A DNA stretch of 64,000 nt from Candidatus Dormiibacterota bacterium (GTDB taxonomy: Bacteria > Chloroflexota > Dormibacteria > Aeolococcales > Aeolococcaceae), in contig CAWBSL010000003.1 of the NCBI GenBank assembly GCA_963791435.1, positions 186,320-250,319 on the forward strand, given 5' to 3'. The notes under the pieces are model-generated. The model saw nothing but the letters and a program-made list of their open reading frames with translations, was not told where the DNA came from and did no database searches. How positions within the stretch are numbered: the first letter of the stretch is position 1; every line of letters starts with the position of its first letter. Below are positions 1 through 64,000 of the stretch, piece after piece. A program made the translations under genes and the position numbers.

Positions 1-116
1 GAATTGCAACGCTTGTCGGCGCTTGTCGGACCTGGCACCGGACCGGCAACACCTGGAACCGCGTAGCCGTCACCCGCGGACATCGTGCGTTTCGAGGGCG
101 TGCCTGACGTCTAGCG

Positions 117-1188
117 TTGCCGTGTGTCCTTTGCCCGCGTCAGCGCGTGCACGGCGACGTGAGCGCGCTCACGTGCTCGCTCGGACCGGACAGCGCCGGG
201 ACCGTGCTGATGCGCGAGTTGCGCGGCGCACGCCACACAATCGACGCTGCAATCTACGAGGTGGGCCCGTCGTATCGGTGGGCGCTCGTCCGCGCGGCTG
301 AGCGCGGAGTCGCCATCCGGTTGGTGCTTGACTCGCACCGCTCCGATGGCAACGCAGCCACCGCCCGTGCGCTGATCGCCGCGGGGGGTGAGTGTCGCGT
401 CGCCGGGGTGGGCGCGGACGCGGCACACGGCAAGCTCCTCATCGTCGAACTCGACAGTGGCGGTCGGGACCGGGAACCTCATCTGGCGCGACGCGCCGCG
501 CGACCGCCACCTTCGGCTTCCTCCGCATGCGGATCTGCTTGCTGGAACACGCGAGTGGTGGGTGACGGCGAAGCGCTCGCGGCAGTTGCACCGTGTGGCA
601 GCCGAGGCATTCGGGAACCACTGGGCTGCCGCCACCATGCCGCCGGCGTCGTGGGCGAGCGATTCGCAGACGGGACCGCCCGGCGTCGGCACACCGACAA
701 CACAGGTCGGGCCCAAGGACGTTTGCATCTCGTCACGCCGGATGCGTCTCGTGATCGGTGGCGCAGCAGTGGGAGAGGTTCTCGCGACGGCTCTGTCCGG
801 TGCTCGGCGACGGATCCTGGTGACCGTCCCGTACGCGCGCCCTGCTGCCGCATCGGTGAAGACGCTCCTCGATCTCATGACCCGGGCTTCCTCGCGCGGT
901 GTGGCCTGCGGTCTGCTCCTCGGAGGACTTCCCCAACGTGGGGATGCCGAGCTGCTGGCGGCGCTGCCCTTTGCAGTCCGGCGCATGGATCCGGTGCAGT
1001 CCACCTCGGGACACGCCAAGGGCCTCGTGGCCGACGGCTCGGTCATCGTGTCCTCCGCGAACTGGAGCGACGCCGGCCTCGGGGGCAACTGGGAGGCCGC
1101 GCTGCATATCGACCACCCGGCGGCTGCCGCCTACTACGCGGCGGCGTGGCGGCGGGACTGGGAGACCGGCGTCCCGATCGAGGTTTGA
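117..1188 (+). CDS. Phospholipase D family protein with two HKD motifs; apparent frameshift at 447-452
   Basis: The first frame gives ...AAHGKLLIV. Removing one A from GAACTC gives HGKLLIVDSTVAVGTGN (HxKxxxxD) and joins ORF 388..1188, which carries HAKGLVAD..SSANWS...NWE. Start codon uncertain. Confidence 0.8.
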
Positions 1189-1217
1189 CGCTGGAAGGGC
1201 CCGGCTATTCTCTACGG

Positions 1218-4080
1218 ATGCCCGATGTCGAGCCGCCGGCGCCAGCCGGCCCTGCTCCGGCGGCTGTCGCACCTGCTTCGCTGACGCTTCCGGCGGTCCC
1301 ACTCCGCGACAACGTCGTCTTCCCCTCGCAACTGGCGCCACTCGCAGCGGGGCGGCCCCGCTCGGTGGCGGCGCTCGAGGCGGCGGTGAATGGCGACGGG
1401 CGGGTCGTACTCGCCATCCAGCGTGACGCCGAACGCGACGACGCCTCGATCGATGACGTCCACGCGATCGCCGTCATCGCCCACGTCGGTGCCTTCAGGC
1501 GGCTGCCCGGCGGCGGCGCTCACGCACTCGTCGAAGGCAAGGAGCGCGTCCGGATCGACGCTTTCGATGCCTCGGGAGATGCGTGGGTCGCCACCGTCAC
1601 ACCGATCCCCATCGACACGGTCGAAGGGACCGAGGTGGACGCGCTCTTCGGATCCGTGCGCACGCTCTTTGCCGACTACGTCAACGCAGGCGCTCAGGTG
1701 GGTGCCGACACCGCGGTCGCCATGGCACGAGCATCGCAACCGGAGCTCATTGCCGACATCGCGAGCACCTGTCCCGACTTCGGCTTCGATGACCGTGTCG
1801 CGCTCCTCCAGGAGACCGACGCGATCGCCCGCCTGCGCACGCTCATTCCACTGCTCGCCCGCGAGGTCGAGGTGGCGCAATTGCGCACCAAGATTCACGA
1901 GGACGTCCAGAAGACGATCAACAACTCGCAGCGCGAGCACATCCTGCGCGAACAGTTGCGCGCGATCCGCAAGGAGCTCACCGAGCTCGACGACGCTGGT
2001 GAGGACGACGAGGACCTCGCGGCCCGAGTCGAGAAAGCCGGCATGCCTGACAACGTCAAGCTGCGAGTCCTCAAGGAAGTTCACCGCCTCGAACAGATCC
2101 CCAGCGCTTCCCCCGAGATGGGAATGGTCCGCACCTGGGTCGACTGGCTCCTGGACCTCCCCTGGGTCGACCCCCCAGCCGAAACCCTCGACATCGAACG
2201 CGCCGCCGCCATCCTCGACGAAGACCACTACGGCCTGACGAAAGTCAAAGACCGCATTTTGGAATGGCTCGCCGTCCGAGAACGCATCCGTACCAAAGGC
2301 ATCGCCGAGGAAGCAGCCGCCGCGGAAACCGCAAAAGCCGAGGCCACTGCTGCTGTCGAGGCCGCGAGATTGGTGGGGGAGTCGGCGAACGAATCAGCAA
2401 AAGAGCCAGCAGTCTCGGGAGCCGAAATTGCGGCCGCTGAAGAAGATGCTGCCAGCGACGGCGCAGCCAACGCCGCCGCCGAAGAAGCCCCAGACTCGGC
2501 GTCTGAAGCGACCGCGGAGAGGACTCCCCAGGAGGCGGGTGGCGGAGCGGGGGGAAGCGCCGATCCCAGGCCCGGCGCCGCGCAGGACGTTCCCAGAGCG
2601 CAAGACGATGAGGAGTCAGACCGGGCCGGCGAGCGGCGAGGGGTACCCGCTCCGACAGGACCCGCCGCACTCGCGACGGCTCCAAAGCCGAGGCGCACGC
2701 TACAGACGCCGATCCTCTGCTTCGTGGGCCCCCCAGGCGTCGGCAAGACCTCACTAGGCCGCAGCATCGCCAGAGCGCTGGACCGCAAGTTCGTGCGAAT
2801 GTCCCTTGGTGGCATCCGTGACGAGGCTGAGATTCGCGGCCATCGCCGGACGTACATCGGAGCGCTCCCGGGCAGGATCATCCAGTCGATGCGCACCGCA
2901 GGGACGCGCAACGCCGTGATCATGCTCGACGAGATCGACAAGGTCGGTGCGGACTTCCGTGGCGATCCGTCCGCAGCGCTGCTCGAGGTCCTCGACCCGG
3001 AGCAGAACTGGGAATTCAGTGATCATTATCTCGAAGTCCCGTATGACCTTTCGCAGGTGCTGTTCATCACCACCGCCAACATTGCCGAGACGATCAGCCC
3101 GCCACTGCGTGACCGGATGGAGATCATCCGCATCACCGGATACACCGAGCAGGAGAAGGTACAGATCGCGGAGCGACATCTCGTACCGCGTCAGCTTGAC
3201 CAGCATTCGCTCGACGCCAATGAGCTGGAGATTCCGCGCGAAACCATCATCGCCATGCTGCATGGGTACACGCGCGAAGCCGGTGTTCGTCAGCTCGATC
3301 GCACGATTGCCGAAGTGGCTCGCAAGGTGCCGCGCAAGCTCGCCGCAGGGGTTGTGCCACCGGTTGTCATCACGCCGGCGGATCTCTCCGAGCTGCTCGG
3401 CCCGAGACGCCATGACTACGGCGAGGCGCAGGAGCAGGATGAGATCGGCGCGGTCACGGGCGTGGTGGTCAGCGAGGTGGGGGGCGACATCATCACCGTT
3501 GAAGCGCTGGCGATCGAAACCAAGCCTGACCTGGTGCTCACCGGGCAACTGGGAAGCGTGATGGAGGAGTCCGCACGCGCAGCTTTGTCATGGGCGAAGG
3601 TGCATGCCGTCGAATACGGCGCGCCGCGTGACTTCTTCGACACGCACGCGATCCACGTGCACGTCCCCGCGGGCGCAATCCCCAAGGACGGTCCATCAGC
3701 CGGCGTGACGCTCGCGACCGCGATGGTCTCGGTTGCGTCTTCGCGACGTGTGCGCAGGGATCTCGCCATGACGGGCGAGGTCACCTTGCGCGGCAAGGTG
3801 CTTCCCATCGGGGGCGTGAAGGACAAGCTGCTCGCGGCCCATCGCTCGGGGCTCAAGACGTTCATCCTCCCCGCGAAGAACGTTCGCGACCTGTACGAGG
3901 TTGACAAGGAGATTCTCGACGCCATCGAGATCGTCCCCGTCGACAATGTCAGCGAAGTGCTCGACCGGGCACTTGTCGAGTTCGGATGCACCCCGCAAAC
4001 GTGAACGCCGGGGCGCGGGCTTCGTGCTCCCGATCACCAGCGCGGACGTCATCGGTCCGATCAACGCCGAGCCCGCGTAA
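1218..4080 (+). CDS. lon: ATP-dependent Lon protease (LonA). As read it stops at 4004; the probable true stop is 4080 after correcting a 1-nt insertion at 3978-3983
   Basis: Lon N-domain (LPAVPLRDNVVFP), Walker A GPPGVGKTS, Walker B MLDEIDK, catalytic PKDGPSAG and GGVKDK. A GC3-rich tail continues in the +1 frame to TAA 4080. Confidence 0.95.
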
Positions 4081-4089
4081 CCCGCCGCT

Positions 4090-4743
4090 GTGACCGACAC
4101 GCTGCGCGATCTGGTCGAACTGGCGATTGTCGTCGACCCGGTGTTCGATCAGAACTGCTACGTCCTGCGCCGCCGCGACACGACAGATGCGCTGCTCGTC
4201 GACCCGGGGCTCCAGCATCCACAAACACTTGCGCTGCTTGAGAAACGAGGGTTGCGGTGTGACCGCATCCTGCTGACGCACGGGCACGCTGACCATGTCA
4301 ACGGCGTTCCTGCAGTCAAGGCGGCATTCGGCTGCGAAGCCGCCATCCACCCCGATGACCGCGAGCAACTCGAGGCTGTGCATTACCTTCCAGGCGTGCC
4401 GGACGACCTTCCCGATGTGGTCTGCGAGCAGGATCTGCAGGATGGCGAACTGCTGCGCTGGCACGATCTCGACATCGAAGTGATGCATACGCCGGGTCAC
4501 ACGCGCGGCTCCGTCTGCTTTCGCGTGGGGCCGGACCTGTTGTCGGGCGACACGCTGTTCAATCGTGGCATCGGTCGCTCCGATCTTCCCGGTGGCTCGT
4601 GGCCCGCGCTCATCTTTTCAATCGAGAGTCGCATCTACACGTTGCCCCCTGAGACAGTCGTGTATCCGGGCCACGGACAGCGGACGACGGTCGATGAGGA
4701 GATGCGCTTGAACCCATTTGTGGTGCACGCCCGATACCGGTAA
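4090..4743 (+). CDS. MBL-fold metallo-hydrolase (glyoxalase II-like)
   Basis: THGHADHV, HTPGHT, SGDTLF and YPGHG motifs. Confidence 0.92.
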   Translation: MTDTLRDLVELAIVVDPVFDQNCYVLRRRDTTDALLVDPGLQHPQTLALLEKRGLRCDRILLTHGHADHVNGVPAVKAAFGCEAAIHPDDREQLEAVHYLPGVPDDLPDVVCEQDLQDGELLRWHDLDIEVMHTPGHTRGSVCFRVGPDLLSGDTLFNRGIGRSDLPGGSWPALIFSIESRIYTLPPETVVYPGHGQRTTVDEEMRLNPFVVHARYR

Positions 4744-4784
4744 TCCGCGGACCGTGTGTTACGGTGGCGAAGGGGGCGCTGAGA

Positions 4785-5411
4785 ATGGGCTACATCATGA
4801 GAACAACACTGGTCGTCGGCGTATGCGCTGTGGCGGTCGCAACGGCCGGTTGCGGAGGCGTCCCGTCGGTGGCAACCACGTCGGTGACACCGACTGCCGC
4901 ACTGCCATCTACGTCAGCATCGCCGCAGGCATGCGCGAATCCCGATGTCGCATCGGCGACCGCTCCGGTGACGCAACTCGCGCTCACAGTCAGTGATCTG
5001 CCGACGACCGGCCCTGCACTCGAACAGATCAGCGACGGCGAGATGAACCACATCGTCAACACCGATCAGCGTGGATTTGCCAACGTGGCCAACACGTTTC
5101 GCATCGAGGACGACGTCGTGCTCGATGCCTCGACACAGGCTGCTTCAGCAGACTACCCGCAGCTCCAGACCACAACGCGTGCACTCTTCACGACGCTGAA
5201 GACCACGTCGGCGCCGTCAGGTCTCGGGTGTCAGGCCGACGAGTTTGGCGGTACCACGTCGACCGGATACAGCCAGGTGGGAGTCGTCTTCCAGGATGGA
5301 GACGTGATTTCCGTCATCCTCGTCGTCAATTCCGCGGCGACGGTCGATCCCGCGTATGCCGAGGCGGTCGCGCTGGCGCAGGATCAGAAGATCGTCGCAG
5401 CCCCGAGCTGA
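4785..5411 (+). CDS. Hypothetical lipoprotein
   Basis: Hydrophobic signal ending in ATAGC (lipobox-like), then a Thr/Ser/Pro linker. Start uncertain (4764, 4785 or 4797). Confidence 0.65.
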   Translation: MGYIMRTTLVVGVCAVAVATAGCGGVPSVATTSVTPTAALPSTSASPQACANPDVASATAPVTQLALTVSDLPTTGPALEQISDGEMNHIVNTDQRGFANVANTFRIEDDVVLDASTQAASADYPQLQTTTRALFTTLKTTSAPSGLGCQADEFGGTTSTGYSQVGVVFQDGDVISVILVVNSAATVDPAYAEAVALAQDQKIVAAPS

Positions 5412-5415
5412 TCGG

Positions 5416-5997
5416 TCAGTCGACCCTTCCGAGGCGCTCGAGCAGCTCATGGAGGATCGCTCCGGTCACGCCCCAGATGACCCGGCCAGACGCCTCGTAA
5501 TAGTGGATGCGCCCGCGGATGCCGTTGCGTTGGATCTCGCGAACGGCGTGAGGGGCCACCAATAGGTCCGCGATGTCGATGCGGAACCATTCCGCGATCT
5601 CGAAGTCGTCGGTCCGCAGGTCGATCGGCCCGCGCTGCAGCCCCACCACCGGTGTGAGCCAGCGACCGGACACCACCGTCGAGAAGGACGAGAGCAACCC
5701 GAGCACCTCGACGCTCGATGGCTGGATGCCGAGTTCCTCGCCTGCCTCACGAATTGCTGTGGCAACGACGTCACTGTCGAACGCTTCGGCGCCACCGCCC
5801 GGAAAGGCGATCTGCCCCGGATGCTGGCGAAGCTCCTCGGAACGGAGCACGAACAGCAACGGCACCGCGGGTGTCGTGGGGTCACAGAGCAGCAGCACCG
5901 ATGCCGGGCGCAGACCCTCCGGCATTTGCGTTTGCGGCTCACCGGGGTCGCGGACTGCTGCCCGGAGCCGCTCGACGATCGGCGTCACCGACGTCAT
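5416..5997 (-). CDS. Nudix hydrolase, CoA pyrophosphatase type
   Basis: RSEELRQHPGQIAFPGG, Nudix box TAIREAGEELG, IWGVTG. Confidence 0.92.
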   Translation of the reverse strand: MTSVTPIVERLRAAVRDPGEPQTQMPEGLRPASVLLLCDPTTPAVPLLFVLRSEELRQHPGQIAFPGGGAEAFDSDVVATAIREAGEELGIQPSSVEVLGLLSSFSTVVSGRWLTPVVGLQRGPIDLRTDDFEIAEWFRIDIADLLVAPHAVREIQRNGIRGRIHYYEASGRVIWGVTGAILHELLERLGRVD

Positions 5998-6038
5998 CGG
6001 GTCGCGGCTTCCCAGGCGCCTGACGCCGTACCCTTGAA

Positions 6039-6333
6039 GTGATGACCACCGACTCGCCGACCGAGAGCAAACCGAGACGGCGCTGTCCCTCCTGTGGCGG
6101 TGAGTTGCGCTTCTCGCACCGCGAGTACGCGGGCAAGGGCACGTCGGCAGCCGTGCTGCGCTGCTCGGGGTGTGGCGACGTCATTCGTGACAGCGCGCGT
6201 GAGTTCGATACAGGCGCCGCAACGCCATACCTCGAAGCGTCATCGCGATCTCGACGCAGGTCCTCCGGCGAACCCGGTGCTTGACCCGGAGCTTGCGGCG
6301 AAGCTCCTGCAAGCCGGTCGCGACTCCGGCTGA
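6039..6333 (+). CDS. Small zinc-ribbon protein; apparent frameshift at 6201-6206
   Basis: CPSC...CSGC. Removing one T in GAGTTC joins ORF 6039 to ...SIQAPQRH...NPVLDPELAAKLLQAGRDSG*. Confidence 0.6.
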
Positions 6334-6334
6334 C

Positions 6335-7174
6335 TCATCGCCCCGCGGCGACGGCCGCCGGCCGCGCTGTCGTGGCGAAGCGCTCAAACCAGTTCAGGAC
6401 GCCGGCATTCACGGTGTCGCGGTCGACATCGACGGAAATCGCGTGGCCACTGCGCGGCAACAGGTCAACCTCGACGGCCTCGCTCCCGACCAGGCGTTTG
6501 CCGATCTCCTGCGCGCATTTCGGATCGATGGACCGATCGCGCTGACCGTGCACGACAAGCACGGGAGCGCGAATCTCCGCCAGTTCGTTGCGCACCACCG
6601 CGCAGAGGCGGCGGAGCTCGTCGATGCTCCGCGTGGGCCGGATGCCATAGCTGTACAACTCTTCGACAGCGTCGGGATCCCAGAGATCGACGTCGTCTCC
6701 GGCGCGGTGCCAGCGCACCACGCGTTTCAGCAGCGGAAGCAATGGCGGGAGCGGACCGCTCAGCCAGATCGGTGCGGCGAGCGTCGCGACGGCGCGCACT
6801 CGAAGGTCGTGGGCCGCGAGGTGCAGGGCGAGCGTGCCGCCCATCGACTGGCCGGCGACCATGACGTCATCGCACTCCGATGCGAGCTCGTCGAACGCCC
6901 CCGCCACGAAGGCCGCCCAGTCCTGCCAGGTGGTGCGCTCGAGATCCTCGGGGGTGGTGCCGTGACCCGGAAGCACGGGCGCATGGCAGCGGAAGCCACC
7001 AGCGGCCAGCGCTTCGCCGAGCCGGCGGAGCTCCGGCGGGGTGCTCGCGAAGCCGTGGATCAGCAGGACGCCGCGGGGCCCGTCGCCCAGGCGCCACGGG
7101 CGCACGACATCCGGATCGAAGGGCGCAAGGGTGCGGGCGGTCACGCCATCGAGTATATGGATCGCCCTCGTCAT
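6335..7174 (-). CDS. Alpha/beta hydrolase, carboxylesterase / monoacylglycerol lipase type
   Basis: LLIHGF, LPGHG, nucleophile GQSMGG, HGQRD, SGH. Confidence 0.9.
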   Translation of the reverse strand: MTRAIHILDGVTARTLAPFDPDVVRPWRLGDGPRGVLLIHGFASTPPELRRLGEALAAGGFRCHAPVLPGHGTTPEDLERTTWQDWAAFVAGAFDELASECDDVMVAGQSMGGTLALHLAAHDLRVRAVATLAAPIWLSGPLPPLLPLLKRVVRWHRAGDDVDLWDPDAVEELYSYGIRPTRSIDELRRLCAVVRNELAEIRAPVLVVHGQRDRSIDPKCAQEIGKRLVGSEAVEVDLLPRSGHAISVDVDRDTVNAGVLNWFERFATTARPAAVAAGR

Positions 7175-7197
7175 GCTCGGTGGTACCGTCGCGCGAG

Positions 7198-8229
7198 ATG
7201 GGCGAGGAGGTGATGCGGCAGGCACTCGAGACGGTGGTGTCCGGCGGCTCCCTGGATGCGGCGACCGCCCGATCCGTGATGGACACGATGATGGAGGGCG
7301 GCGCGACGCCCGCCCAGGTGGGGGCGCTCGTCGCCGCGCTGCGCACGAGAGGCGAGACGGTCGATGAGCTGGCGGGCATGGTCGAGTCGATGCGTGCGCA
7401 TGCGACGCACGTCAAGCTCGAGGTCGAGGCGGTCGACACGTGTGGCACCGGAGGCGATGCCGCCGGGACCTTCAACATCTCCACCGCGGCGGCACTCGTC
7501 TCTGCGGGAGCGGGTTGTCCCGTCGCCAAGCACGGGAATCGGGCGGCCTCGTCGCGCTGCGGGAGCGCTGACGTTCTAGAGGCGCTCGGCGTGGTGATCT
7601 CGCTGTCCCCCGAAGGTGTTCGCCGGTGCGTCGACGAGGCGGGGATCGGGTTTCTCTTCGCGGTCGAATTTCACCCGGCGCTGCGCCATGTCGGTCCCAT
7701 CCGTCGCGAGCTGGGGTTCCGCACCGTCTTCAACGTGCTCGGCCCGCTCGCCAATCCGGCCCGCGTGCGCCACCAGTCACTGGGGGTTTCAAACGCCAGG
7801 CTGACGCCGATGATGGCCGAGGTGCTGCATCGAATCGGACACGTCCACGCGCTCGTCTTCACCGGACCTGGCGGTGTGGACGAGCTCGGAGTCGGCGGGA
7901 ACGCGCAGTGTTACGAGGTCACCGCGGAGGGCGTGCGCGATTTCGTGCTCGATCCCCGTGATGTCGGCATCGAGCCGGCTCCGTTCGAGGCGGTGCGCGG
8001 CAGCGATGCAGAGACCAACGCAGCCATCATCCGGTCCGTGCTGGATGGTGAGCGCGGCGCGCGCCGCGATGTCGTCCTGCTCAACGCAGCCGCTGTGCTC
8101 TTTGCCGCCGATCAGGTGACGACACTCATCGACGGCATCGGCGTCGCGCGAGATTCGATTGATTCCGGTGCGGCGCGACGCACGCTCGAACGGCTTGTCA
8201 GCGTGTCCAACGCTGCGGCGACGGCATGA
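7198..8229 (+). CDS. trpD: Anthranilate phosphoribosyltransferase
   Basis: DTCGTGGD, FNIST, KHGNR, GSADVLEALG, RTVFNVLGPL. Confidence 0.96.
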   Translation: MGEEVMRQALETVVSGGSLDAATARSVMDTMMEGGATPAQVGALVAALRTRGETVDELAGMVESMRAHATHVKLEVEAVDTCGTGGDAAGTFNISTAAALVSAGAGCPVAKHGNRAASSRCGSADVLEALGVVISLSPEGVRRCVDEAGIGFLFAVEFHPALRHVGPIRRELGFRTVFNVLGPLANPARVRHQSLGVSNARLTPMMAEVLHRIGHVHALVFTGPGGVDELGVGGNAQCYEVTAEGVRDFVLDPRDVGIEPAPFEAVRGSDAETNAAIIRSVLDGERGARRDVVLLNAAAVLFAADQVTTLIDGIGVARDSIDSGAARRTLERLVSVSNAAATA

Positions 8230-8921
8230 GCCGGGCATCGGCGCTGCTGAGCCTGCAGCAGATCGACGATCGCATCGCAACGGTGATGTCCGAGATCGCA
8301 GTCACCGAGGCATCGCTCCGCGGCGACCCCGAGCTCGACCGACTGCGCGCGGCAGAGGCAGCGGCCCACGAAGAGCACCGTGCGCTCGGATCGAGCGCGA
8401 AGCTCGCGGAACTCGAGGCGGCATCGATGCAGGCGCGCATCCGTGAGCTCGATAGACGGTTGTACGGCGGCAACGTGCGCAACCCGGCCGAGCTGATCGA
8501 GATGCAGCGCGAACTCGAAGCGATGCGTGCGAAGTTGTCGACGCTCGAGGACGACGCGCTGGGACGCATGGAGGAGGTCGACGTGTCGCAGGCAGCCCTG
8601 CAGAACGCGTCGGCGGCCGCCGCGGCACGCGATGCCCAGCGCAGCGCTGGCATGGAACCGCTGCGCGCGCGTCTCGCCACGCTCACCGCCGAGCGCGACG
8701 TCCTCAACGCGGAGCGTGATGCGCTGCGCGCCGATACGGACTCAGGCGATCTGTCCCTCTACGCTCGAATCGCCGCGCACCGGCGCCCTGCTGTCACCGG
8801 ACTCGCGGGTGAGTTCTGTGCGGGCTGCCACATGCCGGTTTCCAACGAGGAGCGACGCGCTGTCCGCACCGGGACCGGGCTCACGCAGTGCGCGAACTGC
8901 GACCGGATCCTCGCACCGTGA
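8226..8921 (+). CDS. Coiled-coil protein with C4-type zinc ribbon (DUF164-like)
   Basis: LQQID start, long coiled coil, C-terminal CAGC...CANCDRIL. Confidence 0.9.
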   Translation: MSRASALLSLQQIDDRIATVMSEIAVTEASLRGDPELDRLRAAEAAAHEEHRALGSSAKLAELEAASMQARIRELDRRLYGGNVRNPAELIEMQRELEAMRAKLSTLEDDALGRMEEVDVSQAALQNASAAAAARDAQRSAGMEPLRARLATLTAERDVLNAERDALRADTDSGDLSLYARIAAHRRPAVTGLAGEFCAGCHMPVSNEERRAVRTGTGLTQCANCDRILAP

Positions 8922-9364
8922 CAGCAACGGTGATCGCATACACGGACGGTGCCTGCTCGGGAAATCCCGGCGCGGGAGCCTGGGCGTATCGCATCGAATG
9001 GCCCGACGGCGGTGTCGACGAGGCTGCCGGCGGTGAGCTCGATACGACCAACAACCGCGAGGAGTTGAAAGCCGTCCGTGAGGCGCTGCTGCGCATTCGT
9101 GCGCGTGTCGGCGATGACCCGGCGTGGCGATTCGTGATACGGACCGACAGCCTCGGCGTCATCAACTGGCTCACCGGATCGTGGAAACGCAAGAAGAATC
9201 TCGACCTCTACCCGACGATCGATCCACTCATCGACAAGCGCGTGCGGTTCGAGCACGTGCGCGGCCACAGCGGCATTCCCGGCAACGAGCGTGTCGACAG
9301 TCTCGCGGTGGAGGAGACGCAGCGGATCATGGCCGGCTCGGCCGGCGGAGGCATTGCGCGATGA
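8918..9364 (+). CDS. rnhA: Ribonuclease HI
   Basis: YTDGACSGNPG, TTNNREEL, TDS, HVRGHSGIPGNERVD. Confidence 0.95.
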   Translation: MTATVIAYTDGACSGNPGAGAWAYRIEWPDGGVDEAAGGELDTTNNREELKAVREALLRIRARVGDDPAWRFVIRTDSLGVINWLTGSWKRKKNLDLYPTIDPLIDKRVRFEHVRGHSGIPGNERVDSLAVEETQRIMAGSAGGGIAR

Positions 9365-10258
9365 CCTACTCGATCGTGGCACGCGATCCAGAAACGGGAG
9401 CACTCGGCGTCGCGGTGCAGTCGCACTGGTTCTCGGTGGGCTCGGTGGTGACCTGGGCGGAGTCCGGCGTCGGAGCGATCGCGACGCAGTCGTTCGCCGA
9501 GCCCGCGTACGGCCCGCGCGGCCTGGCGTTGCTGCGTCTCGGTATCGACCCGGAGACGGCGCTGCAGGCGCTGACCAGCGCGGACGTCGAACAGGCTCGC
9601 CGGCAGGTCGCATTCGTCGACGCGACCGGCCGCGTCGCCGCGCACACCGGCGCGCTGTGCATCGAAGCGGCAGGCCACATCACCGTCCGACGGCGTGTCC
9701 GTGCAGGCGAACATGATGCGCAGTGCGAGCGTCTGGCCCGCGATGCTCGAGGCATATCAGCGATCAAAGGGCGATCTGACCGACCGGCTCCTCGCGGCGC
9801 TCGACGCCGCCGAGGCGGCGGGTGGTGACATCCGTGGGCGGCAGTCGGCGGCGATGCTCATCGCGGCGGGCACGAGTTCTAGTCAACCATGGCGTGATCG
9901 CCTCGTCGATCTGCGCGTGGATGACGCGCCCGATCCGCTTGCCGAGCTGCACCGTCTCGTGAACGTGCACCGCGGGTACCAGCACATGGAAGCCGCCGAG
10001 ACGCACCAGATCGCGGGCGACCTCGCGGGCTCACTCGAGGAGTATCAGCTTGCCCGGCCGCTGCTCGGCGCCAACGATGAGGCGGCATTCTGGTCGGCGA
10101 TCCTGATGGCCGACGCAGGCCGGGTTGAGGAGGGGAAAGCACTGCTCGCGGACATCGCCGCACGCGAGCCCGGTTGGAACGACCTGCTTCGCCGCCTGCC
10201 GGCAGTCGACCTGCTGCACAACGGCGAGGCCACGGTGACGGCACTGCTGGGTTCGTGA
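9361..10258 (+). CDS. DUF1028 (Ntn-hydrolase-like) protein; apparent frameshift near 9686
   Basis: MTYSIVARD...GVAVQSH, ATQS, AHTG; continues in the next frame as SVQANMM...AGGDIRGRQSAA...DLRVDD. Confidence 0.88.
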
Positions 10259-10264
10259 GGAAAG

Positions 10265-10642
10265 TGCAAGCCGGCCGATAAGCCGGGTTCTGTCCTCACC
10301 CGCGCGGCGGACGAGGGACGGTCATCCATCTGGGACGCCGGTTACCCGGCGCCTCGAGCGGCCCACCTGAGACGCACGAAGCGAGCAACTCCTGAGCGCC
10401 GAAACGCTCGGTCTCTGTTCGGCCTTGCTCCGGGCGGGGTTTACCTGGCCGGCCGGTCACCCGGCCGCCGGTGGGCTCTTACCCCACCATTTCACCGTTG
10501 CCCCGGACGGGTCCGGGGCTGTGTCATTTCTGTGGCACTCTCCTTCGGGTCACCCCGACTGGGCGTTACCCAGCGCCCTGCTCTGCGGAGCCCGGACTTT
10601 CCTCGGACGCAAAGGCGCCCGCGACCGTCTGGCCGGCTTGCA
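10265..10642 (-). ncRNA. rnpB: RNase P RNA
   Basis: The reverse strand contains GAGGAAAGTCCGGGCTC and ACAGAACCCGGCTTA, with complementary termini (GCAAGCCGGCC...GGCCGGCTTGC). Confidence 0.97.
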
Positions 10643-10704
10643 TGTCGAGTCTATCCTCTGTGGCTCCCCGCCAACGACATCACCTCCGGGAGAACACCGG
10701 CACC

Positions 10705-11412
10705 ATGCACAAACGTCTGCTGCTTCACGCCGGCGGTGACGGCACCTCTGCGCGGACTGCCGTCTTCGATCATCTCCGCGGGGCCAGGCGCGCCGTGATG
10801 ATCCCGTACGCGCAGAGCGACCACGATCGGGCCACCGCTCGATTTGCGGAGTGGCTCACCCCAGTTGGTGTCGAGATCACCGGCTTGCACAGCGTCGGTG
10901 ACCCAGTCGCCGCGATTGCGAACAGTGAAGCCGTCTTCGTGACGGGTGGCAACAGCTTCCGGCTCGTGAGCGCACTCCACCGGTTGGGCCTGATCGCGCC
11001 CGTGCGCGCGGCAATCGAACGCGGCATCCCGTACTTCGGTGCCAGCGCGGGCTCCAACGTCGCGTGCCCGACCATCCGGACGACCAACGACATGCCGATC
11101 GTGCAGCCGCCGAGTTTCGCCGCGTTCAACCTGGTGCCGTTCCAGATCAACCCGCACTACATCGATCCGCCGCCTCCGGAGGCGCGCGTGGGCGAGACGC
11201 GCGAAGAGCGCCTGCGGGAGTTCCTCGAGGAGAACGACGCGACCGTGGTGGCGCTTCGCGAGCAGAGCTGGCTCGAGATCGACGGGCCCGCCATGCGCCT
11301 CGTGGGGACCGGTGGGGCAGTTCTACTCAGAAGGGGCGCGGAAGCTCAGCAGCTGCACGGCGGTGACGACCTCTCCGAGCTCCTCCTCGAAACGCCTCGC
11401 TACGACGTCTGA
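10705..11412 (+). CDS. pepE: Dipeptidase E (peptidase S51)
   Basis: VTGGNSF, GASAGSN, PTIRTTNDMPIV, FQINPHY, GETREERL. Confidence 0.94.
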   Translation: MHKRLLLHAGGDGTSARTAVFDHLRGARRAVMIPYAQSDHDRATARFAEWLTPVGVEITGLHSVGDPVAAIANSEAVFVTGGNSFRLVSALHRLGLIAPVRAAIERGIPYFGASAGSNVACPTIRTTNDMPIVQPPSFAAFNLVPFQINPHYIDPPPPEARVGETREERLREFLEENDATVVALREQSWLEIDGPAMRLVGTGGAVLLRRGAEAQQLHGGDDLSELLLETPRYDV

Positions 11413-11453
11413 GGGCCCCTTCCGCGAGTTTGGCAGACGTACATTTGTTTGCG

Positions 11454-11519
11454 TTGACGCATCACCACACACCTGTTAGGGTTCGGCGCGCCGGTGGAGA
11501 AGAATGGTGAGTAGTGGGG
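11454..11519 (+). promoter_or_regulatory. dcw promoter with MraZ-binding repeats
   Basis: TTGACG (11454), 17-nt spacer, TGnTAGGGT; then GTGGAG / ATGGTG / GTGGGG at 11494, 11504 and 11514 (10-bp period typical of MraZ operators). Confidence 0.75.
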
Positions 11520-11527
11520 ACGCTGAC

Positions 11528-12031
11528 GTGACGACGGTGAGGCTCGAGCAAACGCAGGTCGACGTGGGTGTCGCCGCGCTCTGCGGAACTTACCACCACC
11601 ACGTCGACGAAAAAGGTCGCGTCGCGATTCCCGCCCAGATGCGCCGCTACCTTCCCGAAGGCAGCATGGTCGCCCAGGCGGCCGACACCCGCCTCATGAT
11701 CTGGCCCCCGCATGAGTGGGCGATGCACACCGAGTTCTTCCTGCGGACCACCGAGACCGAGGCACAGCGGCGCCGCTTTCTGCGCATCCTCCACGCCAAG
11801 GCGTCGAACTTCGATGTGGACGCGCAGGGACGCCTCCTGCTGACCGCCCCCCAGCGCGCGTTCGCGCGCATCGTCGACCAGGTCGTCTTCGTCGGCGTCG
11901 GCAAAGGCGTCGAGGTGATCGCTCACGAGATCTGGAAGGCCGAAGAGGAACCGCTCAGCGCCGAAGACTTCACCCAGGTCTGGGATCTCGTCCACCAGAG
12001 CGGGACGTCCGCATCCTCGTCGCCGGCGTGA
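11528..12031 (+). CDS. mraZ: Division/cell-wall transcriptional repressor MraZ
   Basis: GTYHHHVDEKGRVAIP and DAQGRLLL motifs; first gene of dcw; start uncertain. Confidence 0.93.
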   Translation: MTTVRLEQTQVDVGVAALCGTYHHHVDEKGRVAIPAQMRRYLPEGSMVAQAADTRLMIWPPHEWAMHTEFFLRTTETEAQRRRFLRILHAKASNFDVDAQGRLLLTAPQRAFARIVDQVVFVGVGKGVEVIAHEIWKAEEEPLSAEDFTQVWDLVHQSGTSASSSPA

Positions 12032-12058
12032 GCGCCCCAGACGGATCCGCCCCAAAAC

Positions 12059-13078
12059 ATGACCATCCCCCTGTCGTTCGTGGCCGGCATGGGGATTCTC
12101 GACGACGCCACGCCCGGTTCCCCACCGCCTGACGGCGCGGGTCACCGGCCGGTCCTTCTCACACCCCTTATAGAGAGCCTGCAGCCCCGGCCCGGGCAGA
12201 TCGCCGTCGACGCCACGTTCGGCGCGGGCGGGGTCACGGCCGCGCTCATCGAGCGTGTCTCCCCGGGCGGCCGGGTGATCGCGATCGATCGCGATCAGAG
12301 CGCTGTCGACGCTGGTCGCGCCCGTTTCGGCGCGAGCGGCGACGCGGTCGAGATCGCTCAAGGTGACTTCGCAGACCTGGAGGCCATCGTCCACGGTCTC
12401 GGCGTGACGGCCGTCGACATCGTCGCCTTCGATCTCGGCATCTCGTCCCTCCAGCTCGACGACCCGGCCCGCGGCTTCAGCTTCCGCTTCGACGGACCGC
12501 TCGACATGCGCATGGACTCGACGTCCGGCGTCACCGCCGCGCACCTCGTCGACTCCCTGACGGCGGACCAGCTGATGTCGATGATCCGCGACTACGGCGA
12601 CGAGCGATTCGCACGAGCGATCGCTACACGAATCGTCAGAACGCGGGAGCGAACCCCGATCACCACCACGACGCAGCTTCGTGAGCTCGTTGAGCAGGTG
12701 GTGCCCCGGCGGTTCTGGCCAAAGCGGATTCACCCCGCGACGCGCACGTTCCAGGCGCTTCGCATCGCGGTGAACCACGAGCTCGAAAGCCTCGAACGAG
12801 GCCTGCAGGCAGCAATCAGCATCCTCCGGCCCGGTGGGCGTCTTGGGGTCATCTCCTTCCACTCTCTCGAGGACACCCTTGTAAAGAACGCACTCCACGT
12901 CGCAGCTCAGAATTGTGTCTGTCCACCCCAACAGCCCCACTGCACCTGCGTCCACCGGGCCACACTCTTTCTCCTCACCCGCAAGGTGATCCGGCCCGAT
13001 CCGGCCGAACTGGCGACCAACCCGAGATCTCGCTCGGCGCGCCTTCGAGTTGCGGAGAAGCTCGCCACCCAGGGGTGA
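12059..13078 (+). CDS. rsmH: 16S rRNA m4C1402 methyltransferase
   Basis: HRPVLL, DATFGAGG, DLGISSLQLD..RGFSF, LDMRM, HPATRTFQALRIAVN, ISFHSLED, NPRSRSARLR. Confidence 0.97.
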   Translation: MTIPLSFVAGMGILDDATPGSPPPDGAGHRPVLLTPLIESLQPRPGQIAVDATFGAGGVTAALIERVSPGGRVIAIDRDQSAVDAGRARFGASGDAVEIAQGDFADLEAIVHGLGVTAVDIVAFDLGISSLQLDDPARGFSFRFDGPLDMRMDSTSGVTAAHLVDSLTADQLMSMIRDYGDERFARAIATRIVRTRERTPITTTTQLRELVEQVVPRRFWPKRIHPATRTFQALRIAVNHELESLERGLQAAISILRPGGRLGVISFHSLEDTLVKNALHVAAQNCVCPPQQPHCTCVHRATLFLLTRKVIRPDPAELATNPRSRSARLRVAEKLATQG

Positions 13079-13233
13079 CGGGCGCCTCGTCTTCCTCAAC
13101 GCCTCACTTCGCGCCCCAAGGGGGGAGCCGCGCCTGGCGCGTCTCCCCCCGCCACCCTTCGTGCGGCCGACCCGGCACCGTCGGTGCCCCTCCATCGTCT
13201 CTCTCAAACGTTTCACCACTGGAGATCAGGGCA

Positions 13234-13724
13234 GTGCCCAACTTGCGTTTCGCACATCGAGTTCGACCGCGGGTCGACCCCGACGGCAGCCGGCGTCGAC
13301 GACGTTCCCTTCGAACCGCTCGTGCGACGGCTGCGCATCCGCCGCGGCGGACCACGGACGCCGCTGCCGTTGCTGCCGGTGATCGCGGTCGCCGCCGGCA
13401 TCGGCATCGCGTACGTCAACCAGACGGCGCACGTCACCACCGCCACGTATCAGGCGACGCGCCTCGAGTTCGCGTCAGCAGCAGCTCGTCGCCGAGAACC
13501 TGCAGCTCGGCGCCGAGCTCTCCCGCCTCGAATCGTCGGAACGGATCATCTACGCGGCGCAGAGCATGGGCATGCGCCCGGCCGCAAAGTGGTCCTGGGT
13601 CGCCGCTGCTCCCCACAACGTCATCGCGTCGCCGCCGGAGCAGCTGACCGCGAATGACACCGGCACCGCCCTGCAGCAGCTCGTCGGGGCGCTCGACGGC
13701 GCCTTCGGTGGCGCCGGTCGATGA
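13234..13724 (+). CDS. ftsL: FtsL-like cell division protein; two apparent frameshifts (13259-13264, 13466-13471)
   Basis: Lies between rsmH and ftsI. The corrected frame gives a basic N-terminus, one TM segment (LLPVIAVAAGIGIAYV) and a coiled coil LESRQQQLVAENLQLGAELSRLESSERIIYAAQSMGM. Confidence 0.75.
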
Positions 13725-15490
13725 ACCCGCGTCGCCGCTCGCCGGGATCCGCCCGCGCCGCTCATGCGCGCGCTTTCGCGGAACCGGATCTTCGCCGGCG
13801 CGGCCTCTGGCTGGTGCTCATCTTTCTCGCGATGGCGACTGCGGTCTTCGGCCGCCTGGTGCAGATCCAGGTGATCCAGGGCAAGTCGCTGGCGCTGGCC
13901 GCGGCCGAGTCGCACACGACATCGATCACGTTGCACGCGACACGCGGCGTGATCCTCGATCGCGACGGACGGGTCCTGGTGAGCAATGTCCAGGTCTTCG
14001 ACGTGTTCGCCGACCCTGCGCTCATCGCCGCATCAGACCGTGCGCAGGTCGCCGGCATGCTTGCACCGATCCTGCAGGCGAGCCCGGCGCAGGTCCTGCA
14101 TGCGCTGAACCAGCCAAACCAGTTCGACTACCTCAAGAAAGGCGTTTCCCAGGATGTGAACGACAAGCTCCAGGCGCTTGGGTTGAGTGGCATCGGCACC
14201 ATCCCGTCGGAAGAGAGCGTCTACGACCCGTCGCCAGTCCCCGGCAACTCGTTTGCCGCGAACCTGCTCGGCTTCGTCAACAACGACGGGGTCGGCCAGT
14301 ACGGGCTGGAGGGGTATTACAACTCCATCCTTTCTGGAGTCAACGGCCACGAGTCCACGCTCACCGACGTCAACGGCAATGCGATCGTCCTCGGCAAACA
14401 GCAGACGGTTCCCGCCAAGAACGGCGATAACCTCGAATTGGGGCTCGACCCGCAGATCCAGTATGGGGCAGAGGTCGCACTCGCCAACGGAGTCAACTCG
14501 TCGCACTCGGTCTCCGGCACGCTCATGATCATGGACACCAAGACCGGCGCGATCGACGCCTGGGCGCAGTACCCATCCTATAACGCCAACGAGTACACCA
14601 CGGCGCCCATCGCCGACTTCCGCGATCTCGCGGTGACCCAGCCGTACGAGCCGGGATCGATCATGAAGGTCATCACCTTTGCCGGCGGGCTCAACAACAA
14701 TGCCTTCACGCCGAAGACGGTCATCGATGAGAAGCAGCAGCGCATCGACGGCTTCCTCATCCATGACTGGGACCGGCGCTCCCACGGCGACGTGACCATG
14801 CAGTGGGTGCTCGACGACTCGCTGAACAACGGGGCCATCGACGCCGAGAAGATGGAAGGTCAGAACGCCTTCTACAACAACCTGCTCGCCTTCGGCATGG
14901 GCGCGCCGACGGGGGTCGACCTGGCCGGCGAGGTCAACGATCCACTCGCACCGGAGTCGTCCTGGAACGCCCTGAGGTACGCGGAAGCCTCCTTCGGGCA
15001 GGGGCTCGTCACCACTCCGGTGGAGATGCTCGCCGGCGTGAACGCCGTCGCCAACGGCGGAGTCTGGGTGCAGCCGCATGCCGTGGACGCGATCATCAAC
15101 CCCAACACCGCCACGACGACGCCGTTCGTTCCGGTCACCCGCCGCGTCATGTCGGCCACCGCTGCGGCTACCCTCGCGAAGATGATGGTGGGTGTGGTGA
15201 ATGATCCAGGCGCCGAAGGGAAGCGGGCCAGGATCTCCGGCTACAGCATGGAGATCGCGGGCAAGACGGGGACGGCCCAGGTCGCGCTTCCGAATGGAGG
15301 AGGCTACGGTCCGAACGTGGTGGCGTCGTTCGTCGGCTTCATGCCGGCGACGGACCCGCAGTTCACGATGATGGTCATCCTGAACAACCCGCAGGTGGTG
15401 GCCGAGAACCGGTTCGGCTCCATCCTCGCGGCGCCGATCTGGAAGCAGGTGGCCGAAATGATCATCGCCGACTGGCGCATCAAGCCGTGA
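13721..15490 (+). CDS. ftsI: Class B penicillin-binding protein (FtsI-like)
   Basis: N-terminal TM, RGVILDRDG, GLEGYYN, YEPGSIMK (SxxK), SLN (SxN), GKTGTAQ. Confidence 0.93.
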   Translation: MNPRRRSPGSARAAHARAFAEPDLRRRGLWLVLIFLAMATAVFGRLVQIQVIQGKSLALAAAESHTTSITLHATRGVILDRDGRVLVSNVQVFDVFADPALIAASDRAQVAGMLAPILQASPAQVLHALNQPNQFDYLKKGVSQDVNDKLQALGLSGIGTIPSEESVYDPSPVPGNSFAANLLGFVNNDGVGQYGLEGYYNSILSGVNGHESTLTDVNGNAIVLGKQQTVPAKNGDNLELGLDPQIQYGAEVALANGVNSSHSVSGTLMIMDTKTGAIDAWAQYPSYNANEYTTAPIADFRDLAVTQPYEPGSIMKVITFAGGLNNNAFTPKTVIDEKQQRIDGFLIHDWDRRSHGDVTMQWVLDDSLNNGAIDAEKMEGQNAFYNNLLAFGMGAPTGVDLAGEVNDPLAPESSWNALRYAEASFGQGLVTTPVEMLAGVNAVANGGVWVQPHAVDAIINPNTATTTPFVPVTRRVMSATAAATLAKMMVGVVNDPGAEGKRARISGYSMEIAGKTGTAQVALPNGGGYGPNVVASFVGFMPATDPQFTMMVILNNPQVVAENRFGSILAAPIWKQVAEMIIADWRIKP

Positions 15491-16446
15491 GAGAGACGAT
15501 CGTCGTCGGCGTGCTCGCGTTCGTCGCCGGTGTGGTGCTCTATCCCGCGTTCATCGGCTTGCTCGTTCGCCTCGGCGCCCGGCAGCACGTCGCGTCGTAC
15601 AGCCCGGCCTCCCACCGCGCGAAGGAGGGGACTCCAACGCTCGGTGGTGTGCTGTTCTGCCTCGTCGCGATCGTGGCCTGGCTCGCGGTCGACCGCACGC
15701 GCTCGGGCTTCGTCGTGGTCTTCGCCCTGGTCGCCGGTGCGATTGCCGGTGGTCTCGACGACGTCGTGAACATCAGCGACATCAGCCGTCTCGGGCTCAC
15801 GGTCTGGCAGAAGCTGGGCCTGCAGGGCATCACGGGGGTGCTCGTCGGCATCGGCTTGACGATCGCCGGCTTCACGCATCAGTTCTTTCCCGGGCTCGGT
15901 GCGCCGAATCTTGGGTGGGGGCTTGCGGTAGTCGTTGCCATCGCCGTGGTTGCGACCAGCAATGCCGTCAACCTGACCGACGGCGCGGATGGGCTCGCGG
16001 CATCGTGCACGGCGCTTGCGTTCGTCGGCATCGCGATTGTCGCTGTCTCGCGCAACGAGCTTCCGGTCGCGCTGCTCGCTGTCGCGCTCGCCGGTGCGGT
16101 CGTTGCGTTCCTGCTCTTCAACTGGTTTCCCGCGCGCGTCTTCATGGGGGACGCCGGATCGCTTGCGCTCGGCAGCGCGATCGTTGCGCTCACCGCGGAG
16201 TTGCACCTCATCTGGTTCCTCCCGGTGCTCGGCATCGTGTTCGTGGTCGAGGCCGCAAGTGTCGTCGTCAACGTCACGGCCATCCGGAGGTTCGGGACTC
16301 GCGTGTTCCGCGCAAGCCCGATCCATCATCACTTCGAGGAACTCGGGCTTCGCGAACAGCGGCTCGTCGTCGCGTTCGCGGCTGCAGCCGCCGTCGGTGC
16401 GGCGATCACCGTGCTCTACGCGCACGTGGCCGGGCCGGTTTCGTGA
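15487..16446 (+). CDS. mraY: Phospho-N-acetylmuramoyl-pentapeptide transferase
   Basis: KEGTPTLGG, NAVNLTDGADGL, FMGDAGSLALG, SPIHHHFE. Confidence 0.96.
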   Translation: MRETIVVGVLAFVAGVVLYPAFIGLLVRLGARQHVASYSPASHRAKEGTPTLGGVLFCLVAIVAWLAVDRTRSGFVVVFALVAGAIAGGLDDVVNISDISRLGLTVWQKLGLQGITGVLVGIGLTIAGFTHQFFPGLGAPNLGWGLAVVVAIAVVATSNAVNLTDGADGLAASCTALAFVGIAIVAVSRNELPVALLAVALAGAVVAFLLFNWFPARVFMGDAGSLALGSAIVALTAELHLIWFLPVLGIVFVVEAASVVVNVTAIRRFGTRVFRASPIHHHFEELGLREQRLVVAFAAAAAVGAAITVLYAHVAGPVS

Positions 16447-17807
16447 CGGAGAAGTCGGTCGTGGTGATCGGGGCCGGCCGCAGCGGCCTCGCGTGTGCAT
16501 CGACTCTGGCTCGCGAAGGGCACCACGTGGTGCTGGCAGACCGCGCCGACACGCGGTCGATTCGCGAGCGCATAGCGTCGCTCCCCGGCACCGTAGAGTT
16601 GCGTCTCGGCGGTTATCCGGATGACATCGCTGCGGATGCGCTCATGGTCTGCCCGAGCCCGGGAGTGCCGTGGAATGCGCCGGAGCTCGAGATCGCGCGC
16701 GCTCATGGCGTGCCGGTCCGTAGCGAGATGGATCTCGTGTTCGAGCGCTGCCGCGCGCGCATCTGCGGCATCACCGGGACCAACGGGAAGACGACCACCA
16801 CGGCGCTCGTCGCCGCGATTCTGGAGCGTGCCGGTGAGCGGGTCCACCTCGGTGGAAATATCGGGGTCACGATGCTCGACCGTCTCGACGGAGTTGGCGA
16901 CACCGACTGGGTGGTCCTCGAGCTCTCGTCGTTCCAGATCGAGTCGGTGCTCGAGCCGCGATGCGCCATCGCGTGCGTCCTCAACGTCACCCCGGATCAT
17001 CTCGACCGCCACGGTGACTTTGCGGCGTACGCCGAGACCAAGCGGCGCCTGGTCCGTTTCGCGCTCGACGACGCTGTCCTCGGATTCGATGACCCGGTGA
17101 CTCGCGAGATGGCGGCCGTCGCGACCTGCCGGGTGCACCAGTTCGGGCTCGAACCCGGCATCAGCGATGGCGCAACGCGTGCGGGCGAAGACGTTGTCAT
17201 CGCCGAGGAAGGACGCGTGACGACCGTGCTGCCGGTGGCCGATATCCCGCTCTTTGGCGTGCACAACCTCCAGAACGTGCTCGCGGCAGTTGCCGTGGCC
17301 CGCGCTGCCGGGGTGGCGACATCCCCGATTGCCGGTGCGGTCCGGGAGTTCCACGCCGTGCCGCATCGCCTCCAGACAATTCGCGATGAGGACGGGATTC
17401 TCTGGGTGAACGACAGCAAGGCAACCAACGTCGAATCCGCGGTCGCCGCGCTCCGCTCGTTTCCCGGCCGGACGATCGTGTGGATCGGGGGCGGCAAGGG
17501 CGCCGGGACGTCAATCGAACCACTCGCAGACGAAGTTGCCGCGCGGGCGCGCTACGCCGTGCTCAACGGCGCGAGCGCGGCCGAGCTCGACGAGGCGCTG
17601 GCGCGACGCGGCTTCGAAGCTCGAGCGATCGTGCCGGGGCTCGAGGACGCGGTCGTCGCGGCAGCTGAGATCACTCGACCCGGCGATGTGGTGCTGCTTG
17701 CGCCCGGGTACAAGAGCTTCGACCAGTTCGTCGACTTCGAGGATCGCGGCCGCGCTTTCGGGGAGGTCGTTGCGCGCATCGCAACCCACCCGGTGAGCAA
17801 CGCCTGA
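16443..17807 (+). CDS. murD: UDP-MurNAc-L-Ala:D-Glu ligase
   Basis: GAGRSG, SPGVP, GITGTNGKTTT, ELSSFQ, PDHLDRH, NDSKATN, SFDQF. Confidence 0.96.
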   Translation: MTEKSVVVIGAGRSGLACASTLAREGHHVVLADRADTRSIRERIASLPGTVELRLGGYPDDIAADALMVCPSPGVPWNAPELEIARAHGVPVRSEMDLVFERCRARICGITGTNGKTTTTALVAAILERAGERVHLGGNIGVTMLDRLDGVGDTDWVVLELSSFQIESVLEPRCAIACVLNVTPDHLDRHGDFAAYAETKRRLVRFALDDAVLGFDDPVTREMAAVATCRVHQFGLEPGISDGATRAGEDVVIAEEGRVTTVLPVADIPLFGVHNLQNVLAAVAVARAAGVATSPIAGAVREFHAVPHRLQTIRDEDGILWVNDSKATNVESAVAALRSFPGRTIVWIGGGKGAGTSIEPLADEVAARARYAVLNGASAAELDEALARRGFEARAIVPGLEDAVVAAAEITRPGDVVLLAPGYKSFDQFVDFEDRGRAFGEVVARIATHPVSNA

Positions 17808-19102
17808 TGGCGACCCAGACCGGCAAGCTGACCGGCGCCCTGGCAGGAAAGTGGCGCTGGCGGGGAGGGTCCCGGGTGGCCGGCGCGTTCGCGTCGGCGG
17901 ATCGGGCCGCTGCCGCTGCCGGCGTCGACGGCTGGCTGATGATCACCGTCGTCGGCCTCGTCGGCTTCGGGCTCGTGATGGTCTACAGCGCCTCGGAGGC
18001 GCTCGGATTCCTCTGGTACAACGACCCCAATTACTTCTTCGCCCACCAGCTGATCGGGGCCGCGCTCGGCGGTGCCGGCCTCGTGGTGGCGGCTCGACTC
18101 GACTACCACCGGCTCTCCCGGCTCGCCCGACCGGCGATGGCGGTGATGCTGGTGCTGCTCGTCGTGGTGCTGATCCCGCACGTGGGCGCCCAGCACTTCG
18201 GCGCCCAGCGCTGGTTCCAGTTCGGGCCGCTCTCGGTGCAGCCGTCCGCGATCGCCGTCGGGGTCGCGATCGTCTTCTTCTCACGCTGGCTCACCGATCG
18301 CGAAGGCTCGGTGCGCAGCCTTCGTGGCGTCCGCGACTACATCATCGTGCTGGTGCTGCTGCTCGGCCTCGTCCTGGCGGAGCGCGACTTCGGCAGCTCG
18401 ATCGTCATCGCCGCGACGGCGCTGATCCTGCTTGCCCTGGCCGGGGCCCGGAAACGCCACCTCCTCATGATCGTCATCGGCTTCGGCGCCACCAGCGCTG
18501 CGCTGGTCGGGCTCGTCGCATACCGGGCCGACCGGCTCGTTCACTTCCTCAATCCCTGCGCGGCGGCGCTCGGATCCGGGTTCCAGAACTGCCAGGCCCT
18601 CTACGCGTTCGGCTCAGGCGGGATCTTCGGTGTTGGTCTCGGCAACTCGGTGCAGAAGTACGAGTGGCTGCCCGAGGCGCATACCGACTTCATCTTCGCG
18701 ATCATCGGCGAGGAGCTCGGCCTGATCGGAACCGTCTCCGTGCTTGCGGCGTTCCTGTTCCTTGCGTGGCGCGGTGTTCGCGCCTCGCTCCGGGCGCCCG
18801 ATCGATTCGGCGCCCTGCTCGCGGGAGGCATCACCACGTGGATCTGCATGCAGGCGTTCATCAACGTGATGGCGGTGACCGGCGTCATCCCGACCACGGG
18901 CATCCCGCTGCCCTTCATCAGCTACGGTGGCACCTCGCTGGCGACCACCCTCGTGGGCATGGGCATCTTGCTCAACATCTCAGCCCAGGGTCGACGGCAG
19001 GGGACCACGAATCGTGCGCACGCTGATAGCCGGGGGCGGAACTGGGGGCCACCTGACCCCGGCGCTGGCGGTCGCGCTCGCGCTCCGAGACAGCCGACCT
19101 GA
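17807..19102 (+). CDS. ftsW: SEDS peptidoglycan polymerase FtsW
   Basis: GLVMVYSAS, GAQRW, LPEAHTDFIFAIIGEELG, TGIPLPFISYGG. Confidence 0.96.
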   Translation: MATQTGKLTGALAGKWRWRGGSRVAGAFASADRAAAAAGVDGWLMITVVGLVGFGLVMVYSASEALGFLWYNDPNYFFAHQLIGAALGGAGLVVAARLDYHRLSRLARPAMAVMLVLLVVVLIPHVGAQHFGAQRWFQFGPLSVQPSAIAVGVAIVFFSRWLTDREGSVRSLRGVRDYIIVLVLLLGLVLAERDFGSSIVIAATALILLALAGARKRHLLMIVIGFGATSAALVGLVAYRADRLVHFLNPCAAALGSGFQNCQALYAFGSGGIFGVGLGNSVQKYEWLPEAHTDFIFAIIGEELGLIGTVSVLAAFLFLAWRGVRASLRAPDRFGALLAGGITTWICMQAFINVMAVTGVIPTTGIPLPFISYGGTSLATTLVGMGILLNISAQGRRQGTTNRAHADSRGRNWGPPDPGAGGRARAPRQPT

Positions 19103-20117
19103 CGACGAGGTGGCCGTCGTCGGCCGCCGGGACGGCGTCGCGGAGCGGCTCGTGGTCGCGGCAGGACTCCGCCTCGAGGTGCTCGATATCAGCGGCGTCG
19201 ACGTGGGCAGCGCGGGTGGGGTCGCACGTGCGACGACGCAGTTGACGCGGGCAACCATCGCGGCACGCCGCCTCCTTCGCGCCATGCGGCCTGATGTCGT
19301 CGTCGGCGCGGGCGGCTACGTGTCCGTCCCGGTCGTGGTGGCGGCGCTCGCGCAGCGAATCCCGGTGGTGCTCCTCGAGCAGAATGCGGTCCCGGGGAGG
19401 GCCACGCGGATGCTCGCCCGGCGAGCCCGGGTTGTCGCCGCCTCATTTGCAGAGACTGCAGCACACCTGCCGCATGCCCGTGTCGTCCACACCGGAAATC
19501 CGATCCGCGCCGAGGTTCGGGCCATCAGCACGCGCCCGATCGGCGACCGACTGCGCTCGATCCTCGTGACCGGCGGATCCCAGGGCGCACGGCGGCTCAA
19601 TCGCGCTGTGGCAGGCTGCATGGTCGAGTTGCTCAGCAGCGACCCGGAGCTGACCATCGTTCACCAGTGCGGCAGCCTCGACTTCGAAGCGGTGCAGCGA
19701 GCCGCCGAAGCGCTGCCGCCGCGCCTCGCCGCGCGTTACACCGCGAGCGCCTTCTTCGATGACATGGCCCCGCGAATCGCTGCGAGCGACCTCGTCGTCA
19801 TGCGCGCAGGCGGATCGTCACTCGCGGAATGCTCGGCGCTGGGACGGCCGATGATCGTGGTCCCGTATCCACACGCCGGTGGCCATCAGCGCCACAACGC
19901 CGCTCCCTATGTCGCCGCCGGCGCCGCGATGTTGATCGACGATGCGGAGTGCACTCCGGAGCGGCTTGGCGCGGAGATCACAGCGCTGGTCAACAACTCG
20001 TCGCGGTGGCGGGCGATGGCCGCCGCGAGTGCCGAGCTTGGGCTTCCGGACGCCACGGATGCGGTGGTCCGGCTCATCGTCGAGGCCGCAGGACCAAGTC
20101 GGAGCAAGGCGGCCTGA
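19014..20117 (+). CDS. murG: Lipid I GlcNAc transferase
   Basis: AGGGTGGH, GGYVS, EQNAVPG, TGNPIR, GGSQGA, HQRHNA. Confidence 0.96.
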   Translation: MRTLIAGGGTGGHLTPALAVALALRDSRPDDEVAVVGRRDGVAERLVVAAGLRLEVLDISGVDVGSAGGVARATTQLTRATIAARRLLRAMRPDVVVGAGGYVSVPVVVAALAQRIPVVLLEQNAVPGRATRMLARRARVVAASFAETAAHLPHARVVHTGNPIRAEVRAISTRPIGDRLRSILVTGGSQGARRLNRAVAGCMVELLSSDPELTIVHQCGSLDFEAVQRAAEALPPRLAARYTASAFFDDMAPRIAASDLVVMRAGGSSLAECSALGRPMIVVPYPHAGGHQRHNAAPYVAAGAAMLIDDAECTPERLGAEITALVNNSSRWRAMAAASAELGLPDATDAVVRLIVEAAGPSRSKAA

Positions 20118-20119
20118 CG

Positions 20120-21520
20120 ATGCACGTGCACGTTCTCGGTATTTGCGGCTACGCGACCTTCGGTGCAGCGAGCCTCGCGCTGGCGCGCGGCGATCGCGTC
20201 ACCGGCTCGGACGATCACGCGTATCCGCCGATGAGTGACGCCGTCACCGCCGCTGGTATCGAATGGGAGAACCACAGCGATCCGGCGAACCTCGATCGCT
20301 GGGGCGTCCCCGACCTCGTGGTGGTGGGCAATCAGACGCGTCCGGCGAACCTGGAGCTCGAGGCCGTGCGCCGGCGCGGCATCCCGTGCCTCAGCGAGAT
20401 CGAGTTCTACGTGAGCCTCGCCGGGGAGCGGATGCGACTCACCGTCTGCGGCACGCACGGCAAGACCACGACCTCCGCATTGCTGGTGCACATCCTCGAC
20501 CGCGCGGGCATGGATCCGGGATTTCGTCTCGGTTCCACGTCGCTCGATCTCGGCGGCACGTCACGCCTGGGAAGCGGTCCCTTCGTGTTCGAGGGCGATG
20601 AGTACACGTCCGCGCCATGGGATCCCCGCCCGAAGTTCCTGCACACGCGGCCCAACGGCGCATGCGTGACGCGCCTCGAGCTCGATCATCCCGATGTCTA
20701 CGCGAGTCTCGACGCGTACCGCGAGCCCTTTGTCGAGCTGGCATCCACCATGCCGCCGGATGGCGTGCTTGCCCTCTGCGCAGATGATCCCGAATGCCTG
20801 GCGCTTCGCGACGGTGCAGCCGGTGTTGCAGTCACCTATGGCACGAAGCCGGCCAGCGACTGGTCGATCGTTGAGCCGCGGGAGCGGGACGGCATGCAGC
20901 ACTTCCTTGTGGAACGGAAGGATCGGGCACCGCTCGATGTCGTGCTCACGTTTCCCGGCATCCACAATGCGCAGAACGCCTGCGCGGCGCTCATCCTCTC
21001 GGAGTTTGCCGGGGTCGACACGGCGGTCGCAGTGGCTGCATGCGCAGACTTCCTCGGGCCGGCGCGCCGTTTCCAGATCCTCGGTGAGTTGGACGGCGTG
21101 GCGGTCGTCGATGACTACGCGCACCACCCGACCGAGGTGGCGGCCGCGATCGACGCGGCTCGACAGCGGTATCCCGGTCGTCGCCTCATCGCCATTCACA
21201 CGCCGCACACGTACTCGCGCGTCAGCCGGTTGCTCGAGGACTACCGCCGGAGTTTCGTCGGCGCTGACGTCGTGGTCATCGGGCCGATCGAGGAAGCCCG
21301 CGAGCGTGGGATGCCCAAAACCGTGTCAAGCCAGGACGTGGCCGATCGTGCGGGACCTGAGCACGCCGTGCACGTGGTCGATTCCAGCGATGCGGCTGTC
21401 GACCTGGTGATGGGCATCCGGCGCCCCGGTGATGTGCTCCTCGTGCTGTCCCTCGGCGGCTTCGACAAGCTGGCGCCTCGCCTTCGCGACGCCCTGGAGG
21501 CGCAGGGTGTCCGCCGGTGA
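20120..21520 (+). CDS. Mur ligase in the murC position, with Mpl-like sequence
   Basis: HVLGICG...GSDDHAYPPMS, GTHGKTTT, EGDEYTSAPWDPRPKFLH, DDYAHHPTE. Confidence 0.88.
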   Translation: MHVHVLGICGYATFGAASLALARGDRVTGSDDHAYPPMSDAVTAAGIEWENHSDPANLDRWGVPDLVVVGNQTRPANLELEAVRRRGIPCLSEIEFYVSLAGERMRLTVCGTHGKTTTSALLVHILDRAGMDPGFRLGSTSLDLGGTSRLGSGPFVFEGDEYTSAPWDPRPKFLHTRPNGACVTRLELDHPDVYASLDAYREPFVELASTMPPDGVLALCADDPECLALRDGAAGVAVTYGTKPASDWSIVEPRERDGMQHFLVERKDRAPLDVVLTFPGIHNAQNACAALILSEFAGVDTAVAVAACADFLGPARRFQILGELDGVAVVDDYAHHPTEVAAAIDAARQRYPGRRLIAIHTPHTYSRVSRLLEDYRRSFVGADVVVIGPIEEARERGMPKTVSSQDVADRAGPEHAVHVVDSSDAAVDLVMGIRRPGDVLLVLSLGGFDKLAPRLRDALEAQGVRR

Positions 21521-22427
21521 CTGGCTCGACGGCCTTCCAGGCGTGCATCGTGACGAGCCGCTCGCTCGCCACAGTCAATTCGGTGTCGGCGGCCCCGCCC
21601 GCTGGTTCATCACCACGCGAGATGCCACCGTCCTCGGCGAGTTGCTTCGCCGGTGCGGTGATTCGGGTGTCGCGGTGACCATGCTCGGCGCGGGCAGCAA
21701 CACGCTCATCAGCGATGACGGGATCGACGGCCTCGTGATCCGCCACAACGATCGCCGGCTGCGGATCGTCGATGCAGGAACCGTGGAACTTGGCGCGGGC
21801 TGCATGATGCCGCGCGTGGCACTCGACTGCGCGTCGCGCGGCCTCGCGGGGATCGAGTTCGGCATCGGCGTGCCGGGCACCTGCGGGGCGAGCGTCTACG
21901 GCAACGCCGGCGCGTTTGGAACCGACATGTCGGACGTCCTCATCGACTGCACGTCGCTGGATCAGACCGGCACTGCCACGACGCTTGCGGCGGGCGAGTG
22001 CGACTTCAGCTATCGCCACTCCCGCTTCAAGGACGACCTCCGCGGCAGCGTGATCGTCAGTGCGCGGCTTCGCGTGCACGCCGATGACCCGACAGCTGTT
22101 CGTGAACGTACCGATGCGATCCAGGCGGAGCGCAAGGCGTCTCAGCCCTACGGCATCCGCAGCCTCGGCAGCGTCTTCAAGAATCCGCCGGACGACAAGG
22201 CCGGGCGCCTCATCGAGGCCGCGGGTCTCAAGGGGAAGCGCGCCGGTGGCGCGCAGATCTCTCCGAAACATGCGAATTTCATCGTCAACGTGGATCACGC
22301 GCGAGCGGTGGATGTGCTGGCTCTCGTCGGCATCGCACACGACGCTGTGCAGCAGCAGTTCGGGGTGGACCTCGAGCGGGAGATCGTCGTCCTGGGCGAC
22401 ACAACAGCCGGTGCACCACGTGCCTGA
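21507..22427 (+). CDS. murB: UDP-N-acetylenolpyruvoylglucosamine reductase
   Basis: GVGGPA, GAGSN, GVPGTCG..YGNAGA, FSYRHS, GSVFKNP, KHANFIVN. Confidence 0.96.
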   Translation: MSAGDWLDGLPGVHRDEPLARHSQFGVGGPARWFITTRDATVLGELLRRCGDSGVAVTMLGAGSNTLISDDGIDGLVIRHNDRRLRIVDAGTVELGAGCMMPRVALDCASRGLAGIEFGIGVPGTCGASVYGNAGAFGTDMSDVLIDCTSLDQTGTATTLAAGECDFSYRHSRFKDDLRGSVIVSARLRVHADDPTAVRERTDAIQAERKASQPYGIRSLGSVFKNPPDDKAGRLIEAAGLKGKRAGGAQISPKHANFIVNVDHARAVDVLALVGIAHDAVQQQFGVDLEREIVVLGDTTAGAPRA

Positions 22428-23613
22428 GCGGCTCAAGGTCGGCGTGTTCTTCGGCAGCCGGTCGGTGGAGCACGAGGTGTCGGTCATCACAGCGCAGCAG
22501 GCGATGGCGGCGCTGCCTGCCGACCGCTACGAAGCCGTCCCCGTGTACATCGCAAAATCGGGCGTCTGGTACAGCGGCGACCAGCTGCTCCAACTCGAGC
22601 GATACAAGGACATCGATCGACTCATCGCCGTGTCGACGCGTGTGACCATGCGGCCGGACCCGACGGGCGGGGGAGAACTCACGGAGGTTGATGGACGTCG
22701 CGGGCTGCTCGGCGGTTCGGCCCGCGCCGCTGCACGGTTCGATGTCGCGATGCCGCTCGTGCACGGGTCCAACGGCGAGGACGGCACGCTCCAGGGCCTC
22801 TTCGAGCTGGCGGCGGTGCCGTACTGCGGCTGCGACGTCGTGTCAGCAGCGGTGAGCATGGACAAGCGCGTGTCGCGAAGCGCGCTCCGCGGCGCCGGAA
22901 TCCCGGTGCTCGACGACGTCATGGTGTCGCGTTCGCGCTGGCTCGACCGCCCCAATGCTGTCTGCACGGACCTCGCGCAGCTTCCCGGCTTTCCCATGTA
23001 CGTGAAGCCCCGCCGACTCGGATCGAGCATCGGCGTGGCTCGCGTGGAGAATGACGAGCAGCTTCGCGATGCGCTCGAGGTCGCGTTCGGCTACGACACA
23101 TCGATTCTCGCTGAGGCCGCGCAGGATGCGAGCATCGAGGTGAACTGCTCCGTGCTCGGCTGGGGCGACGACGTCGAGGCGTCTGTGTGCGAGCAGCCGG
23201 TGAGCAACGGCACGCTCAGTTATGCGGACAAATATCTCAGTGGCGCCAAGGCAAAGGGTGGTGCGAAGGCGCCGGCAGGCGGGATGAAGCATTCGCAGCG
23301 GATCATTCCCGCGCCCATACCGGACGCGCTGACCGCCCGCATCCAGGAGACAGCCAAGGCGGCGTTTCGCGCCATCGGTGCAGCCGGCGTCACGCGGGTG
23401 GATTTCCTGGTGTCACCGGAGCAGGACTCGTTCGTGGTCAATGAGCTGAACACACTGCCGGGATCACTGTCCTTCTATCTCTGGGAGGCGTCGGGCGTGC
23501 GCTTCGACGCGCTGCTCACGAAACTGATCGATATGGCGATGGCGCGACATCGCGAGCAGCAGGCGACCACGTCGTCGATCGACACGTGGCTGCTCACCGG
23601 TCGGCCGGGCTGA
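22420..23613 (+). CDS. ddl: D-alanine--D-alanine ligase
   Basis: SVEHEVS, HGSNGEDGTLQG, KPRRLGSSIG, YADKY, NELNTLPG. Confidence 0.95.
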   Translation: MPERLKVGVFFGSRSVEHEVSVITAQQAMAALPADRYEAVPVYIAKSGVWYSGDQLLQLERYKDIDRLIAVSTRVTMRPDPTGGGELTEVDGRRGLLGGSARAAARFDVAMPLVHGSNGEDGTLQGLFELAAVPYCGCDVVSAAVSMDKRVSRSALRGAGIPVLDDVMVSRSRWLDRPNAVCTDLAQLPGFPMYVKPRRLGSSIGVARVENDEQLRDALEVAFGYDTSILAEAAQDASIEVNCSVLGWGDDVEASVCEQPVSNGTLSYADKYLSGAKAKGGAKAPAGGMKHSQRIIPAPIPDALTARIQETAKAAFRAIGAAGVTRVDFLVSPEQDSFVVNELNTLPGSLSFYLWEASGVRFDALLTKLIDMAMARHREQQATTSSIDTWLLTGRPG

Positions 23614-23642
23614 ACGGCGACACGAGTGGGGATCGAGCGACC

Positions 23643-24428
23643 GTGGCCGGGGCGACGGGGGAGATCCCGCGCGCGGCGCTCGAGGAACGTGGTGAAGGAC
23701 GCCCGCTGCTCCTGCTCCACGGTTGGGGTGTCTCGTCCGAGCTGTTCGCGCCGATCCTCGACGGGCTGCAGCAGGGACGCCGCCTGATCGTCCCGGACCT
23801 CCCGGGTTTCGGCGCCACTGCGGAGCCGGATACGGCGTGGTCGGTGCACGACTATGCGGCCTGGTGCATCGCGCTCTTCGACCGGCTCGGCATCGGGACG
23901 TGCGACCTGATCGGCCACTCCAACGGCGGGCGGATCGGGATCGTGATTGCGGCCACGTACCCGGGGCGGATCGAGCGGATGGTGCTCGCGGGGAGCGCGG
24001 GCATCCGCCCGCGCCAGACGTTGCGAGGCGCCGCGCGGGTGCGCTCGTACAAGGCGCTCCGCATTGTCGAGCGGTCCGCTCTGGTCCCGTCTGCGCTGCG
24101 TCAGGCCGCCCGCCGCCGCGCGGATCAGCGCGGCTCCGCCGACTATCGAGCGGTCTCCGGAGTCATGCGCGGCACGCTGGTACGCATCGTCAACGAGGAT
24201 CTCCGCGCACTCCTGCCGAAGCTGCACCTGCCCGTGCTGCTGATCTGGGGCGACAAGGACACGGAGACGCCGATCGCGGACGGACAGTTGATGGAGCGGC
24301 TCATCCCCGATGCCGGCCTCGTCGTGTTCGAAGGCGCAGGCCATTACGCGTACCTCGAACAGGCAGCGCGGTTCTGCAGGATCGTTGAGGTGTTTCTGCG
24401 CGACGACGCTCCGGAGCATCAGCCGTGA
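23643..24428 (+). CDS. Alpha/beta hydrolase embedded in dcw
   Basis: LLHGWG, DLPGFG, GHSNGG, WGDKD, AGH; stop overlaps the murF start. Confidence 0.9.
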   Translation: MAGATGEIPRAALEERGEGRPLLLLHGWGVSSELFAPILDGLQQGRRLIVPDLPGFGATAEPDTAWSVHDYAAWCIALFDRLGIGTCDLIGHSNGGRIGIVIAATYPGRIERMVLAGSAGIRPRQTLRGAARVRSYKALRIVERSALVPSALRQAARRRADQRGSADYRAVSGVMRGTLVRIVNEDLRALLPKLHLPVLLIWGDKDTETPIADGQLMERLIPDAGLVVFEGAGHYAYLEQAARFCRIVEVFLRDDAPEHQP

Positions 24429-26089
24429 GCCCGCTCGTCGGCCCGCTCGTCGCTGTCGCCGCGATTGTCTGGCTGGTGCTGCTCTTCCGGATCGTCCTCG
24501 TCGCCGCGCGGATGTTCCAGATCGAGGAGTACGAGTCCGTGCGTTTCCTGCGCTGGGGGCTCACCCGCGAGTGGCTCGCTCACCGCGCGGTGTGGCTGGG
24601 TCTTCTGGTCGGCGCCGTCGCGCTCAGCGTCGCCGCAGTCCTCCCGCCCGCGCGGCCGGTGGGCATCGCTGTCGCGTGGCTCGTCTCGGCCGCTGCGGCG
24701 CAGTTCACGTGGCGATGGACGTCACCGAAGCGGCCGCTCGTGATGACGGCGCGGATGCGCCGGCTGCTCATCGCCGGAGGATTCCTCGCCGTCCTGCTCT
24801 CGGCAGGGCTCGCGCTCGGGATCGTCGCGCTCCATCCCATCGTGTCCACGATTCTCGTGCTTATCGCGGCGGGGCTGGTGACGGGCATGAGCGAGATCCT
24901 GCTGGTTGCTGCCAATGTCGTCACAAAACCGGCGGAGGCGCGGATCCGGCGCCATTACCTGGACCTCGCGGCGCGGCGCCTGCACGAGGTGGACCCGGTG
25001 GTCGTCGCGGTGGTGGGCAGCTATGGGAAGACCAGCACCAAGCACGTCCTCGCGCAGCTGTTGCAGCCGCAGGTCAACACGCTTCCAACCCGCAAGAGCT
25101 TCAACACGCTGATGGGCGTGACCCGCGTGATCAACGAGGACCTGACATCCGATGACAAGGTGTTCGTCGTCGAAATGGACGCCTACGCACCGGGAGAGAT
25201 CGCGACGATGAGCAGCCTCGTGCACCCGCGCATCGCCATCGTCACCGCGATCGGCCCGCAACACATGGAGCGTTTCGGCACGATGGATCGCATCGCCGGC
25301 GCGATGTACGAGGTCGTCACGGCACTGCCGGCGAGCGGCACGCTGATCCTGTACATCGGCGACGAGTCCGGCGCGGCGCTTGCGCAGCGCGCACGCTCGG
25401 AGCAGCGGCAGATGATCCGCTACGCGCTCGGCACCGATGGCGAGGCGGTGGATGCGGATATCGTCGCGTCGTCGATACAGGTCACCGCCCACGGATCGAC
25501 CTTTCGCTGGCGGTGGGAGGCGGAAGGGCTCGATCGCCAGATCACGATTCCGCTGCTCGGACGCCACCAGGTGGCCAACGTCAGCGCGGCGCTCGCCGCT
25601 GTGCTCACGCTCGGTTACTCGATCGATGACGCCATCGCCGCTGCGGCAGCGCTCGAACAGGTGGAGCACCGTCTTCAGGTCATGGCGACCACCGGCCCGC
25701 TCACGGTGATCGACGACTCGTACAACGCAAACCCCGTCGGCGTGCACAACGGCCTGGAGGTTCTCGCAGCCATGAGTGGCGCGCACAAGTTTCTGATCAC
25801 GCCGGGCCTCGTTGAGCTTGGGAGTGTGGAGGATGCCGAGAACCGGCGCTACGGCGAGCACGCGGCGAAGGTCTGCGATCACGTCATCGTCATGTCGGCG
25901 AAGACGAGCGCTGCGCTGTGCGCCGGGCTGCGTTCGGGTGGGATGAGCGAGGACCGCATCCACGTCGTCGACACCCTCGCCGATGCGACCGCGTTGCTTC
26001 AGACCCTGTCGGTTCCCGGTGACGTGGTCCTCTTCGCCAACGATCTTCCGGATACGTACCTCCCGGTGGCGCGCCCGGCGCGTTCGTAA
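24425..26089 (+). CDS. murF: MurF with an N-terminal multi-TM extension
   Basis: About 170 aa hydrophobic N-terminus; GSYGKTSTK, SFNT.MG, VEMDAY, GPQHME, IDDSYNANP, PGLVELG. Confidence 0.88.
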   Translation: MSPLVGPLVAVAAIVWLVLLFRIVLVAARMFQIEEYESVRFLRWGLTREWLAHRAVWLGLLVGAVALSVAAVLPPARPVGIAVAWLVSAAAAQFTWRWTSPKRPLVMTARMRRLLIAGGFLAVLLSAGLALGIVALHPIVSTILVLIAAGLVTGMSEILLVAANVVTKPAEARIRRHYLDLAARRLHEVDPVVVAVVGSYGKTSTKHVLAQLLQPQVNTLPTRKSFNTLMGVTRVINEDLTSDDKVFVVEMDAYAPGEIATMSSLVHPRIAIVTAIGPQHMERFGTMDRIAGAMYEVVTALPASGTLILYIGDESGAALAQRARSEQRQMIRYALGTDGEAVDADIVASSIQVTAHGSTFRWRWEAEGLDRQITIPLLGRHQVANVSAALAAVLTLGYSIDDAIAAAAALEQVEHRLQVMATTGPLTVIDDSYNANPVGVHNGLEVLAAMSGAHKFLITPGLVELGSVEDAENRRYGEHAAKVCDHVIVMSAKTSAALCAGLRSGGMSEDRIHVVDTLADATALLQTLSVPGDVVLFANDLPDTYLPVARPARS

Positions 26090-26204
26090 CGGTCACACCG
26101 GCTTCACCTGGGAGATAATCGGGCGGGCCCCGTGCGGCCGCAACGTCTCAGCACACGTCTCAGCCAGCGTATATGCAACGTTTTCACCGCACCGAGCACG
26201 CCCA

Positions 26205-27326
26205 GTGAGCAGCGAGATGCTCGACGAGGAGGCGCGCCATGTCGCCCTCGTGCGAGCCCAGGCGGCACTCATCGCCAACTCGTCCCGGGCCGTGCGCCGG
26301 CTGGTGGTCACTCCTGGCGCGAAGCTCGCCGCCTCACCCCGCAAACGGCGCCATGCGCGGCGGGGAACACCGCCACCACCGCCCGCACCGCGGCGGCATA
26401 CCTCATGGAGGCGGCGCGTCATCGCCGGTGCCGCGCTCACCGTGCAAGTCGGCCTGCTCGCGCTGGCGCTGACGCTGCCGGGCTTCCAGGTACGGAAGGT
26501 GACCGTGCTCGGCACGCACCTGCTCACGACGGGCGCCGTGGTCGCCGCGGCAGAGGTCCCCGAGCAGAGCATCTTCACCATCAACGGCGCGGCGATCCAG
26601 GGCCGCGTGCAGGCGCTGCCCTGGGTCGCGAGCGCGCTGGTCACCACCGAGCTGCCGGCCACCGTGGAGATCTCGGTCGTGGAGCGTGCGCCGATGCTTC
26701 GCATCCGTCGCGACGGCACCGACACCCTGGTGGCGTCCGACGGGGCGACGCTTCCCGGAATCGACGCGACTCCCGCCGCGCGAAGCGGCATCCCGGTCCT
26801 GATCGATGACCGAGCCGGGACGCCGCAACCGATCAACCCGGTGCTCGTCCAGCTGCTGAGCTCGGTCTCGCAACGCTTCCCGAGCGTCTTCGGGTGCTCG
26901 GTCAAGGCGTTCCTGTGGGGAGCCGACGACGTCGTGAGCATCTGGACCAGCTCAGGCTGGCGCGCCGTGCTCGGCGACCTCGACACCGACGTTGCGCTGC
27001 AGGAGCTCCCGTCTCAGATCGAGACGCTCGCGGCGTTGAAGGACCAGTTGAACTTCGTCAAGCCGACGTTCGGCTACATCGACGTCGAGTCGCCGGCCGA
27101 TCCGGTGAGTGGCGGCAAGCCCGGCCTGCCCGCCGAGGTGACCGAGGCACTCCTGCCGATTGCTCCGTCGGTCCAGCCGCCGCCGGCGGATTCCTCGGTG
27201 GCTCCCCCCACAGCGCCGCCGACCCCGCGCCCGACTCCAACACCCTCGCCGACGCCGAGTCCCACGCCGACCCCGTCGATCACGCTCATCACTCCGCCCG
27301 CGAAGACGCCCACGCCGTCACCGTGA
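26205..27326 (+). CDS. ftsQ: FtsQ/DivIB-like POTRA protein with Pro/Thr-rich tail
   Basis: Basic N-terminus, single TM, POTRA (LPWVASALVTTELPATVEISVVER), YIDV, C-terminal PT/PS repeats. Confidence 0.8.
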   Translation: MSSEMLDEEARHVALVRAQAALIANSSRAVRRLVVTPGAKLAASPRKRRHARRGTPPPPPAPRRHTSWRRRVIAGAALTVQVGLLALALTLPGFQVRKVTVLGTHLLTTGAVVAAAEVPEQSIFTINGAAIQGRVQALPWVASALVTTELPATVEISVVERAPMLRIRRDGTDTLVASDGATLPGIDATPAARSGIPVLIDDRAGTPQPINPVLVQLLSSVSQRFPSVFGCSVKAFLWGADDVVSIWTSSGWRAVLGDLDTDVALQELPSQIETLAALKDQLNFVKPTFGYIDVESPADPVSGGKPGLPAEVTEALLPIAPSVQPPPADSSVAPPTAPPTPRPTPTPSPTPSPTPTPSITLITPPAKTPTPSP

Positions 27327-27366
27327 GCGGGTCGATTCTGGCTGGCTGTCTCGTCGGCGGCTAGGG

Positions 27367-28110
27367 TCAGGCCTCCGGTCGAGGCGGTCTCGGTGAGACC
27401 CGGTCGAGCTCTGCCTTGATCACCGCGTAGCACTCGCAGGCCACGGCCTCCAGGCCGGTGCGATCGACGATCGTGACGTGGCCCCGCGCGTACCGGATCA
27501 AGCCGGCGCGTTGCAGGATGCCCGCTGACACTGACACGGTCGAGCGACGGGCCCCCAGCATCTGCGCAAGAAACTCCTGCGTGATCATGAACTGGTCAGA
27601 TCCGACCCGATCCCGGCTCATCAACAGCCATCGGCTGAGCCGCTCCTCGCTCGAGTGGAGTCGATTGCACGCGGCGGCTTGAGCAATCTGTCCAAACAGC
27701 GCCTGCGTATACCGGTCGATCAGGCTCTGGAAGGGGCGGCTGTTCGCGACCCACTCGGAAAACACTGACGCCTCCATTTGCAGCGCGTGGCCCGCTACCT
27801 GCGTGATGGCGCGCACCGCGAAGCTCGTCAACGGCTGCACGACCGGGACGCCGACGACCCCTTCATTGCCGATGGTGGCCACTTCGACGATGGCCCCGGT
27901 GTGCAGGGGCGTGACGAGTGAGACGACCCCGTCTGTTGGGAAGTACACGGAGTCGACGGCCCCGCCGGGTTCAAACAACACCATGCGGACGTTCAGAGTG
28001 ACCCTGGTCGTCGCGGCCATGAGTTGCCGCCGTTCTGGGGGCGGCAGCGCTGCGAGAAGCCGGTTCTCGCGCGGCTGACCGCAGTCAGCATCTTCAGATG
28101 ACTGGGTCAT
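27367..28110 (-). CDS. Crp/Fnr family transcriptional regulator
   Basis: NRLLAALP, VYFP..GVVS, ACNRLH, ITQEFLAQMLGARRSTV, ACECY. Confidence 0.93.
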   Translation of the reverse strand: MTQSSEDADCGQPRENRLLAALPPPERRQLMAATTRVTLNVRMVLFEPGGAVDSVYFPTDGVVSLVTPLHTGAIVEVATIGNEGVVGVPVVQPLTSFAVRAITQVAGHALQMEASVFSEWVANSRPFQSLIDRYTQALFGQIAQAAACNRLHSSEERLSRWLLMSRDRVGSDQFMITQEFLAQMLGARRSTVSVSAGILQRAGLIRYARGHVTIVDRTGLEAVACECYAVIKAELDRVSPRPPRPEA

Positions 28111-28152
28111 CCGATCCCTTGCTCCGGGCGCATCGTTCCTTTCTGAAGGTCG

Positions 28153-28177
28153 TGTCAAATGAGTGCGTCATTTGACA
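28153..28177. promoter_or_regulatory. Perfect inverted repeat, candidate operator between divergent regulators
   Basis: TGTCAAATGA-gtgcg-TCATTTGACA; each arm contains a TTGACA hexamer. Confidence 0.6.
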
Positions 28178-28229
28178 TACTACCGAACTGTTCCGTCGGC
28201 GGGTGTCAGGCAGTGAGGGAGAATTGACC

Positions 28230-29033
28230 ATGGCCTCTCAACTCGGTACTTCGCTGAGATCCGCCCGAGAACGTCTGGGCTGGAGTCGCGAGGCGCTCGC
28301 TCATGTCTCCGGTCTCAGCTGGTCGGCGATCACCCAGATCGAGTCCGGCCGGCGTCAGGAGGTGCGCGCAAGCACGCTCATCGCCCTCGCGAGCGCGCTC
28401 GGAGTCAGCGTCGACTATCTGATCGGTGGGCCCTCGACGACGTCACCGTCGCTCCTCAACCATGACCTGGTCACGTACAGCTCCGACGATGCATATCTCG
28501 TCGCCGCGGTCCCGTACATCCGGGAGGGGATCGAACGCGGTGACAGCGTTCTCGCCGTGACCCCGAGACGGTACGCAGACCTCCTGCACGACGCGCTCGA
28601 GGGCGAGGCGCAGCAGGTTGACTTCCTGGATGCGGCGGCGTGGTATCGATCCCTCCCGACTGCCGCGAGCAGATATCGCGATTACGTGAATGAGCGATTC
28701 GAGCGCGGGGCCCCGTGGATCCGGATCATTGGGGAGCCCGTGTGGACGGGGCGAACCGGAGATGCACTCACGGAATGGTTTCGTTATGAAGCCCTGATCA
28801 ATGTGTCGTTCGCATCGTGTCCGGCATCCGTTGTCTGCACGTATGACACGCGCTCTATGCCTGAGGGTGCGATGGAGAATGCGCTTCGCACGCACCCACT
28901 GTTGATGGGGGACGGCGATGTCACCGCGAGTCCTACCTACCAAGAGCCTGGGGACTTCCTGCTAGACTCTCAGTTGATGTCGTGTCTGGCCATATTCCGT
29001 CGTAAAGCTGCGCCGGTGGCGATGGCGATGTAG
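28230..29033 (+). CDS. XRE HTH fused to a MEDS sensory domain
   Basis: LRSARERLGWSREALA...IESGRR...LGVSVDYL; MEDS-like YSSDDAYL...IREGIERG, RIIGEP.W, YEALIN, CTYD, THP. Confidence 0.88.
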   Translation: MASQLGTSLRSARERLGWSREALAHVSGLSWSAITQIESGRRQEVRASTLIALASALGVSVDYLIGGPSTTSPSLLNHDLVTYSSDDAYLVAAVPYIREGIERGDSVLAVTPRRYADLLHDALEGEAQQVDFLDAAAWYRSLPTAASRYRDYVNERFERGAPWIRIIGEPVWTGRTGDALTEWFRYEALINVSFASCPASVVCTYDTRSMPEGAMENALRTHPLLMGDGDVTASPTYQEPGDFLLDSQLMSCLAIFRRKAAPVAMAM

Positions 29034-29186
29034 GTCTCGGCGGCGCTGCGACGGGCAGCTCGTGCGCCTGACCTCCTCACCGTTCTTGTAGCGCCAGCAT
29101 CAGCGCCCGTCGGTTCGAACCGGGAAGTGCTCGGGGAACGCTGGGATTTGCGCCGGTGATGAGTACCGTCCTTCCTGGGAGTGCAC

Positions 29187-29507
29187 TCATTGGGATGTGG
29201 GCTCATCGTCTGTGCGCGTAGGGAGGCCGTCGAGCAAGCTGAAACGGGCGTCCATCGCGACACTCCGGACATCGATCAGCTGCTGATATTCAGGCGAGTT
29301 GTACCAACTGACGGCCGCCTCATGGTCCGGAAACCGCATGAGTGCCCCTGAAGTGAGCGAGCCATCGCCGTGCAGGATCTCCCAGTTACTGTTGGCGAGA
29401 ACTTCGCCTCCGTGCTTTTTGGCCGTCTGTCCAGCGTTGCGGCTGTATTTCTCACGATAAACATCCGGGTCCTTGACCGTGAATTCGACAATTAGGTATG
29501 CGCTCAT
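29187..29507 (-). CDS. DUF1330 family protein
   Basis: MSAYLI, KHGGEVL, FPDHEAAVSWYNSPEYQ. Confidence 0.9.
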   Translation of the reverse strand: MSAYLIVEFTVKDPDVYREKYSRNAGQTAKKHGGEVLANSNWEILHGDGSLTSGALMRFPDHEAAVSWYNSPEYQQLIDVRSVAMDARFSLLDGLPTRTDDEPTSQ

Positions 29508-29580
29508 GTGGATATTCCTCAGTTGCTAGTTGTGATTTGTGTTCTACGTCTTCACTCTGAAACGTCACCGCCGACAAGCG

Positions 29581-30330
29581 TTACGTCGCTACTCGGCCTC
29601 CATCGACTGCAAGAGTGACGCCGTGGACGAAGCTGGCATCATCACTGGCGAGGAAGACGATCGCCGCAGCAAGTTCCTCGGGCTGAGCTACGCGACCTGC
29701 TGGTGCTTGTGCTGCGAGCTGATTCACCATCTCTTCAGGGACTGCTTCCATCGTTCGGGTCCGTGTCGGGCCGGGGGCAACGGCATTGACCCGAACACCA
29801 CGCGGGCCGTATTCGGCAGCCCAGGCCTTCGTCAACAGTTCGAGAGCCGCTCGGCTGGCGCCATACAGAGCCATTCCTGCCTGTCCGAAGCTGGCGACCA
29901 TCGTGGAGACGTTGACGATCGAACCCCATCCGCGTTCGGCCATGGCTGGCGCCAGTGACGCGACGAGGAAGAACGGAACCTTGACGTTGACTGCAAAGCT
30001 CTCGTCGAAGTCTGCTTCGGTGGCTGCGTTGCTTGGTCCGAGCAAGGCGACGCCAGCGTTATTGATGAGGATGTCGACATGACCGTCGCCTGCCTCAATG
30101 GCCCATTTGACCAGGTCCTGGGCTGATTTCAGATCGCTCAACGTAGTGAGCCGGAACGTTGCGCTGCCTCCGCTGCCTTCGATCTCGGCCACCACGTCTT
30201 TGGCTCGTTGTTCGTCGCGACCGACCACCAGTACGTGAACGCCGCGGGCGGCCAAGGCGATGGCCGTCGCCTTGCCGATCCCGCTCGTGGAGCCCGTAAC
30301 CAGAGCGGTCTTGCCCTTCAGGTCAGTCAT
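29581..30330 (-). CDS. Short-chain dehydrogenase/reductase
   Basis: TGSTSGIG, NNAG, VRVNAVAPG, VDGG; the catalytic motif reads YGASR rather than YxxxK. Confidence 0.93.
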   Translation of the reverse strand: MTDLKGKTALVTGSTSGIGKATAIALAARGVHVLVVGRDEQRAKDVVAEIEGSGGSATFRLTTLSDLKSAQDLVKWAIEAGDGHVDILINNAGVALLGPSNAATEADFDESFAVNVKVPFFLVASLAPAMAERGWGSIVNVSTMVASFGQAGMALYGASRAALELLTKAWAAEYGPRGVRVNAVAPGPTRTRTMEAVPEEMVNQLAAQAPAGRVAQPEELAAAIVFLASDDASFVHGVTLAVDGGRVAT

Positions 30331-30356
30331 GCGATGTGCCTCCTGTCGCTACCAAA

Positions 30357-30405
30357 TGGGTTGTGCGACCCACTCTGACACGTCAGAACTGGGTTGTCAA
30401 ACTCA
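30357..30405. promoter_or_regulatory. Two candidate TetR operators
   Basis: TGGGTTGTGCGACCCA (30357-30372) and TGGGTTGTCAAACTCA (30390-30405) lie between the divergent SDR and TetR genes. Confidence 0.6.
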
Positions 30406-30426
30406 AAATTCTGCTAACATGGGTGC

Positions 30427-31032
30427 ATGGTCAACGCGATGAGTGACCGGCCGAGGCTCACCCCCAAGGGAGCACGCACCCGGGCACGAATAGTGGAGGA
30501 GGCCGCCGCCCTGATTCATGAGCGCGGGGTGGCGAGCACCACCTTGGAAGATGTCAAAGCGGCGGCGGAAGTCAGCGGCTCTCAGATGTACCACTACTTC
30601 CCCGACAAGAACGCACTCGTGCAGGCGGTCATCGATCACCAAGCCCAAGCCATCGTCAATAACCAGGGGCAGCTGCTCCGCAGCGCGAACGAAGTCGAAG
30701 CCTGGCGGAAGATGGTGATCAGCGAAGCGAAGCGCACCGAAGCAAAGGGGGGCTGCCCACTTGGCTCGCTCGGTGGTCAACTCGCCGAGTGTGACCCCGA
30801 GGCCCGAGTGCTCATAGCGGCAGGGTTCGATCAGTGGGCAGCCGCCATCGGCGATGGACTCAGATCCCTTCATGCCGACGGGAAGCTCGCGTCGGGGCTC
30901 GACCCGGACGACCTCGCCACTACTCTGCTCGCCACGCTCCAAGGAGGACTTCTACTCGCCCAGGTGCAACGGAGTACTCGCCCGTTCGAGACTGCGGTCA
31001 ATACCCTTCTCGCCCTTGCCACCGGCAAATGA
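30427..31032 (+). CDS. TetR/AcrR family regulator (NemR/LmrA-like)
   Basis: TRARIVEEAA...QMYHYFPDK, GGCPLGSL. Confidence 0.93.
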   Translation: MVNAMSDRPRLTPKGARTRARIVEEAAALIHERGVASTTLEDVKAAAEVSGSQMYHYFPDKNALVQAVIDHQAQAIVNNQGQLLRSANEVEAWRKMVISEAKRTEAKGGCPLGSLGGQLAECDPEARVLIAAGFDQWAAAIGDGLRSLHADGKLASGLDPDDLATTLLATLQGGLLLAQVQRSTRPFETAVNTLLALATGK

Positions 31033-31084
31033 GCCCAAGCCGGGTTCATTCGCAGGAACGCCGAAGTCGGCTTGCAGCACTTGG

Positions 31085-31260
31085 GACGAAGCACGTGCAT
31101 CCGCACACTCCGGTATGACGGCGGCGGGACCGAGTTGCCCAACCTCGTCTTGCTCTGCTATCGCCGCCACGGCTTGGTCCACGAGGGTGGCTGGCAACTG
31201 GCTCGGGGACGAGCACGGCCGCATGCTTGCGATCGCCCCCACCCCGATCTCTCGTACCTG
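31085..31260 (+). pseudogene. HNH endonuclease C-terminal remnant (DUF222-type)
   Basis: DGGGTELPNLVLLCYRRHGLVHEGGWQL; no intact N-terminus. Confidence 0.7.
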
Positions 31261-31412
31261 GACGCGCGCTCCCGATACTCCGCCAGGGCGTAGCGTCGAG
31301 GACGGACTAGAACTGCGTCACACGGGTCCTGTATGCGGTCCGGGTGTCAACGCGGCTCACAGGCGCAGCCGTCGCGCCGGCCCATCCGACCATCAACGCG
31401 GCGCTCGAGTCC

Positions 31413-32303
31413 CTAGCGCACCCGATCCCAAGGACGCGCCGCGCGCAACGCCGAGAGGATCGCGCGTGTCGCAGGCGACCGATTCATCGTGAAGAAGTGC
31501 ACGCCCGGCGCACCACCGGCGAGCAGCTCCGCGCACTGCAGGGTCGCCCACGCAACGCCGAGCTGGAGCACCGCATCGGGGTCGCTCTCCCGCAAGCGCA
31601 ACGCATCCAACAACGGTTCCGGAATCGTTGCGCCGATCTTCGAAGTGAAGCGCGTGATCTGCCCGACGTTCGTGACCGGCATGATCCCCGGGATGATCGG
31701 CACGGTCACCCCAGCCGAGCGTGCCCGTGCGACGAAGTCGAAGTACATCCGATTGTCGAAGAAGAGGTTCGCAATCAGGTAACTGGCGCCGGCGTCGGCC
31801 TTGCGCTTCGCGTTGCGCACGTCCTCGTCGCTGTCCGCCGATTCCGGGTGCTTCTCCGGGTAGCACGCGCCGCCGACACAGAACCCGTAGCGGCTGGTGA
31901 TGAACTCCATCAACTCGCTGGCGTGCGCCAGCCCTCCCTCGGTGGGCACGAATGGCGGCACACCGCCGGGCGGATCGCCGCGCAGCGCGAGCACGTTGTC
32001 GATCCCCGCGTCCCGGAGCCCGTCGAGAATGCCCTGGAGGTCGTCCACGGTCGCGTCCACGCAGGTCAGGTGCGCGACCGGCTCGATGTCCAGCTCGCGG
32101 CGGATACGAGTGACGAGCTCCACCGTCCGGGTGCGGACCGAACCGCCGGCCCCGTAGGTCACCGACACGAACGTCGGCTCGAGCTCGCGTAGAGCGGATA
32201 TCGCCTCGAAAAGCTGGCGGACGCCGTCGTCGGTCTTTGGGGGGAAGAACTCGAAGGAGAAGACCGGCTGCCGGCGCCCTTCGAGGATGCTGTCGAGACG
32301 CAT
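31413..32303 (-). CDS. metF: 5,10-methylenetetrahydrofolate reductase
   Basis: SFEFFPPKT, FVSVTYGAGG, AHLTCV, LALRGDPP, YPEKH, HFFTMN. Confidence 0.96.
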   Translation of the reverse strand: MRLDSILEGRRQPVFSFEFFPPKTDDGVRQLFEAISALRELEPTFVSVTYGAGGSVRTRTVELVTRIRRELDIEPVAHLTCVDATVDDLQGILDGLRDAGIDNVLALRGDPPGGVPPFVPTEGGLAHASELMEFITSRYGFCVGGACYPEKHPESADSDEDVRNAKRKADAGASYLIANLFFDNRMYFDFVARARSAGVTVPIIPGIMPVTNVGQITRFTSKIGATIPEPLLDALRLRESDPDAVLQLGVAWATLQCAELLAGGAPGVHFFTMNRSPATRAILSALRAARPWDRVR

Positions 32304-32330
32304 GGTGAACACCATGCTACGGTCCGCCAA

Positions 32331-33374
32331 ATGCTTGCGGCGTATGCGTCGGCAGTCGGCGGCGACGACCCGTTGGCCAACCTGACGGTCGGCGAGCTGC
32401 CCGCACCCGCGCCCCGGCCCGGATGGGCGGTGGTCAGAGTGCGCGCCGCGTCGCTCAATCATCACGACATCTGGACCTTGCGCGGCGTGTCGTCGTCGCC
32501 GGTCACGCCGCCGCAGATCCTCGGCTGCGATGCGGCCGGAGAGGTCGATGCGTACGGCGGCGAGACGCCCGAAGGTGCCCCGGCCATCGGCTCCCGGGTG
32601 GTGGTCTACCCCATAGTCACGTGCGGCCATTGCGCCGCCTGCCTTTCCGATGAGCCGCTCAGCTGCCGGTCGTTTCACATGCTGAGCGAGGCTCCGCTCG
32701 CCGGTGCGCTTGCCGAGTACGTCGAAATCCCGGCGACGAACCTCGTTCCGCTGCCGGACCAGGTCAGCTATGCGGACGCGGCGTGCCTGCCGACTGCGTA
32801 TCTCACCGCGTATCGGGCGCTCTTCGTTCGTGCCGCGTTGCGACCGGGGATGAGCGTGCTCGTGCAGGGCGCGAGCGGCGGCGTCGCCACGGCGACGATC
32901 CTGCTGGCCCGGCTCGCCGGCATCACCGTGTACGCAACCTCACGCGACGAGGCCAAGCGTGCCCTCGCGGTCGACCTCGGCGCCGAGGCGGCGTTCCCGG
33001 TGGCGCGGGAAACCGCGCGTGCCGTCGTCGGCGCAACCGGGGGAGTCGGCGTGGACGCGGTGATCGACACCGTCGGCGAGCCGACTTGGGATCTGAGCCT
33101 TCGAGCGGTTCGACCTGGTGGAGTGGTCGTGGTCCCCGGAGCCACCGGAGGGCCGAATCCGCCGGCGCAGCTCAACCGGATCTTCTTCCGGAGCATCACC
33201 ATCGCCGGCACCACCATGGGAACGCGCGGAGAGCTGCGCCGCCTTGTCGACCTCATGGCCACTGGCGCCCTCCGACCGCTCATCGGCTCGACCCATCCGC
33301 TTCGCGACGCAGCGGCGGCTTTTGCCGATATGGCAGCCGGCGACCTGCGCGGCAAGATCGTCCTGGAGGCGTGA
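32331..33374 (+). CDS. Zinc-binding dehydrogenase / quinone oxidoreductase (MDR family)
   Basis: SLNHHD, ILGCDAAG, CGHCAAC, GASGGV, GKIVL. Confidence 0.9.
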   Translation: MLAAYASAVGGDDPLANLTVGELPAPAPRPGWAVVRVRAASLNHHDIWTLRGVSSSPVTPPQILGCDAAGEVDAYGGETPEGAPAIGSRVVVYPIVTCGHCAACLSDEPLSCRSFHMLSEAPLAGALAEYVEIPATNLVPLPDQVSYADAACLPTAYLTAYRALFVRAALRPGMSVLVQGASGGVATATILLARLAGITVYATSRDEAKRALAVDLGAEAAFPVARETARAVVGATGGVGVDAVIDTVGEPTWDLSLRAVRPGGVVVVPGATGGPNPPAQLNRIFFRSITIAGTTMGTRGELRRLVDLMATGALRPLIGSTHPLRDAAAAFADMAAGDLRGKIVLEA

Positions 33375-33425
33375 GCCGGATCAGGTGGCCAGGGGCGGCT
33401 GGCGCGCCGTGAGCGTCCTCGAGGA

Positions 33426-34166
33426 GTGAGCCGGGAGCCGGCGGCACCGACTTTCGTGCTCGTGCACAGCGCCAGCGTCGGCCCGTTGCTGTGGGCGGCC
33501 GTCGCCGGCGAGTTGAGAGCGCGAGGGCACGAAGTCCAGGTTCCATCCATGCTCGGCTTTGCGGATGCCGGCCCCCCGTACACACGCGCCTACCTCAACC
33601 GAGCGGCGGCGTCTCTGAACTCGCCGTCGCTCGATGTGCCCGTGCTGCTCGTCGGACATAGCAATGCCGGTCTTTTCCTCCCCGCGATCGCCCAGGTACT
33701 GGCACCGCGCTCTGTGACGCTCATCTACGCCGACGCATCCATTCCACCGATCGACGGTCCTGACGCTCCGATGGCCCCAGACGCATTCCTCGACGATCTT
33801 CGGGGGATGGCGGTCGATGGGATCCTCCCGCGCTGGGGTGATTGGTGGCCGGATGACGTCACGGCGGGCCTCTATCCGGACCCAGCCACACGCCGACGCG
33901 TCGCCGCAGAAGAACCCCGGCTGCCGGTGTCGTTCTTCGAGGAGCGAGTGACCGTCCCGAAAGGATGGGCTCGTCGACCCTGCGGCTACCTCCGCTTCAG
34001 CGAGGGTTACGAGTCAGAGGCCGCAACCGCCACGAGACTCGGGTGGCCGGTTCGTCGCCTCACCGGCGAGCATCTGCACATGCTCATCGACCCAGCCGGC
34101 GTGTCGGTGGAACTCCACGACCTCGCGGCTGCGCTCAACAAGGCGACCACATCCCAGCAACCGTAG
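33426..34166 (+). CDS. Alpha/beta hydrolase
   Basis: FVLVHS, VGHSNAG, EHLHML. Confidence 0.82.
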   Translation: MSREPAAPTFVLVHSASVGPLLWAAVAGELRARGHEVQVPSMLGFADAGPPYTRAYLNRAAASLNSPSLDVPVLLVGHSNAGLFLPAIAQVLAPRSVTLIYADASIPPIDGPDAPMAPDAFLDDLRGMAVDGILPRWGDWWPDDVTAGLYPDPATRRRVAAEEPRLPVSFFEERVTVPKGWARRPCGYLRFSEGYESEAATATRLGWPVRRLTGEHLHMLIDPAGVSVELHDLAAALNKATTSQQP

Positions 34167-34359
34167 ACGCCACAGACAACCGGTGTTACGGTTGCGCAGC
34201 TTCAGCGGTCCACTCCGACCGCGGCGCACAGGGCCTCGTCCAGAAGGTGCAGTGGCGAGGCCCTGTCCGTGTCTCCAGGGTTGCGGAGACCAGGCAATCC
34301 CAGGGCTGAGGGATTGAACTCATGAATGCGTTCCAGAGGCTGTCCGACCTCTCGAGGAC

Positions 34360-34407
34360 AACCAACATGTTGTGGCATACTGGGGGCGCGAACCCAGCAT
34401 CTTGCGG
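34360..34407 (+). promoter_or_regulatory. Tandem NrdR-box-like sites upstream of ftsA-ftsZ-nrdR
   Basis: AACCAACATGTTGTGG (34360-34375) and ACCCAGCATCTTGCGG (34392-34407), 32 bp apart, compared with consensus acaCwAtATaTwGtgt; -10-like CATACT at 34376-34381. Confidence 0.65.
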
Positions 34408-34469
34408 TTTTGTGCCTGAAAACCCTTGAATGGCACAGCCGTGACGGCTACACTCCGGAGACCGATACA

Positions 34470-35705
34470 GTGACCCGTCCTCGCCGCGTCTTCGCACTTG
34501 ATCTCGGCACGACCAAAGTCTGCTGCGCCGTCGCAGACCTTGAGCCCACCGGTCTCCAAGTCTTGGGCGTCGGTCTGGTGGCTTCGAGGGGCGTTCGCAA
34601 GGGCGCAGTGGTCGAGATCGACCGAGCAGCCGAGGCGGTTGCCGAAGCGGTCGACATGGCCGAGCAGATGTCCGGCGTCCCCATCGACTCGGCGGTGGTC
34701 GGGATCGCAGGTGGCCACATCACCTCGCAGAACAGCCGCGGCGTCGTCGCCGTCGAGGCGGGGCATCGGGAGGTCCGCGACCAGGACGTGCATCGCGCCA
34801 TCGACGCCGCACGCGCGGTGAGCGTTCCCTCGGAGCGCCGCATCGTGCACGTGTTGCCGCAGCAGTTCACCATCGATGGTCAGGAGGGCGTGCGTGACGC
34901 CATCGGCATGGCGGGCAATCGCCTCGAGGTCGACGCGCACATCATCACCGGCGCCAACACCGCAATCCAGAATGTGGTCAAGGTTGTCCATAAGGCGGGC
35001 CTCAACGTCGATGACATGGTGTTGCAGGTGCTCGCTTCGGCAGAGGCCGTCGTCACCGAGGACGAGATCGAACGCGGCGTGGTCGTGGTCGATGTCGGCG
35101 GTGGCACGAGCGATATCGCGGTCTTTGCGCGCGGCAGCATCGTGCACACGAGCGTGATTCCGGTCGGCGGCAACCATGTCACCGCAGACCTCGCCGTCGG
35201 CTTGCGCTGCGACCTCGAAACCGCAGAGACCGTGAAACGCAACTTCGGGCATTGCCTGCAGCTCACGTTGCCCGCAGACGCGGAAGTGACCTTGACGCCG
35301 ATGGGCTATGACGAGCCGGTGGGTGTGCCGCAACGGTATCTCGCCGAGATCATCGGTCCCCGCGCACGCGAGATGGCGTCGATGATCGCGGCCGAAGTCG
35401 AGCGCGCCGGGCCACTCGGCATGTTCCCCGGCGGCATCGTGATCACCGGTGGCGGTGCGCTCCTGCGCGGCTTTGCAGAGGTCGTGCAGCAACAGACCAA
35501 CCTCCCCGCGCGCATTGCCGCTCCGCAGGGTCTGCAGGGCATGAACGATGAGATCCGCGGCCCGAGCCACGCCACAGTGGTCGGGCTGCTGCGCTGGGGA
35601 GCCCGGAGCAACCTCGGACGCAAACCCTCACGCTCCAACGGCAAGAGCTCGGACGGCCCGGCCGCCGGGGTCAAACTCTCGAGGTGGTTTCGTGACCTCT
35701 TTTGA
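34470..35705 (+). CDS. ftsA: Cell division protein FtsA
   Basis: [44 protein letters not shown]. Confidence 0.97.
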
Positions 35706-35814
35706 TCATCTGCGCACGCACGGACTCGACCTTCCGGGGGATGCCCTGGCGCGTCGGAGATCCCCCAACTCGCCCCCAACCCGTGAATCCGCAACCCATC
35801 GCGAGGAGACAGGA

Positions 35815-36921
35815 ATGGCAGACCTCGACCGGACACTAGACGGCAACGCCCGCATCCGCGTCGTGGGGGTCGGCGGCGGCGGCAGCAATGCCGTGAACCG
35901 CATGATCCGGAGCAATCTCAAGGGCGTTGAGTTCATCGCGATCAACACCGACCACCAGGCTCTCAGTTCGTCGTCCGCGCACCTGAAGATCCGCATCGGC
36001 GGCAAGCTGACCCGCGGCCTCGGCGCAGGCGGCGATCCTCAGAAGGGCCGCGATGCCGCCGAGGAGTCGCGTGACGAGCTCACCAAGGCGCTCGCCGACA
36101 GCGACATGGTGTTCATCACCGCCGGCATGGGCGGTGGCACAGGCACCGGCGCAGCGCCGATCATCGCGGAGATCGCTCGCGAGTCGGGAGCCCTCACCAT
36201 CGGCGTCGTCACCAAGCCCTTCCGTTTCGAGGGCCTGCGCCGCCAGAAGTCCGCCGAGGAAGGCATCGCCAACCTCCAGGGCCGGGTCGACACGCTTATC
36301 ACCATCCCCAACGAGCGGCTGATGCAGGTTGTGGACAAGAAGACGCCCATCGGCGATGCCTTCAAGGTCGCCGACGACGTCCTCCGTCAGGGCGTGCAGG
36401 GCATCAGCGACCTGATCGTCTTCCCGGGTCTCATCAACCTCGACTTCGCCGACGTCAAGACGATCATGCAGGGCCAGGGCCAGGCGCTCATGGGCATCGG
36501 CTTCGGCAGCGGCGACACGCGCGCCGCGGACGCCGCCAAGGACGCGGTTGCGAGCCCGCTGCTCGAGACCACGATCGCCGGCGCCAAGGGCATCCTCCTC
36601 AACGTCACCGGTGGACCGGATCTCACCCTCTACGAAGTCAACGAGGCGGCGCAGCTGGTGAGCGAGTCGGCTGATGCCGACGCGCAGATCATCTTCGGCA
36701 CCGTCATCGACGAGCACATGAAGGGCGAGGTGAAGATCACCGTCATCGCCACCGGCTTCACGGGCCAGATCGATGTCATCGGTACCCTCAGCTACGAGCC
36801 GTCCGCGCGTCCCGTGGCCTCGGATCAGCGGCAGCCGGCGTTCACTGTCGGCGGGAAGCCCACCGGGCCGTACAGCGTGGATGACCTGGACATTCCCGCG
36901 TTCCTGAGGGACCGTCGGTAG
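35815..36921 (+). CDS. ftsZ: Cell division protein FtsZ
   Basis: [26 protein letters not shown]-terminal DIPAFLR. Confidence 0.99.
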
Positions 36922-36930
36922 GTTTGGGCC

Positions 36931-36981
36931 TTGGGATGAGGCTCCGGTGGCCATCGTGCGAGCGGCCGGAGCCCGTCCCAA
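36931..36981 (+). terminator. Long stem-loop between ftsZ and nrdR (no U-tract)
   Basis: TTGGGATG-A-GGCTCCGG ... CCGGAGCC-CGTCCCAA. Confidence 0.45.
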
Positions 36982-36999
36982 CCTCCTAGGGATCAGCAC

Positions 37000-37540
37000 G
37001 TGAAGTGCCCGTTCTGCGGCGAGACGGATATCAAGGTCGTCGAACTCGCGAGACTCCGAAACCGGTGAGGCGATCCGCCGACGCCGTGAATGCCTTGGCT
37101 GTGGCAAGCGTTTCACCACGTATGAGCGCGTCGAGGTGCCGTCGCTCTACGTCGTCAAGAAGGACGGCAGACGCGAGGAGTTCAACCGGCAGAAGCTCCT
37201 CTCGGGTCTGGTCATGGCGTCGAAGAAGACTCGCCTGGCCCCGGCAAACCTCGAGATGATGGTGGCCGACATCGAGAATGGGCTGCGCAGCCAGAACATT
37301 TCCGAGGTCCCGAGCCGCGAGGTCGGCGCCATGGTGATGGCGCGATTGCGCGAGATTGACGAGATCGCGTACATTCGATTCGCTTCGGTGTATCGATCCT
37401 TCAAGGACGCGCAGGAGATGCGCGCAACCATCGAGGATGTGCTGGCGCATCCCCCTGGCACTCGCCCTGACACTGCCCGCCGGCAGCGTAAGCGACGTGA
37501 CACCGAGGGTCGCGAACTCCCGCTCGACCTCGGCAAGTAG
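37000..37540 (+). CDS. nrdR: Transcriptional repressor NrdR; apparent frameshift at 37042-37047
   Basis: MKCPFCG; removing one A restores VVDSR; then IRRRRECLGCGKRFTTYER, ATP-cone VVKKDGRREEF, AYIRFASVY. Confidence 0.94.
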
Positions 37541-37544
37541 CGTC

Positions 37545-38243
37545 GTGGCGGAGGATTCGGTGCCGGTCGCGGACCGGCTCGAGGCAGTTCGTGGTCGAAT
37601 CGACGCCGCTGCCTCGCGCGTCAATCGCGACCCGCTCGACGTTCGCCTCATCGCCGTGACCAAGGGCGTGAGCGCGGCCCGGGTCGACGAGGCGATCAGC
37701 GCCGGGATCCAGGACCTTGGGGAGAATCGGATCCAGGAGGCCGCCGACAAACAGAACGCGGTGCGGCACCCTGCCCGCTGGCACATGATCGGACACCTCC
37801 AGACCAATAAGGCGCGTCGCGCGGCGGCCCTCTTCGATTTCGTGCATTCCGTCGACAGCGAGCGAGTCGCGGAGGCGCTGTCGACACATCGACCACCGGG
37901 GCTCGATCCAATCGGGGTGCTGCTCGAGATTGAGTTGACAGGGCAGGCAACTCGCTTCGGTGTTCAGGAGGGAGACGTTGAAGGCGTCGTGCAGCAGCTC
38001 GTCAACGTCTCCCACATTCACCTGATGGGGCTCATGACCATCGCACCCTTTTCGGATGATCCCGAGGATGCGCGGCCGACATTCGCCAGGCTGCGTCACA
38101 TCCGCGATCACATGGAGCACGCGATCGGGTGGGCCCTTCCCGAGTTGAGCATGGGCATGAGCAACGACTTCGAGGTGGCGATCGAAGAAGGCGCCACGAT
38201 GGTGCGGGTCGGCCGGGCAATCTTCGGCGAACGAGTGGTATAG
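37545..38243 (+). CDS. yggS: PLP homeostasis protein
   Basis: LIAVTK, GENRIQE, WHMIGHLQTNK, GLMT, LSMGMSNDF, VRVGRAIFG. Confidence 0.95.
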   Translation: MAEDSVPVADRLEAVRGRIDAAASRVNRDPLDVRLIAVTKGVSAARVDEAISAGIQDLGENRIQEAADKQNAVRHPARWHMIGHLQTNKARRAAALFDFVHSVDSERVAEALSTHRPPGLDPIGVLLEIELTGQATRFGVQEGDVEGVVQQLVNVSHIHLMGLMTIAPFSDDPEDARPTFARLRHIRDHMEHAIGWALPELSMGMSNDFEVAIEEGATMVRVGRAIFGERVV

Positions 38244-38292
38244 GGCGCCCCTGCAGTTCGGCTGCGAACGATCTGCCGGTATCCTTGAGGTG

Positions 38293-41190
38293 ATGCCAAG
38301 GTATTCAGCCGTCAGCGCACGCGCGGGTTTTCCCGAGGCGGAGCTCGAGATCCTCGAGCTCTGGCAGCGAACTCATGTCTTCGAACGCAGCCTCGCGATG
38401 CGTCGTGACGCGCCGCCGTACGTGTTCTACGAGGGGCCGCCCACCGCAAACGGGCTGCCTGGTCTGCACCACGTCCTCGCCCGGTCCTACAAGGACGTTT
38501 TCGCGCGATACAAGCAGATGACCGGTTTCTCGGTGGCGCGGAAGGCCGGCTGGGACACACACGGGCTGCCGGTCGAGCTCGAGGTGGAGCGCGCGCTCAA
38601 GATCAGCGGCAAGAAGCAGATCGAGGAGTACGGGATCGCCGAGTTCAACGCGCGCTGCAAGGCGTCGGTGAACGAGTACATCGACCAGTGGCGGGAGATG
38701 AGCGAACGCCTCGGCTTCTGGCTCGATTTCGACCATCCCTATCGCACCTACGACGGCACGTACATGGAGTCCGTGTGGTGGAGCCTGAAGGAGCTCTGGG
38801 ACGACGAGATGCTCTACCAGGGCTACAAGGTCACGCCGTACTGTCCGCGCTGTCAGACGACACTCTCGTCACACGAGCTGAGCCAGGGCTACCGCGAGGA
38901 CACGTCGGATCCGTCCGTCTACGTGAAGTTCCGGCTCAACGACTCGGACGGCAAGACGTTTCTCCTGGCATGGACGACCACGCCGTGGACGCTCCCAGGC
39001 AACGTTGCGCTGGCGGTGCATTCCGGCAAGCCGTACGTCCGCGTCGCGCAGAACGGCGAGACGTACATCCTTGCGAAGGAACGTCTTTCCATCCTCGAGG
39101 GCGACTACGAAGTCCTCGACGAGATGGATGGACGGGACCTCGTCGACGTGACCTACGAGCCGCTCTTCACCGACATGCTTCCGGACGGCCTCGCGTTCGT
39201 CGTGCTCGATGCGCCGGAGCTGGTGAGCATGGATGAGGGCACGGGCATCGTGCATACCGCTGCTGCGTATGGCGTTGCGGACCTCGAGCTCTGCCAGCGG
39301 AAGGGCATCGCGATCCGCCACGTGGTGGGTCTGGACGGCAGGTTCCTCGACGGTCAAACGCGCTATCGCGGATTGTTCGTCAAGGACGCGGACCCGAAGA
39401 TCATCGACGACCTGCAGGAGCAGGGGAGTCTCTATCGCGCGGAGCGGATCCTGCACACATATCCCTTCTGCTGGCGGTGCGACACGCCGTTGCTCTACTA
39501 CGCCATCACCTCGTGGTTCATCCGCACCACTGCGGTCAAGGACCGTCTCCTCAAGCACAACCGCAGCGTGCGCTGGCAGCCGGCGCACATCCGTGACGGG
39601 CGGATGGGCAACTGGCTCGAGAGCCTGATCGACTGGAACCTGTCGCGGAGCCGGTACTGGGGGACGCCGCTCCCTATCTGGGTGTGCGACGCCTGCGATG
39701 AGAAGTTCTGCGCAGGGAGCGCCGCCGACGTGGGACTGACCGTCGACGACGATCTGCACCGGCCGTTCATCGACGAGGTCACGCTGCCGTGCAAAGCATG
39801 CGGCGGCGTCATGCACCGCGTCCCCGAGGTCATTGACGCCTGGTACGACTCGGGCGCGATGCCCTTTGCGCAGAAGCACTATCCCTTCGAGAACAAGGAG
39901 GCGTTCGAGCACACGCACCCCGCGGATTTCATCTGCGAGGGCGTGGATCAGACACGCGGCTGGTTCTTCTCTCTGCTCGCCGAGTCGACGCTGCTCTTCG
40001 ACCTGCCGGCATACCGGAACTGCGTCGTCGTGGGCACGCTGCAGGACAAGAACGGCAAGAAGATGTCGAAGTCGCGGCGCAACACCATCGAGCCCGACAC
40101 CATCTTCGATCAGTTCGGCGCGGACGCGGCGCGCTGGTACTTCTACGCGCAGGGCGTCGAGAACGCCGAGTTGCGCGTGAGCCCCTCGTCATTTCAGGAC
40201 GTGGTGCGGCTTTTCATGCTCACGCTCTGGAACGTCTACTCGTTCTTCGTCACCTACGCACTCACCGAGGGCTACGATCCGGCGTCGGCCGCGCCCGCCG
40301 TCATCGAGCGACCCGTCCTCGACCGCTGGTGTCTCGCCCGCCTGGCCGAGACCGTCGAGGGAGTGCGCGAGGCAATGGAGCGGTACGACGCGTCGGATGC
40401 GGTGCACGCCGTAGAAGCGTTCGTTGAGGATCTTTCCAAGTGGTACGTGCGCCGCTCGCGACGTCGCTTCTGGAAGAGCGCGGGGACGAGCGACGACTCG
40501 GCGTCGGCCTTCGCCACGCTGCACACCGTGCTGCTGACGCTGGCCGGTCTTGTGGCGCCGTTCATGCCCTTCATGGCCGAGCGTATGTACCGCAACCTCA
40601 GCGGCTTCAACGGTGACCCTCCGTCGTCGGCGGGAGCGCCGGATTCCGTGCACCTGACCGACTACCCCAAGGTGTTGGGAGCGTGGCGCGACACCGAGGT
40701 CATCGCCGAGATGAGCCGTCTGCGCCGCCTCGTGGAGGACGGGCTCGCCGCACGGACGACGGCCGGTGTGCGCGTCCGCCAGCCGCTCGCGTCCGCGACT
40801 CTCGCAAGCACGCCGCTCAACCCCGAGGTCGAGGCGATCTTCATGGAAGAGCTCAACGTCAAGCGCGTGAGCTATGTCGATCCCGAGGGCGCGCACGCCG
40901 CGGTTGTCTTCGACACGACGATCACCGACGAACTCCGCCTCGAATGGCTCGCGCGCGAGATCAGTCGCAAGGTGAACGACCTGCGTAAGCAGGCCGAGCT
41001 GCGCGTCGAGGATCGGATCACGTTTCTCGTGGACGCAGACGGCGATGCAGCGCGCGCGGTCAGCGCATATCGCGACTGGTTGATGGGGGAGACGCTCGCG
41101 GTGGCGATCGAGGACCGCCGCGACACCGCGCTCACGGAATGGGAAGGCGAGCTGGGAGGTGCACGGTGCTGGCTGGGAGTACGGCGGTAG
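38293..41190 (+). CDS. ileS: Isoleucine--tRNA ligase (IleRS2 type)
   Basis: EGPPTANG, GWDTHGLPVE, WTTTPWTLP, SRSRYWGTPLP, EGVDQTRGWF, KMSKS, WYVRRSRRRFW. Confidence 0.97.
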   Translation: MPRYSAVSARAGFPEAELEILELWQRTHVFERSLAMRRDAPPYVFYEGPPTANGLPGLHHVLARSYKDVFARYKQMTGFSVARKAGWDTHGLPVELEVERALKISGKKQIEEYGIAEFNARCKASVNEYIDQWREMSERLGFWLDFDHPYRTYDGTYMESVWWSLKELWDDEMLYQGYKVTPYCPRCQTTLSSHELSQGYREDTSDPSVYVKFRLNDSDGKTFLLAWTTTPWTLPGNVALAVHSGKPYVRVAQNGETYILAKERLSILEGDYEVLDEMDGRDLVDVTYEPLFTDMLPDGLAFVVLDAPELVSMDEGTGIVHTAAAYGVADLELCQRKGIAIRHVVGLDGRFLDGQTRYRGLFVKDADPKIIDDLQEQGSLYRAERILHTYPFCWRCDTPLLYYAITSWFIRTTAVKDRLLKHNRSVRWQPAHIRDGRMGNWLESLIDWNLSRSRYWGTPLPIWVCDACDEKFCAGSAADVGLTVDDDLHRPFIDEVTLPCKACGGVMHRVPEVIDAWYDSGAMPFAQKHYPFENKEAFEHTHPADFICEGVDQTRGWFFSLLAESTLLFDLPAYRNCVVVGTLQDKNGKKMSKSRRNTIEPDTIFDQFGADAARWYFYAQGVENAELRVSPSSFQDVVRLFMLTLWNVYSFFVTYALTEGYDPASAAPAVIERPVLDRWCLARLAETVEGVREAMERYDASDAVHAVEAFVEDLSKWYVRRSRRRFWKSAGTSDDSASAFATLHTVLLTLAGLVAPFMPFMAERMYRNLSGFNGDPPSSAGAPDSVHLTDYPKVLGAWRDTEVIAEMSRLRRLVEDGLAARTTAGVRVRQPLASATLASTPLNPEVEAIFMEELNVKRVSYVDPEGAHAAVVFDTTITDELRLEWLAREISRKVNDLRKQAELRVEDRITFLVDADGDAARAVSAYRDWLMGETLAVAIEDRRDTALTEWEGELGGARCWLGVRR

Positions 41191-41690
41191 CCGGCGGCCA
41201 GCGCGTCTCCCGGCGTCGGATCTACGTGGTCATGCTCGGCACCGCTGCGGCGGTCGCGATCGTCGACCACGTCACCAAGTGGCTGGTCGCCACGCACCTG
41301 TACATCGGGCAGCAGATCTGGCCTGGATCATTCGTGTCCATCGACCATGTCGAGAACAGCGGCGCCGCATTCAGCGTGCTGCCGCAGTTGCACTGGCTGT
41401 ACCTCGCGGTCGCGCTGATCGTCAGCCTGTACATCGTTCTCTCGGGATACAAGTACGGCACGACGTGGTACCGCCAGGTTCTCATCGGCATGATCCTCGG
41501 CGGCGCGCTCTCCAACGGCGTCGACCGACTGATCAACGGTTCGGTGGTGGATTTCATCGACTTCCATTTCTGGCCCGTGTTCAACGTCGCCGACAGCTGC
41601 ATCGTCGTCGCGATCCTCGCGCTGCTCGTGCTCAGCTTCGTCCCGACGTCGCACAAGCCCACCTCATCCGCGTCATCGGCCCCGTCATGA
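41166..41690 (+). CDS. lspA: Lipoprotein signal peptidase II
   Basis: DHVTK, NSGAAFS, GGALSNGVDR, VVDFI, FNVAD; GGAGG precedes GTG 41166. Confidence 0.94.
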   Translation: MLAGSTAVAGGQRVSRRRIYVVMLGTAAAVAIVDHVTKWLVATHLYIGQQIWPGSFVSIDHVENSGAAFSVLPQLHWLYLAVALIVSLYIVLSGYKYGTTWYRQVLIGMILGGALSNGVDRLINGSVVDFIDFHFWPVFNVADSCIVVAILALLVLSFVPTSHKPTSSASSAPS

Positions 41691-42601
41691 GCTCCGGCAC
41701 GGCAACCGTGGTCACGCCGCGGCTCGACATGTGGCTCGCCAACTCGCGCCGCATCACACGTCACGCGGCGAGGACGCTCATCGATGCCGGGCTCGTCACC
41801 GTCGACGGTCGTCCGGGCAGACCGGGTCAGCGCGTTCGCGACGCTTCTGAAGTGGTGGTCACGCCACCGGAGGTGGTGATCACCATTCCGGCGACGCGGC
41901 GGGACCCCGTGGAGTGGCCGGTCGAATTGCGCATGGTCTTCGAGGACGACTGGCTCGCCGTCGTGGACAAACCGTCCGGCATGGTGGTCCATCCCGCACC
42001 GGGACATCCGACCGGAACTCTCGCCGACGCGCTCAAGGAACGTGGGACCACCTGGTCGCTCCTCGGTGGCGCCGAGCGCGCCGGCATCGTGCACCGCCTG
42101 GATCGCGACACGAGCGGGTTGCTGGTCGTGGCCAAGACCGAGGCTGCGCATCGCAACCTGGCCCGGCAGCTCAGTGATCGCTCGCTCGGGCGCACGTACT
42201 GGGCGCTCGTCCACGGAGGGTTCCGCGAGGACACCGGGACCATCGACGCGCCGATCGCGCGTCATCCTCGCGACCGGCGGCGCATGGCGATCGTCGAGGG
42301 GGGCCGAGAGGCAATCACCGACTTTCGCGTGGTGGAACGCGTCGCCGGCGCGACCGTTCTCGATCTCTCCTTGCGCACCGGGCGGACGCACCAGATTCGC
42401 GTGCACCTCGCGTCGATCGGTCACCCGATCATCGGCGACGCGGTGTACGGACGTCCGGATCCGAACCTGCGGCGCCCTGCCCTGCACGCGATGCGCCTGA
42501 GGCTCCGGCATCCGGCCGACGGCACGGAGCGGTCGTACGAGTCGCCGGTGCCGGACGAGCTTGTGGCCGCCGCCGCCAGGCTCCGCCCAGCGGACGAATG
42601 A
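41687..42601 (+). CDS. RluA/RluD family pseudouridine synthase
   Basis: S4 domain, KPSGMVVHP, HRLDRDTSG, TGRTHQIRVH. Confidence 0.95.
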   Translation: MSSGTATVVTPRLDMWLANSRRITRHAARTLIDAGLVTVDGRPGRPGQRVRDASEVVVTPPEVVITIPATRRDPVEWPVELRMVFEDDWLAVVDKPSGMVVHPAPGHPTGTLADALKERGTTWSLLGGAERAGIVHRLDRDTSGLLVVAKTEAAHRNLARQLSDRSLGRTYWALVHGGFREDTGTIDAPIARHPRDRRRMAIVEGGREAITDFRVVERVAGATVLDLSLRTGRTHQIRVHLASIGHPIIGDAVYGRPDPNLRRPALHAMRLRLRHPADGTERSYESPVPDELVAAAARLRPADE

Positions 42602-43186
42602 CCCCGAACGGACGGCTCATCGTGCTGACCGGGCCGAGCGGCGTCGGCAAGGACACGGTGCTGCGTGAGCTGTTCGAGCTCGATCCGAGTTCTCGTGTAC
42701 TGCATCTCGTACACAACGCGCCCGCCCCGTCCTGGCGAGACGAACGGCGTGTCGTATTTCTTCGTGGACGAGGCGACCTTCCGCGCGATGATCGATGGCG
42801 ACGAGTTCTTCGAGTGGTCGACCGTCTATGGCGAGCTCAAGGGGCGGACGTTCGAGACGGTGAACAAGGCCATCGCGTCCGGGCGTGACACCGTGATCAA
42901 GATCGATGTCCAGGGCGCGGACAAGGTTCGAGCGCGGATCGGCGACAGGGGGATCTATATCTATCTCCTGCCGCCGAGCATGGAAGCACTCGAGCAGCGC
43001 TTGATCGAACGTGCCACGGAAGACCCGGCGAGCCTCCAGGCGCGCCAGGAGCTCGCGGTTGCGGAGCTCGCGCTCAAGGACACGTACGATCATCAGGTGG
43101 TGAACGACGACGCGAGGCGAGCCGCGCAGGAGATCGAGGCCATCATCCAGCGAGCGCGGTCTGAGAACGGCGGGGGTGAGGCATGA
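42598..43186 (+). CDS. gmk: Guanylate kinase; apparent frameshift at 42687-42692
   Basis: GPSGVGKDT, then (corrected) ISYTTRPPRPGE, IDVQG, LPPS, VVND. Confidence 0.93.
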
Positions 43187-44404
43187 GCCTCGAGCTCGAG
43201 GGCCATCGCGTTCTAGTCGGCATCGGCGGCAGCGTGGCCGCATACAAGGCGTGCGAGGTCGTGACCGATCTCCGTCGTGAGGGCGTGGAGGTGAAAGTCG
43301 CCATGACCGAGGCCGCAACCCGTTTCGTCACGCCGACGCTGCTCCGCGCACTGAGCGGCCACCGGGTCGCATCGAGCATTTGGGATGACGACCCCGAGGT
43401 GGGACACGGGATGAGCCACCTCGATCTCGCCTCGTGGTGCGAGGTGCAGGTCGTCGTCGCGGCGTCGGCCGACCTCATCGCGCGTCTCGCGCTCGGACTT
43501 GCCGGCGATCCGGTCACGGCCACCGCGCTCGCATGCCGGGCGCCGCTCCTGGTGGCGCCCGCGATGGAGTCGGCGATGTGGGAGCACCCGGCAACCCAGG
43601 GCCACGTGGCGACGCTCACTGCGCGCGGCGGCCGGATCATCGGCCCGGTGTACGGCAGGCTCGCGAGCGGGCACGAGAGTGCGGGCAGGATGGCCGAGCC
43701 GGATGTGATCGTCTCGGCGGTGAGGGAGATCCTTGTCGCCGGGGGCTGACCCGTCTCTCACCGGTCTGCGTTTTGTCGTCACCGCCGGGGGAACTCGCGA
43801 ACCGATCGATCCGGTGCGCTACATCGGCAATCGGTCAAGCGGCAAGATGGGCAATGAGCTGGCCGCGGCGGCAATCCGTCAGGGTGCCGAGGTCACGCTG
43901 GTGACCGCCGGCGTCCTGCCGCCGGCACAGCCAGGCTTGACAGTGCGCGTTGTCGCGACCGCTGACGAGATGTATGCGGCAGTGCGAAGCACGCTCGCGG
44001 GAGCGCGCGTCCTCATCATGGCGGCCGCAGTCGCCGACTGGCATCCGAGTCAGGCAGCTGCGCACAAGCTCAAGAAAGGTGCCTCCACGCTCACGCTCGT
44101 TCTGGTCCCGACCGTCGATATCCTCAGCTCCCTGCGCGATGACGAGATCGCGGCCGGCGTCTTCAAGGTTGGATTCGCGGCGGAGACCGACAACGTGATC
44201 GACAACGCGCGGGCGAAGCTCGACGCCAAGCATCTCGACCTCGTGATCGCAAACGACGTGTCTCGCGAAGATATCGGTATGGGGGCGGATCACAATGAGG
44301 TGACGGTGATCGGTCGCAACGGGCTGCAGCAGCACATACCGCGTGCCCCGAAGTCCGTCGTCGCCGACGCGATTGTGCGAATCATCGCGCGCAGCCTGCG
44401 ATGA
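43183..44404 (+). CDS. coaBC: Bifunctional CoaBC; split at the G-run 43741-43745, probably a 1-nt insertion
   Basis: CoaC: GSVAAYK, APAM, GRMAEP. CoaB: TAGGTREPIDPVRYIGNRSSGKMG, AAVAD, GFAAET. Removing one G fuses the two frames. Confidence 0.9.
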
Positions 44405-46392
44405 CCTTCGCGTCCGTCGTCCCCGAGACTCGCTCGCAGCTCCCGCGCGACGCCTACACGTACTCGATTCCCGACGACCTCGCTGAGCTGGTGCTTCCGG
44501 GGGTTCGGGTCGAGATCCCCTTCGGCAAGCGATCGATCCTCGGATACGTTGTCGAGCGCACGGAGGAGTCGGAATTCGCGGAGGTTCGCGCGATCGACGG
44601 TGTCATCGACGAGCCCCGGCTCATCCTCGACCACCATATCGCCCTCGCGCGACAGATCGCGGATCGGTACTGCGCACCGCTCGGTGAGGTCCTTCGCGCC
44701 ATGCTGCCCAAAGGCGTTCGCAACCGCCCCACGCGCCGCGCCGGTCCGCGCTCGATGTCACGCGCCGTGGCGGAGGCCGGCGGCCTCGGTCCACCCGAAC
44801 CCCCGCCCGTCCTCAACGACGCGCAGCGTGTGGCGGTGGCGCCGCTGCTCGAGGCGATCGCCGCGCGCACACACCGGCGCATCCTGCTCCACGGCGTTAC
44901 CGGGAGCGGCAAGACCGAGGTGTATCTCGCGGGGATCGACGCCGCTCTGGCGAAAGGACGCGGAGCGATCGTGCTGGTGCCCGAGATTGCGTTGACACCA
45001 CAGATGATTCGCCGCTTTACGGTGCGCTTTCCGGGCAAGATCGCCGTGGTCCACTCGGCGCTCACCGACGCAGAGCGCGCGGCCGAATGGCGGCGCATTC
45101 GCAGCGGCGAGCACAGCGTGGTCATCGGCTCGCGCAGCGCTGTCTTCGCACCGGTGGCCGACCTCGGGATCGTCGTGGTCGACGAGGAGGATGCCCCGGC
45201 GTACAAGCAGGACCGTGTCCCGCGATATCACGCAGTCGACGTCGCCTTGATGCTCGGCGCGCTGTGCGACGCGCCGGTCGTGATGGGCAGCGCGACGCCG
45301 CGTGTCGAGAGCTTCTTTCGCGCGCACACCGGTGAACTCGAGCTCGCGACACTGCCGGAGCGGGTCAGCGGCCGTCCACTGCCGCCGATCGAAGTTGTCG
45401 ACCTTCGTGACGAGCTGCAGGCCGGCAACACCAACGCGTTGTCGCTGACGCTCGATCGCGCGCTGCAGGAATGTCATGCAGACGGCGGTCAGTCGATCCT
45501 GTTCCTCAATCGTCGCGGCACGTCAACGGTGGTCTTGTGCCGGACGTGCGGCGAAGCGCTCACCTGCACCAACTGCAGCGTGTCGCTGGTGCACCATGTG
45601 GATCGCTCGAGCTGCGACTGCCATTACTGCGGACTCTCCATCCCGCTCCCGAGTGCATGCCCGTCATGCGGCTCTCGCACGATTCGCGCCCTCGGTATGG
45701 GCACCGAGCGGCTCGAACGCGAGGTGCGTGAGCGGTTCCCGGCGTTGCGACTCATCCGTATGGATCGCGACACCACGCGTTCGCGCGACGCGTACTTCGA
45801 CATCTACGACAAGTTCCGTCGCCACGAGGCGGACTGTCTCATCGGGACGCAGATGGTCGCCAAGGGATGGGATCTTGGCAACGTCCGTCTGGTCGGCATC
45901 GTCAACGCGGACACCTCGCTGCACTTCCCCGACTATCGCAGCGGGGAACTCACGTTCTCGCTGCTCACCCAGGTGGCGGGACGCGCGGGACGCGGCGACG
46001 AACCGGCGCGCGTGGTGCTCCAGACATACAGCCCGGGCCACTACGCGGTCCGCCACGCCACCACGCATGACTACCTGGGTTTCGCGCGCGACGAGATCCG
46101 TGTGCGCAAGGCCTTGCGATTCCCGCCCTACGCGCGTCTGTGCGTCTGCACGTTTGTGCACAAGGAAGATCACGAAGCCGAGATCGAGGTGCGCCGGGAG
46201 GCTCAGCGACTGTCTGGTACACTCGGAATTGACGCCGGGCTCGATGTCCTCGGTCCGACGCCGGCCTTCCTCCACCGGCTCCGCGGCGAATACCGCTGGC
46301 AATTCACGGTGCGAGGCAACGACATCGAGAGGGCATTCCCTCACCTTCCCAAAGCCCGGGGTTGGAGCATCGACGTCGACCCCGGGGCGTGA
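44401..46392 (+). CDS. priA: Primosomal protein N'
   Basis: GVTGSGKTEVY, VPEIALT, DEED, LNRRG, four CxxC pairs, GTQMVAKG, QVAGRAGR. Confidence 0.96.
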   Translation: MTFASVVPETRSQLPRDAYTYSIPDDLAELVLPGVRVEIPFGKRSILGYVVERTEESEFAEVRAIDGVIDEPRLILDHHIALARQIADRYCAPLGEVLRAMLPKGVRNRPTRRAGPRSMSRAVAEAGGLGPPEPPPVLNDAQRVAVAPLLEAIAARTHRRILLHGVTGSGKTEVYLAGIDAALAKGRGAIVLVPEIALTPQMIRRFTVRFPGKIAVVHSALTDAERAAEWRRIRSGEHSVVIGSRSAVFAPVADLGIVVVDEEDAPAYKQDRVPRYHAVDVALMLGALCDAPVVMGSATPRVESFFRAHTGELELATLPERVSGRPLPPIEVVDLRDELQAGNTNALSLTLDRALQECHADGGQSILFLNRRGTSTVVLCRTCGEALTCTNCSVSLVHHVDRSSCDCHYCGLSIPLPSACPSCGSRTIRALGMGTERLEREVRERFPALRLIRMDRDTTRSRDAYFDIYDKFRRHEADCLIGTQMVAKGWDLGNVRLVGIVNADTSLHFPDYRSGELTFSLLTQVAGRAGRGDEPARVVLQTYSPGHYAVRHATTHDYLGFARDEIRVRKALRFPPYARLCVCTFVHKEDHEAEIEVRREAQRLSGTLGIDAGLDVLGPTPAFLHRLRGEYRWQFTVRGNDIERAFPHLPKARGWSIDVDPGA

Positions 46393-46406
46393 ACGGAGAC
46401 AACAGC

Positions 46407-46916
46407 GTGGCAGTCCTTCCCATCGTTCTGGTCTCGGACCACAACGACGTGCTCACCACCAAGGCGATCCGCGTGCCGCGGGTTGATGATGAGATACGCC
46501 GTCTGATGGACGACATGGTCGAGACCATGTTCGACGCCAACGGCGTCGGCCTCGCCGCACCCCAGGTCGGCGTGTCGCTGCGCGTCATCGTGCTTCGCGT
46601 CGACAACCAGATCTACCAGCTCGCCAACCCCGAGATGGTGCGCACCGACGGCGACCAGACCGGATACGAGGGATGCCTGTCGGTCCCCGGGTGGGTCGGC
46701 GAGGTGACCAGGCGGCAACGCGTTGTCGCCAAAGGGCTGAACCGTCACGGCAAGGAGGTCCGCGTCAAAGGTGACGGCCTGCTCGCCCGCGCGGTGCAGC
46801 ACGAGCTCGACCACCTGGACGGCATCCTCTTCACGAGCAGGGTGAATGAGGGAACTCTTCGCGAGGTCGAACCTGCAGAGGAGGCTGAGGAGCCCGGCGT
46901 CGTCAGCGCCGTGTGA
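46407..46916 (+). CDS. def: Peptide deformylase
   Basis: GVGLAAPQVG, EGCLS, QHELDHLDG. Confidence 0.97.
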   Translation: MAVLPIVLVSDHNDVLTTKAIRVPRVDDEIRRLMDDMVETMFDANGVGLAAPQVGVSLRVIVLRVDNQIYQLANPEMVRTDGDQTGYEGCLSVPGWVGEVTRRQRVVAKGLNRHGKEVRVKGDGLLARAVQHELDHLDGILFTSRVNEGTLREVEPAEEAEEPGVVSAV

Positions 46917-47833
46917 GGCTCGTCTTCTGTGGCACCGCGGCATTCGCGGTGCCGTCGCTCCGGGCATGCGCCAGGAACCACGAGGTGCTGGCGGTGGTCA
47001 CCCGGGCGGATCGACTGGGGAATAGAGGGAAGCCGGCGCCGCGCCCCGTCGCCGAGGCGGCTCGTGAGCTCCGACTTCCGGTGCTGATGCCCGCGAAGAT
47101 CGGGGCCCCCGAAGTGGTCCGGGGCCTTGTCGACCTCATCCCGGATTGCGTGGTCGTCGCCGCGTACGGCCAGATCCTCCCGATCTCACTGCTCGATCCC
47201 CTGCCCTTCGGAGCCGTCAACGTCCATGCGTCCCTGCTGCCCCGCTGGCGAGGGGCGTCGCCGATCGCCCACGCGATCCTGGCCGGCGACGCCGAGACGG
47301 GCGTTTCCATCATGCGAATGGAGGCCGGGCTCGACACCGGGCCTGTGTACGCGATGGCGCGCATTCCCATCGAGGACGACGCGACCACGCCGGCGCTCAC
47401 CGCCGCGCTGGCCGATCTCGGGGCATCGGAGCTCGTTGCGGTGTTGAGCGCGCTCGAGCACGGTTCAGCTGAGGCGACGCCGCAACCCAAGGAGGGGGTG
47501 ACCGTCGCCCCGCGCCTGACCCGTGAGGACGGGAGAGTTGCGTGGGCGACACGGAGTGCGGTCGATGTTGACCGTATGGTTCGTGCGCTCCAGCCGTGGC
47601 CGGGCGTCGTGGCGCCGATCGATGGCGTCGACGTTCAGATCCAGTCCGGCGCGGCGGTGAGCATTGATGCCGGAGCTGTGCCTGGCAGCGTGGCGCGCCA
47701 TGAGGGCGAATCGGTGGTCATCGCCACTCTCGACGGTGGATACCGGGTCGACCTGATCACGCCTCCGGGAAAGCGAGTCATGACACCGGCGGCGTGGCTG
47801 AGGGGCCGTCGTTCGGGCGAGGCAGGCGGCTGA
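46913..47833 (+). CDS. fmt: Methionyl-tRNA formyltransferase
   Basis: FCGT, AAYGQIL, NVHASLLPRWRGASPI, LDTGP. Confidence 0.96.
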   Translation: MRLVFCGTAAFAVPSLRACARNHEVLAVVTRADRLGNRGKPAPRPVAEAARELRLPVLMPAKIGAPEVVRGLVDLIPDCVVVAAYGQILPISLLDPLPFGAVNVHASLLPRWRGASPIAHAILAGDAETGVSIMRMEAGLDTGPVYAMARIPIEDDATTPALTAALADLGASELVAVLSALEHGSAEATPQPKEGVTVAPRLTREDGRVAWATRSAVDVDRMVRALQPWPGVVAPIDGVDVQIQSGAAVSIDAGAVPGSVARHEGESVVIATLDGGYRVDLITPPGKRVMTPAAWLRGRRSGEAGG

Positions 47834-48297
47834 TGCCGACGACGCGCAAACCGGGCGACAACCTCCTGGCGCACAACCGCCGCGCCCGCTACGAATACAG
47901 CATCGTCGAGTCGCTAGAGGCCGGTATCGAGCTCACGGGCACCGAGGTGAAGTCACTGCGAACCGGCCGGATCCAGCTGCGCGACGGCTACGTGCGGGTC
48001 GAGAACGGCCAGGCGTGGCTGATGCAGGTGAATATCGCCTCGTATCAGCACGGCAACCGCAACAACCCGGAACCTGAGCGCCGCCGGCGCCTGCTCCTGC
48101 ATAAGCGCGAGATCGAGTACCTGGACGGGCGCGTGCGGACGCAGGGGCTGACGATCATCCCCCTGAGGCTGTACCTGGTTCGCAACCGGGTCAAGGTGGA
48201 GATCGGCCTCGCCCGCGGCAAGAAGCTGTGGGACAAGCGTCAGGACGTGGCGAAGCGCGACGCCGAACGTGATATGGAGCGCGCGATCAAGAACTGA
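47833..48297 (+). CDS. smpB: SsrA-binding protein
   Basis: NRRARYEY, EAGIELTGTEVKSLR, LLLHKREI, GKKLWDKR. Confidence 0.97.
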   Translation: MPTTRKPGDNLLAHNRRARYEYSIVESLEAGIELTGTEVKSLRTGRIQLRDGYVRVENGQAWLMQVNIASYQHGNRNNPEPERRRRLLLHKREIEYLDGRVRTQGLTIIPLRLYLVRNRVKVEIGLARGKKLWDKRQDVAKRDAERDMERAIKN

Positions 48298-48407
48298 CGT
48301 GCACGGCGAGCCGTGGAGATTCCGGATTCGACGCGGGTCGGTCTGCGGCGAGCCAATGAGCGCGGAGCTCCGCCAATGAGGGCGAAGTCCCGAGCTGGCT
48401 CCGGACC

Positions 48408-49631
48408 TCAGCCCGCTGCGGCGTGGAACTCGGCTCCGGGCGGCAGGGCCTGAGAGGCCGCGCTCGGGCGGTTGGCCTTGATATCCGGGACCACCTGCGC
48501 GGCGAGCCCGTCGATGCGCTGGCGCAGCTCGCGAAGCCCGGTTCCCTTGGTCGCGCTGACGGCCAGCGCCGAGACCCCGGCGACGTCGCCGAGGCGGAGG
48601 CGAGCGGAGCGGACTTCGGATGCGGTCAGGCGGTCGACCTTGGAGAGCGCGAGGATCATCGGCTGGTCGCAGTCCATCGACCGCAGCGTGTCGAGGACGG
48701 TGATGAGCTGTTGCTCCGCGTCGGGGTGCGATGCATCGACTACGAGGCAGAGCATGTGAGCCTGGCGCACCTCCTCGAGGGTGGCGGCGAATGCCTCGAC
48801 GAGCTCGGTCGGCAGCTTCTGGATGAAACCGACCGTATCGGTGAGGATGACGAGCTTGCCGGAGGGCAGCTCGAGGCGGCGCGAGGTGGGGTCGAGCGTC
48901 GCGAAGAGCAGGTCGTCGGCGAGGACGGTGCTGTGCGTCAGGACGTTGAGCAGGGTCGACTTGCCGGCGTTCGTGTATCCGACGAGGGCGCAGGAGGCGA
49001 GTGGGACGTTGGTCCGGGCGGTTCTCCGTGTACGGCGCTGCCGTTCGATCACCACCAGGCGCTCGCGAAGGCGCTTCAGCTGCTGGCGGATGAGGCGCCG
49101 GTCCACCTCGATCTGCTTCTCTCCAGGACCGCCGCGGAGCCCGACACCACCGCGCTGGCGCTCGAGGTGGGACCAGCCACCCGCGAGACGCGGCAGGAGA
49201 TGCTCCAGCTGCGCCATCTCGACCTGCACCCGCCCCTCGGCGGTGATGGCCCGGCGGGCGAAGATGGCGAGGATCACCTCCGTGCGATCGAGGACGGGGA
49301 CGCCCCATTCCTCCTGGAGATTGCGCTGCTGGCGCGGGGTGAGCTGGTCGTTGCAGAGCACCGCAGGCATCTCCAGCTCGGCGAGGTGGGACGCGAACGC
49401 GGCCACGACGCCCGAGCGGAAGAACGTGGCCGGATGCGGCTCGCGCAAAGAGATCAGGCTCCGCTCGAGCACCTCGGTGCCGAGCGTCCGGGCCAGTTCC
49501 TCGAGCTCGTCGAGCTCGATGTCGCGCTGCTCGCGCTCGTCGCGTCGGGCGACGGTGCCGATGACGATGACCCGCTTCAGTTTTGTGCCGACCGCAGGGT
49601 CAGCTCCAGACGGCGCGTCGAAATGGGGCAA
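48408..49631 (-). CDS. hflX: GTPase HflX
   Basis: ELEELA, QVEMAQL, RGGPGEKQIEVDRR, GYTNAGKSTL, FATLDPT, DTVGFI; start uncertain. Confidence 0.95.
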   Translation of the reverse strand: MPHFDAPSGADPAVGTKLKRVIVIGTVARRDEREQRDIELDELEELARTLGTEVLERSLISLREPHPATFFRSGVVAAFASHLAELEMPAVLCNDQLTPRQQRNLQEEWGVPVLDRTEVILAIFARRAITAEGRVQVEMAQLEHLLPRLAGGWSHLERQRGGVGLRGGPGEKQIEVDRRLIRQQLKRLRERLVVIERQRRTRRTARTNVPLASCALVGYTNAGKSTLLNVLTHSTVLADDLLFATLDPTSRRLELPSGKLVILTDTVGFIQKLPTELVEAFAATLEEVRQAHMLCLVVDASHPDAEQQLITVLDTLRSMDCDQPMILALSKVDRLTASEVRSARLRLGDVAGVSALAVSATKGTGLRELRQRIDGLAAQVVPDIKANRPSAASQALPPGAEFHAAAG

Positions 49632-49707
49632 CTAGCGCGTCACCGATCCGGCCGGAACCTGGAGCATGCGATCAGCCTACCAACGGCGCCCGCCGTCTGC
49701 TCAATGG

Positions 49708-50952
49708 TCAGGTCGCCGCACGCTCAACCGGTATGGCGGCGGTGGCCGGGATCTTCAGCTGGAGGACGGCGCTCCCAGCGACGGTGAGCCCGGCCGCGCA
49801 CAGCACGGCGAACGTGGTCGACACCCCGAGCGCGGGGCCCGCGAGGGCGGAGCCGATGGGGACACCCGAGAAGTTCAATGCCATCGACACGGCGAAGGCG
49901 CGCCCGAACCATGCCCGTGAGGTGCGACGCTGACGCAGCGAGAAGGCGGGCACGCTCGACGCGGCATCCGCGCCACCGGCGATCGCGATGCCCACGGCGA
50001 TCAGCGCCAGCGAAGGCACGAGCAACACCAGGATCGAGAGACCCATCACGGCACCGAGCAGCGCCATCGCCTCGCGCTCGTGTCCCTCCGTCCGAAGGCG
50101 GCCCGTGATGAGTGCCGCGGGCACTCCGGCTGCGCCGGCGAGGGCCAGGATGGCGCCGACGACGGCGGCATTGCCGTGCAGGTGGAAGACCACGACCGGG
50201 AGGGCGACGATCATGATCCCCCAGCCCACATTGAGCGTCGAGAACCCGACCGCGATCCACCGCAACGTGCGATTGCTGACGACGTAGCAGAGGCCGCGCC
50301 AGGCTTCGTAAAAGATGTGGGAGGACATCCCACCGGCGTGTGCAGGCTCGGCGACTCCCTGGAGCGCGACGGCGCCGGCGACAAATCCGATCGCCGCTCC
50401 CGCGAGGGCGGCTTCGCTGCCGACCAACGCGATGAGCGCGCCGGCGAGCCCAGGGCCGGCGATGCTCGACACGCCGTACAGGACGCTGTCCGCAGCGTTG
50501 CCGCGATCCCACAGATCGCGGGGGAGGATGAGCGGAAACATCGAGCGCGCCCCGGCGATGCTGAGCGTGCTCGTCAGTGAGCCGCCCACCAGCAGCGCGT
50601 AGAGACCCCAGATGGGCAGGTGGTTGGTCAACGACAACGAGACGATCGCAGTGCAGCACACTGCTGCGACCGTGAAGTCGAGCGTCATGAGGCGCTTGCG
50701 TCCGTGGCGGTCGAGGAGTGCGCCGGCGATCGGGCTCATGAGCAGACCGGGAAAGATGAGGAGGAACAAGCTGACTCCCGCGATGCTCGGCGAGTGGTAG
50801 CGCTGCAGCGCGAAGAGGACGAGGCCGACCGTCCACATCTGCGCGGCGGTTCTGGTGAGCAGCGAACTGATCAGCAGTTGCCGGAACCCCGGGACGCGCA
50901 GCATCCGCGCGTAGGTCACCGGAGGTGTGACAACGCCTTGCCCCGTGGTCAT
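49708..50952 (-). CDS. MFS transporter
   Basis: About 12 hydrophobic segments; motif A GALLDRHGRKR. Confidence 0.9.
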   Translation of the reverse strand: MTTGQGVVTPPVTYARMLRVPGFRQLLISSLLTRTAAQMWTVGLVLFALQRYHSPSIAGVSLFLLIFPGLLMSPIAGALLDRHGRKRLMTLDFTVAAVCCTAIVSLSLTNHLPIWGLYALLVGGSLTSTLSIAGARSMFPLILPRDLWDRGNAADSVLYGVSSIAGPGLAGALIALVGSEAALAGAAIGFVAGAVALQGVAEPAHAGGMSSHIFYEAWRGLCYVVSNRTLRWIAVGFSTLNVGWGIMIVALPVVVFHLHGNAAVVGAILALAGAAGVPAALITGRLRTEGHEREAMALLGAVMGLSILVLLVPSLALIAVGIAIAGGADAASSVPAFSLRQRRTSRAWFGRAFAVSMALNFSGVPIGSALAGPALGVSTTFAVLCAAGLTVAGSAVLQLKIPATAAIPVERAAT

Positions 50953-51247
50953 CTCGACCTCGGCGAACACGCGATGCTCGGGCATCCGGGGGCGCGCGGA
51001 GACGCCACGACAGTCGACATGCTGCAAGGGTAGCAACGCTCGCCATTTACGAGGATGACGGGGTGCGGTGGTCGTTTCACACGGCCGCACCAGGCTCTTG
51101 TCGCGGGGTGCGTCGCGTTCTGGCGGACCCTGCACCGCGGTTGAGCGCCGGGCAACAGGTGTCGCAGCGCCACCGACCCTGAATATGGAGACGGGCGACG
51201 CGCTATGATCATCCGTGCACGCTGATCTCGGACAGCTGCGTTCCCAT

Positions 51248-51623
51248 GGGGGCGTACTGGTTTCGACGGGGTCGTGGGTCGTGCGAATGCGAGTTCGAGC
51301 CCCGGGCTCGTAAAACCGGGAAAAATATACGTGCGAATAACGCACCCCTCGCTCTCGCTGCGTAAGTAGCAAAAGCGAAAAAAGCTCAGGCTTCGGCCTG
51401 ACGTCGACCGGCTCCTCGGCTGTGGGGGTCGGACCCGACGTTAATGCAAGCAGTCTCGCCGCCCGGTGGCGCCTCGGCGCCGGGCGGGACATTCACCGAG
51501 GCTGGCCGCAGCCGAGCCTGGTCCCAGGGCGCGATTGAGGTGAGATAAAAACCGGGACTACACTCGTAGATGTCGCATGGAACGCGGCTTCGGACCCGGG
51601 TTCGATCCCCGGCGCCTCCACCA
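51248..51623 (+). ncRNA. ssrA: tmRNA; tag peptide ANNAPLALAA (51333-51365)
   Basis: 5' GGGGGCGTACTGGTTTCGAC; 3' GACCCGGGTTCGATCCCCGGCGCCTCCACCA; tag ORF ends LAA*. Confidence 0.97.
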
Positions 51624-51643
51624 CGGTTGTTGCAGAGAGAGCT

Positions 51644-52895
51644 TTACGCGAGCGCTCCCTCGTAGATCCACTGCGTATTGACCGGACAGATTTGGCTCAC
51701 TGGCTTGCCCTGCAGCGTGTAGGTCCACCAACTTCCGCTCTCGTACCCATTGGTTCCAGGGGGCGGGGGCGTGTTGTCGGGCGGGGATGCGACGAATTCG
51801 TCATTGCCCCACCAACCGTAGATTTGCAGGTTGGCAATATCGATGTGACTGCGATTGGCCAGGGTCACCATTTCAAGTGAGGTGGTGGGGATGGCGCCGC
51901 CCCCGCAAGGGTTGAAACTTTCGCGACCGACGGCGACGTGGGCGCCGTCCGGACTGATCGAAGCTCCGTAGACGATGGACTTACTCTCGGAGTAGGTCAC
52001 CCCGTTGATTAAGACGGAGTGCGGAGCATTTGCAGGGCTGGCGGCGATGACGCGGCTGCGGGCATCCAGCATCTGCTCGGTGGAAGGGACCAGTTGGCGC
52101 AGTTGGCCGGTGCTGGGGTTGATGACGAACCACGCATCCCCACCGCCGCTCCCGCAGGGCCCGTCCTGCACCCGCTGCATGATGATCCCGGTGTCGGTCC
52201 AGGCCGCCACCTGTTCCCCATACCCGACCGGTGCCACCCAGCGGTAGAGGATTCGATTGGATTGCCCAAGACCACCCAGTTCGATAACCCCGTCATGTTT
52301 GCCGGTGGCATTTGGGGTCTCATCGACGCTCCAAGCCCACTCGGTCCCGGTGGGGGAGACTTGAAAGCTGTCCAAGGAGTAGCTGAGGTCACCGGGACTG
52401 GCCAGAGCCGGAGCAGTCCCCTTGCCGATCAACATGCCAGTCCGAGAGAGGACGACGACTTGGTTGGGAGTGGTTGGTGAGGCTTGATAGAAGAAGAACA
52501 CATCGGAATCTCCAGCCTGGGGTCCGAGGTTGTAGCTACTGGCCTGCTTGGCCGTCAGTCCGAAAAGCTGCCCCTCCTGGGCATTGGTCAGAACTCCACT
52601 GCTCCACTCCCTGGCCGTTGAATACCGCCATCGCTCCTTCGTCGCTGTAAAAGAGAGCCAAAGGAGGCTCGGGAGCTGACATGGGAACCGCAGTCGGGCT
52701 CGGGGTTGGGACTGCGGTTGGGGTCGCGGTGGCGCTGGCGGTCGGCGTTGGGGTGGTGGTTGGGCCGGCAGCGGCACAGGAGGCCACGAGGAGGGCTACG
52801 GGCAAGGTGGCAATCAACCGGTGGCGGTTGTTCCGGGTTCTGGGCTGCAACTCACTCGCGTCAACCCCATCCTTGGTCGTCGGGGTCGTCACCAC
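51644..52895 (-). CDS. Hypothetical lipoprotein, possibly beta-propeller; apparent frameshift at 52591-52596
   Basis: Lipobox-like LVASC and PT linker; removing one base gives VEQWSLTNAQ; SPTG/SPDG repeats; visibly lower GC than the core genes. Confidence 0.7.
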
Positions 52896-53194
52896 AGATA
52901 CCTCCTGATCGCAGTCTGCGCCTCGCCATTGATTACGAAACAGGGCCAGAGGCCATCGCTTTTGGCGTCAAAGGTCCCGCGATCCGCTAAGGGAACAGCT
53001 GCGAGGCCAACGGCGGCGATTGCCGTGCTCATGATGGTTGTGAGTTTCATGTCTGTCTCATCCCATTGAACGGGAACCCTCGCCGACGGTTACATCTGTG
53101 CAAATGCGTCGAACGCGCCGCCGTGCCCAACGTCTTTTAGCAACTCCCAAAGAACCGCTTGCAGGTTGCTGCGCGGTCTGCGATACTCCCAAAC

Positions 53195-53728
53195 ATGTCT
53201 TTGGAGGTAACGCAGCGGCAGCAGTTACGAGCGCTGTCCCATCCGCTCAGGGTGCGCATCCTTTCGCTCCTGACCGGGAGGGCGATGTCGAGCGCCGAAC
53301 TGGCCCGCGAACTCGGCATGCGCCACGCGGCTGTGAGCTTTCACGTCCGTCAACTCGTGGCCGCCGGGTATCTCGAGCTCGTTGAGACGCGGTCAGTGCG
53401 GGGCGGCCAGGAGCGCTGCTATCGCTCGCGCCCGGCGGGACACGCGGAGTGGTCGAAGGAGGATCCCCGGCTGGTCGTTCGCGCGGTGGCGGAGGAGGTC
53501 ACGCGACGCGCTGCGGATTCGCCGCCGCAGGCGTGGCGCCTCTTCGGTGACGCCGAGCTCTGGGTCGACCAGGCGATCTGGGACGACATCGTCAAACGGA
53601 TGGTTGCAGCGATGAACGACCTGCACACCGCCGCGCAGACGCCGCGCACGGCCGGGTCCAAACACGTCAGCGCGACCGCGATGCTCTTCGCGATCGACTC
53701 CGGCGGGTCGGAAGAGCAACAGCATTGA
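53195..53728 (+). CDS. ArsR-like winged-HTH regulator
   Basis: ALSHPLRVRILSLL, AELARELG, SFHVRQL..AGYL, RGGQERCY. Confidence 0.9.
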   Translation: MSLEVTQRQQLRALSHPLRVRILSLLTGRAMSSAELARELGMRHAAVSFHVRQLVAAGYLELVETRSVRGGQERCYRSRPAGHAEWSKEDPRLVVRAVAEEVTRRAADSPPQAWRLFGDAELWVDQAIWDDIVKRMVAAMNDLHTAAQTPRTAGSKHVSATAMLFAIDSGGSEEQQH

Positions 53729-54969
53729 TGCGGCGGTTCGGGCGGCTGCGAGGGCCGCTCGCACATCGCAATTTTCAGCTGCTCGTCGGCTGCGACGTCA
53801 CCTCGATGATCGGCTCGGCGATGGCGCTGGTCGCAGTGCCTTTTGCGGTTCTGAAAAGCGGCGGCACTGTCAGCGACGTCGGTTTTGTCGCCGCCGCCGG
53901 GCTGTTGCCCACCGTCGTGTTTCTGCTCTTCGGTGGCGTGCTCGCAGACCGGCTACCGCGTCAGCACGTGATGGTCGCGGCCAACATCGGACAGGGACTT
54001 GCCCAGGCCGGGTTCGCCGTGCTCGTGCTCACCGGCCACGCGCAGGTCTGGGAGATGATGCTGCTGACCGCAGCTCGCGGCTCCGCATTCGGGCTGTACA
54101 TGCCCGCCGCGCAAGGGCTTCTTCCGCAGACGGTGGACGCCGACCAGCTCGCCTCTGCAAATGCTGTGCGGCGCCTCGGCCTCAACAGCGCCCAGATCGG
54201 CGGCGCCGCGCTTGGCGGGCTCGTCATCGCTGCAGTCGGTCCGGGCTGGGAACTCGTCGCCGACGCGAGCAGCTATTTCGTCGCCGGTGTGTTTCGCGCG
54301 GGGATGCGCTTCACCAACCTTCCGCCGATCGTTCGCTCCGGCGTCATCAACGAGCTGCGCGACGGGTGGCGCGCTTTCACCTCACGACGCTGGCTCTGGA
54401 TCATCGTCGTCCAGTTCGGGCTCGTCAACGCGATCTACGTCGGAGCGATCAGCGTGCTCGGTCCGGCCATCGCCGAAGAGCACCTCGGCGGCGCATCCAG
54501 TTGGGGGCTCATCGTCGCCGCGCAGTCTGCGGGAGCCGTCATCGGCGCCGCGCTCATGCTCCGCTACCGACCGGCAAAACTCCTGCACGCCGCCAGCATC
54601 GCCGTGCCGCTCATGGCGCTTCCCCTGTTCGCGCTCGCGGCGCCACTCGCCGTTCCGCTCGTCGCTCTCGCCGCACTCCTCGCCGGGATCGGGATGGAAG
54701 TCTTCGAGGTCAACTGGAGCACCGCGATCCAGGAACAGATTCCGCCAAACCTGCTGTCACGCGTCGCCGCATACGACGCGCTCGGGTCGTACGCGCTGAG
54801 CCCGATCGGCACCACGATCGCCGGGCCGCTCGCTGTGCTCATTGGTACGGCCACGGCGCTGACCGGCGGTGGCCTCGCAATCGTGGCGTCGGCAGTCATC
54901 GTCCTTGCGGCGGCGGATGTCCGGAACCTCACTCGCTCTCCCAGTCGCGCCCGCACGTCGAATACCTGA
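53728..54969 (+). CDS. MFS transporter (macrolide/DHA3-like)
   Basis: GGVLADRLPR, about 12 TMs, QEQIPPNLLSRV. Confidence 0.9.
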   Translation: MRRFGRLRGPLAHRNFQLLVGCDVTSMIGSAMALVAVPFAVLKSGGTVSDVGFVAAAGLLPTVVFLLFGGVLADRLPRQHVMVAANIGQGLAQAGFAVLVLTGHAQVWEMMLLTAARGSAFGLYMPAAQGLLPQTVDADQLASANAVRRLGLNSAQIGGAALGGLVIAAVGPGWELVADASSYFVAGVFRAGMRFTNLPPIVRSGVINELRDGWRAFTSRRWLWIIVVQFGLVNAIYVGAISVLGPAIAEEHLGGASSWGLIVAAQSAGAVIGAALMLRYRPAKLLHAASIAVPLMALPLFALAAPLAVPLVALAALLAGIGMEVFEVNWSTAIQEQIPPNLLSRVAAYDALGSYALSPIGTTIAGPLAVLIGTATALTGGGLAIVASAVIVLAAADVRNLTRSPSRARTSNT

Positions 54970-55065
54970 GCGGCCACATCGAGTGAAGCTCGACCCAAGC
55001 GATCGAGTGGCTCTCGTTGACAGGCGTGCGGCAACGCTGAACTGCGTTCGCACGACAATGAGCGG

Positions 55066-55502
55066 GTGCCGAAACGCGCAATAACCCCCGGTGAACATAT
55101 CCATGCCGAGTGCCGCCGGCGCGGGACTCTCGAGGTGGTCGCTCACTGCATCGACCTGCTCGAGGGACGCGACGTGGATGACGCACTCCTGCACGTGCTG
55201 GGAGGTCTCCCTGCGACAAGTGTGGTCATTGGCTACAACGGCGGGAAGCAGGGATACTGGCCTCGCGTCTGGGCGATGCGAGGTCTGCTCTACGCCTGGG
55301 ACGAATCAGCGACGAGTGCAGTGATCGCCGGGACGAGGGACACTGCGTGGCGAGTTCCGGGAGATGGCTGCGAAGGTGATCGCTCGCCACTGCCTTGGTG
55401 ATGCGCTGGAGTTCAGCCGCGGCGCTCCACGGTGATCCTGTCGAGCGCGTGCGGGACGCGGCCGAACGTGCTGTTCGGATTCTCGTCGCAGCTCGCGCCT
55501 GA
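55066..55502 (+). CDS. HEAT-repeat protein; two apparent frameshifts (55352-55357, 55409-55414)
   Basis: YWPRVWAMRGLLYAW; corrected DTAWRVREMAAKV...DPVERVRDAAERAV. Confidence 0.72.
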
Positions 55503-55592
55503 GCCTCTCGCCGTGTGCTGGAGCCGTCAGCCGTACGAAACGACTTCTTGTGGTGTGTCAGCACCGTTCGCTGTGCGAACCGCGTCCAGGTT

Positions 55593-55778
55593 CTAGCTCA
55601 CGCCGTCCGCTGTGCGAACAGTGTCACCGGCCCGAAGGCGCGAGCCGCACGTGATGCACTTGAATATCGGTCGGCGGCGGGGCGCCGGCCAGCCGCCTAG
55701 CAACCGATCATCACGCCGGGGCGGTGTGAAGCTGAGCGGAACCAGCCGATCGGCCCCGCAATGGCCGCAAAGGATCAA
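55593..55778 (-). CDS. Putative small zinc-finger protein
   Basis: CGHC and CITC pairs in 61 aa; TTG start. Confidence 0.4.
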   Translation of the reverse strand: MILCGHCGADRLVPLSFTPPRRDDRLLGGWPAPRRRPIFKCITCGSRLRAGDTVRTADGVS

Positions 55779-55820
55779 AGCCCGGAGATGGTGCCACGCA
55801 GCGGAAACGTTGTGTGTTCG

Positions 55821-56900
55821 CTACGAAACCAACGGAGCGCCGGCAGCGACCTCATCGCGGTCGTCTGCGTCGGCCACAGCGACGTGACAGGCGGCATCAT
55901 GTACAGGCCCCATCGGTCGGAGCAGCGGTGTGATCTGCGCGCACCTGTCGATTGCATATGGACAACGTTGGCGGAAACGGCAGCCCTCACCGGGATCGAT
56001 GACTCGCGGCGGCTCACCACTGTCGGCGGAGACCGGCACGGCCTTCTCGCGCGGATCCGGCACCGCTGAGAGGAGGAGCTGCGTATATGGGTGCTTCGGT
56101 CGTGCGAGCACAACCTCTGTCGGGCCTTGCTCGACAGCGTGTCCCGCGTACATGACGATGATGCGATCCGCCACGTAGCGCGCGCTGGCGATGTCGTGCG
56201 TGATGTAGAGGATCGAAGCGTCTTCCTGGGCGCGCAGGTTCGCCATCATGTTGAGGATGCCGGCACGGATCGAGACGTCGAGCATCGACACCGGCTCGTC
56301 GGCGAGGATCAACTTGGGGCGTACCGCAAGCGCCTGAGCGAACCCCACGCGCTGACGCTGGCCGCCACTCATCTCGTACGGGAACTTGCGCAGCATGTCT
56401 CCAGCCGGGTTGAGCCCGACGATATCGAAGACTCGTTCGGCTTCCTCAACTCGCTGCGCCTTGCTCAACTCACGCCGGTGCAGCTTCAGGTTGCGCATCA
56501 CTCCGTGTGACACGCGGAACACCGGGTTCATGGCGCTGTACGGATCCTGGAAGACCATCGGCACCTCGCCGCGGTACCACAGGACGTCCTTGCGGGAGCG
56601 CAGCTTGTGCACCGAACGGCCCCGGTAGAAGATGACACCGCGTGTTGGGGGATAGATCATCGCCAGGAGCCGCGCCACGGTCGTCTTGCCGCTGCCACTC
56701 TCGCCGACGAGTGCGACGATCTCGCGCTCGTTGATGACCATGTCGAGGTCGTCGACGGCATGAAGCGTGCGGCGAGAGAGCAATCCTCCAAGGCGGAAGT
56801 GCCTGGTCAGGCCCGCGGTTCTGAGCAGGACACTGTCGGCGCCGGGAACTGCTGCCGGCGCTCCGTCAGCATCGGGGACCGCTGCCGGCACGACGGTCAT
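55821..56900 (-). CDS. Opp/Dpp-family ABC ATPase (OppF-like)
   Basis: GESGSGKTT, MSGGQRQR, DEPVSMLD, HPYT. Confidence 0.94.
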   Translation of the reverse strand: MTVVPAAVPDADGAPAAVPGADSVLLRTAGLTRHFRLGGLLSRRTLHAVDDLDMVINEREIVALVGESGSGKTTVARLLAMIYPPTRGVIFYRGRSVHKLRSRKDVLWYRGEVPMVFQDPYSAMNPVFRVSHGVMRNLKLHRRELSKAQRVEEAERVFDIVGLNPAGDMLRKFPYEMSGGQRQRVGFAQALAVRPKLILADEPVSMLDVSIRAGILNMMANLRAQEDASILYITHDIASARYVADRIIVMYAGHAVEQGPTEVVLARPKHPYTQLLLSAVPDPREKAVPVSADSGEPPRVIDPGEGCRFRQRCPYAIDRCAQITPLLRPMGPVHDAACHVAVADADDRDEVAAGAPLVS

Positions 56901-57880
56901 CGCGCGGCCACCGGCGCCGCGTCCTTCGCAAACAGCAGGCACCGCACCTGCGTGTCGTCGATGTCATACAGCTCGGGCTCGATCGTCGTGCACTGTGGCA
57001 TCGCCACGTTGCAGCGCGGATGGAAACGGCATCCCGTCGGCGGCCGGCCGAGGTCGGGCGGGCTGCCGGGGATGCCGATCAGCGGCCGGCGCGGGCCGCG
57101 AACCGACGGAAACGCCTCGAGCAGCCCCTTGCTGTACGGGTGCAACGGCCGATCGAAGATCGAATTGGTCTCGCCGAGCTCAGCCACCTGACCGGCGTAC
57201 ATGACCATGACGCGGTCCGAGTAGTTGGCGACCACCGACATGTCGTGCGTGACGAAGATGACCGCGAAGCCGAACTGCTGCTGGAGATCCTTGATCTGGG
57301 TCATGAGCGATCGCTGCGCCACGACATCGAGCGCGGAGGTCGGCTCATCCATGATCACGAGTTGCGGAGTGAAGAGCAGCGCCATCGCGATCATGGCTCG
57401 CTGCCGCATCCCGCCACTCAACTGGTGCGGATAGCTCTCGAGGTGCGCGGCGTCGATGCCGACAAGATGCAGCACCTCGGCCGATCGCGTCCTGATGCCG
57501 TCGGCGGACATGTGCTCATGCGCGCGGATCGTGTCCTTGAACTGCGCACCGATGCTCTTCATCGGGTTGAGCGCGTTCATAGCGCTCTGCATCACCACCG
57601 AGTAGTCGCGCCACCGCACGAGCCGCAGCGAGTTCTCGGAGAGCTGGACAAGGTCCTGGCCCTTGAAGACGACGCGACCCGACGTGACCTCCGCGGGGGG
57701 TGACAGGAGTTGCGCGATGGCAAAGAGCAACGTCGACTTTCCGCAGCCGGACTCCCCGACGATGCCGAGGAACTCACCGGCCTGCACCGACATGCTGACT
57801 CGGTCCACAGCGCCGATGTCCGCGGTGTCGGTGAGGTACGTGACCGACAGGTCCTCGACCTCAAGCAGGCTTTCTGGCAC
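56897..57880 (-). CDS. Opp/Dpp-family ABC ATPase (OppD-like)
   Basis: GESGCGKST, LSGGMRQR, DEPTSALD, GCRFHPRC. Confidence 0.94.
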   Translation of the reverse strand: MPESLLEVEDLSVTYLTDTADIGAVDRVSMSVQAGEFLGIVGESGCGKSTLLFAIAQLLSPPAEVTSGRVVFKGQDLVQLSENSLRLVRWRDYSVVMQSAMNALNPMKSIGAQFKDTIRAHEHMSADGIRTRSAEVLHLVGIDAAHLESYPHQLSGGMRQRAMIAMALLFTPQLVIMDEPTSALDVVAQRSLMTQIKDLQQQFGFAVIFVTHDMSVVANYSDRVMVMYAGQVAELGETNSIFDRPLHPYSKGLLEAFPSVRGPRRPLIGIPGSPPDLGRPPTGCRFHPRCNVAMPQCTTIEPELYDIDDTQVRCLLFAKDAAPVAAR

Positions 57881-58796
57881 GTCGCTTTCTCACCGGCCGG
57901 AGCGCGGGATTGCCGATCTCGTCGAAGGCATAGTTCACCAGAGCGAACCCGGCGCCCATGAGTGCCACTGCGGCGCCGGGAGCCAGTGCCCACCACGCGT
58001 TTCCCGCCTCGAGGGCGCCGCCCTGCTGCGCGTAGTACAGCATCGTTCCCCAGGTCAGCTCGGTGCTGTTGCCGAGACCGAGGAACTGCAGGCCCGCGGC
58101 GAACCCGACCACGAACACGGAGAGCCCGAGGAAGGACGCCACGATGAGCGACGTCATCGTCGGGATGATCTCGACGAAGATGATGTACGAGGTGCGTTCG
58201 CCCCGCACTTTCGCCGCCGACAGGAATTCGCGAGCACGCAGCGAGAGTCCCTGAGACCGCAGCTGTCGCGCCTGGAACGCCCAGCTCGTGGCCGTCAGCA
58301 CCACGATCATCGTGACCGAACCAGGCGGGAGGTACGACGCGAGCACGATGAGCAGCGGCAGCGTCGGGATGATCAGGAAGATGTCGGTGAGCAGCGACAG
58401 GGAACGATCGGTGAGGCCGCCGACATACGCAGCAGTGACTCCGATGACCATCGAGATGACCGTGGCGATCGCACTGACGACCACGGTGACGATCAGCGTG
58501 AGGCGGGTGCCCCAGATCACTTGCGAGAAGACGTCCTGACCCAGCTGCGTCGTGCCGAGGAGGTGCTGTGCCGACGGGCCGAGGTCCTGACCGTAGATGG
58601 CCGCTTGAGGATCGTCACGCGCGATCACGCCAGGAAAGATCGCCACCAGCACGAGGATCAACAGGATCACTGTCCCGGCCGTGGCCTTGCGATTGCGGAT
58701 GATCGCCTGCGTGAAGCGCGCGAACGCACTCTGCGGGCGATCCGTCGCGACGGCATCAACCGGCTCCGCGTCGGCGGTGATGATGGCGGTGCTCAT
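57861..58796 (-). CDS. Opp/Dpp-family ABC permease (OppC-like)
   Basis: HLLGTTQLGQDVF, EAA loop REFLSAAKVRG, LGLG...WG. Confidence 0.93.
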   Translation of the reverse strand: MSTAIITADAEPVDAVATDRPQSAFARFTQAIIRNRKATAGTVILLILVLVAIFPGVIARDDPQAAIYGQDLGPSAQHLLGTTQLGQDVFSQVIWGTRLTLIVTVVVSAIATVISMVIGVTAAYVGGLTDRSLSLLTDIFLIIPTLPLLIVLASYLPPGSVTMIVVLTATSWAFQARQLRSQGLSLRAREFLSAAKVRGERTSYIIFVEIIPTMTSLIVASFLGLSVFVVGFAAGLQFLGLGNSTELTWGTMLYYAQQGGALEAGNAWWALAPGAAVALMGAGFALVNYAFDEIGNPALRPVRKRRARKPA

Positions 58797-58808
58797 GCGT
58801 TGCGCTCG

Positions 58809-59780
58809 CTATGCATCGCGCGTCCGCGGATCCAACCCGGCAGTGGCGAGGTCTGCCACGAGCACGCACACGAGCACCGCCAGCGTGTACACGAGGAACA
58901 GCGCCTGCATCAACGGCAGATCGTGGTCGGTCGTGCTCGTGTAGAAGAGATAGCCGAGCCCGGGGTACGAGAACGTGTACTCGATGAGAATGGATCCCCC
59001 CAGCACGTACCCGAGCTGCATCGCGAATCCCGTCAGGTTGGGAAGGATGGCGTTGCGTGCGGCGTAATCGATCATGATCCGCCAGCTCTTCAGCCCCTTG
59101 GCACGGCCCATCTTCACGTAGTCCTCGGCGAGCGTGGTGATCATGTTGTTGCGCATGGAGTAGATCCAGAGTCCGGCTGTCACCACGACAAGGCTGATGC
59201 CGGGAAGGATCGCGTGGACGAGCACGTCCCCGACGAAGGACAGCGACAGCGACGGCTCGATACCGATGCTGTAGTTGGAGCTGAGCGGGAGCCAGTTGAG
59301 CGTGACCGCGAACACGTAGAGGAGGAGAAGACCGACGAAGAAGACGGGGAACGAGGCGACGATGAAGAGCATCGGCGGCAGAACGCCGTCGAGCTTGCCG
59401 CCGCGGCGCCACGCACCCAGGACGCCGACCAATGTCCCGATGCCGAAGGCGATCACCGTCGTGACGCCGACCAGCCCGAGCGTCCAGGGCAGCTTGCTGA
59501 TGATCTCGGTCAGCACCGGAACCCGTTGCGCGGTGAGGCCGAACTGGCCCGTCAGGCAGTTGCCGATGTACTGCAGATAGGTGATGAGCAGGTTCTGATG
59601 CACGTTGACACCGAACTCGATCTCCAGCGCGTGCAGGGCCGCGGGGTTGACATTGCGGAACGTTGCCAGCACCGCCTGCGCCTCATTGCCCGGCATGACG
59701 CGCGGAATGATGAAATTGACGGTGAGCGCGGCCCAGAGCGTGATGAGAAAGAGGCCGACGCGGCGGGTGACGTACCTCAC
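58809..59780 (-). CDS. Opp/Dpp-family ABC permease (OppB-like)
   Basis: NFIIPRVMPG, EDYVKMGRAKGL, RNAILP, FSYPGLG. Confidence 0.93.
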   Translation of the reverse strand: MRYVTRRVGLFLITLWAALTVNFIIPRVMPGNEAQAVLATFRNVNPAALHALEIEFGVNVHQNLLITYLQYIGNCLTGQFGLTAQRVPVLTEIISKLPWTLGLVGVTTVIAFGIGTLVGVLGAWRRGGKLDGVLPPMLFIVASFPVFFVGLLLLYVFAVTLNWLPLSSNYSIGIEPSLSLSFVGDVLVHAILPGISLVVVTAGLWIYSMRNNMITTLAEDYVKMGRAKGLKSWRIMIDYAARNAILPNLTGFAMQLGYVLGGSILIEYTFSYPGLGYLFYTSTTDHDLPLMQALFLVYTLAVLVCVLVADLATAGLDPRTRDA

Positions 59781-59822
59781 CGCCGCGTCGGCCGAGCCCT
59801 GACCCAGCGCATGGGGGCTACG

Positions 59823-61562
59823 CTAGCTCACCGGATAGAGTTTGGTGAGCACGACGCCGTTGTCAGGGGTTGCCCAGACGGGAGGCTGCGCATACGGATC
59901 CGACGGCGTCGGCCAGCCGCCGAAGCTCGTGGTGTCGTACTGGTACCAGTCCACGCCTTCGACCACCGGGATCACCGGGAGGTCCTGAGCCATGACTTGC
60001 GAGATCTGATGGATGATCGTGAGCTGCTCCGCCGGCGTCGCGCCGGAGTATTCGTTGAAGAGGGCGTCAGTCGCAACCGACTTGTAGCGCTCGTAGTTGG
60101 TGGAGCCGATGCTCCCGCTGAAGAGCATGGGGCGCAGCTCGTAGTACGGACCTGGCCCCGCGACCGGCATCTCGCCATACGCGAGCTGGAAGTTGCCGTT
60201 CTGCGTGTCGTTGGTGTACGGCGTGCTGTCCTCGTCCTGGACGGTCACGTTGATGCCGACGGCCTTGAGCTCCTGGGTGATGACCTGGAGTGACGCGTCC
60301 CAGTCCGTGTAGCCGCTGATCGTCTTGATGGTGAACGAGAGTTGCTGGCCCTGCGCGTTCGCGTAGATGCCGTTCGATCCCTTGGTGAAGCCGGCCGCCT
60401 GTAGCGTCGACTCAGCCTTTGACGGGCTGTACGTGGTGGGGTCGAGCGACTTCTCGTACCACGCCTGGTACGTCGGCAGCACGATGCCCGTCTGGTTCGC
60501 CGCGGGCTCGTATCCGCTCTCGCCGCGCTGCGAGACCTGGGAGCGATCGATCGCCATGGAGATGGCCTGGCGGACTGCGAGGTTGCCGAGCAGCGGGTTG
60601 CTCAGGTTGGGGAAGAGCGAGACGTTGAGCGTCGGCGGGAACCAGTAGTGGCGCGTCGACGGGCTCTTGTTGATGTAGTAGGACTGGATGTTGGGGATGT
60701 ACTGGGCGCCCCACTGCGCCTCGCCCTGCGCGAGATAGAGATTGGCCGAGGTGTTGCTCAGGAACGCGGGGTAGTCGACCTCCGCGACCTGCGGCACCGG
60801 GTGCCCCGGTGTGCTCTGCCAGTAGTGGGTGTTGCGCAGGTATTTGATGTTGTCCTGCGAGCAGTCAGACATGAGATACGGGCCGGTGCCAACGGGAGTG
60901 GCATCCGCTGCAGTGTCGAGCTTGGTCTGGTCGAGGCTGCCCCAGATGTGCTGCGGGATGATCGGGGTCTGGTCCGCGACGTAATAGAAGTACGACTGTG
61001 CCGCCGCGTTGAAGGTGAACACGACCTGGTTGGTGCCCTGCAACGCAACGTTGGTGAGCGGCCCGCTGTCCACCGACCACAGCGCGTTGAGGTCGAGCGC
61101 CGGATCCGCCTTCAGGGCATTGAACGTGTACACGACGTCATTCGCGGTGAACGGGCTGCCGTCACTCCATTTCACGCCCGACCGGATCGTCATGGTCAGC
61201 GTCTTGAAGTCGGCACTCCAGCTCGATCCTGTGGCGAGCCACGGGGTCACCTTCGGCGTCCCGTCCGGGTTGGTCTGGAGGATGTTGATGAACTCGAGCG
61301 GCTCGTAGATGAATCCGATCGACGTGATGTTCACCGACGGGTTGAACGGATTGAACTGACAGGTCCACGTGCTCCCGCTCTCGTTGTCGATGAGGAGCTT
61401 GCCGCCGATCTTGCCGGTGTTCGCTGTCCCGCCGCTGGTCGCCGTCGATGCCGAGCCGCAGGCTGCAGCAAGCACCCCGGCCACAGCCATCACGGTGATC
61501 GGCTTGAGGCGTCGCGTTGACCGGCCGACGGGATTCCTGTTCGGTCGCCACGTTCCTAGCAT
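59823..61562 (-). CDS. Family 5 solute-binding lipoprotein, probably oligosaccharide-binding
   Basis: Lipobox LAAAC, FNPF, IYEPL, KWSDG, PVGTGPY, GYTDW, GWPT..DPY. Confidence 0.9.
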   Translation of the reverse strand: MLGTWRPNRNPVGRSTRRLKPITVMAVAGVLAAACGSASTATSGGTANTGKIGGKLLIDNESGSTWTCQFNPFNPSVNITSIGFIYEPLEFINILQTNPDGTPKVTPWLATGSSWSADFKTLTMTIRSGVKWSDGSPFTANDVVYTFNALKADPALDLNALWSVDSGPLTNVALQGTNQVVFTFNAAAQSYFYYVADQTPIIPQHIWGSLDQTKLDTAADATPVGTGPYLMSDCSQDNIKYLRNTHYWQSTPGHPVPQVAEVDYPAFLSNTSANLYLAQGEAQWGAQYIPNIQSYYINKSPSTRHYWFPPTLNVSLFPNLSNPLLGNLAVRQAISMAIDRSQVSQRGESGYEPAANQTGIVLPTYQAWYEKSLDPTTYSPSKAESTLQAAGFTKGSNGIYANAQGQQLSFTIKTISGYTDWDASLQVITQELKAVGINVTVQDEDSTPYTNDTQNGNFQLAYGEMPVAGPGPYYELRPMLFSGSIGSTNYERYKSVATDALFNEYSGATPAEQLTIIHQISQVMAQDLPVIPVVEGVDWYQYDTTSFGGWPTPSDPYAQPPVWATPDNGVVLTKLYPVS

Positions 61563-61627
61563 CCGGGTTCCTCCGAAGTCTCGCTGTCCCCGCAGGGTGG
61601 GTGAGAGTGATCCGCGGCCGGTAATTT

Positions 61628-61766
61628 ATAGGAAAGCTACCTTAACATCAGCACTGTGGTCAACCACCTCCCAGACGTCGCGATCGGATGCCCAAACACG
61701 GCCTCTCAAGTTCGAGCCCACGCCGCCGCTTGACAGCAGTGGCAGCTGATAGGAAGAATCCCTAAC
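61628..61766. promoter_or_regulatory. Candidate ROK operators at the divergent ABC/GH9 promoters
   Basis: ATAGGAAAGCTACCTTAAC (61628) and ATAGGAAGAATCCCTAAC (61749); TTGACA at 61730. Confidence 0.55.
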
Positions 61767-61767
61767 C

Positions 61768-63741
61768 ATGAGACCTCGTCCAGCGCGTCGTCGACGGCGG
61801 ATCGCCCTCCGTCAGGCGGTGCTGGTGACCGCGTCCGTGCTGGTCACTCTCCCGGCGCTGATCCCTGCAGGTGGGGCAGAGGCGGCGCCGGCGGTTCATG
61901 CACAGGTTCGGGTCGATCAGGTGGGCTACGCCACCAACGCAACCAAGCGCGCGTACCTGATGACTTCGGCGGCGCGTCCGGGAGTCGTGTTCCGGGTGGT
62001 GAGCTCGCGTGGCGTGACCGTGTACACATCGACCGTCGGCGCGGATCAAGGCGCGTGGAGCGCCTCGTACCCGGACGTGTACGCGATGGACTTCAACGCC
62101 GTCCATGCTGCCGGCTCGTATCACATCGTGGTGAGCGACGGATCGATGTACGCGCGCTCGCCGCGGTTCCAGGTTGCGAGCCCGGCGCGGCTGTACGCGA
62201 CCGCGATGACGAACTCGCTGTCGTTCTATCAGAACGAGCGTGACGGACCCGACTACATTCCTTCCGCGTTGCGATCCGCGCCGGGGCATCTCAATGACGA
62301 GGGTGCGATGACGTATCTCATCCCGGTCGTCAACAGCAACGGTGACTTCAAGGGTGACCTGACGCCGCTCGGCGTCACCATCGATGCCGCCGGTGGCTGG
62401 TGGGATGCGGGTGACTATCTGAAGTTCACCGAGACGATCAGCTACGTCGTCGGCATGATGGAGACCGACGTCCGCGATTTTCCGAACCAGCTCGGATCGG
62501 GCTCTGCCACATCCAACTACACCGCAGAGGCGGCGTTCGGGATCAGCTGGCTCGAGAACATGTGGAACGACAGCACGAAAACGCTGTACCTGCAGGTCGG
62601 CATCGGCGAGGGCAACAGCAAGATCACCGGCGACCACGACATCTGGCGGCTGCCGCAGGCTGACGACGCGTATGGTGGAAGCAATCCGGAGGATCGCTAC
62701 ATCCGCAACCGGCCGGTGTTCCGCGCCGGAGCGCCAGGGTCGCTCATCAGCCCCAATCTCGCGGGGAGGCTCGCGGCGGACTTCGCGCTCTGCTACCAGC
62801 TCGATCGCGTGACCGAGCCTGCGCAGGCCGCCACCTGTCTCGAGGACGCCGAGGACATCTACGCCCTCGCGAACACGCATCCGGGTCGCCTGCAGACGGC
62901 CATTCCCTACGACTTCTACCCCGAGAAGGAATGGCGCGACGACCTCGAGTGGGGCGCGACCGAGCTCTACGACGCCCTGTCGGCGGGCCCGGTGCCGGCC
63001 GGTGTTCCGAACACGAACGCGATGTACTACCTGCGTCAGGCGGCGCACTGGGCGCGCGCGTACATCACGGGTCCGTACGACGCAGCCGACACGCTCAACC
63101 TGTATGACGTCACCGGCCTTGCGCACTTCGAGCTCTACAAGGCGATCGAGCATGCAGGCAACCCCAGTGGACTCGAGGTGACCAAGGCACAGCTTCTCGC
63201 CGACCTCGGCAAGCAGCTCAACAAGGCCGTGGCGCAGAGCAACTCCGACCCCTTCGGGTTCGGGTTCCCCTGGGACACCTTCGACACGACAAGCCATGGC
63301 GCCGGCCTCGTGGTGATGGCCGCGGAGTACGACGAGCTCACCGGTACGGACGCCTACGCGAGCGATGACTCACGCTGGCTCGGCAACATCCTGGGCGCCA
63401 ACGCCTGGGGTACCTCGCTGATCGTCGGTGATGGGACCACCTTCCCCGATTGCATGCAGCACCAGGTCGCGAATCTCGCCGGGTCGCTGAACGGCACCAC
63501 GCCGATTCTCGCCGGTGCGGCTGTGGAAGGCCCGAACTCCTTCGCCGCAACCGGCGTGGTTGCGGGGATGCGCACGTGTCCTGCTGACGGCGTCGACACG
63601 TTCGCGCAATTCAACAGCGCCACCGCGATCTTCCAGGACAACGTGCAGTCGTGGTCGACGGATGAGCCCGCGCTCGACCTCACCGCCTCGTCGCCGATGG
63701 CATTCGCGTGGCAGATCGACAACGACCCGAGCGTTCCTTGA
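61768..63741 (+). CDS. Secreted glycoside hydrolase family 9 with N-terminal Ig-like domain
   Basis: Arg-rich signal peptide, VRVDQVGY, GGWWDAGDYLKF, LGANAWG, C-terminal WSTDEPALD. Confidence 0.92.
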   Translation: MRPRPARRRRRIALRQAVLVTASVLVTLPALIPAGGAEAAPAVHAQVRVDQVGYATNATKRAYLMTSAARPGVVFRVVSSRGVTVYTSTVGADQGAWSASYPDVYAMDFNAVHAAGSYHIVVSDGSMYARSPRFQVASPARLYATAMTNSLSFYQNERDGPDYIPSALRSAPGHLNDEGAMTYLIPVVNSNGDFKGDLTPLGVTIDAAGGWWDAGDYLKFTETISYVVGMMETDVRDFPNQLGSGSATSNYTAEAAFGISWLENMWNDSTKTLYLQVGIGEGNSKITGDHDIWRLPQADDAYGGSNPEDRYIRNRPVFRAGAPGSLISPNLAGRLAADFALCYQLDRVTEPAQAATCLEDAEDIYALANTHPGRLQTAIPYDFYPEKEWRDDLEWGATELYDALSAGPVPAGVPNTNAMYYLRQAAHWARAYITGPYDAADTLNLYDVTGLAHFELYKAIEHAGNPSGLEVTKAQLLADLGKQLNKAVAQSNSDPFGFGFPWDTFDTTSHGAGLVVMAAEYDELTGTDAYASDDSRWLGNILGANAWGTSLIVGDGTTFPDCMQHQVANLAGSLNGTTPILAGAAVEGPNSFAATGVVAGMRTCPADGVDTFAQFNSATAIFQDNVQSWSTDEPALDLTASSPMAFAWQIDNDPSVP

Positions 63742-63805
63742 TGGTCTTGCAGCACGATGCTGTAGACAACCACCCTTACTAACCATCGTCGGGAGACAGA
63801 ACTCG

Positions 63806-64000
63806 ATGCCGGCACCGGAAGCGGCGAAGCCCAGTCTGCTTCGCGCCATCAACCTGCGCACCACCTTCGAGCTGGTGCACGCAGGCGGTCCCGTGGCCGC
63901 CCCGCACGTCGTCCGGAGCACGGGGCTTTCCAAGCCCACCGTCTCCGAGGTCCTCGGACAGCTCGTGGATCTCGGCCTGCTGCGCAGGGTCGGACGGACG
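63806..64000 (+). CDS. ROK-family transcriptional regulator, N-terminal HTH (truncated by the window edge)
   Basis: PSLLRAINLR...TGLSKPTVSEVLGQLVDLGLL. Confidence 0.8.
   Translation, partial: MPAPEAAKPSLLRAINLRTTFELVHAGGPVAAPHVVRSTGLSKPTVSEVLGQLVDLGLLRRVGRT

Follow-up and report, generated by a model that had tools for sequence, protein, structure and literature searches.

Why should ten breaks of reading frame within one stretch of DNA all fall on the same six bases? The question is raised by a 64,000-nucleotide stretch (the window) of a Candidatus Dormibacterota metagenome-assembled genome (MAG; G000), which comprises 3.1 Mb in 3 contigs. The original prediction placed ten breaks on GAGTTC or its complement GAACTC, and at each of these coordinates GAGTTC is indeed present, on either the plus or the minus strand. 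An eleventh break site, absent from that list, was found at 51291-51296, within the tmRNA gene. The window holds 50 GAGTTC sites, whereas dinucleotide shuffles give 30.9 ± 5.0, and 50 was reached in 0/100 shuffles. At the other 39 sites no consistent gap was seen, two of them (33617 and 34110) lying outside the cover of relatives and reads. Our results indicate that the eleven extra bases are, with near certainty, an artefact that is not in the DNA of the organism.

Independent sequence of the same population provides the most direct evidence. Contigs almost identical to the window, from four public runs of soil metagenomes in two studies (X1-X4), which we take to be short-read assemblies from their contig style and from an adapter-like loose end in X4, were aligned to positions 36500-56400 of the window (19.9 kb). 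Exactly one base is missing from these contigs at each of the six break sites in this interval, at 37043, 51294, 52592, 55355 and 55412 in all four runs, and at 42690 in the three runs that cover it. Beyond these, just three indels occur (51534, 51538 and 51634), all of them confined to X4; the interval's remaining 14 GAGTTC sites show none. The original prediction had held that the genes are intact, and that accurate reads carrying the extra base would make the indels real; the opposite outcome was found, with the base missing from public contigs at every site checked. The genes concerned can be regarded as intact in the cell.

Each of these six sites reads as GAGTTC with one spurious base. 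The site in nrdR (37042-37047; minus strand, GAACTC on the plus strand) splits the NrdR zinc-ribbon profile exactly at the break into matches to positions 2-15 and 16-42, and 7/9 relatives have GACTC there. The Guanylate_kin profile is split in the same way in gmk (42687-42692, plus strand), with matches to positions 2-26 and 32-181, and four of five relatives are one base shorter. The tmRNA gene (ssrA) occupies 51248-51623 on the plus strand (Rfam RF00023, 170.3 bits; ARAGORN concurs) and encodes the tag peptide ANNAPLALAA; its break, also on the plus strand, corresponds to positions 44-49 of the gene, where 4/4 relatives have GAGTC. The remaining sites lie in a Pro/Thr-rich putative lipoprotein gene (52591-52596, motif and coding sequence on the minus strand), for which an orthologous alignment was found in none of five relatives, and in a HEAT-repeat-like gene (55352-55357 and 55409-55414, both on the plus strand). 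Deletion of the duplicated base was seen to rejoin the frames in the lipoprotein gene and at both HEAT-repeat-like sites, as had been predicted.

At the five remaining sites (447, 3978, 6201, 13259 and 13466), which again read GAGTTC with one spurious base, genomes of the same genus have one base fewer. In the plus-strand gene of the PLD family, the break at 447-452 (GAACTC on the plus strand, motif on the minus strand) lies outside the cover of the public contigs and is judged from relatives, 5/5 of which are one base shorter, and from the PLDc_2 profile, whose match to positions 1-88 ends at the break; the HxKxxxxD..GxGN motif can be read across it. The Lon_C profile (2-204 of 205) likewise ends at the break in the C-terminal tail of lon (3978-3983, plus strand), where 5/5 relatives have one base fewer and where, of the 44 named loci whose alignment spans the break, L098 alone also has GAGTTC. 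The small zinc-ribbon gene (6201-6206, plus strand) is one base longer than in 5/5 relatives within 15 nt, with the gap placed 9-15 nt downstream; in a MAFFT alignment the relatives have a single ORF, reading RDSARES(V)QAPQRH, and the window needs one base less directly after GAG. In the upstream part of the ftsL region (13259-13264, plus strand), four of five relatives were scored as one base shorter at the site itself, while 5/5 have a gap within 13257-13263, with GTGTC or GCGTC at this place; whether the DNA directly upstream is coding is in doubt, the codon scores there being low. The second ftsL site (13466-13471, plus strand), where 5/5 relatives have one base fewer, is also flagged by the codon-frame test, with a score of 37.7. 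Over the two stretches that were compared, the window shows extra non-triplet bases relative to at least three relatives in 23 places, 8 of them at or adjoining GAGTTC.

The signature is not confined to the window. When frameshift contexts were counted genome-wide, as had been suggested, GAGTTC and its flanks came out on top among all 4096 6-mers at insertion-like frame changes, the first five being AGTTCG, GAGTTC, CGAGTT, TCGAAC and GAACTC. GAGTTC itself was hit at 19/2118 sites (13-fold, p = 2e-15), while ATGA/GTGA gene overlaps surfaced instead in the deletion-like control scan. A motif-centred test flagged 41/2118 GAGTTC sites, compared with 0 to 0.82% for 27 other tested 6-mers. The original prediction had noted no equivalent errors at GAATC/GATTC, and the counts for the GAWTC-derived duplicates GAATTC (2/782), GAAATC (2/896) and GATTTC (2/896), which show no excess, agree. 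It had further been proposed that the duplicated base is the A of the GACTC strand: the position holds, the fourth base of GAGTC being opposite the second of GACTC, but a double-stranded consensus does not allow the strand to be assigned.

Statistics of k-mers alone, considered as a detector, leave the effect invisible, with Markov observed/expected ratios genome-wide of 0.98 for GAGTTC and 0.84 for GAGTC. The window contains 100 GAGTC words against 216 in dinucleotide shuffles, a halving that is mostly due to rare AGT/ACT codons. A candidate second error class, GAGTC to GAAGTC, appeared raised (15/1837 and 14/1837 flagged). It was left unconfirmed, given that 5/15 lay within 100 nt of GAGTTC, four formed two neighbouring pairs and several contained TGA/GTGA overlap words; no indel of this type was found in the window against public contigs or relatives.

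What, then, produces the extra base? We consider it probable that it is a long-read consensus error at GAGTC, most likely from Nanopore sequencing, and that adenine methylation in GAGTC/GACTC is its cause. The platform is deduced from the 3 contigs for 3.1 Mb and from the type of error. Under this scheme, a long-read-only assembly would retain consensus errors at a fraction of the true GAGTC sites; a methylated adenine within GAGTC/GACTC would distort the pore signal, and the basecaller or polisher would count one base twice, turning GAGTC into GAGTTC. Protein genes would thereby acquire spurious frameshifts, and the tmRNA gene a spurious inserted base.

The original prediction had expected the modifying enzyme to be encoded elsewhere, and two conserved orphan genes for beta-class N6/N4 methyltransferases (PF01555) are indeed present outside the window. 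One encodes 254 aa (contig C1, 1132010-1132774) and its neighbour 297 aa (C1, 1134008-1134898). Profile searches of the genome with PF02086, PF02384, PF07669 and PF00145 gave no match. Both PF01555 genes occur in 12/12 genomes of the same genus with 79-92% identity, and the 254-aa enzyme in 104/117 genomes of the family. They flank an acyl-CoA dehydrogenase gene on the opposite strand; no restriction enzyme gene was recognised beside them, the neighbours, by sequence, being the acyl-CoA dehydrogenase and peroxiredoxin-like and MaoC-like proteins. In both enzymes motif IV precedes motif I, and motif IV reads DPPF in one and DPAY, a departure from the usual DPPY/F, in the other. Searches of PDB, NCBIfam and PADLOC place the two among type II beta-class methyltransferases, with matches that do not specify the recognised word, and both fall far short of the CcrM equivalog cut-off (NF050803; 79.8 and 79.0 bits versus 830). 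The 254-aa enzyme is the best candidate and might be responsible for the modification, an attribution we put forward tentatively, and the 297-aa enzyme is the second candidate.

The distribution of the signature among relatives bears both on this assignment and on the most serious rival, namely a generic basecaller or polisher error in (c)GAGTC(g) that is independent of modification and would arise in any organism sequenced alike. Only 11/111 true GAGTC sites of the window carry the duplicated base, the remaining ~90% being called correctly, and such a low share, like the dependence on flanking bases, fits a generic error. C precedes 35/41 flagged sites and G follows 32/41, as opposed to 46-56% and 44-48% overall, and within the window cGAGTCg is miscalled at 6/26 sites against 5/85 with other flanks. 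Five related genomes were compared for flagged GAGTTC sites by the codon-frame test at a threshold of 15. With the 254-aa enzyme, 15/270 sites were flagged in G000, 6/244 in G116 and 4/209 in G083, the last being marginal (p = 0.08 at threshold 15, 0.009 at threshold 20); association controls ranged over 0.3-0.85%. In the two genomes that have no 254-aa enzyme, both of few contigs, the counts were 0/233 (G071) and 0/164 (G042), despite 594 and 529 intact GAGTC in the sampled DNA, although both have a higher GC (0.71) and their sequencing may differ from that of G000. The error signature is lineage-specific. Published motif errors, as far as the available parts of those reports go, are also tied to methylation and vary between strains and species. 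We therefore regard a generic error as rather unlikely, while leaving it an appreciable share of the probability, and modification as the probable cause.

That the assembly carries the extra bases could instead mean that they exist in the DNA, as frameshift mutations or as polymorphisms between strains, and that the genes are pseudogenes in the assembled strain; in favour of this reading, the nrdR error is common to two other species-level assemblies (G009 and G011, each of ~20 contigs). Nevertheless, 29 other genomes of the genus have the correct form, and the error is seen in few-contig assemblies only, with 0/4 among the many-contig genomes compared at this site. Further few-contig assemblies within the genus show errors of this type at orthologous positions. 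G007 has GAGTTC at the position matching the GAGTC at 36664 of the window, and the methyltransferase gene is in two pieces in G005, G007, G117 and G118; nrdR sequence patterns searched across genera matched inside the genus only. Real mutations are, moreover, difficult to reconcile with the six population sites that have no extra base, with the identity of the affected genes, which include nrdR, gmk, ftsL, lon and tmRNA, and with the fact that every event is the same duplication in one 5-mer, so that this reading is very improbable. If GAGTTC were a site of programmed recoding, through transcriptional slippage or a +1 shift of the ribosome, the common sequence at every break would be explained, but this reading is even less credible and is refuted by orientation (25 flagged sites sense and 16 of 41 antisense to the gene, in differing codon phases) and by the base missing in public contigs, one site moreover lying in the non-coding tmRNA gene.

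The duplicated base in GAGTC, which we attribute with some confidence to methylation, has consequences mainly for annotation. By a rough estimate the 3.1-Mb genome would contain ~100-300 such false frameshifts, which would make intact MAG genes such as nrdR, gmk, ftsL, lon and tmRNA look like pseudogenes or split ORFs, and other assemblies of the genus with few contigs are damaged likewise. Completeness is only 61-79% in several of its genomes that consist of one to nine contigs, possibly a consequence of false frameshifts. In such MAGs, GAGTTC should be masked or corrected before pseudogenes, recoding or gene loss are counted. The finding is of practical value and does not point to a new cellular process. 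As a by-product, the footprint points to a presumably methylated word and a candidate enzyme; if this is true, the word can be read free of charge from the errors of Nanopore-only MAGs in an uncultured soil phylum, the Dormibacterota being a group in which we know of no cultured member.

Long-read artefacts of this kind are already known. Several studies indicate, in the portions available, that Nanopore assembly errors cluster at methylated motifs, GANTC included, and are reduced by methylation-aware models (PMC12710330; Lohde et al. 2024, PMC11610573; Liu et al. 2024, PMC11610603). The motifs concerned include GANTC and those of restriction-modification systems in agrobacteria (PMC12710330), and GANTC in Brucella (PMC12392509), again according to the accessible text. 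One large project, from what could be seen of its report, assembled its soil MAGs with Flye and a single Medaka round, using no reads other than Nanopore (PMC12313526). The errors described here resemble the published ones, as presented in those parts, in being systematic, bound to a short motif, recurrent between assemblies, missing in short-read data and persistent through long-read polishing. They differ in kind, the published errors being mainly substitutions (A/G, C/T) in the same excerpts, whereas here a one-base insertion breaks frames; in addition, the motif is GAGTC, the phylum is uncultured and we infer the methylation. Nothing on GAGTC errors with nanopore and methylation was found in the literature titles and abstracts listed.

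Type IIS systems that recognise GAGTC, an asymmetric 5-bp word, are represented by MlyI, PleI and N.BstNBI. The word is the same as that found here, and a pair of methyltransferase genes would fit a scheme in which each strand has its own enzyme. Unlike a type IIS system, however, the present genes are split by the acyl-CoA dehydrogenase gene, no nuclease was recognised among the neighbouring ORFs as read by their sequence, and their conservation across genus and family is like that of housekeeping genes.

The second comparison is with the beta-class N6-adenine methyltransferases of the CcrM/M.HinfI type, which act on GANTC and of which GAWTC and GADTC variants are reported in marine MAGs, in the part of the source available (PMC8919816). 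The two candidates share with them the PF01555 beta-class architecture, in which a D-type motif IV (DPPF, DPAY) precedes motif I; as in the case of CcrM they are orphans, with no nuclease seen adjoining, they are vertically conserved, and GAGTC/GACTC is a subset of GANTC. They differ from CcrM in length, the CcrM model having 350 positions and the candidates 254 and 297 aa, and in score, with ~79-80 bits against the cut-off of 830; in contrast to CcrM-type GANTC, GAWTC has no error signature here, a comparison that measures errors and is compatible with methylation of GAWTC, and the host belongs to the Dormibacterota, not to the Alphaproteobacteria. It is conceivable, if somewhat short of likely, that a family-wide, vertically inherited orphan beta-class adenine methyltransferase of the Dormibacterota methylates GASTC as a CcrM-like, chromosome-wide epigenetic mark. 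Within GANTC, GASTC is the complement of the GAWTC sub-specificity of marine bacteria.

The window holds 50 copies of GAGTTC on its two strands, against 30.9 ± 5.0 in dinucleotide shuffles, and none of 100 shuffles reached 50. The original prediction had placed ten frame breaks on GAGTC or GACTC sites that carry one extra base (GAGTTC or GAACTC); all ten coordinates fall among these 50 sites, and three-frame translations show a frame change at each. In nrdR the break follows ...KCPFCGETDIKVV and leads to 27 residues in the next frame, in gmk ...LTGPSGVGKDTVLRELFELDP is continued by LVYCISYTTRPPRPGE, and in the PLD gene AHGKLLIV is continued by STVAVGTGN. Pfam profiles end or split exactly where the breaks fall: the NrdR zinc ribbon is matched at profile positions 2-15 and then 16-42, guanylate kinase at 2-26 and then 32-181, and PLDc_2 (positions 1-88) and Lon_C (2-204 of 205) stop there. 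An eleventh site, absent from the original list, lies at 51291-51296, corresponding to positions 44-49 of a tmRNA gene (Rfam RF00023, 170 bits; ARAGORN concurs, with the tag ANNAPLALAA). Given 11 miscalled and 100 intact GAGTC sites in the window, the error share is 9.9%; miscalls affect 6 of 26 sites with cGAGTCg flanks vs 5 of 85 with other flanks (Fisher p = 0.02).

Two studies contributed five soil-metagenome runs, all of 2024, in which 77-88% of the words sampled from window 46500-56400 are present. For four runs (X1-X4) the contigs were compared with the window over 36500-56400 (19,901 bases), and most were at least 99% alike. Exactly one base is missing at 37043 (nrdR), 51294 (tmRNA), 52592 (lipoprotein gene), and 55355 and 55412 (HEAT gene) in all four runs, and at 42690 (gmk) in all three runs with cover. 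The only other indels, at 51534, 51538 and 51634, are confined to X4, and the other 14 of the 20 GAGTTC sites in this stretch show no indel in the run contigs. A loose end in X4 resembles what we take to be a transposase adapter, suggesting short reads; whichever platform produced the runs, they are independent data from the same population without the extra base.

Sites outside 36500-56400 were checked against same-genus genomes of 80-90% identity. One base fewer was found in five of five relatives at 447 (PLD), 3978 (lon tail) and 13466 (ftsL), and in four of five at 13259 (ftsL). At 6201 (zinc ribbon) the aligner set the gap 9-15 nt downstream in all five; in a MAFFT alignment the relatives have a single ORF (...VIRDSARESVQAPQRHTSKRH...) and the window shifts frame directly after GAG. 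Across two stretches compared, the window has extra non-triplet bases relative to at least three relatives in 23 places, eight of them at or adjoining GAGTTC and most others intergenic or in compensating pairs. Elsewhere in the window, 18 more GAGTTC sites gave no consistent gap (two of them, 33617 and 34110, had no alignment).

The window has other features of note. All five relatives are one base shorter than the window at 34456 (context actcCGgag, not a GAGTC site); the extra base could be a different type of consensus error, or a real indel close to where a gene starts, at about 34326. Small indels at 10612-10615 and 10693-10704, at the class A bacterial RNase P RNA gene (10263-10640, minus strand; Rfam RF00010, 285 bits), look like real variation between species. 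A segment of about 150 nt (2521-2677), in which ARAGORN finds no tRNA, looks like a small dispersed repeat, its ends (2531-2562 and 2629-2671) matching many places in the relatives' genomes at 88-97% identity. Segments 27394-28963 and 31118-31295, located where the window's GC is lower (0.63 in 28001-32000), match several unlinked contigs per relative at 68-82% identity, suggesting a multi-copy gene or mobile element and a short repeat.

Taken together, these results bear out the original observation and add to it: the affected genes are whole, and the extra bases are artefacts, missing from the run contigs at all six of the affected sites in the stretch compared. Translational recoding is excluded, since the motif is often antisense, its codon phase varies, an RNA gene is also affected and the population DNA lacks the base. 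The independent contigs without the base rule out real pseudogenisation, and eleven identical duplications in one 5-mer across nrdR, gmk, ftsL, lon and tmRNA would be implausible.

The signature extends through the genome (3,114,875 bases, three contigs, 66.5% G+C). A codon-usage score trained on 243 long ORFs marked where the best frame changes as after a one-base insertion. Of all 6-mers, those showing the strongest enrichment at these changes were AGTTCG (19/1927), GAGTTC (19/2118, 13-fold, p = 2e-15), CGAGTT, TCGAAC and GAACTC, the motif and its flanks heading the genome-wide count of frameshift contexts; a deletion-like control scan returned just ATGA/GTGA-type gene overlaps. In a motif-centred test GAGTTC was flagged at 41 of 2118 sites (1.94%), against 0 to 0.82% for 27 other 6-mers. 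The absence of equivalent errors at GAWTC also held, GAATTC (2/782), GAAATC (2/896) and GATTTC (2/896) being at background. The 41 flagged sites comprise 25 sense and 16 antisense, with a preceding C in 35 and a following G in 32. At looser thresholds the detectable excess was 11 to 71 sites which, with sensitivity calibrated on 11 known sites, gives estimates of 107 to 296, or roughly 100-300 such errors in the genome. GAAGTC (15/1837), considered as a second error class, failed on inspection.

Related assemblies carry the same signature. At the nrdR site GAACTC also occurs in two relatives of about 20 contigs each (G009 and G011), and GACTC in seven others; a survey of 161 genomes from the order found the erroneous form in 3 and the correct one in 29, all inside the genus. 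At 36664 the five-contig G007 has GAGTTC and the window an intact GAGTC. The Lon protein brought up named relatives that are soil and peat MAGs of Candidatus Dormibacterota (Dormibacteraeota). Of 69 named loci, 44 could be aligned over the lon-tail motif, and GAGTTC is shared by L098 alone, a record with long-read-style contig names. No such insertion appears in the 43-47 kb aligned from each of three many-contig genomes (G001, G006, G008); a fourth (G012) has one, where conservation is poor. G005 (two contigs) has 26 single-base insertions against the window in 47 kb aligned, one of them at GAACTC, vs 7 in G001 at similar identity, and its assembly seems to have further error types too. Five same-genus genomes (G004, G005, G007, G117, G118) have 2-20 contigs yet a marker-based completeness of 61-79%, against 87-92% in many-contig relatives, which would fit marker genes broken by frameshifts.

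The modifying enzyme had been predicted to lie outside the window. In the genome, which is 91% complete, only PF01555 of five DNA-methyltransferase Pfam families matches, twice, on contig C1: a 254-aa protein (1132010-1132774, minus strand, motif IV DPAY) and a 297-aa protein (1134008-1134898, minus strand, motif IV DPPF), with a plus-strand acyl-CoA dehydrogenase gene between them. Both candidates lie outside the window, and no nuclease was recognised among their neighbours. PADLOC assigns both to type II beta-class. Each is present in all of 12 same-genus genomes (79-92% identity), and the 254-aa enzyme in 104 of 117 family genomes and 16 of 22 genera, a tally including four unpublished genomes. 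In four relatives with few contigs (G005:C1:105977-106724, G007:C1:969756-970521, G117:C5:209956-210724, G118:C4:179378-180146) its ortholog is split into two pieces that overlap or adjoin, probably through frameshift errors of the same sort.

The codon-frame test (threshold 15, 400-510 kb per genome) was applied to genomes with and without this enzyme. With it, GAGTTC was flagged at 15/270 sites in the genome under study, 6/244 in G116 (one contig, same genus; p = 7e-4 vs controls) and 4/209 in G083 (two contigs, other genus; p = 0.08, or 0.009 at threshold 20). Without its ortholog, the counts were 0/233 in G071 and 0/164 in G042, both of which have a PF01555 match that scores within the range of the 297-aa enzyme. 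Controls stayed at 0.3-0.85% throughout. The association, covering five related genomes whose sequencing technology is unverified, argues against a generic context error independent of modification and favours the 254-aa enzyme as a candidate. Putative modification of GAGTC/GACTC is the best explanation of the errors.

Artefacts of this kind are already known; what this case offers is corrected annotation, together with a lead that can be tested, pointing to a conserved methyltransferase of an uncultured phylum and to its motif. Extracts of published work tie systematic Nanopore errors, mostly A/G and C/T substitutions, to methylated motifs (PMC11610573, PMC11610603), among them GANTC in agrobacteria and Brucella, with fewer errors under methylation-aware models (PMC12710330, PMC12392509); insertions are not described as methylated-motif errors in the extracts of these four papers. 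According to an extract, one large project built its Nanopore-only soil MAGs with Flye and gave them a single round of Medaka 1.8.0 polishing (PMC12313526). As for the enzymes, both score far below the CcrM equivalog cut-off, their likeness to RsrI and CcrM being a distant one.

Follow-up and report, generated by a model that had tools for sequence, protein, structure and literature searches.

Candidate tandem NrdR boxes upstream of ftsA-ftsZ-nrdR in an uncultured bacterium of the class Dormibacteria

NrdR binds DNA as a tetramer when dATP plus ATP are present, and not with ATP alone. Candidate targets including topA, dnaA and similar replication genes are reportedly named by Rodionov and Gelfand 2005 and in RegPrecise. 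Current literature treats NrdR as a repressor specific to ribonucleotide reductase (RNR) genes (bioRxiv 10.1101/2024.05.27.596032). The NrdR consensus has six conserved positions (C4, A6, A8, T9, T11, and G13), of which C4 and G13 are touched by NrdR residues Asp15 and Arg17 (PMC13584703). The A/T content between C4 and G13 has a published floor of 63%, and the change A6G costs only a 4- to 10-fold loss of affinity even with both boxes altered (PMC13584703). Published linkers between paired boxes measure 15-16 bp (PMC13584703, PMC12051234). The only tested non-RNR target that we found is Pseudomonas topA, where experiments with a mutated box and with an nrdR mutant showed the box to be functional (PMC4409342). 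No report of NrdR boxes at ftsA, ftsZ or smc was found among the titles and abstracts listed; Rodionov and Gelfand 2005 and RegPrecise may name additional candidates.

We analysed a stretch of 64,000 nucleotides (the window) from an uncultured soil bacterium of the class Dormibacteria, with an assembly in 3 contigs and a scanned genome size of 3.1 Mb. Judging from the sequence and its conservation, we consider it likely that the tandem boxes ahead of ftsA-ftsZ(-nrdR) in the window are a true NrdR operator, which would control ftsAZ and autoregulate nrdR.

Boxes, genes and assembly at the ftsA locus

The boxes and the genes behind them are:

34360..34375, no strand assigned: NrdR box 1, AACCAACATGTTGTGG; 6/6 consensus positions, 18.5 bits
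34392..34407, no strand assigned: NrdR box 2, ACCCAGCATCTTGCGG; 5/6 consensus positions, with G at position 6, 10.6 bits
34470..35705, + strand: ftsA, 411 aa, GTG start; Pfam FtsA 4.5e-38, SHS2_FTSA 6.4e-30
35815..36921, + strand: ftsZ, 368 aa; Pfam Tubulin 5.4e-50, FtsZ_C 6.2e-35
36922..36999, + strand: ftsZ-nrdR spacer with a stable stem-loop without U-tract; fold -41.3 kcal/mol, z -3.35
37000..37540, + strand: nrdR; Pfam Zn_ribbon_NrdR at 37000-37065 and ATP-cone at 37136-37537, in an ORF at 37136-37540

The two 16-mers lie where the original prediction had put them and match the consensus at the six and five positions that it had counted. They are 32 bp apart from start to start, and the second ends 63 nt before ftsA. 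We applied a linker criterion of 15-16 bp and tolerated 14-17 bp, a range that includes the 16-bp linker found here. Both boxes have the bases C4 and G13, which are the critical contacts. Over positions 5-12 the A/T content is 6/8 (75%) in box 1 and 5/8 (62.5%) in box 2, the latter right at the published limit.

A Pfam search gave the order ftsA-ftsZ-nrdR on the + strand, followed by a yggS-like gene and ileS. As had been claimed for nrdAB and nrdJ, no RNR gene was found downstream of the boxes among ftsA, ftsZ, nrdR, the yggS-like gene and ileS; the boxes have no RNR target there, and the only RNR of the genome sits on another contig. The claim that nrdR follows ftsZ on the same strand stands as to position and strand, and it had overlooked that nrdR is split in this assembly by a +1 frameshift, one extra A at 37043/37044. 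This A is missing from 27/27 congeneric loci, which read VVDSR or VVNSR at that point, and nrdR is intact across the aligned stretch in 27/27 congeners. The smc gene is also split in this assembly, but six other genomes of the genus have it as an open frame of 1194 aa. A further extra base, the C at 34455, is missing from 21/21 aligned congeners. The nrdR frameshift is probably an assembly error. When compared with solved NrdR structures, an intact nrdR orthologue matched at 1.6e-41 with VVDSR kept.

In the ftsZ-nrdR spacer, no NrdR site of at least 13 bits was found with the nrdJ-derived matrix described below. A scan of 36800-37700 returned 0 promoters and 0 terminators at the thresholds used, and an Rfam search of 30000-42000 at E<=1 returned no RNA family. 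Transcripts could be terminated or processed at the hairpin between ftsZ and nrdR.

Genome-wide scan and conservation among relatives

The sole RNR in the genome is the class II nrdJ; neither an RNR small subunit nor NrdD was found in the genome, where the only ATP-cone is that of NrdR. Two boxes 32 bp apart (30.6 bits) head nrdJ, and the best nrdJ pair had this spacing in 50/50 loci (30 of the genus including its own, 20 of the sister family). The weight matrix was derived exclusively from the tandem boxes upstream of nrdJ and its orthologues. Among 3,114,830 positions scanned, 2 scored at or above box 1 (18.5 bits) and 83 at or above box 2 (10.6 bits). Pairs were called at a sum of at least 20 bits with each box at 5 bits or more. 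Spacing 32 gave 5 pairs, and any other spacing from 16 to 59 gave 0-2, a total of 6 over 43 spacings. The pairs at spacing 32 stand before the following genes:

smc: 32.7 bits
nrdJ: 30.6 bits
ftsA: 29.1 bits
an IMPDH-family gene: 27.0 bits
a methyltransferase gene (weaker): 23.4 bits

The ftsA pair, put forward originally by its match to the consensus, thus ranks third of five genome-wide under a matrix built from nrd boxes of its own lineage. Decoys were the reversed genome and a first-order Markov sequence, and each yielded 0 pairs at spacings 31-33. Single sites of at least 18 bits numbered 4 in the real genome vs. 2 and 1 in the decoys, and those of at least 10.6 bits 83 vs. 163 and 78, so that box 2 alone scores at background. 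Because single boxes are near background, the case rests on the pair, its spacing and its conservation.

For the comparison with relatives we label the family of this bacterium f1, the sister family in which nrdR has moved f2, and three other families f3, f4, and f5. The prediction had implied that the boxes would be conserved upstream of ftsA, and this was borne out. Counting the locus studied here, 30/30 loci of the genus have the very same pair. It recurs in 19/20 loci of 15 other f1 genera at 22.7-33.9 bits, located at about -107, with start-to-start spacings of 31-33 bp in the 19 loci. These 19 loci and the window make up 20 family rows. In box 1, C4, A8, T9, T11, and G13 are present in 20/20 rows and A6 in 19/20; in box 2 the same five positions are present in 20/20, and position 6 is G in 11, A in 7, and T in 2. 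Within f1 the core is invariant, and drift is seen in the linker and at positions 1-3 of box 1. One f1 genus, g9, keeps the nrdJ pair at 28-29 bits (genomes G069 and G077), and in G069, the one g9 genome checked for both, no pair was found at ftsA or smc.

Promoter geometry and alternative readings

Three elements around and behind the boxes bear on transcription of ftsA:

34376..34384, + strand: TGGCATACT, an element like an extended -10 inside the 16-bp linker, with the ftsA GTG (34470) following 85 nt on
34408..34425, + strand: TTTTGTGCCTGAAAACCC, an A/T-richer stretch between box 2 and the -35, of which the alignment keeps cGGtTt.Gc...ga....cc
34426..34454, + strand: putative proximal promoter P2, TTGAAT, 17 nt, TACACT (34449-34454)

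The original prediction had pointed to a TGnCATACT -10-like element, flanked by the boxes, about 90 bp before ftsA. The element is present, and both boxes would bracket it, but it belongs to a minority of f1 genera, with CATACT in 4/20 family rows with a pair. As it is conserved in a few genera only, we set it aside as the main ftsA promoter; it may serve the genus as an upstream promoter, P1, whose start is predicted near 34391. The -10 conserved across f1, as TATACT, is that of P2. In 18/19 other-genus f1 loci with a pair (the exception is L194) it lies 41-42 nt after box 2, and in the other-genus f1 loci it lies 11-12 nt before the start codon. In this window the distances, counted by eye, are 41 nt and 15 nt, respectively. 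The main promoter of ftsA therefore probably lies elsewhere, which counts against the geometry originally proposed. These promoter calls are based on conservation and not on the scan tool, which returned no site in 34100-34600, P2 matching at 8/12 by count vs. a threshold of 9. By its position TTTTGTGCCTGAAAACCC would resemble an UP element, the upstream stretch contacted by the alpha subunit of RNA polymerase. A GGTTTT...AAAACC repeat after box 2 might have been a second operator or a conserved hairpin; this was rejected, since its palindrome is not kept consistently from genus to genus.

RNA data were taken from Logan contigs of relatives, all of small share (<=0.10), in 16 runs belonging to 13 studies, of which four runs were examined. 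Such contigs show neither transcript starts nor strand, and their uncovered parts are no evidence. RNA-library contigs of relatives cover sequence from about 34396 and from about 34404 onward, a weak hint of P1 use. Further downstream, an RNA-library contig of a relative spans 36774-36991, reaching into the ftsZ-nrdR spacer.

With the start predicted near 34461 from the family-conserved -10, the ftsA boxes would be centred around -61.5 and -93.5, further upstream than the -35. The boxes do not overlap the conserved -35 and -10, whereas those of nrdJ, smc, and the IMPDH-family gene do overlap the core promoter. Because of this upstream location, simple occlusion is not assured at ftsA, and the location of the conserved -10 so far downstream of box 2 leaves the sign of control uncertain. 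In f4, 17-20 nt (counted from the sequences) separate the end of the box from the -10, and the box therefore covers the -35 position, the classical placement of a repressor. In f2 the distance from box to -10 was 31 nt in 9 and 41-42 nt in 5 of the 14 loci measured, and the shorter distance is one helical turn less than the longer. The centre positions, the UP-element-like A/T stretch, and the held distance to the -10 are pointers to activation, and NrdR at ftsA might then be a dATP-dependent class I-type activator, bound upstream and recruiting RNA polymerase. We regard this as unlikely. If it were so, dATP-loaded NrdR shutting off nrdJ and smc as dNTPs accumulate once replication is finished would turn ftsAZ on, and a single protein would switch a bacterium from its replication phase to its division phase.

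Another reading is that the operator solely autoregulates nrdR via the ftsA promoter, with an incidental effect on ftsAZ and no selected coupling to division. It draws on gene order, as nrdR follows ftsZ in 20/20 f1, 5/6 f3 (one locus being truncated), 10/10 f4, and 4/4 f5 loci, and on the placement of the boxes:

f1: before ftsA 19, before nrdR 0, neither 1
f4: before ftsA 7, before nrdR 2, neither 1
f3: before ftsA 0, before nrdR 5, neither 0
f5: before ftsA 0, before nrdR 4, neither 0

Boxes at both ftsA and nrdR were found in 0/39 loci of these four families, an either/or placement that fits one autoregulatory site per ftsA-ftsZ-nrdR cluster. There is also a precedent for autoregulated nrdR operons in the co-transcribed Streptomyces nrdRJ (PMC4409342). 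The sister family f2 argues against an exclusive role in nrdR control. There nrdR-yggS is located elsewhere in 5/5 genomes and no nrdR follows ftsZ in 15/15 loci, yet 15/15 loci have at least one strong palindromic box ahead of ftsA, in phase with the -10 in the 14 loci where this was measured. In f2, as in f4, the second box of the pair is weak or degenerate. Since f2 keeps an ftsA box without a linked nrdR, control of ftsAZ is seemingly kept for its own sake. Pairs before smc in 9/10 f1 genera and 2/2 in f5 point to a wider cell-cycle regulon, and if the promoter is shared, ftsAZ would be regulated in any case. On this evidence a purely autoregulatory operator is quite improbable. The predicted control of ftsAZ together with nrdR is thus supported by motif and conservation, and its nrdR part fits the either/or placement. 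The separation of ftsAZ from the upstream dcw genes, which had been proposed to allow such independent control, is not needed for it, as the f2 boxes occupy the ftsQ-ftsA spacer.

The palindromes might also be bound by another regulator, or be promoter or structural elements, their likeness to NrdR boxes being coincidental. In the family alignment box 2 carries extra conserved palindromic flanks, GCAAA...TTTTGC, outside the NrdR core, the boxes do not lie over the core promoter, and the decoys yield single boxes of such strength by chance. Against this, nrdJ in 50/50 relatives has the same core (C4, A8, T9, T11, and G13) and the same spacing, the genome has only five pairs of this kind and the decoys have none, and the published critical positions are exactly the invariant ones while others drift. 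We consider such a coincidence very unlikely. Least probable is a chance match without function, nrdR being a true pseudogene and the operator a relic, for which the frameshift and the background score of box 2 as a single site might speak, since the extra A is seen in this assembly alone, the assembly has other lone indels (in smc and at 34455), and the boxes are identical throughout the genus.

Proposed role and comparison with known systems

Coupling of replication status to division beyond SOS or nucleoid occlusion is an open question in bacteria. Under the preferred reading of a tandem NrdR operator, NrdR loaded with dATP and ATP would bind both ftsA boxes and modulate transcription of ftsA and ftsZ. 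Given co-transcription of ftsZ and nrdR, it would also modulate nrdR itself, a self-control that we propose because nrdR in f1 has no further NrdR box or promoter-like site ahead of it. The sign would most likely be repression, as at RNR promoters. When replication demand keeps dATP low relative to ATP, ftsAZ, smc, and nrdJ would be co-expressed, and when dNTPs accumulate they would be lowered together. This arrangement suggests that nucleotide supply may be wired directly to division. If true, a dATP/ATP sensor would directly link the supply of DNA precursors, chromosome segregation, and Z-ring synthesis at the level of transcription. The shifting box sites (nrdR, ftsA, smc) would then provide a natural series for the study of regulon expansion. 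The link is testable in vitro even though the class is uncultured, because heterologous NrdR-DNA binding assays are established (PMC13584703, PMC12051234).

Among known systems, WhiA and WhiB at Streptomyces ftsZ resemble the proposed arrangement in placing a dedicated transcription factor on a division-gene promoter; they are different regulators with other motifs and developmental signals, and none is known to sense dATP/ATP (PMC3781837, PMC4850268). In Streptomyces nrdRJ, nrdR is likewise promoter-distal or co-transcribed in an operon headed by NrdR boxes (PMC4409342). Its partner there is nrdJ, whereas here it would be ftsA and ftsZ, through a co-transcription that we infer. The topA gene of P. 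aeruginosa is a DNA-related gene outside RNR whose promoter contains an NrdR box; that box is single and NrdR activates the gene (PMC4409342), whereas here two canonically spaced boxes, known from sequence, would act on division genes. There is also a likeness to the NrdR operators of RNR promoters (S. coelicolor nrdRJ and nrdAB, E. coli nrdAB, nrdHIEF and nrdDG, and L. monocytogenes), which have the same two 16-bp partial palindromes with the same conserved positions and a linker of 15-16 bp (PMC13584703, PMC12051234); nrdJ of this lineage shows the same motif and spacing. Unlike these operators, the boxes described here have ftsA-ftsZ-nrdR downstream and, instead of covering the conserved promoter, are located some 18 nt ahead of its -35. 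For this geometry S. pneumoniae nrdHEF is a partial precedent, its -35 and -10 both lying downstream of box 2 (PMC12051234).

Tandem boxes before ftsA and the genome-wide scan

Two NrdR boxes around a -10-like element, followed by ftsA-ftsZ-nrdR, are present in the window as the original prediction described them: boxes, spacing, linker element and gene order were confirmed from the sequence, and the genes by Pfam. Their starts are 32 bp apart, and a 16-bp linker separates them. Among named records the closest was a MAG under the label Candidatus Dormibacteria, with 99% identity in FtsZ.

Features of the ftsA-ftsZ-nrdR locus
Upstream of ftsA: SDR, TetR, MTHFR and Zn-ADH genes and a 246-aa ORF without Pfam match, none division-related
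34360-34375: NrdR box 1, AACCAACATGTTGTGG
34376-34384: -10-like element TGGCATACT, inside the linker
34392-34407: NrdR box 2, ACCCAGCATCTTGCGG
34470-35705: ftsA (Pfam)
35815-36921: ftsZ (Pfam)
From 37000: NrdR Zn-ribbon piece; 37136-37540: ATP-cone ORF; together nrdR (Pfam)
Downstream of nrdR: YggS-like gene, then ileS

A single ribonucleotide reductase (RNR) gene was found in the window's genome (completeness 91%): it is nrdJ-like, of class II, and lies on another contig. At that completeness neither an RNR small subunit nor NrdD was found, and the sole ATP-cone found was that of NrdR. Two boxes precede nrdJ, exactly 32 bp apart, and the best nrdJ pair had this spacing in 50/50 relatives' loci (30 of the genus, own locus included, and 20 of the sister family). 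The nrdJ open frame has 1398 aa (contig C1:1371271-1375465, minus strand) vs. about 990 aa in many congeners; the extra part starts after ...SKPQISA, with Cys, and looks like an intein present in some strains only.

A symmetrised weight matrix was built from 21 distinct nrdJ boxes, with the ftsA boxes left out, and the whole genome was scanned. Box 1 of ftsA scored 18.5 bits, equalled or beaten at 2 of 3,114,830 positions, and box 2 scored 10.6 bits, with 83 positions as high. Single boxes by themselves are not significant: sites of at least 18 bits numbered 4 in the real genome vs. 2 and 1 in decoys, and sites of at least 10.6 bits 83 vs. 163 and 78. Pairs were required to sum to at least 20 bits with each box at least 5 bits. 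Five were found at spacing 32, whereas the 43 other spacings between 16 and 59 yielded 0-2 each, 6 pairs altogether; at spacings 31-33 the reversed genome and a first-order Markov decoy gave none. A matrix from the nrd boxes of the lineage thus picks out the ftsA pair as one of five genome-wide.

Box pairs at spacing 32
smc: 32.7 bits, contig C2:439009-439056 (locus L099, 3510-3557), strongest pair of the genome; smc itself a split frame, L099 3589-4767 / 4832-7141
nrdJ: 30.6 bits; -35 TTGACG upstream, -10 position under box 1 (by eye)
ftsA: 29.1 bits
IMPDH-family gene (386 aa): 27.0 bits, C1:1273121-1273168 (locus L100, 3622-3669)
Methyltransferase gene: 23.4 bits, second box weak, doubtful

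The predicted NrdR regulon extends beyond ftsA. At smc, -35 TTGACG lies within box 2 and -10 GACAAT 7 nt before the ATG, so that the mRNA looks leaderless; pairs were present in 9/10 genera of the window's family (f1) and in 2/2 loci of family f5, weak in 2/2 loci of f4, and absent from the 4 loci of the sister family (f2) and the 2 of f3. The IMPDH-family gene, with a GATase/GARS_N gene downstream of it, has a -10 TAGAAT 6 nt ahead of its ATG. Several promoters of the lineage place the -10 just 6-15 nt before the start codon (L099 3560-3591, L100 3700-3714, window 34449-34472), which suggests that leaderless or near-leaderless mRNAs are frequent in Dormibacteria.

Conservation and placement of the boxes

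Some of the genome tallies count genomes flagged as unpublished, but none of their loci was used. Within the genus the ftsA boxes were identical in 30/30 loci (own locus included); in 22 of these, retrieved by blastn, the sequence was nearly invariant from box 1 up to the start codon, and the preceding ~90 nt highly variable. Just 5' of this variable spacer, a stem-loop at 34205-34290 (GACCGCGGCG.ACAGGGCCTCG...CGAGGCCCTGT) is strongly conserved across the genus, and part of it recurs in another genus (L183). Its folding energy is -49.7 kcal/mol (z -3.8) for the + strand and -51.5 kcal/mol (z -4.9) for the - strand, with no Rfam match and no U-tract.

The family comparison covered 20 loci from 15 other f1 genera (FtsA 64-86% identical). 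A pair of 22.7-33.9 bits with spacing 31-33 bp was kept upstream of ftsA in 19/20 of them (14 genera), beginning 105-109 nt ahead of the ftsA start (89 nt in a single locus). In box 1, C4, A8, T9, T11 and G13 were present in 20/20 f1 rows, the window's genome counted, and A6 in 19/20; box 2 kept the same five positions in 20/20, with position 6 being G in 11, A in 7 and T in 2. Variation was seen at positions 1-3 of box 1 and over most of the linker. A fixed core in drifting surroundings is what a site bound by a protein with the NrdR contacts published in PMC13584703 should show. In one f1 genus, g9 (L196, L236, L247, L248; G069, G077), the genomes are reduced and lower in GC. The genus retains the nrdJ pair (28-29 bits in both G069 and G077), and in G069, the one g9 genome in which ftsA and smc were looked at, neither gene had a pair, which suggests that the extended regulon was naturally lost.

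In nearly all families sampled across the class nrdR followed ftsZ, namely in 20/20 f1, 5/6 f3 (the sixth locus is cut), 4/4 f5 and 10/10 f4 loci. A strong box stood before ftsA in 19/20 f1 loci, never in the ftsZ-nrdR spacer; in f3 (5/5) and f5 (4/4) it stood in that spacer just before nrdR, and no box of at least 11.1 bits was found ahead of ftsA; an 11.0-bit site occurs at -234 in the cut f3 locus. Among the f4 loci, 7/10 had the strong box ahead of ftsA, 2/10 ahead of nrdR and 1/10 in neither place. Boxes at both places were found in 0/39 loci. Mainly from this either/or placement we infer that nrdR is co-transcribed with ftsZ. In the window, matrix, promoter and terminator scans of the 78-nt ftsZ-nrdR spacer found no NrdR site, promoter-like site or U-tract terminator; folding gives a stable hairpin for the spacer (-41.3 kcal/mol, z -3.35), and one relative's RNA-library contig passes the ftsZ stop and ends at 36991.

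In f2, ftsA-ftsZ stands without nrdR (0/15 loci), nrdR-yggS being elsewhere in 5/5 genomes, and the gene ahead of ftsA has an FtsQ-type POTRA domain. A strong palindromic box, CCACAACATGATGTGG or a one- to two-base variant, nevertheless precedes ftsA in 15/15 loci (12.9-14.9 bits in the 14 scored). Its T11A is the mirror change of A6T, which was tolerated in the published mutational study (PMC13584703). The partner box 32 bp upstream is weak, with 6-7 of 8 core positions in 6/15 loci and matrix scores of -18.7 to -0.4.

Promoter geometry and single-base indels

The TGGCATACT element between the boxes, part of the original prediction, did not prove conserved: CATACT occurs in 4/20 family rows with the pair. 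The family alignment revealed instead a conserved -10 TATACT, in the window TACACT at 34449-34454. It sits 41-42 nt past box 2 in 18/19 other-genus f1 loci with the pair (not found in L194) and 41 nt past it in the window (by eye). The -35 is weak (TTGAAT, 34426-34431). At 11-12 nt ahead of the start codon in f1, this -10 would make the mRNA nearly leaderless. The distance is 15 nt in the window, where an extra C at 34455, missing in 21/21 aligned congeners and an RNA-library contig, lengthens it; this C is probably another single-base assembly error. Counted from a start near 34461, the boxes would be centred near -61.5 and -93.5, which puts them 5' of the -35 and beside an A/T-richer stretch. 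Of the 14 f2 loci measured, 9 had 31 nt between box and -10 and 5 had 41-42 nt, two classes one helical turn apart. In f4, counted by hand, 17-20 nt separate the end of the box from the -10, which places the box over the -35 position.

At genus level, TGGCATACT could still be a second promoter, whose start at about 34391 would be covered by box 2. The sole hint of its use is that relatives' RNA-library contigs from two studies extend 5' of the TACACT start, as far as about 34396 and about 34404; such contigs cannot show starts, and the libraries may contain DNA.

One extra A at 37043/37044 breaks nrdR exactly at VVDSR, the DNA-contact motif, and so parts Zn-ribbon and ATP-cone. It is absent in 27/27 congeneric loci, which read VVDSR (VVNSR in three), and from a relative's RNA-library contig. 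Smc is likewise split, into 392 + 769 aa, in the 3-contig assembly of the window's genome, with a 1194-aa open frame in six other genomes of the genus. Since the base is unique among these loci and other lone indels occur (smc, 34455), the frameshift is probably an assembly error.

Proposed regulation and known NrdR systems

According to PMC12051234 and PMC13584703, a tetramer of NrdR loaded with dATP+ATP binds to paired boxes and NrdR with ATP alone does not; its Asp15 and Arg17 contact C4 and G13. VVDSR is retained in the orthologues here, and an intact one matches solved NrdR structures (1.6e-41). NrdR would bind the ftsA operator. At high dATP it would most likely lower ftsAZ-nrdR transcription in parallel to nrdJ and smc, so that expression of the division and segregation genes would go along with dNTP synthesis. 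Activation is a real alternative to repression, because the f1 site is clear of the conserved core promoter, yet at fixed helical phase; in P. aeruginosa, NrdR activates topA via a single box (PMC4409342).

Among the titles and abstracts that the literature searches listed, and in matching passages of three NrdR papers, no NrdR operator before ftsA-ftsZ or smc was found. The operator type itself is already known; what seems new is its placement before ftsA-ftsZ (and smc), kept across a family and further afield in an uncultured class.
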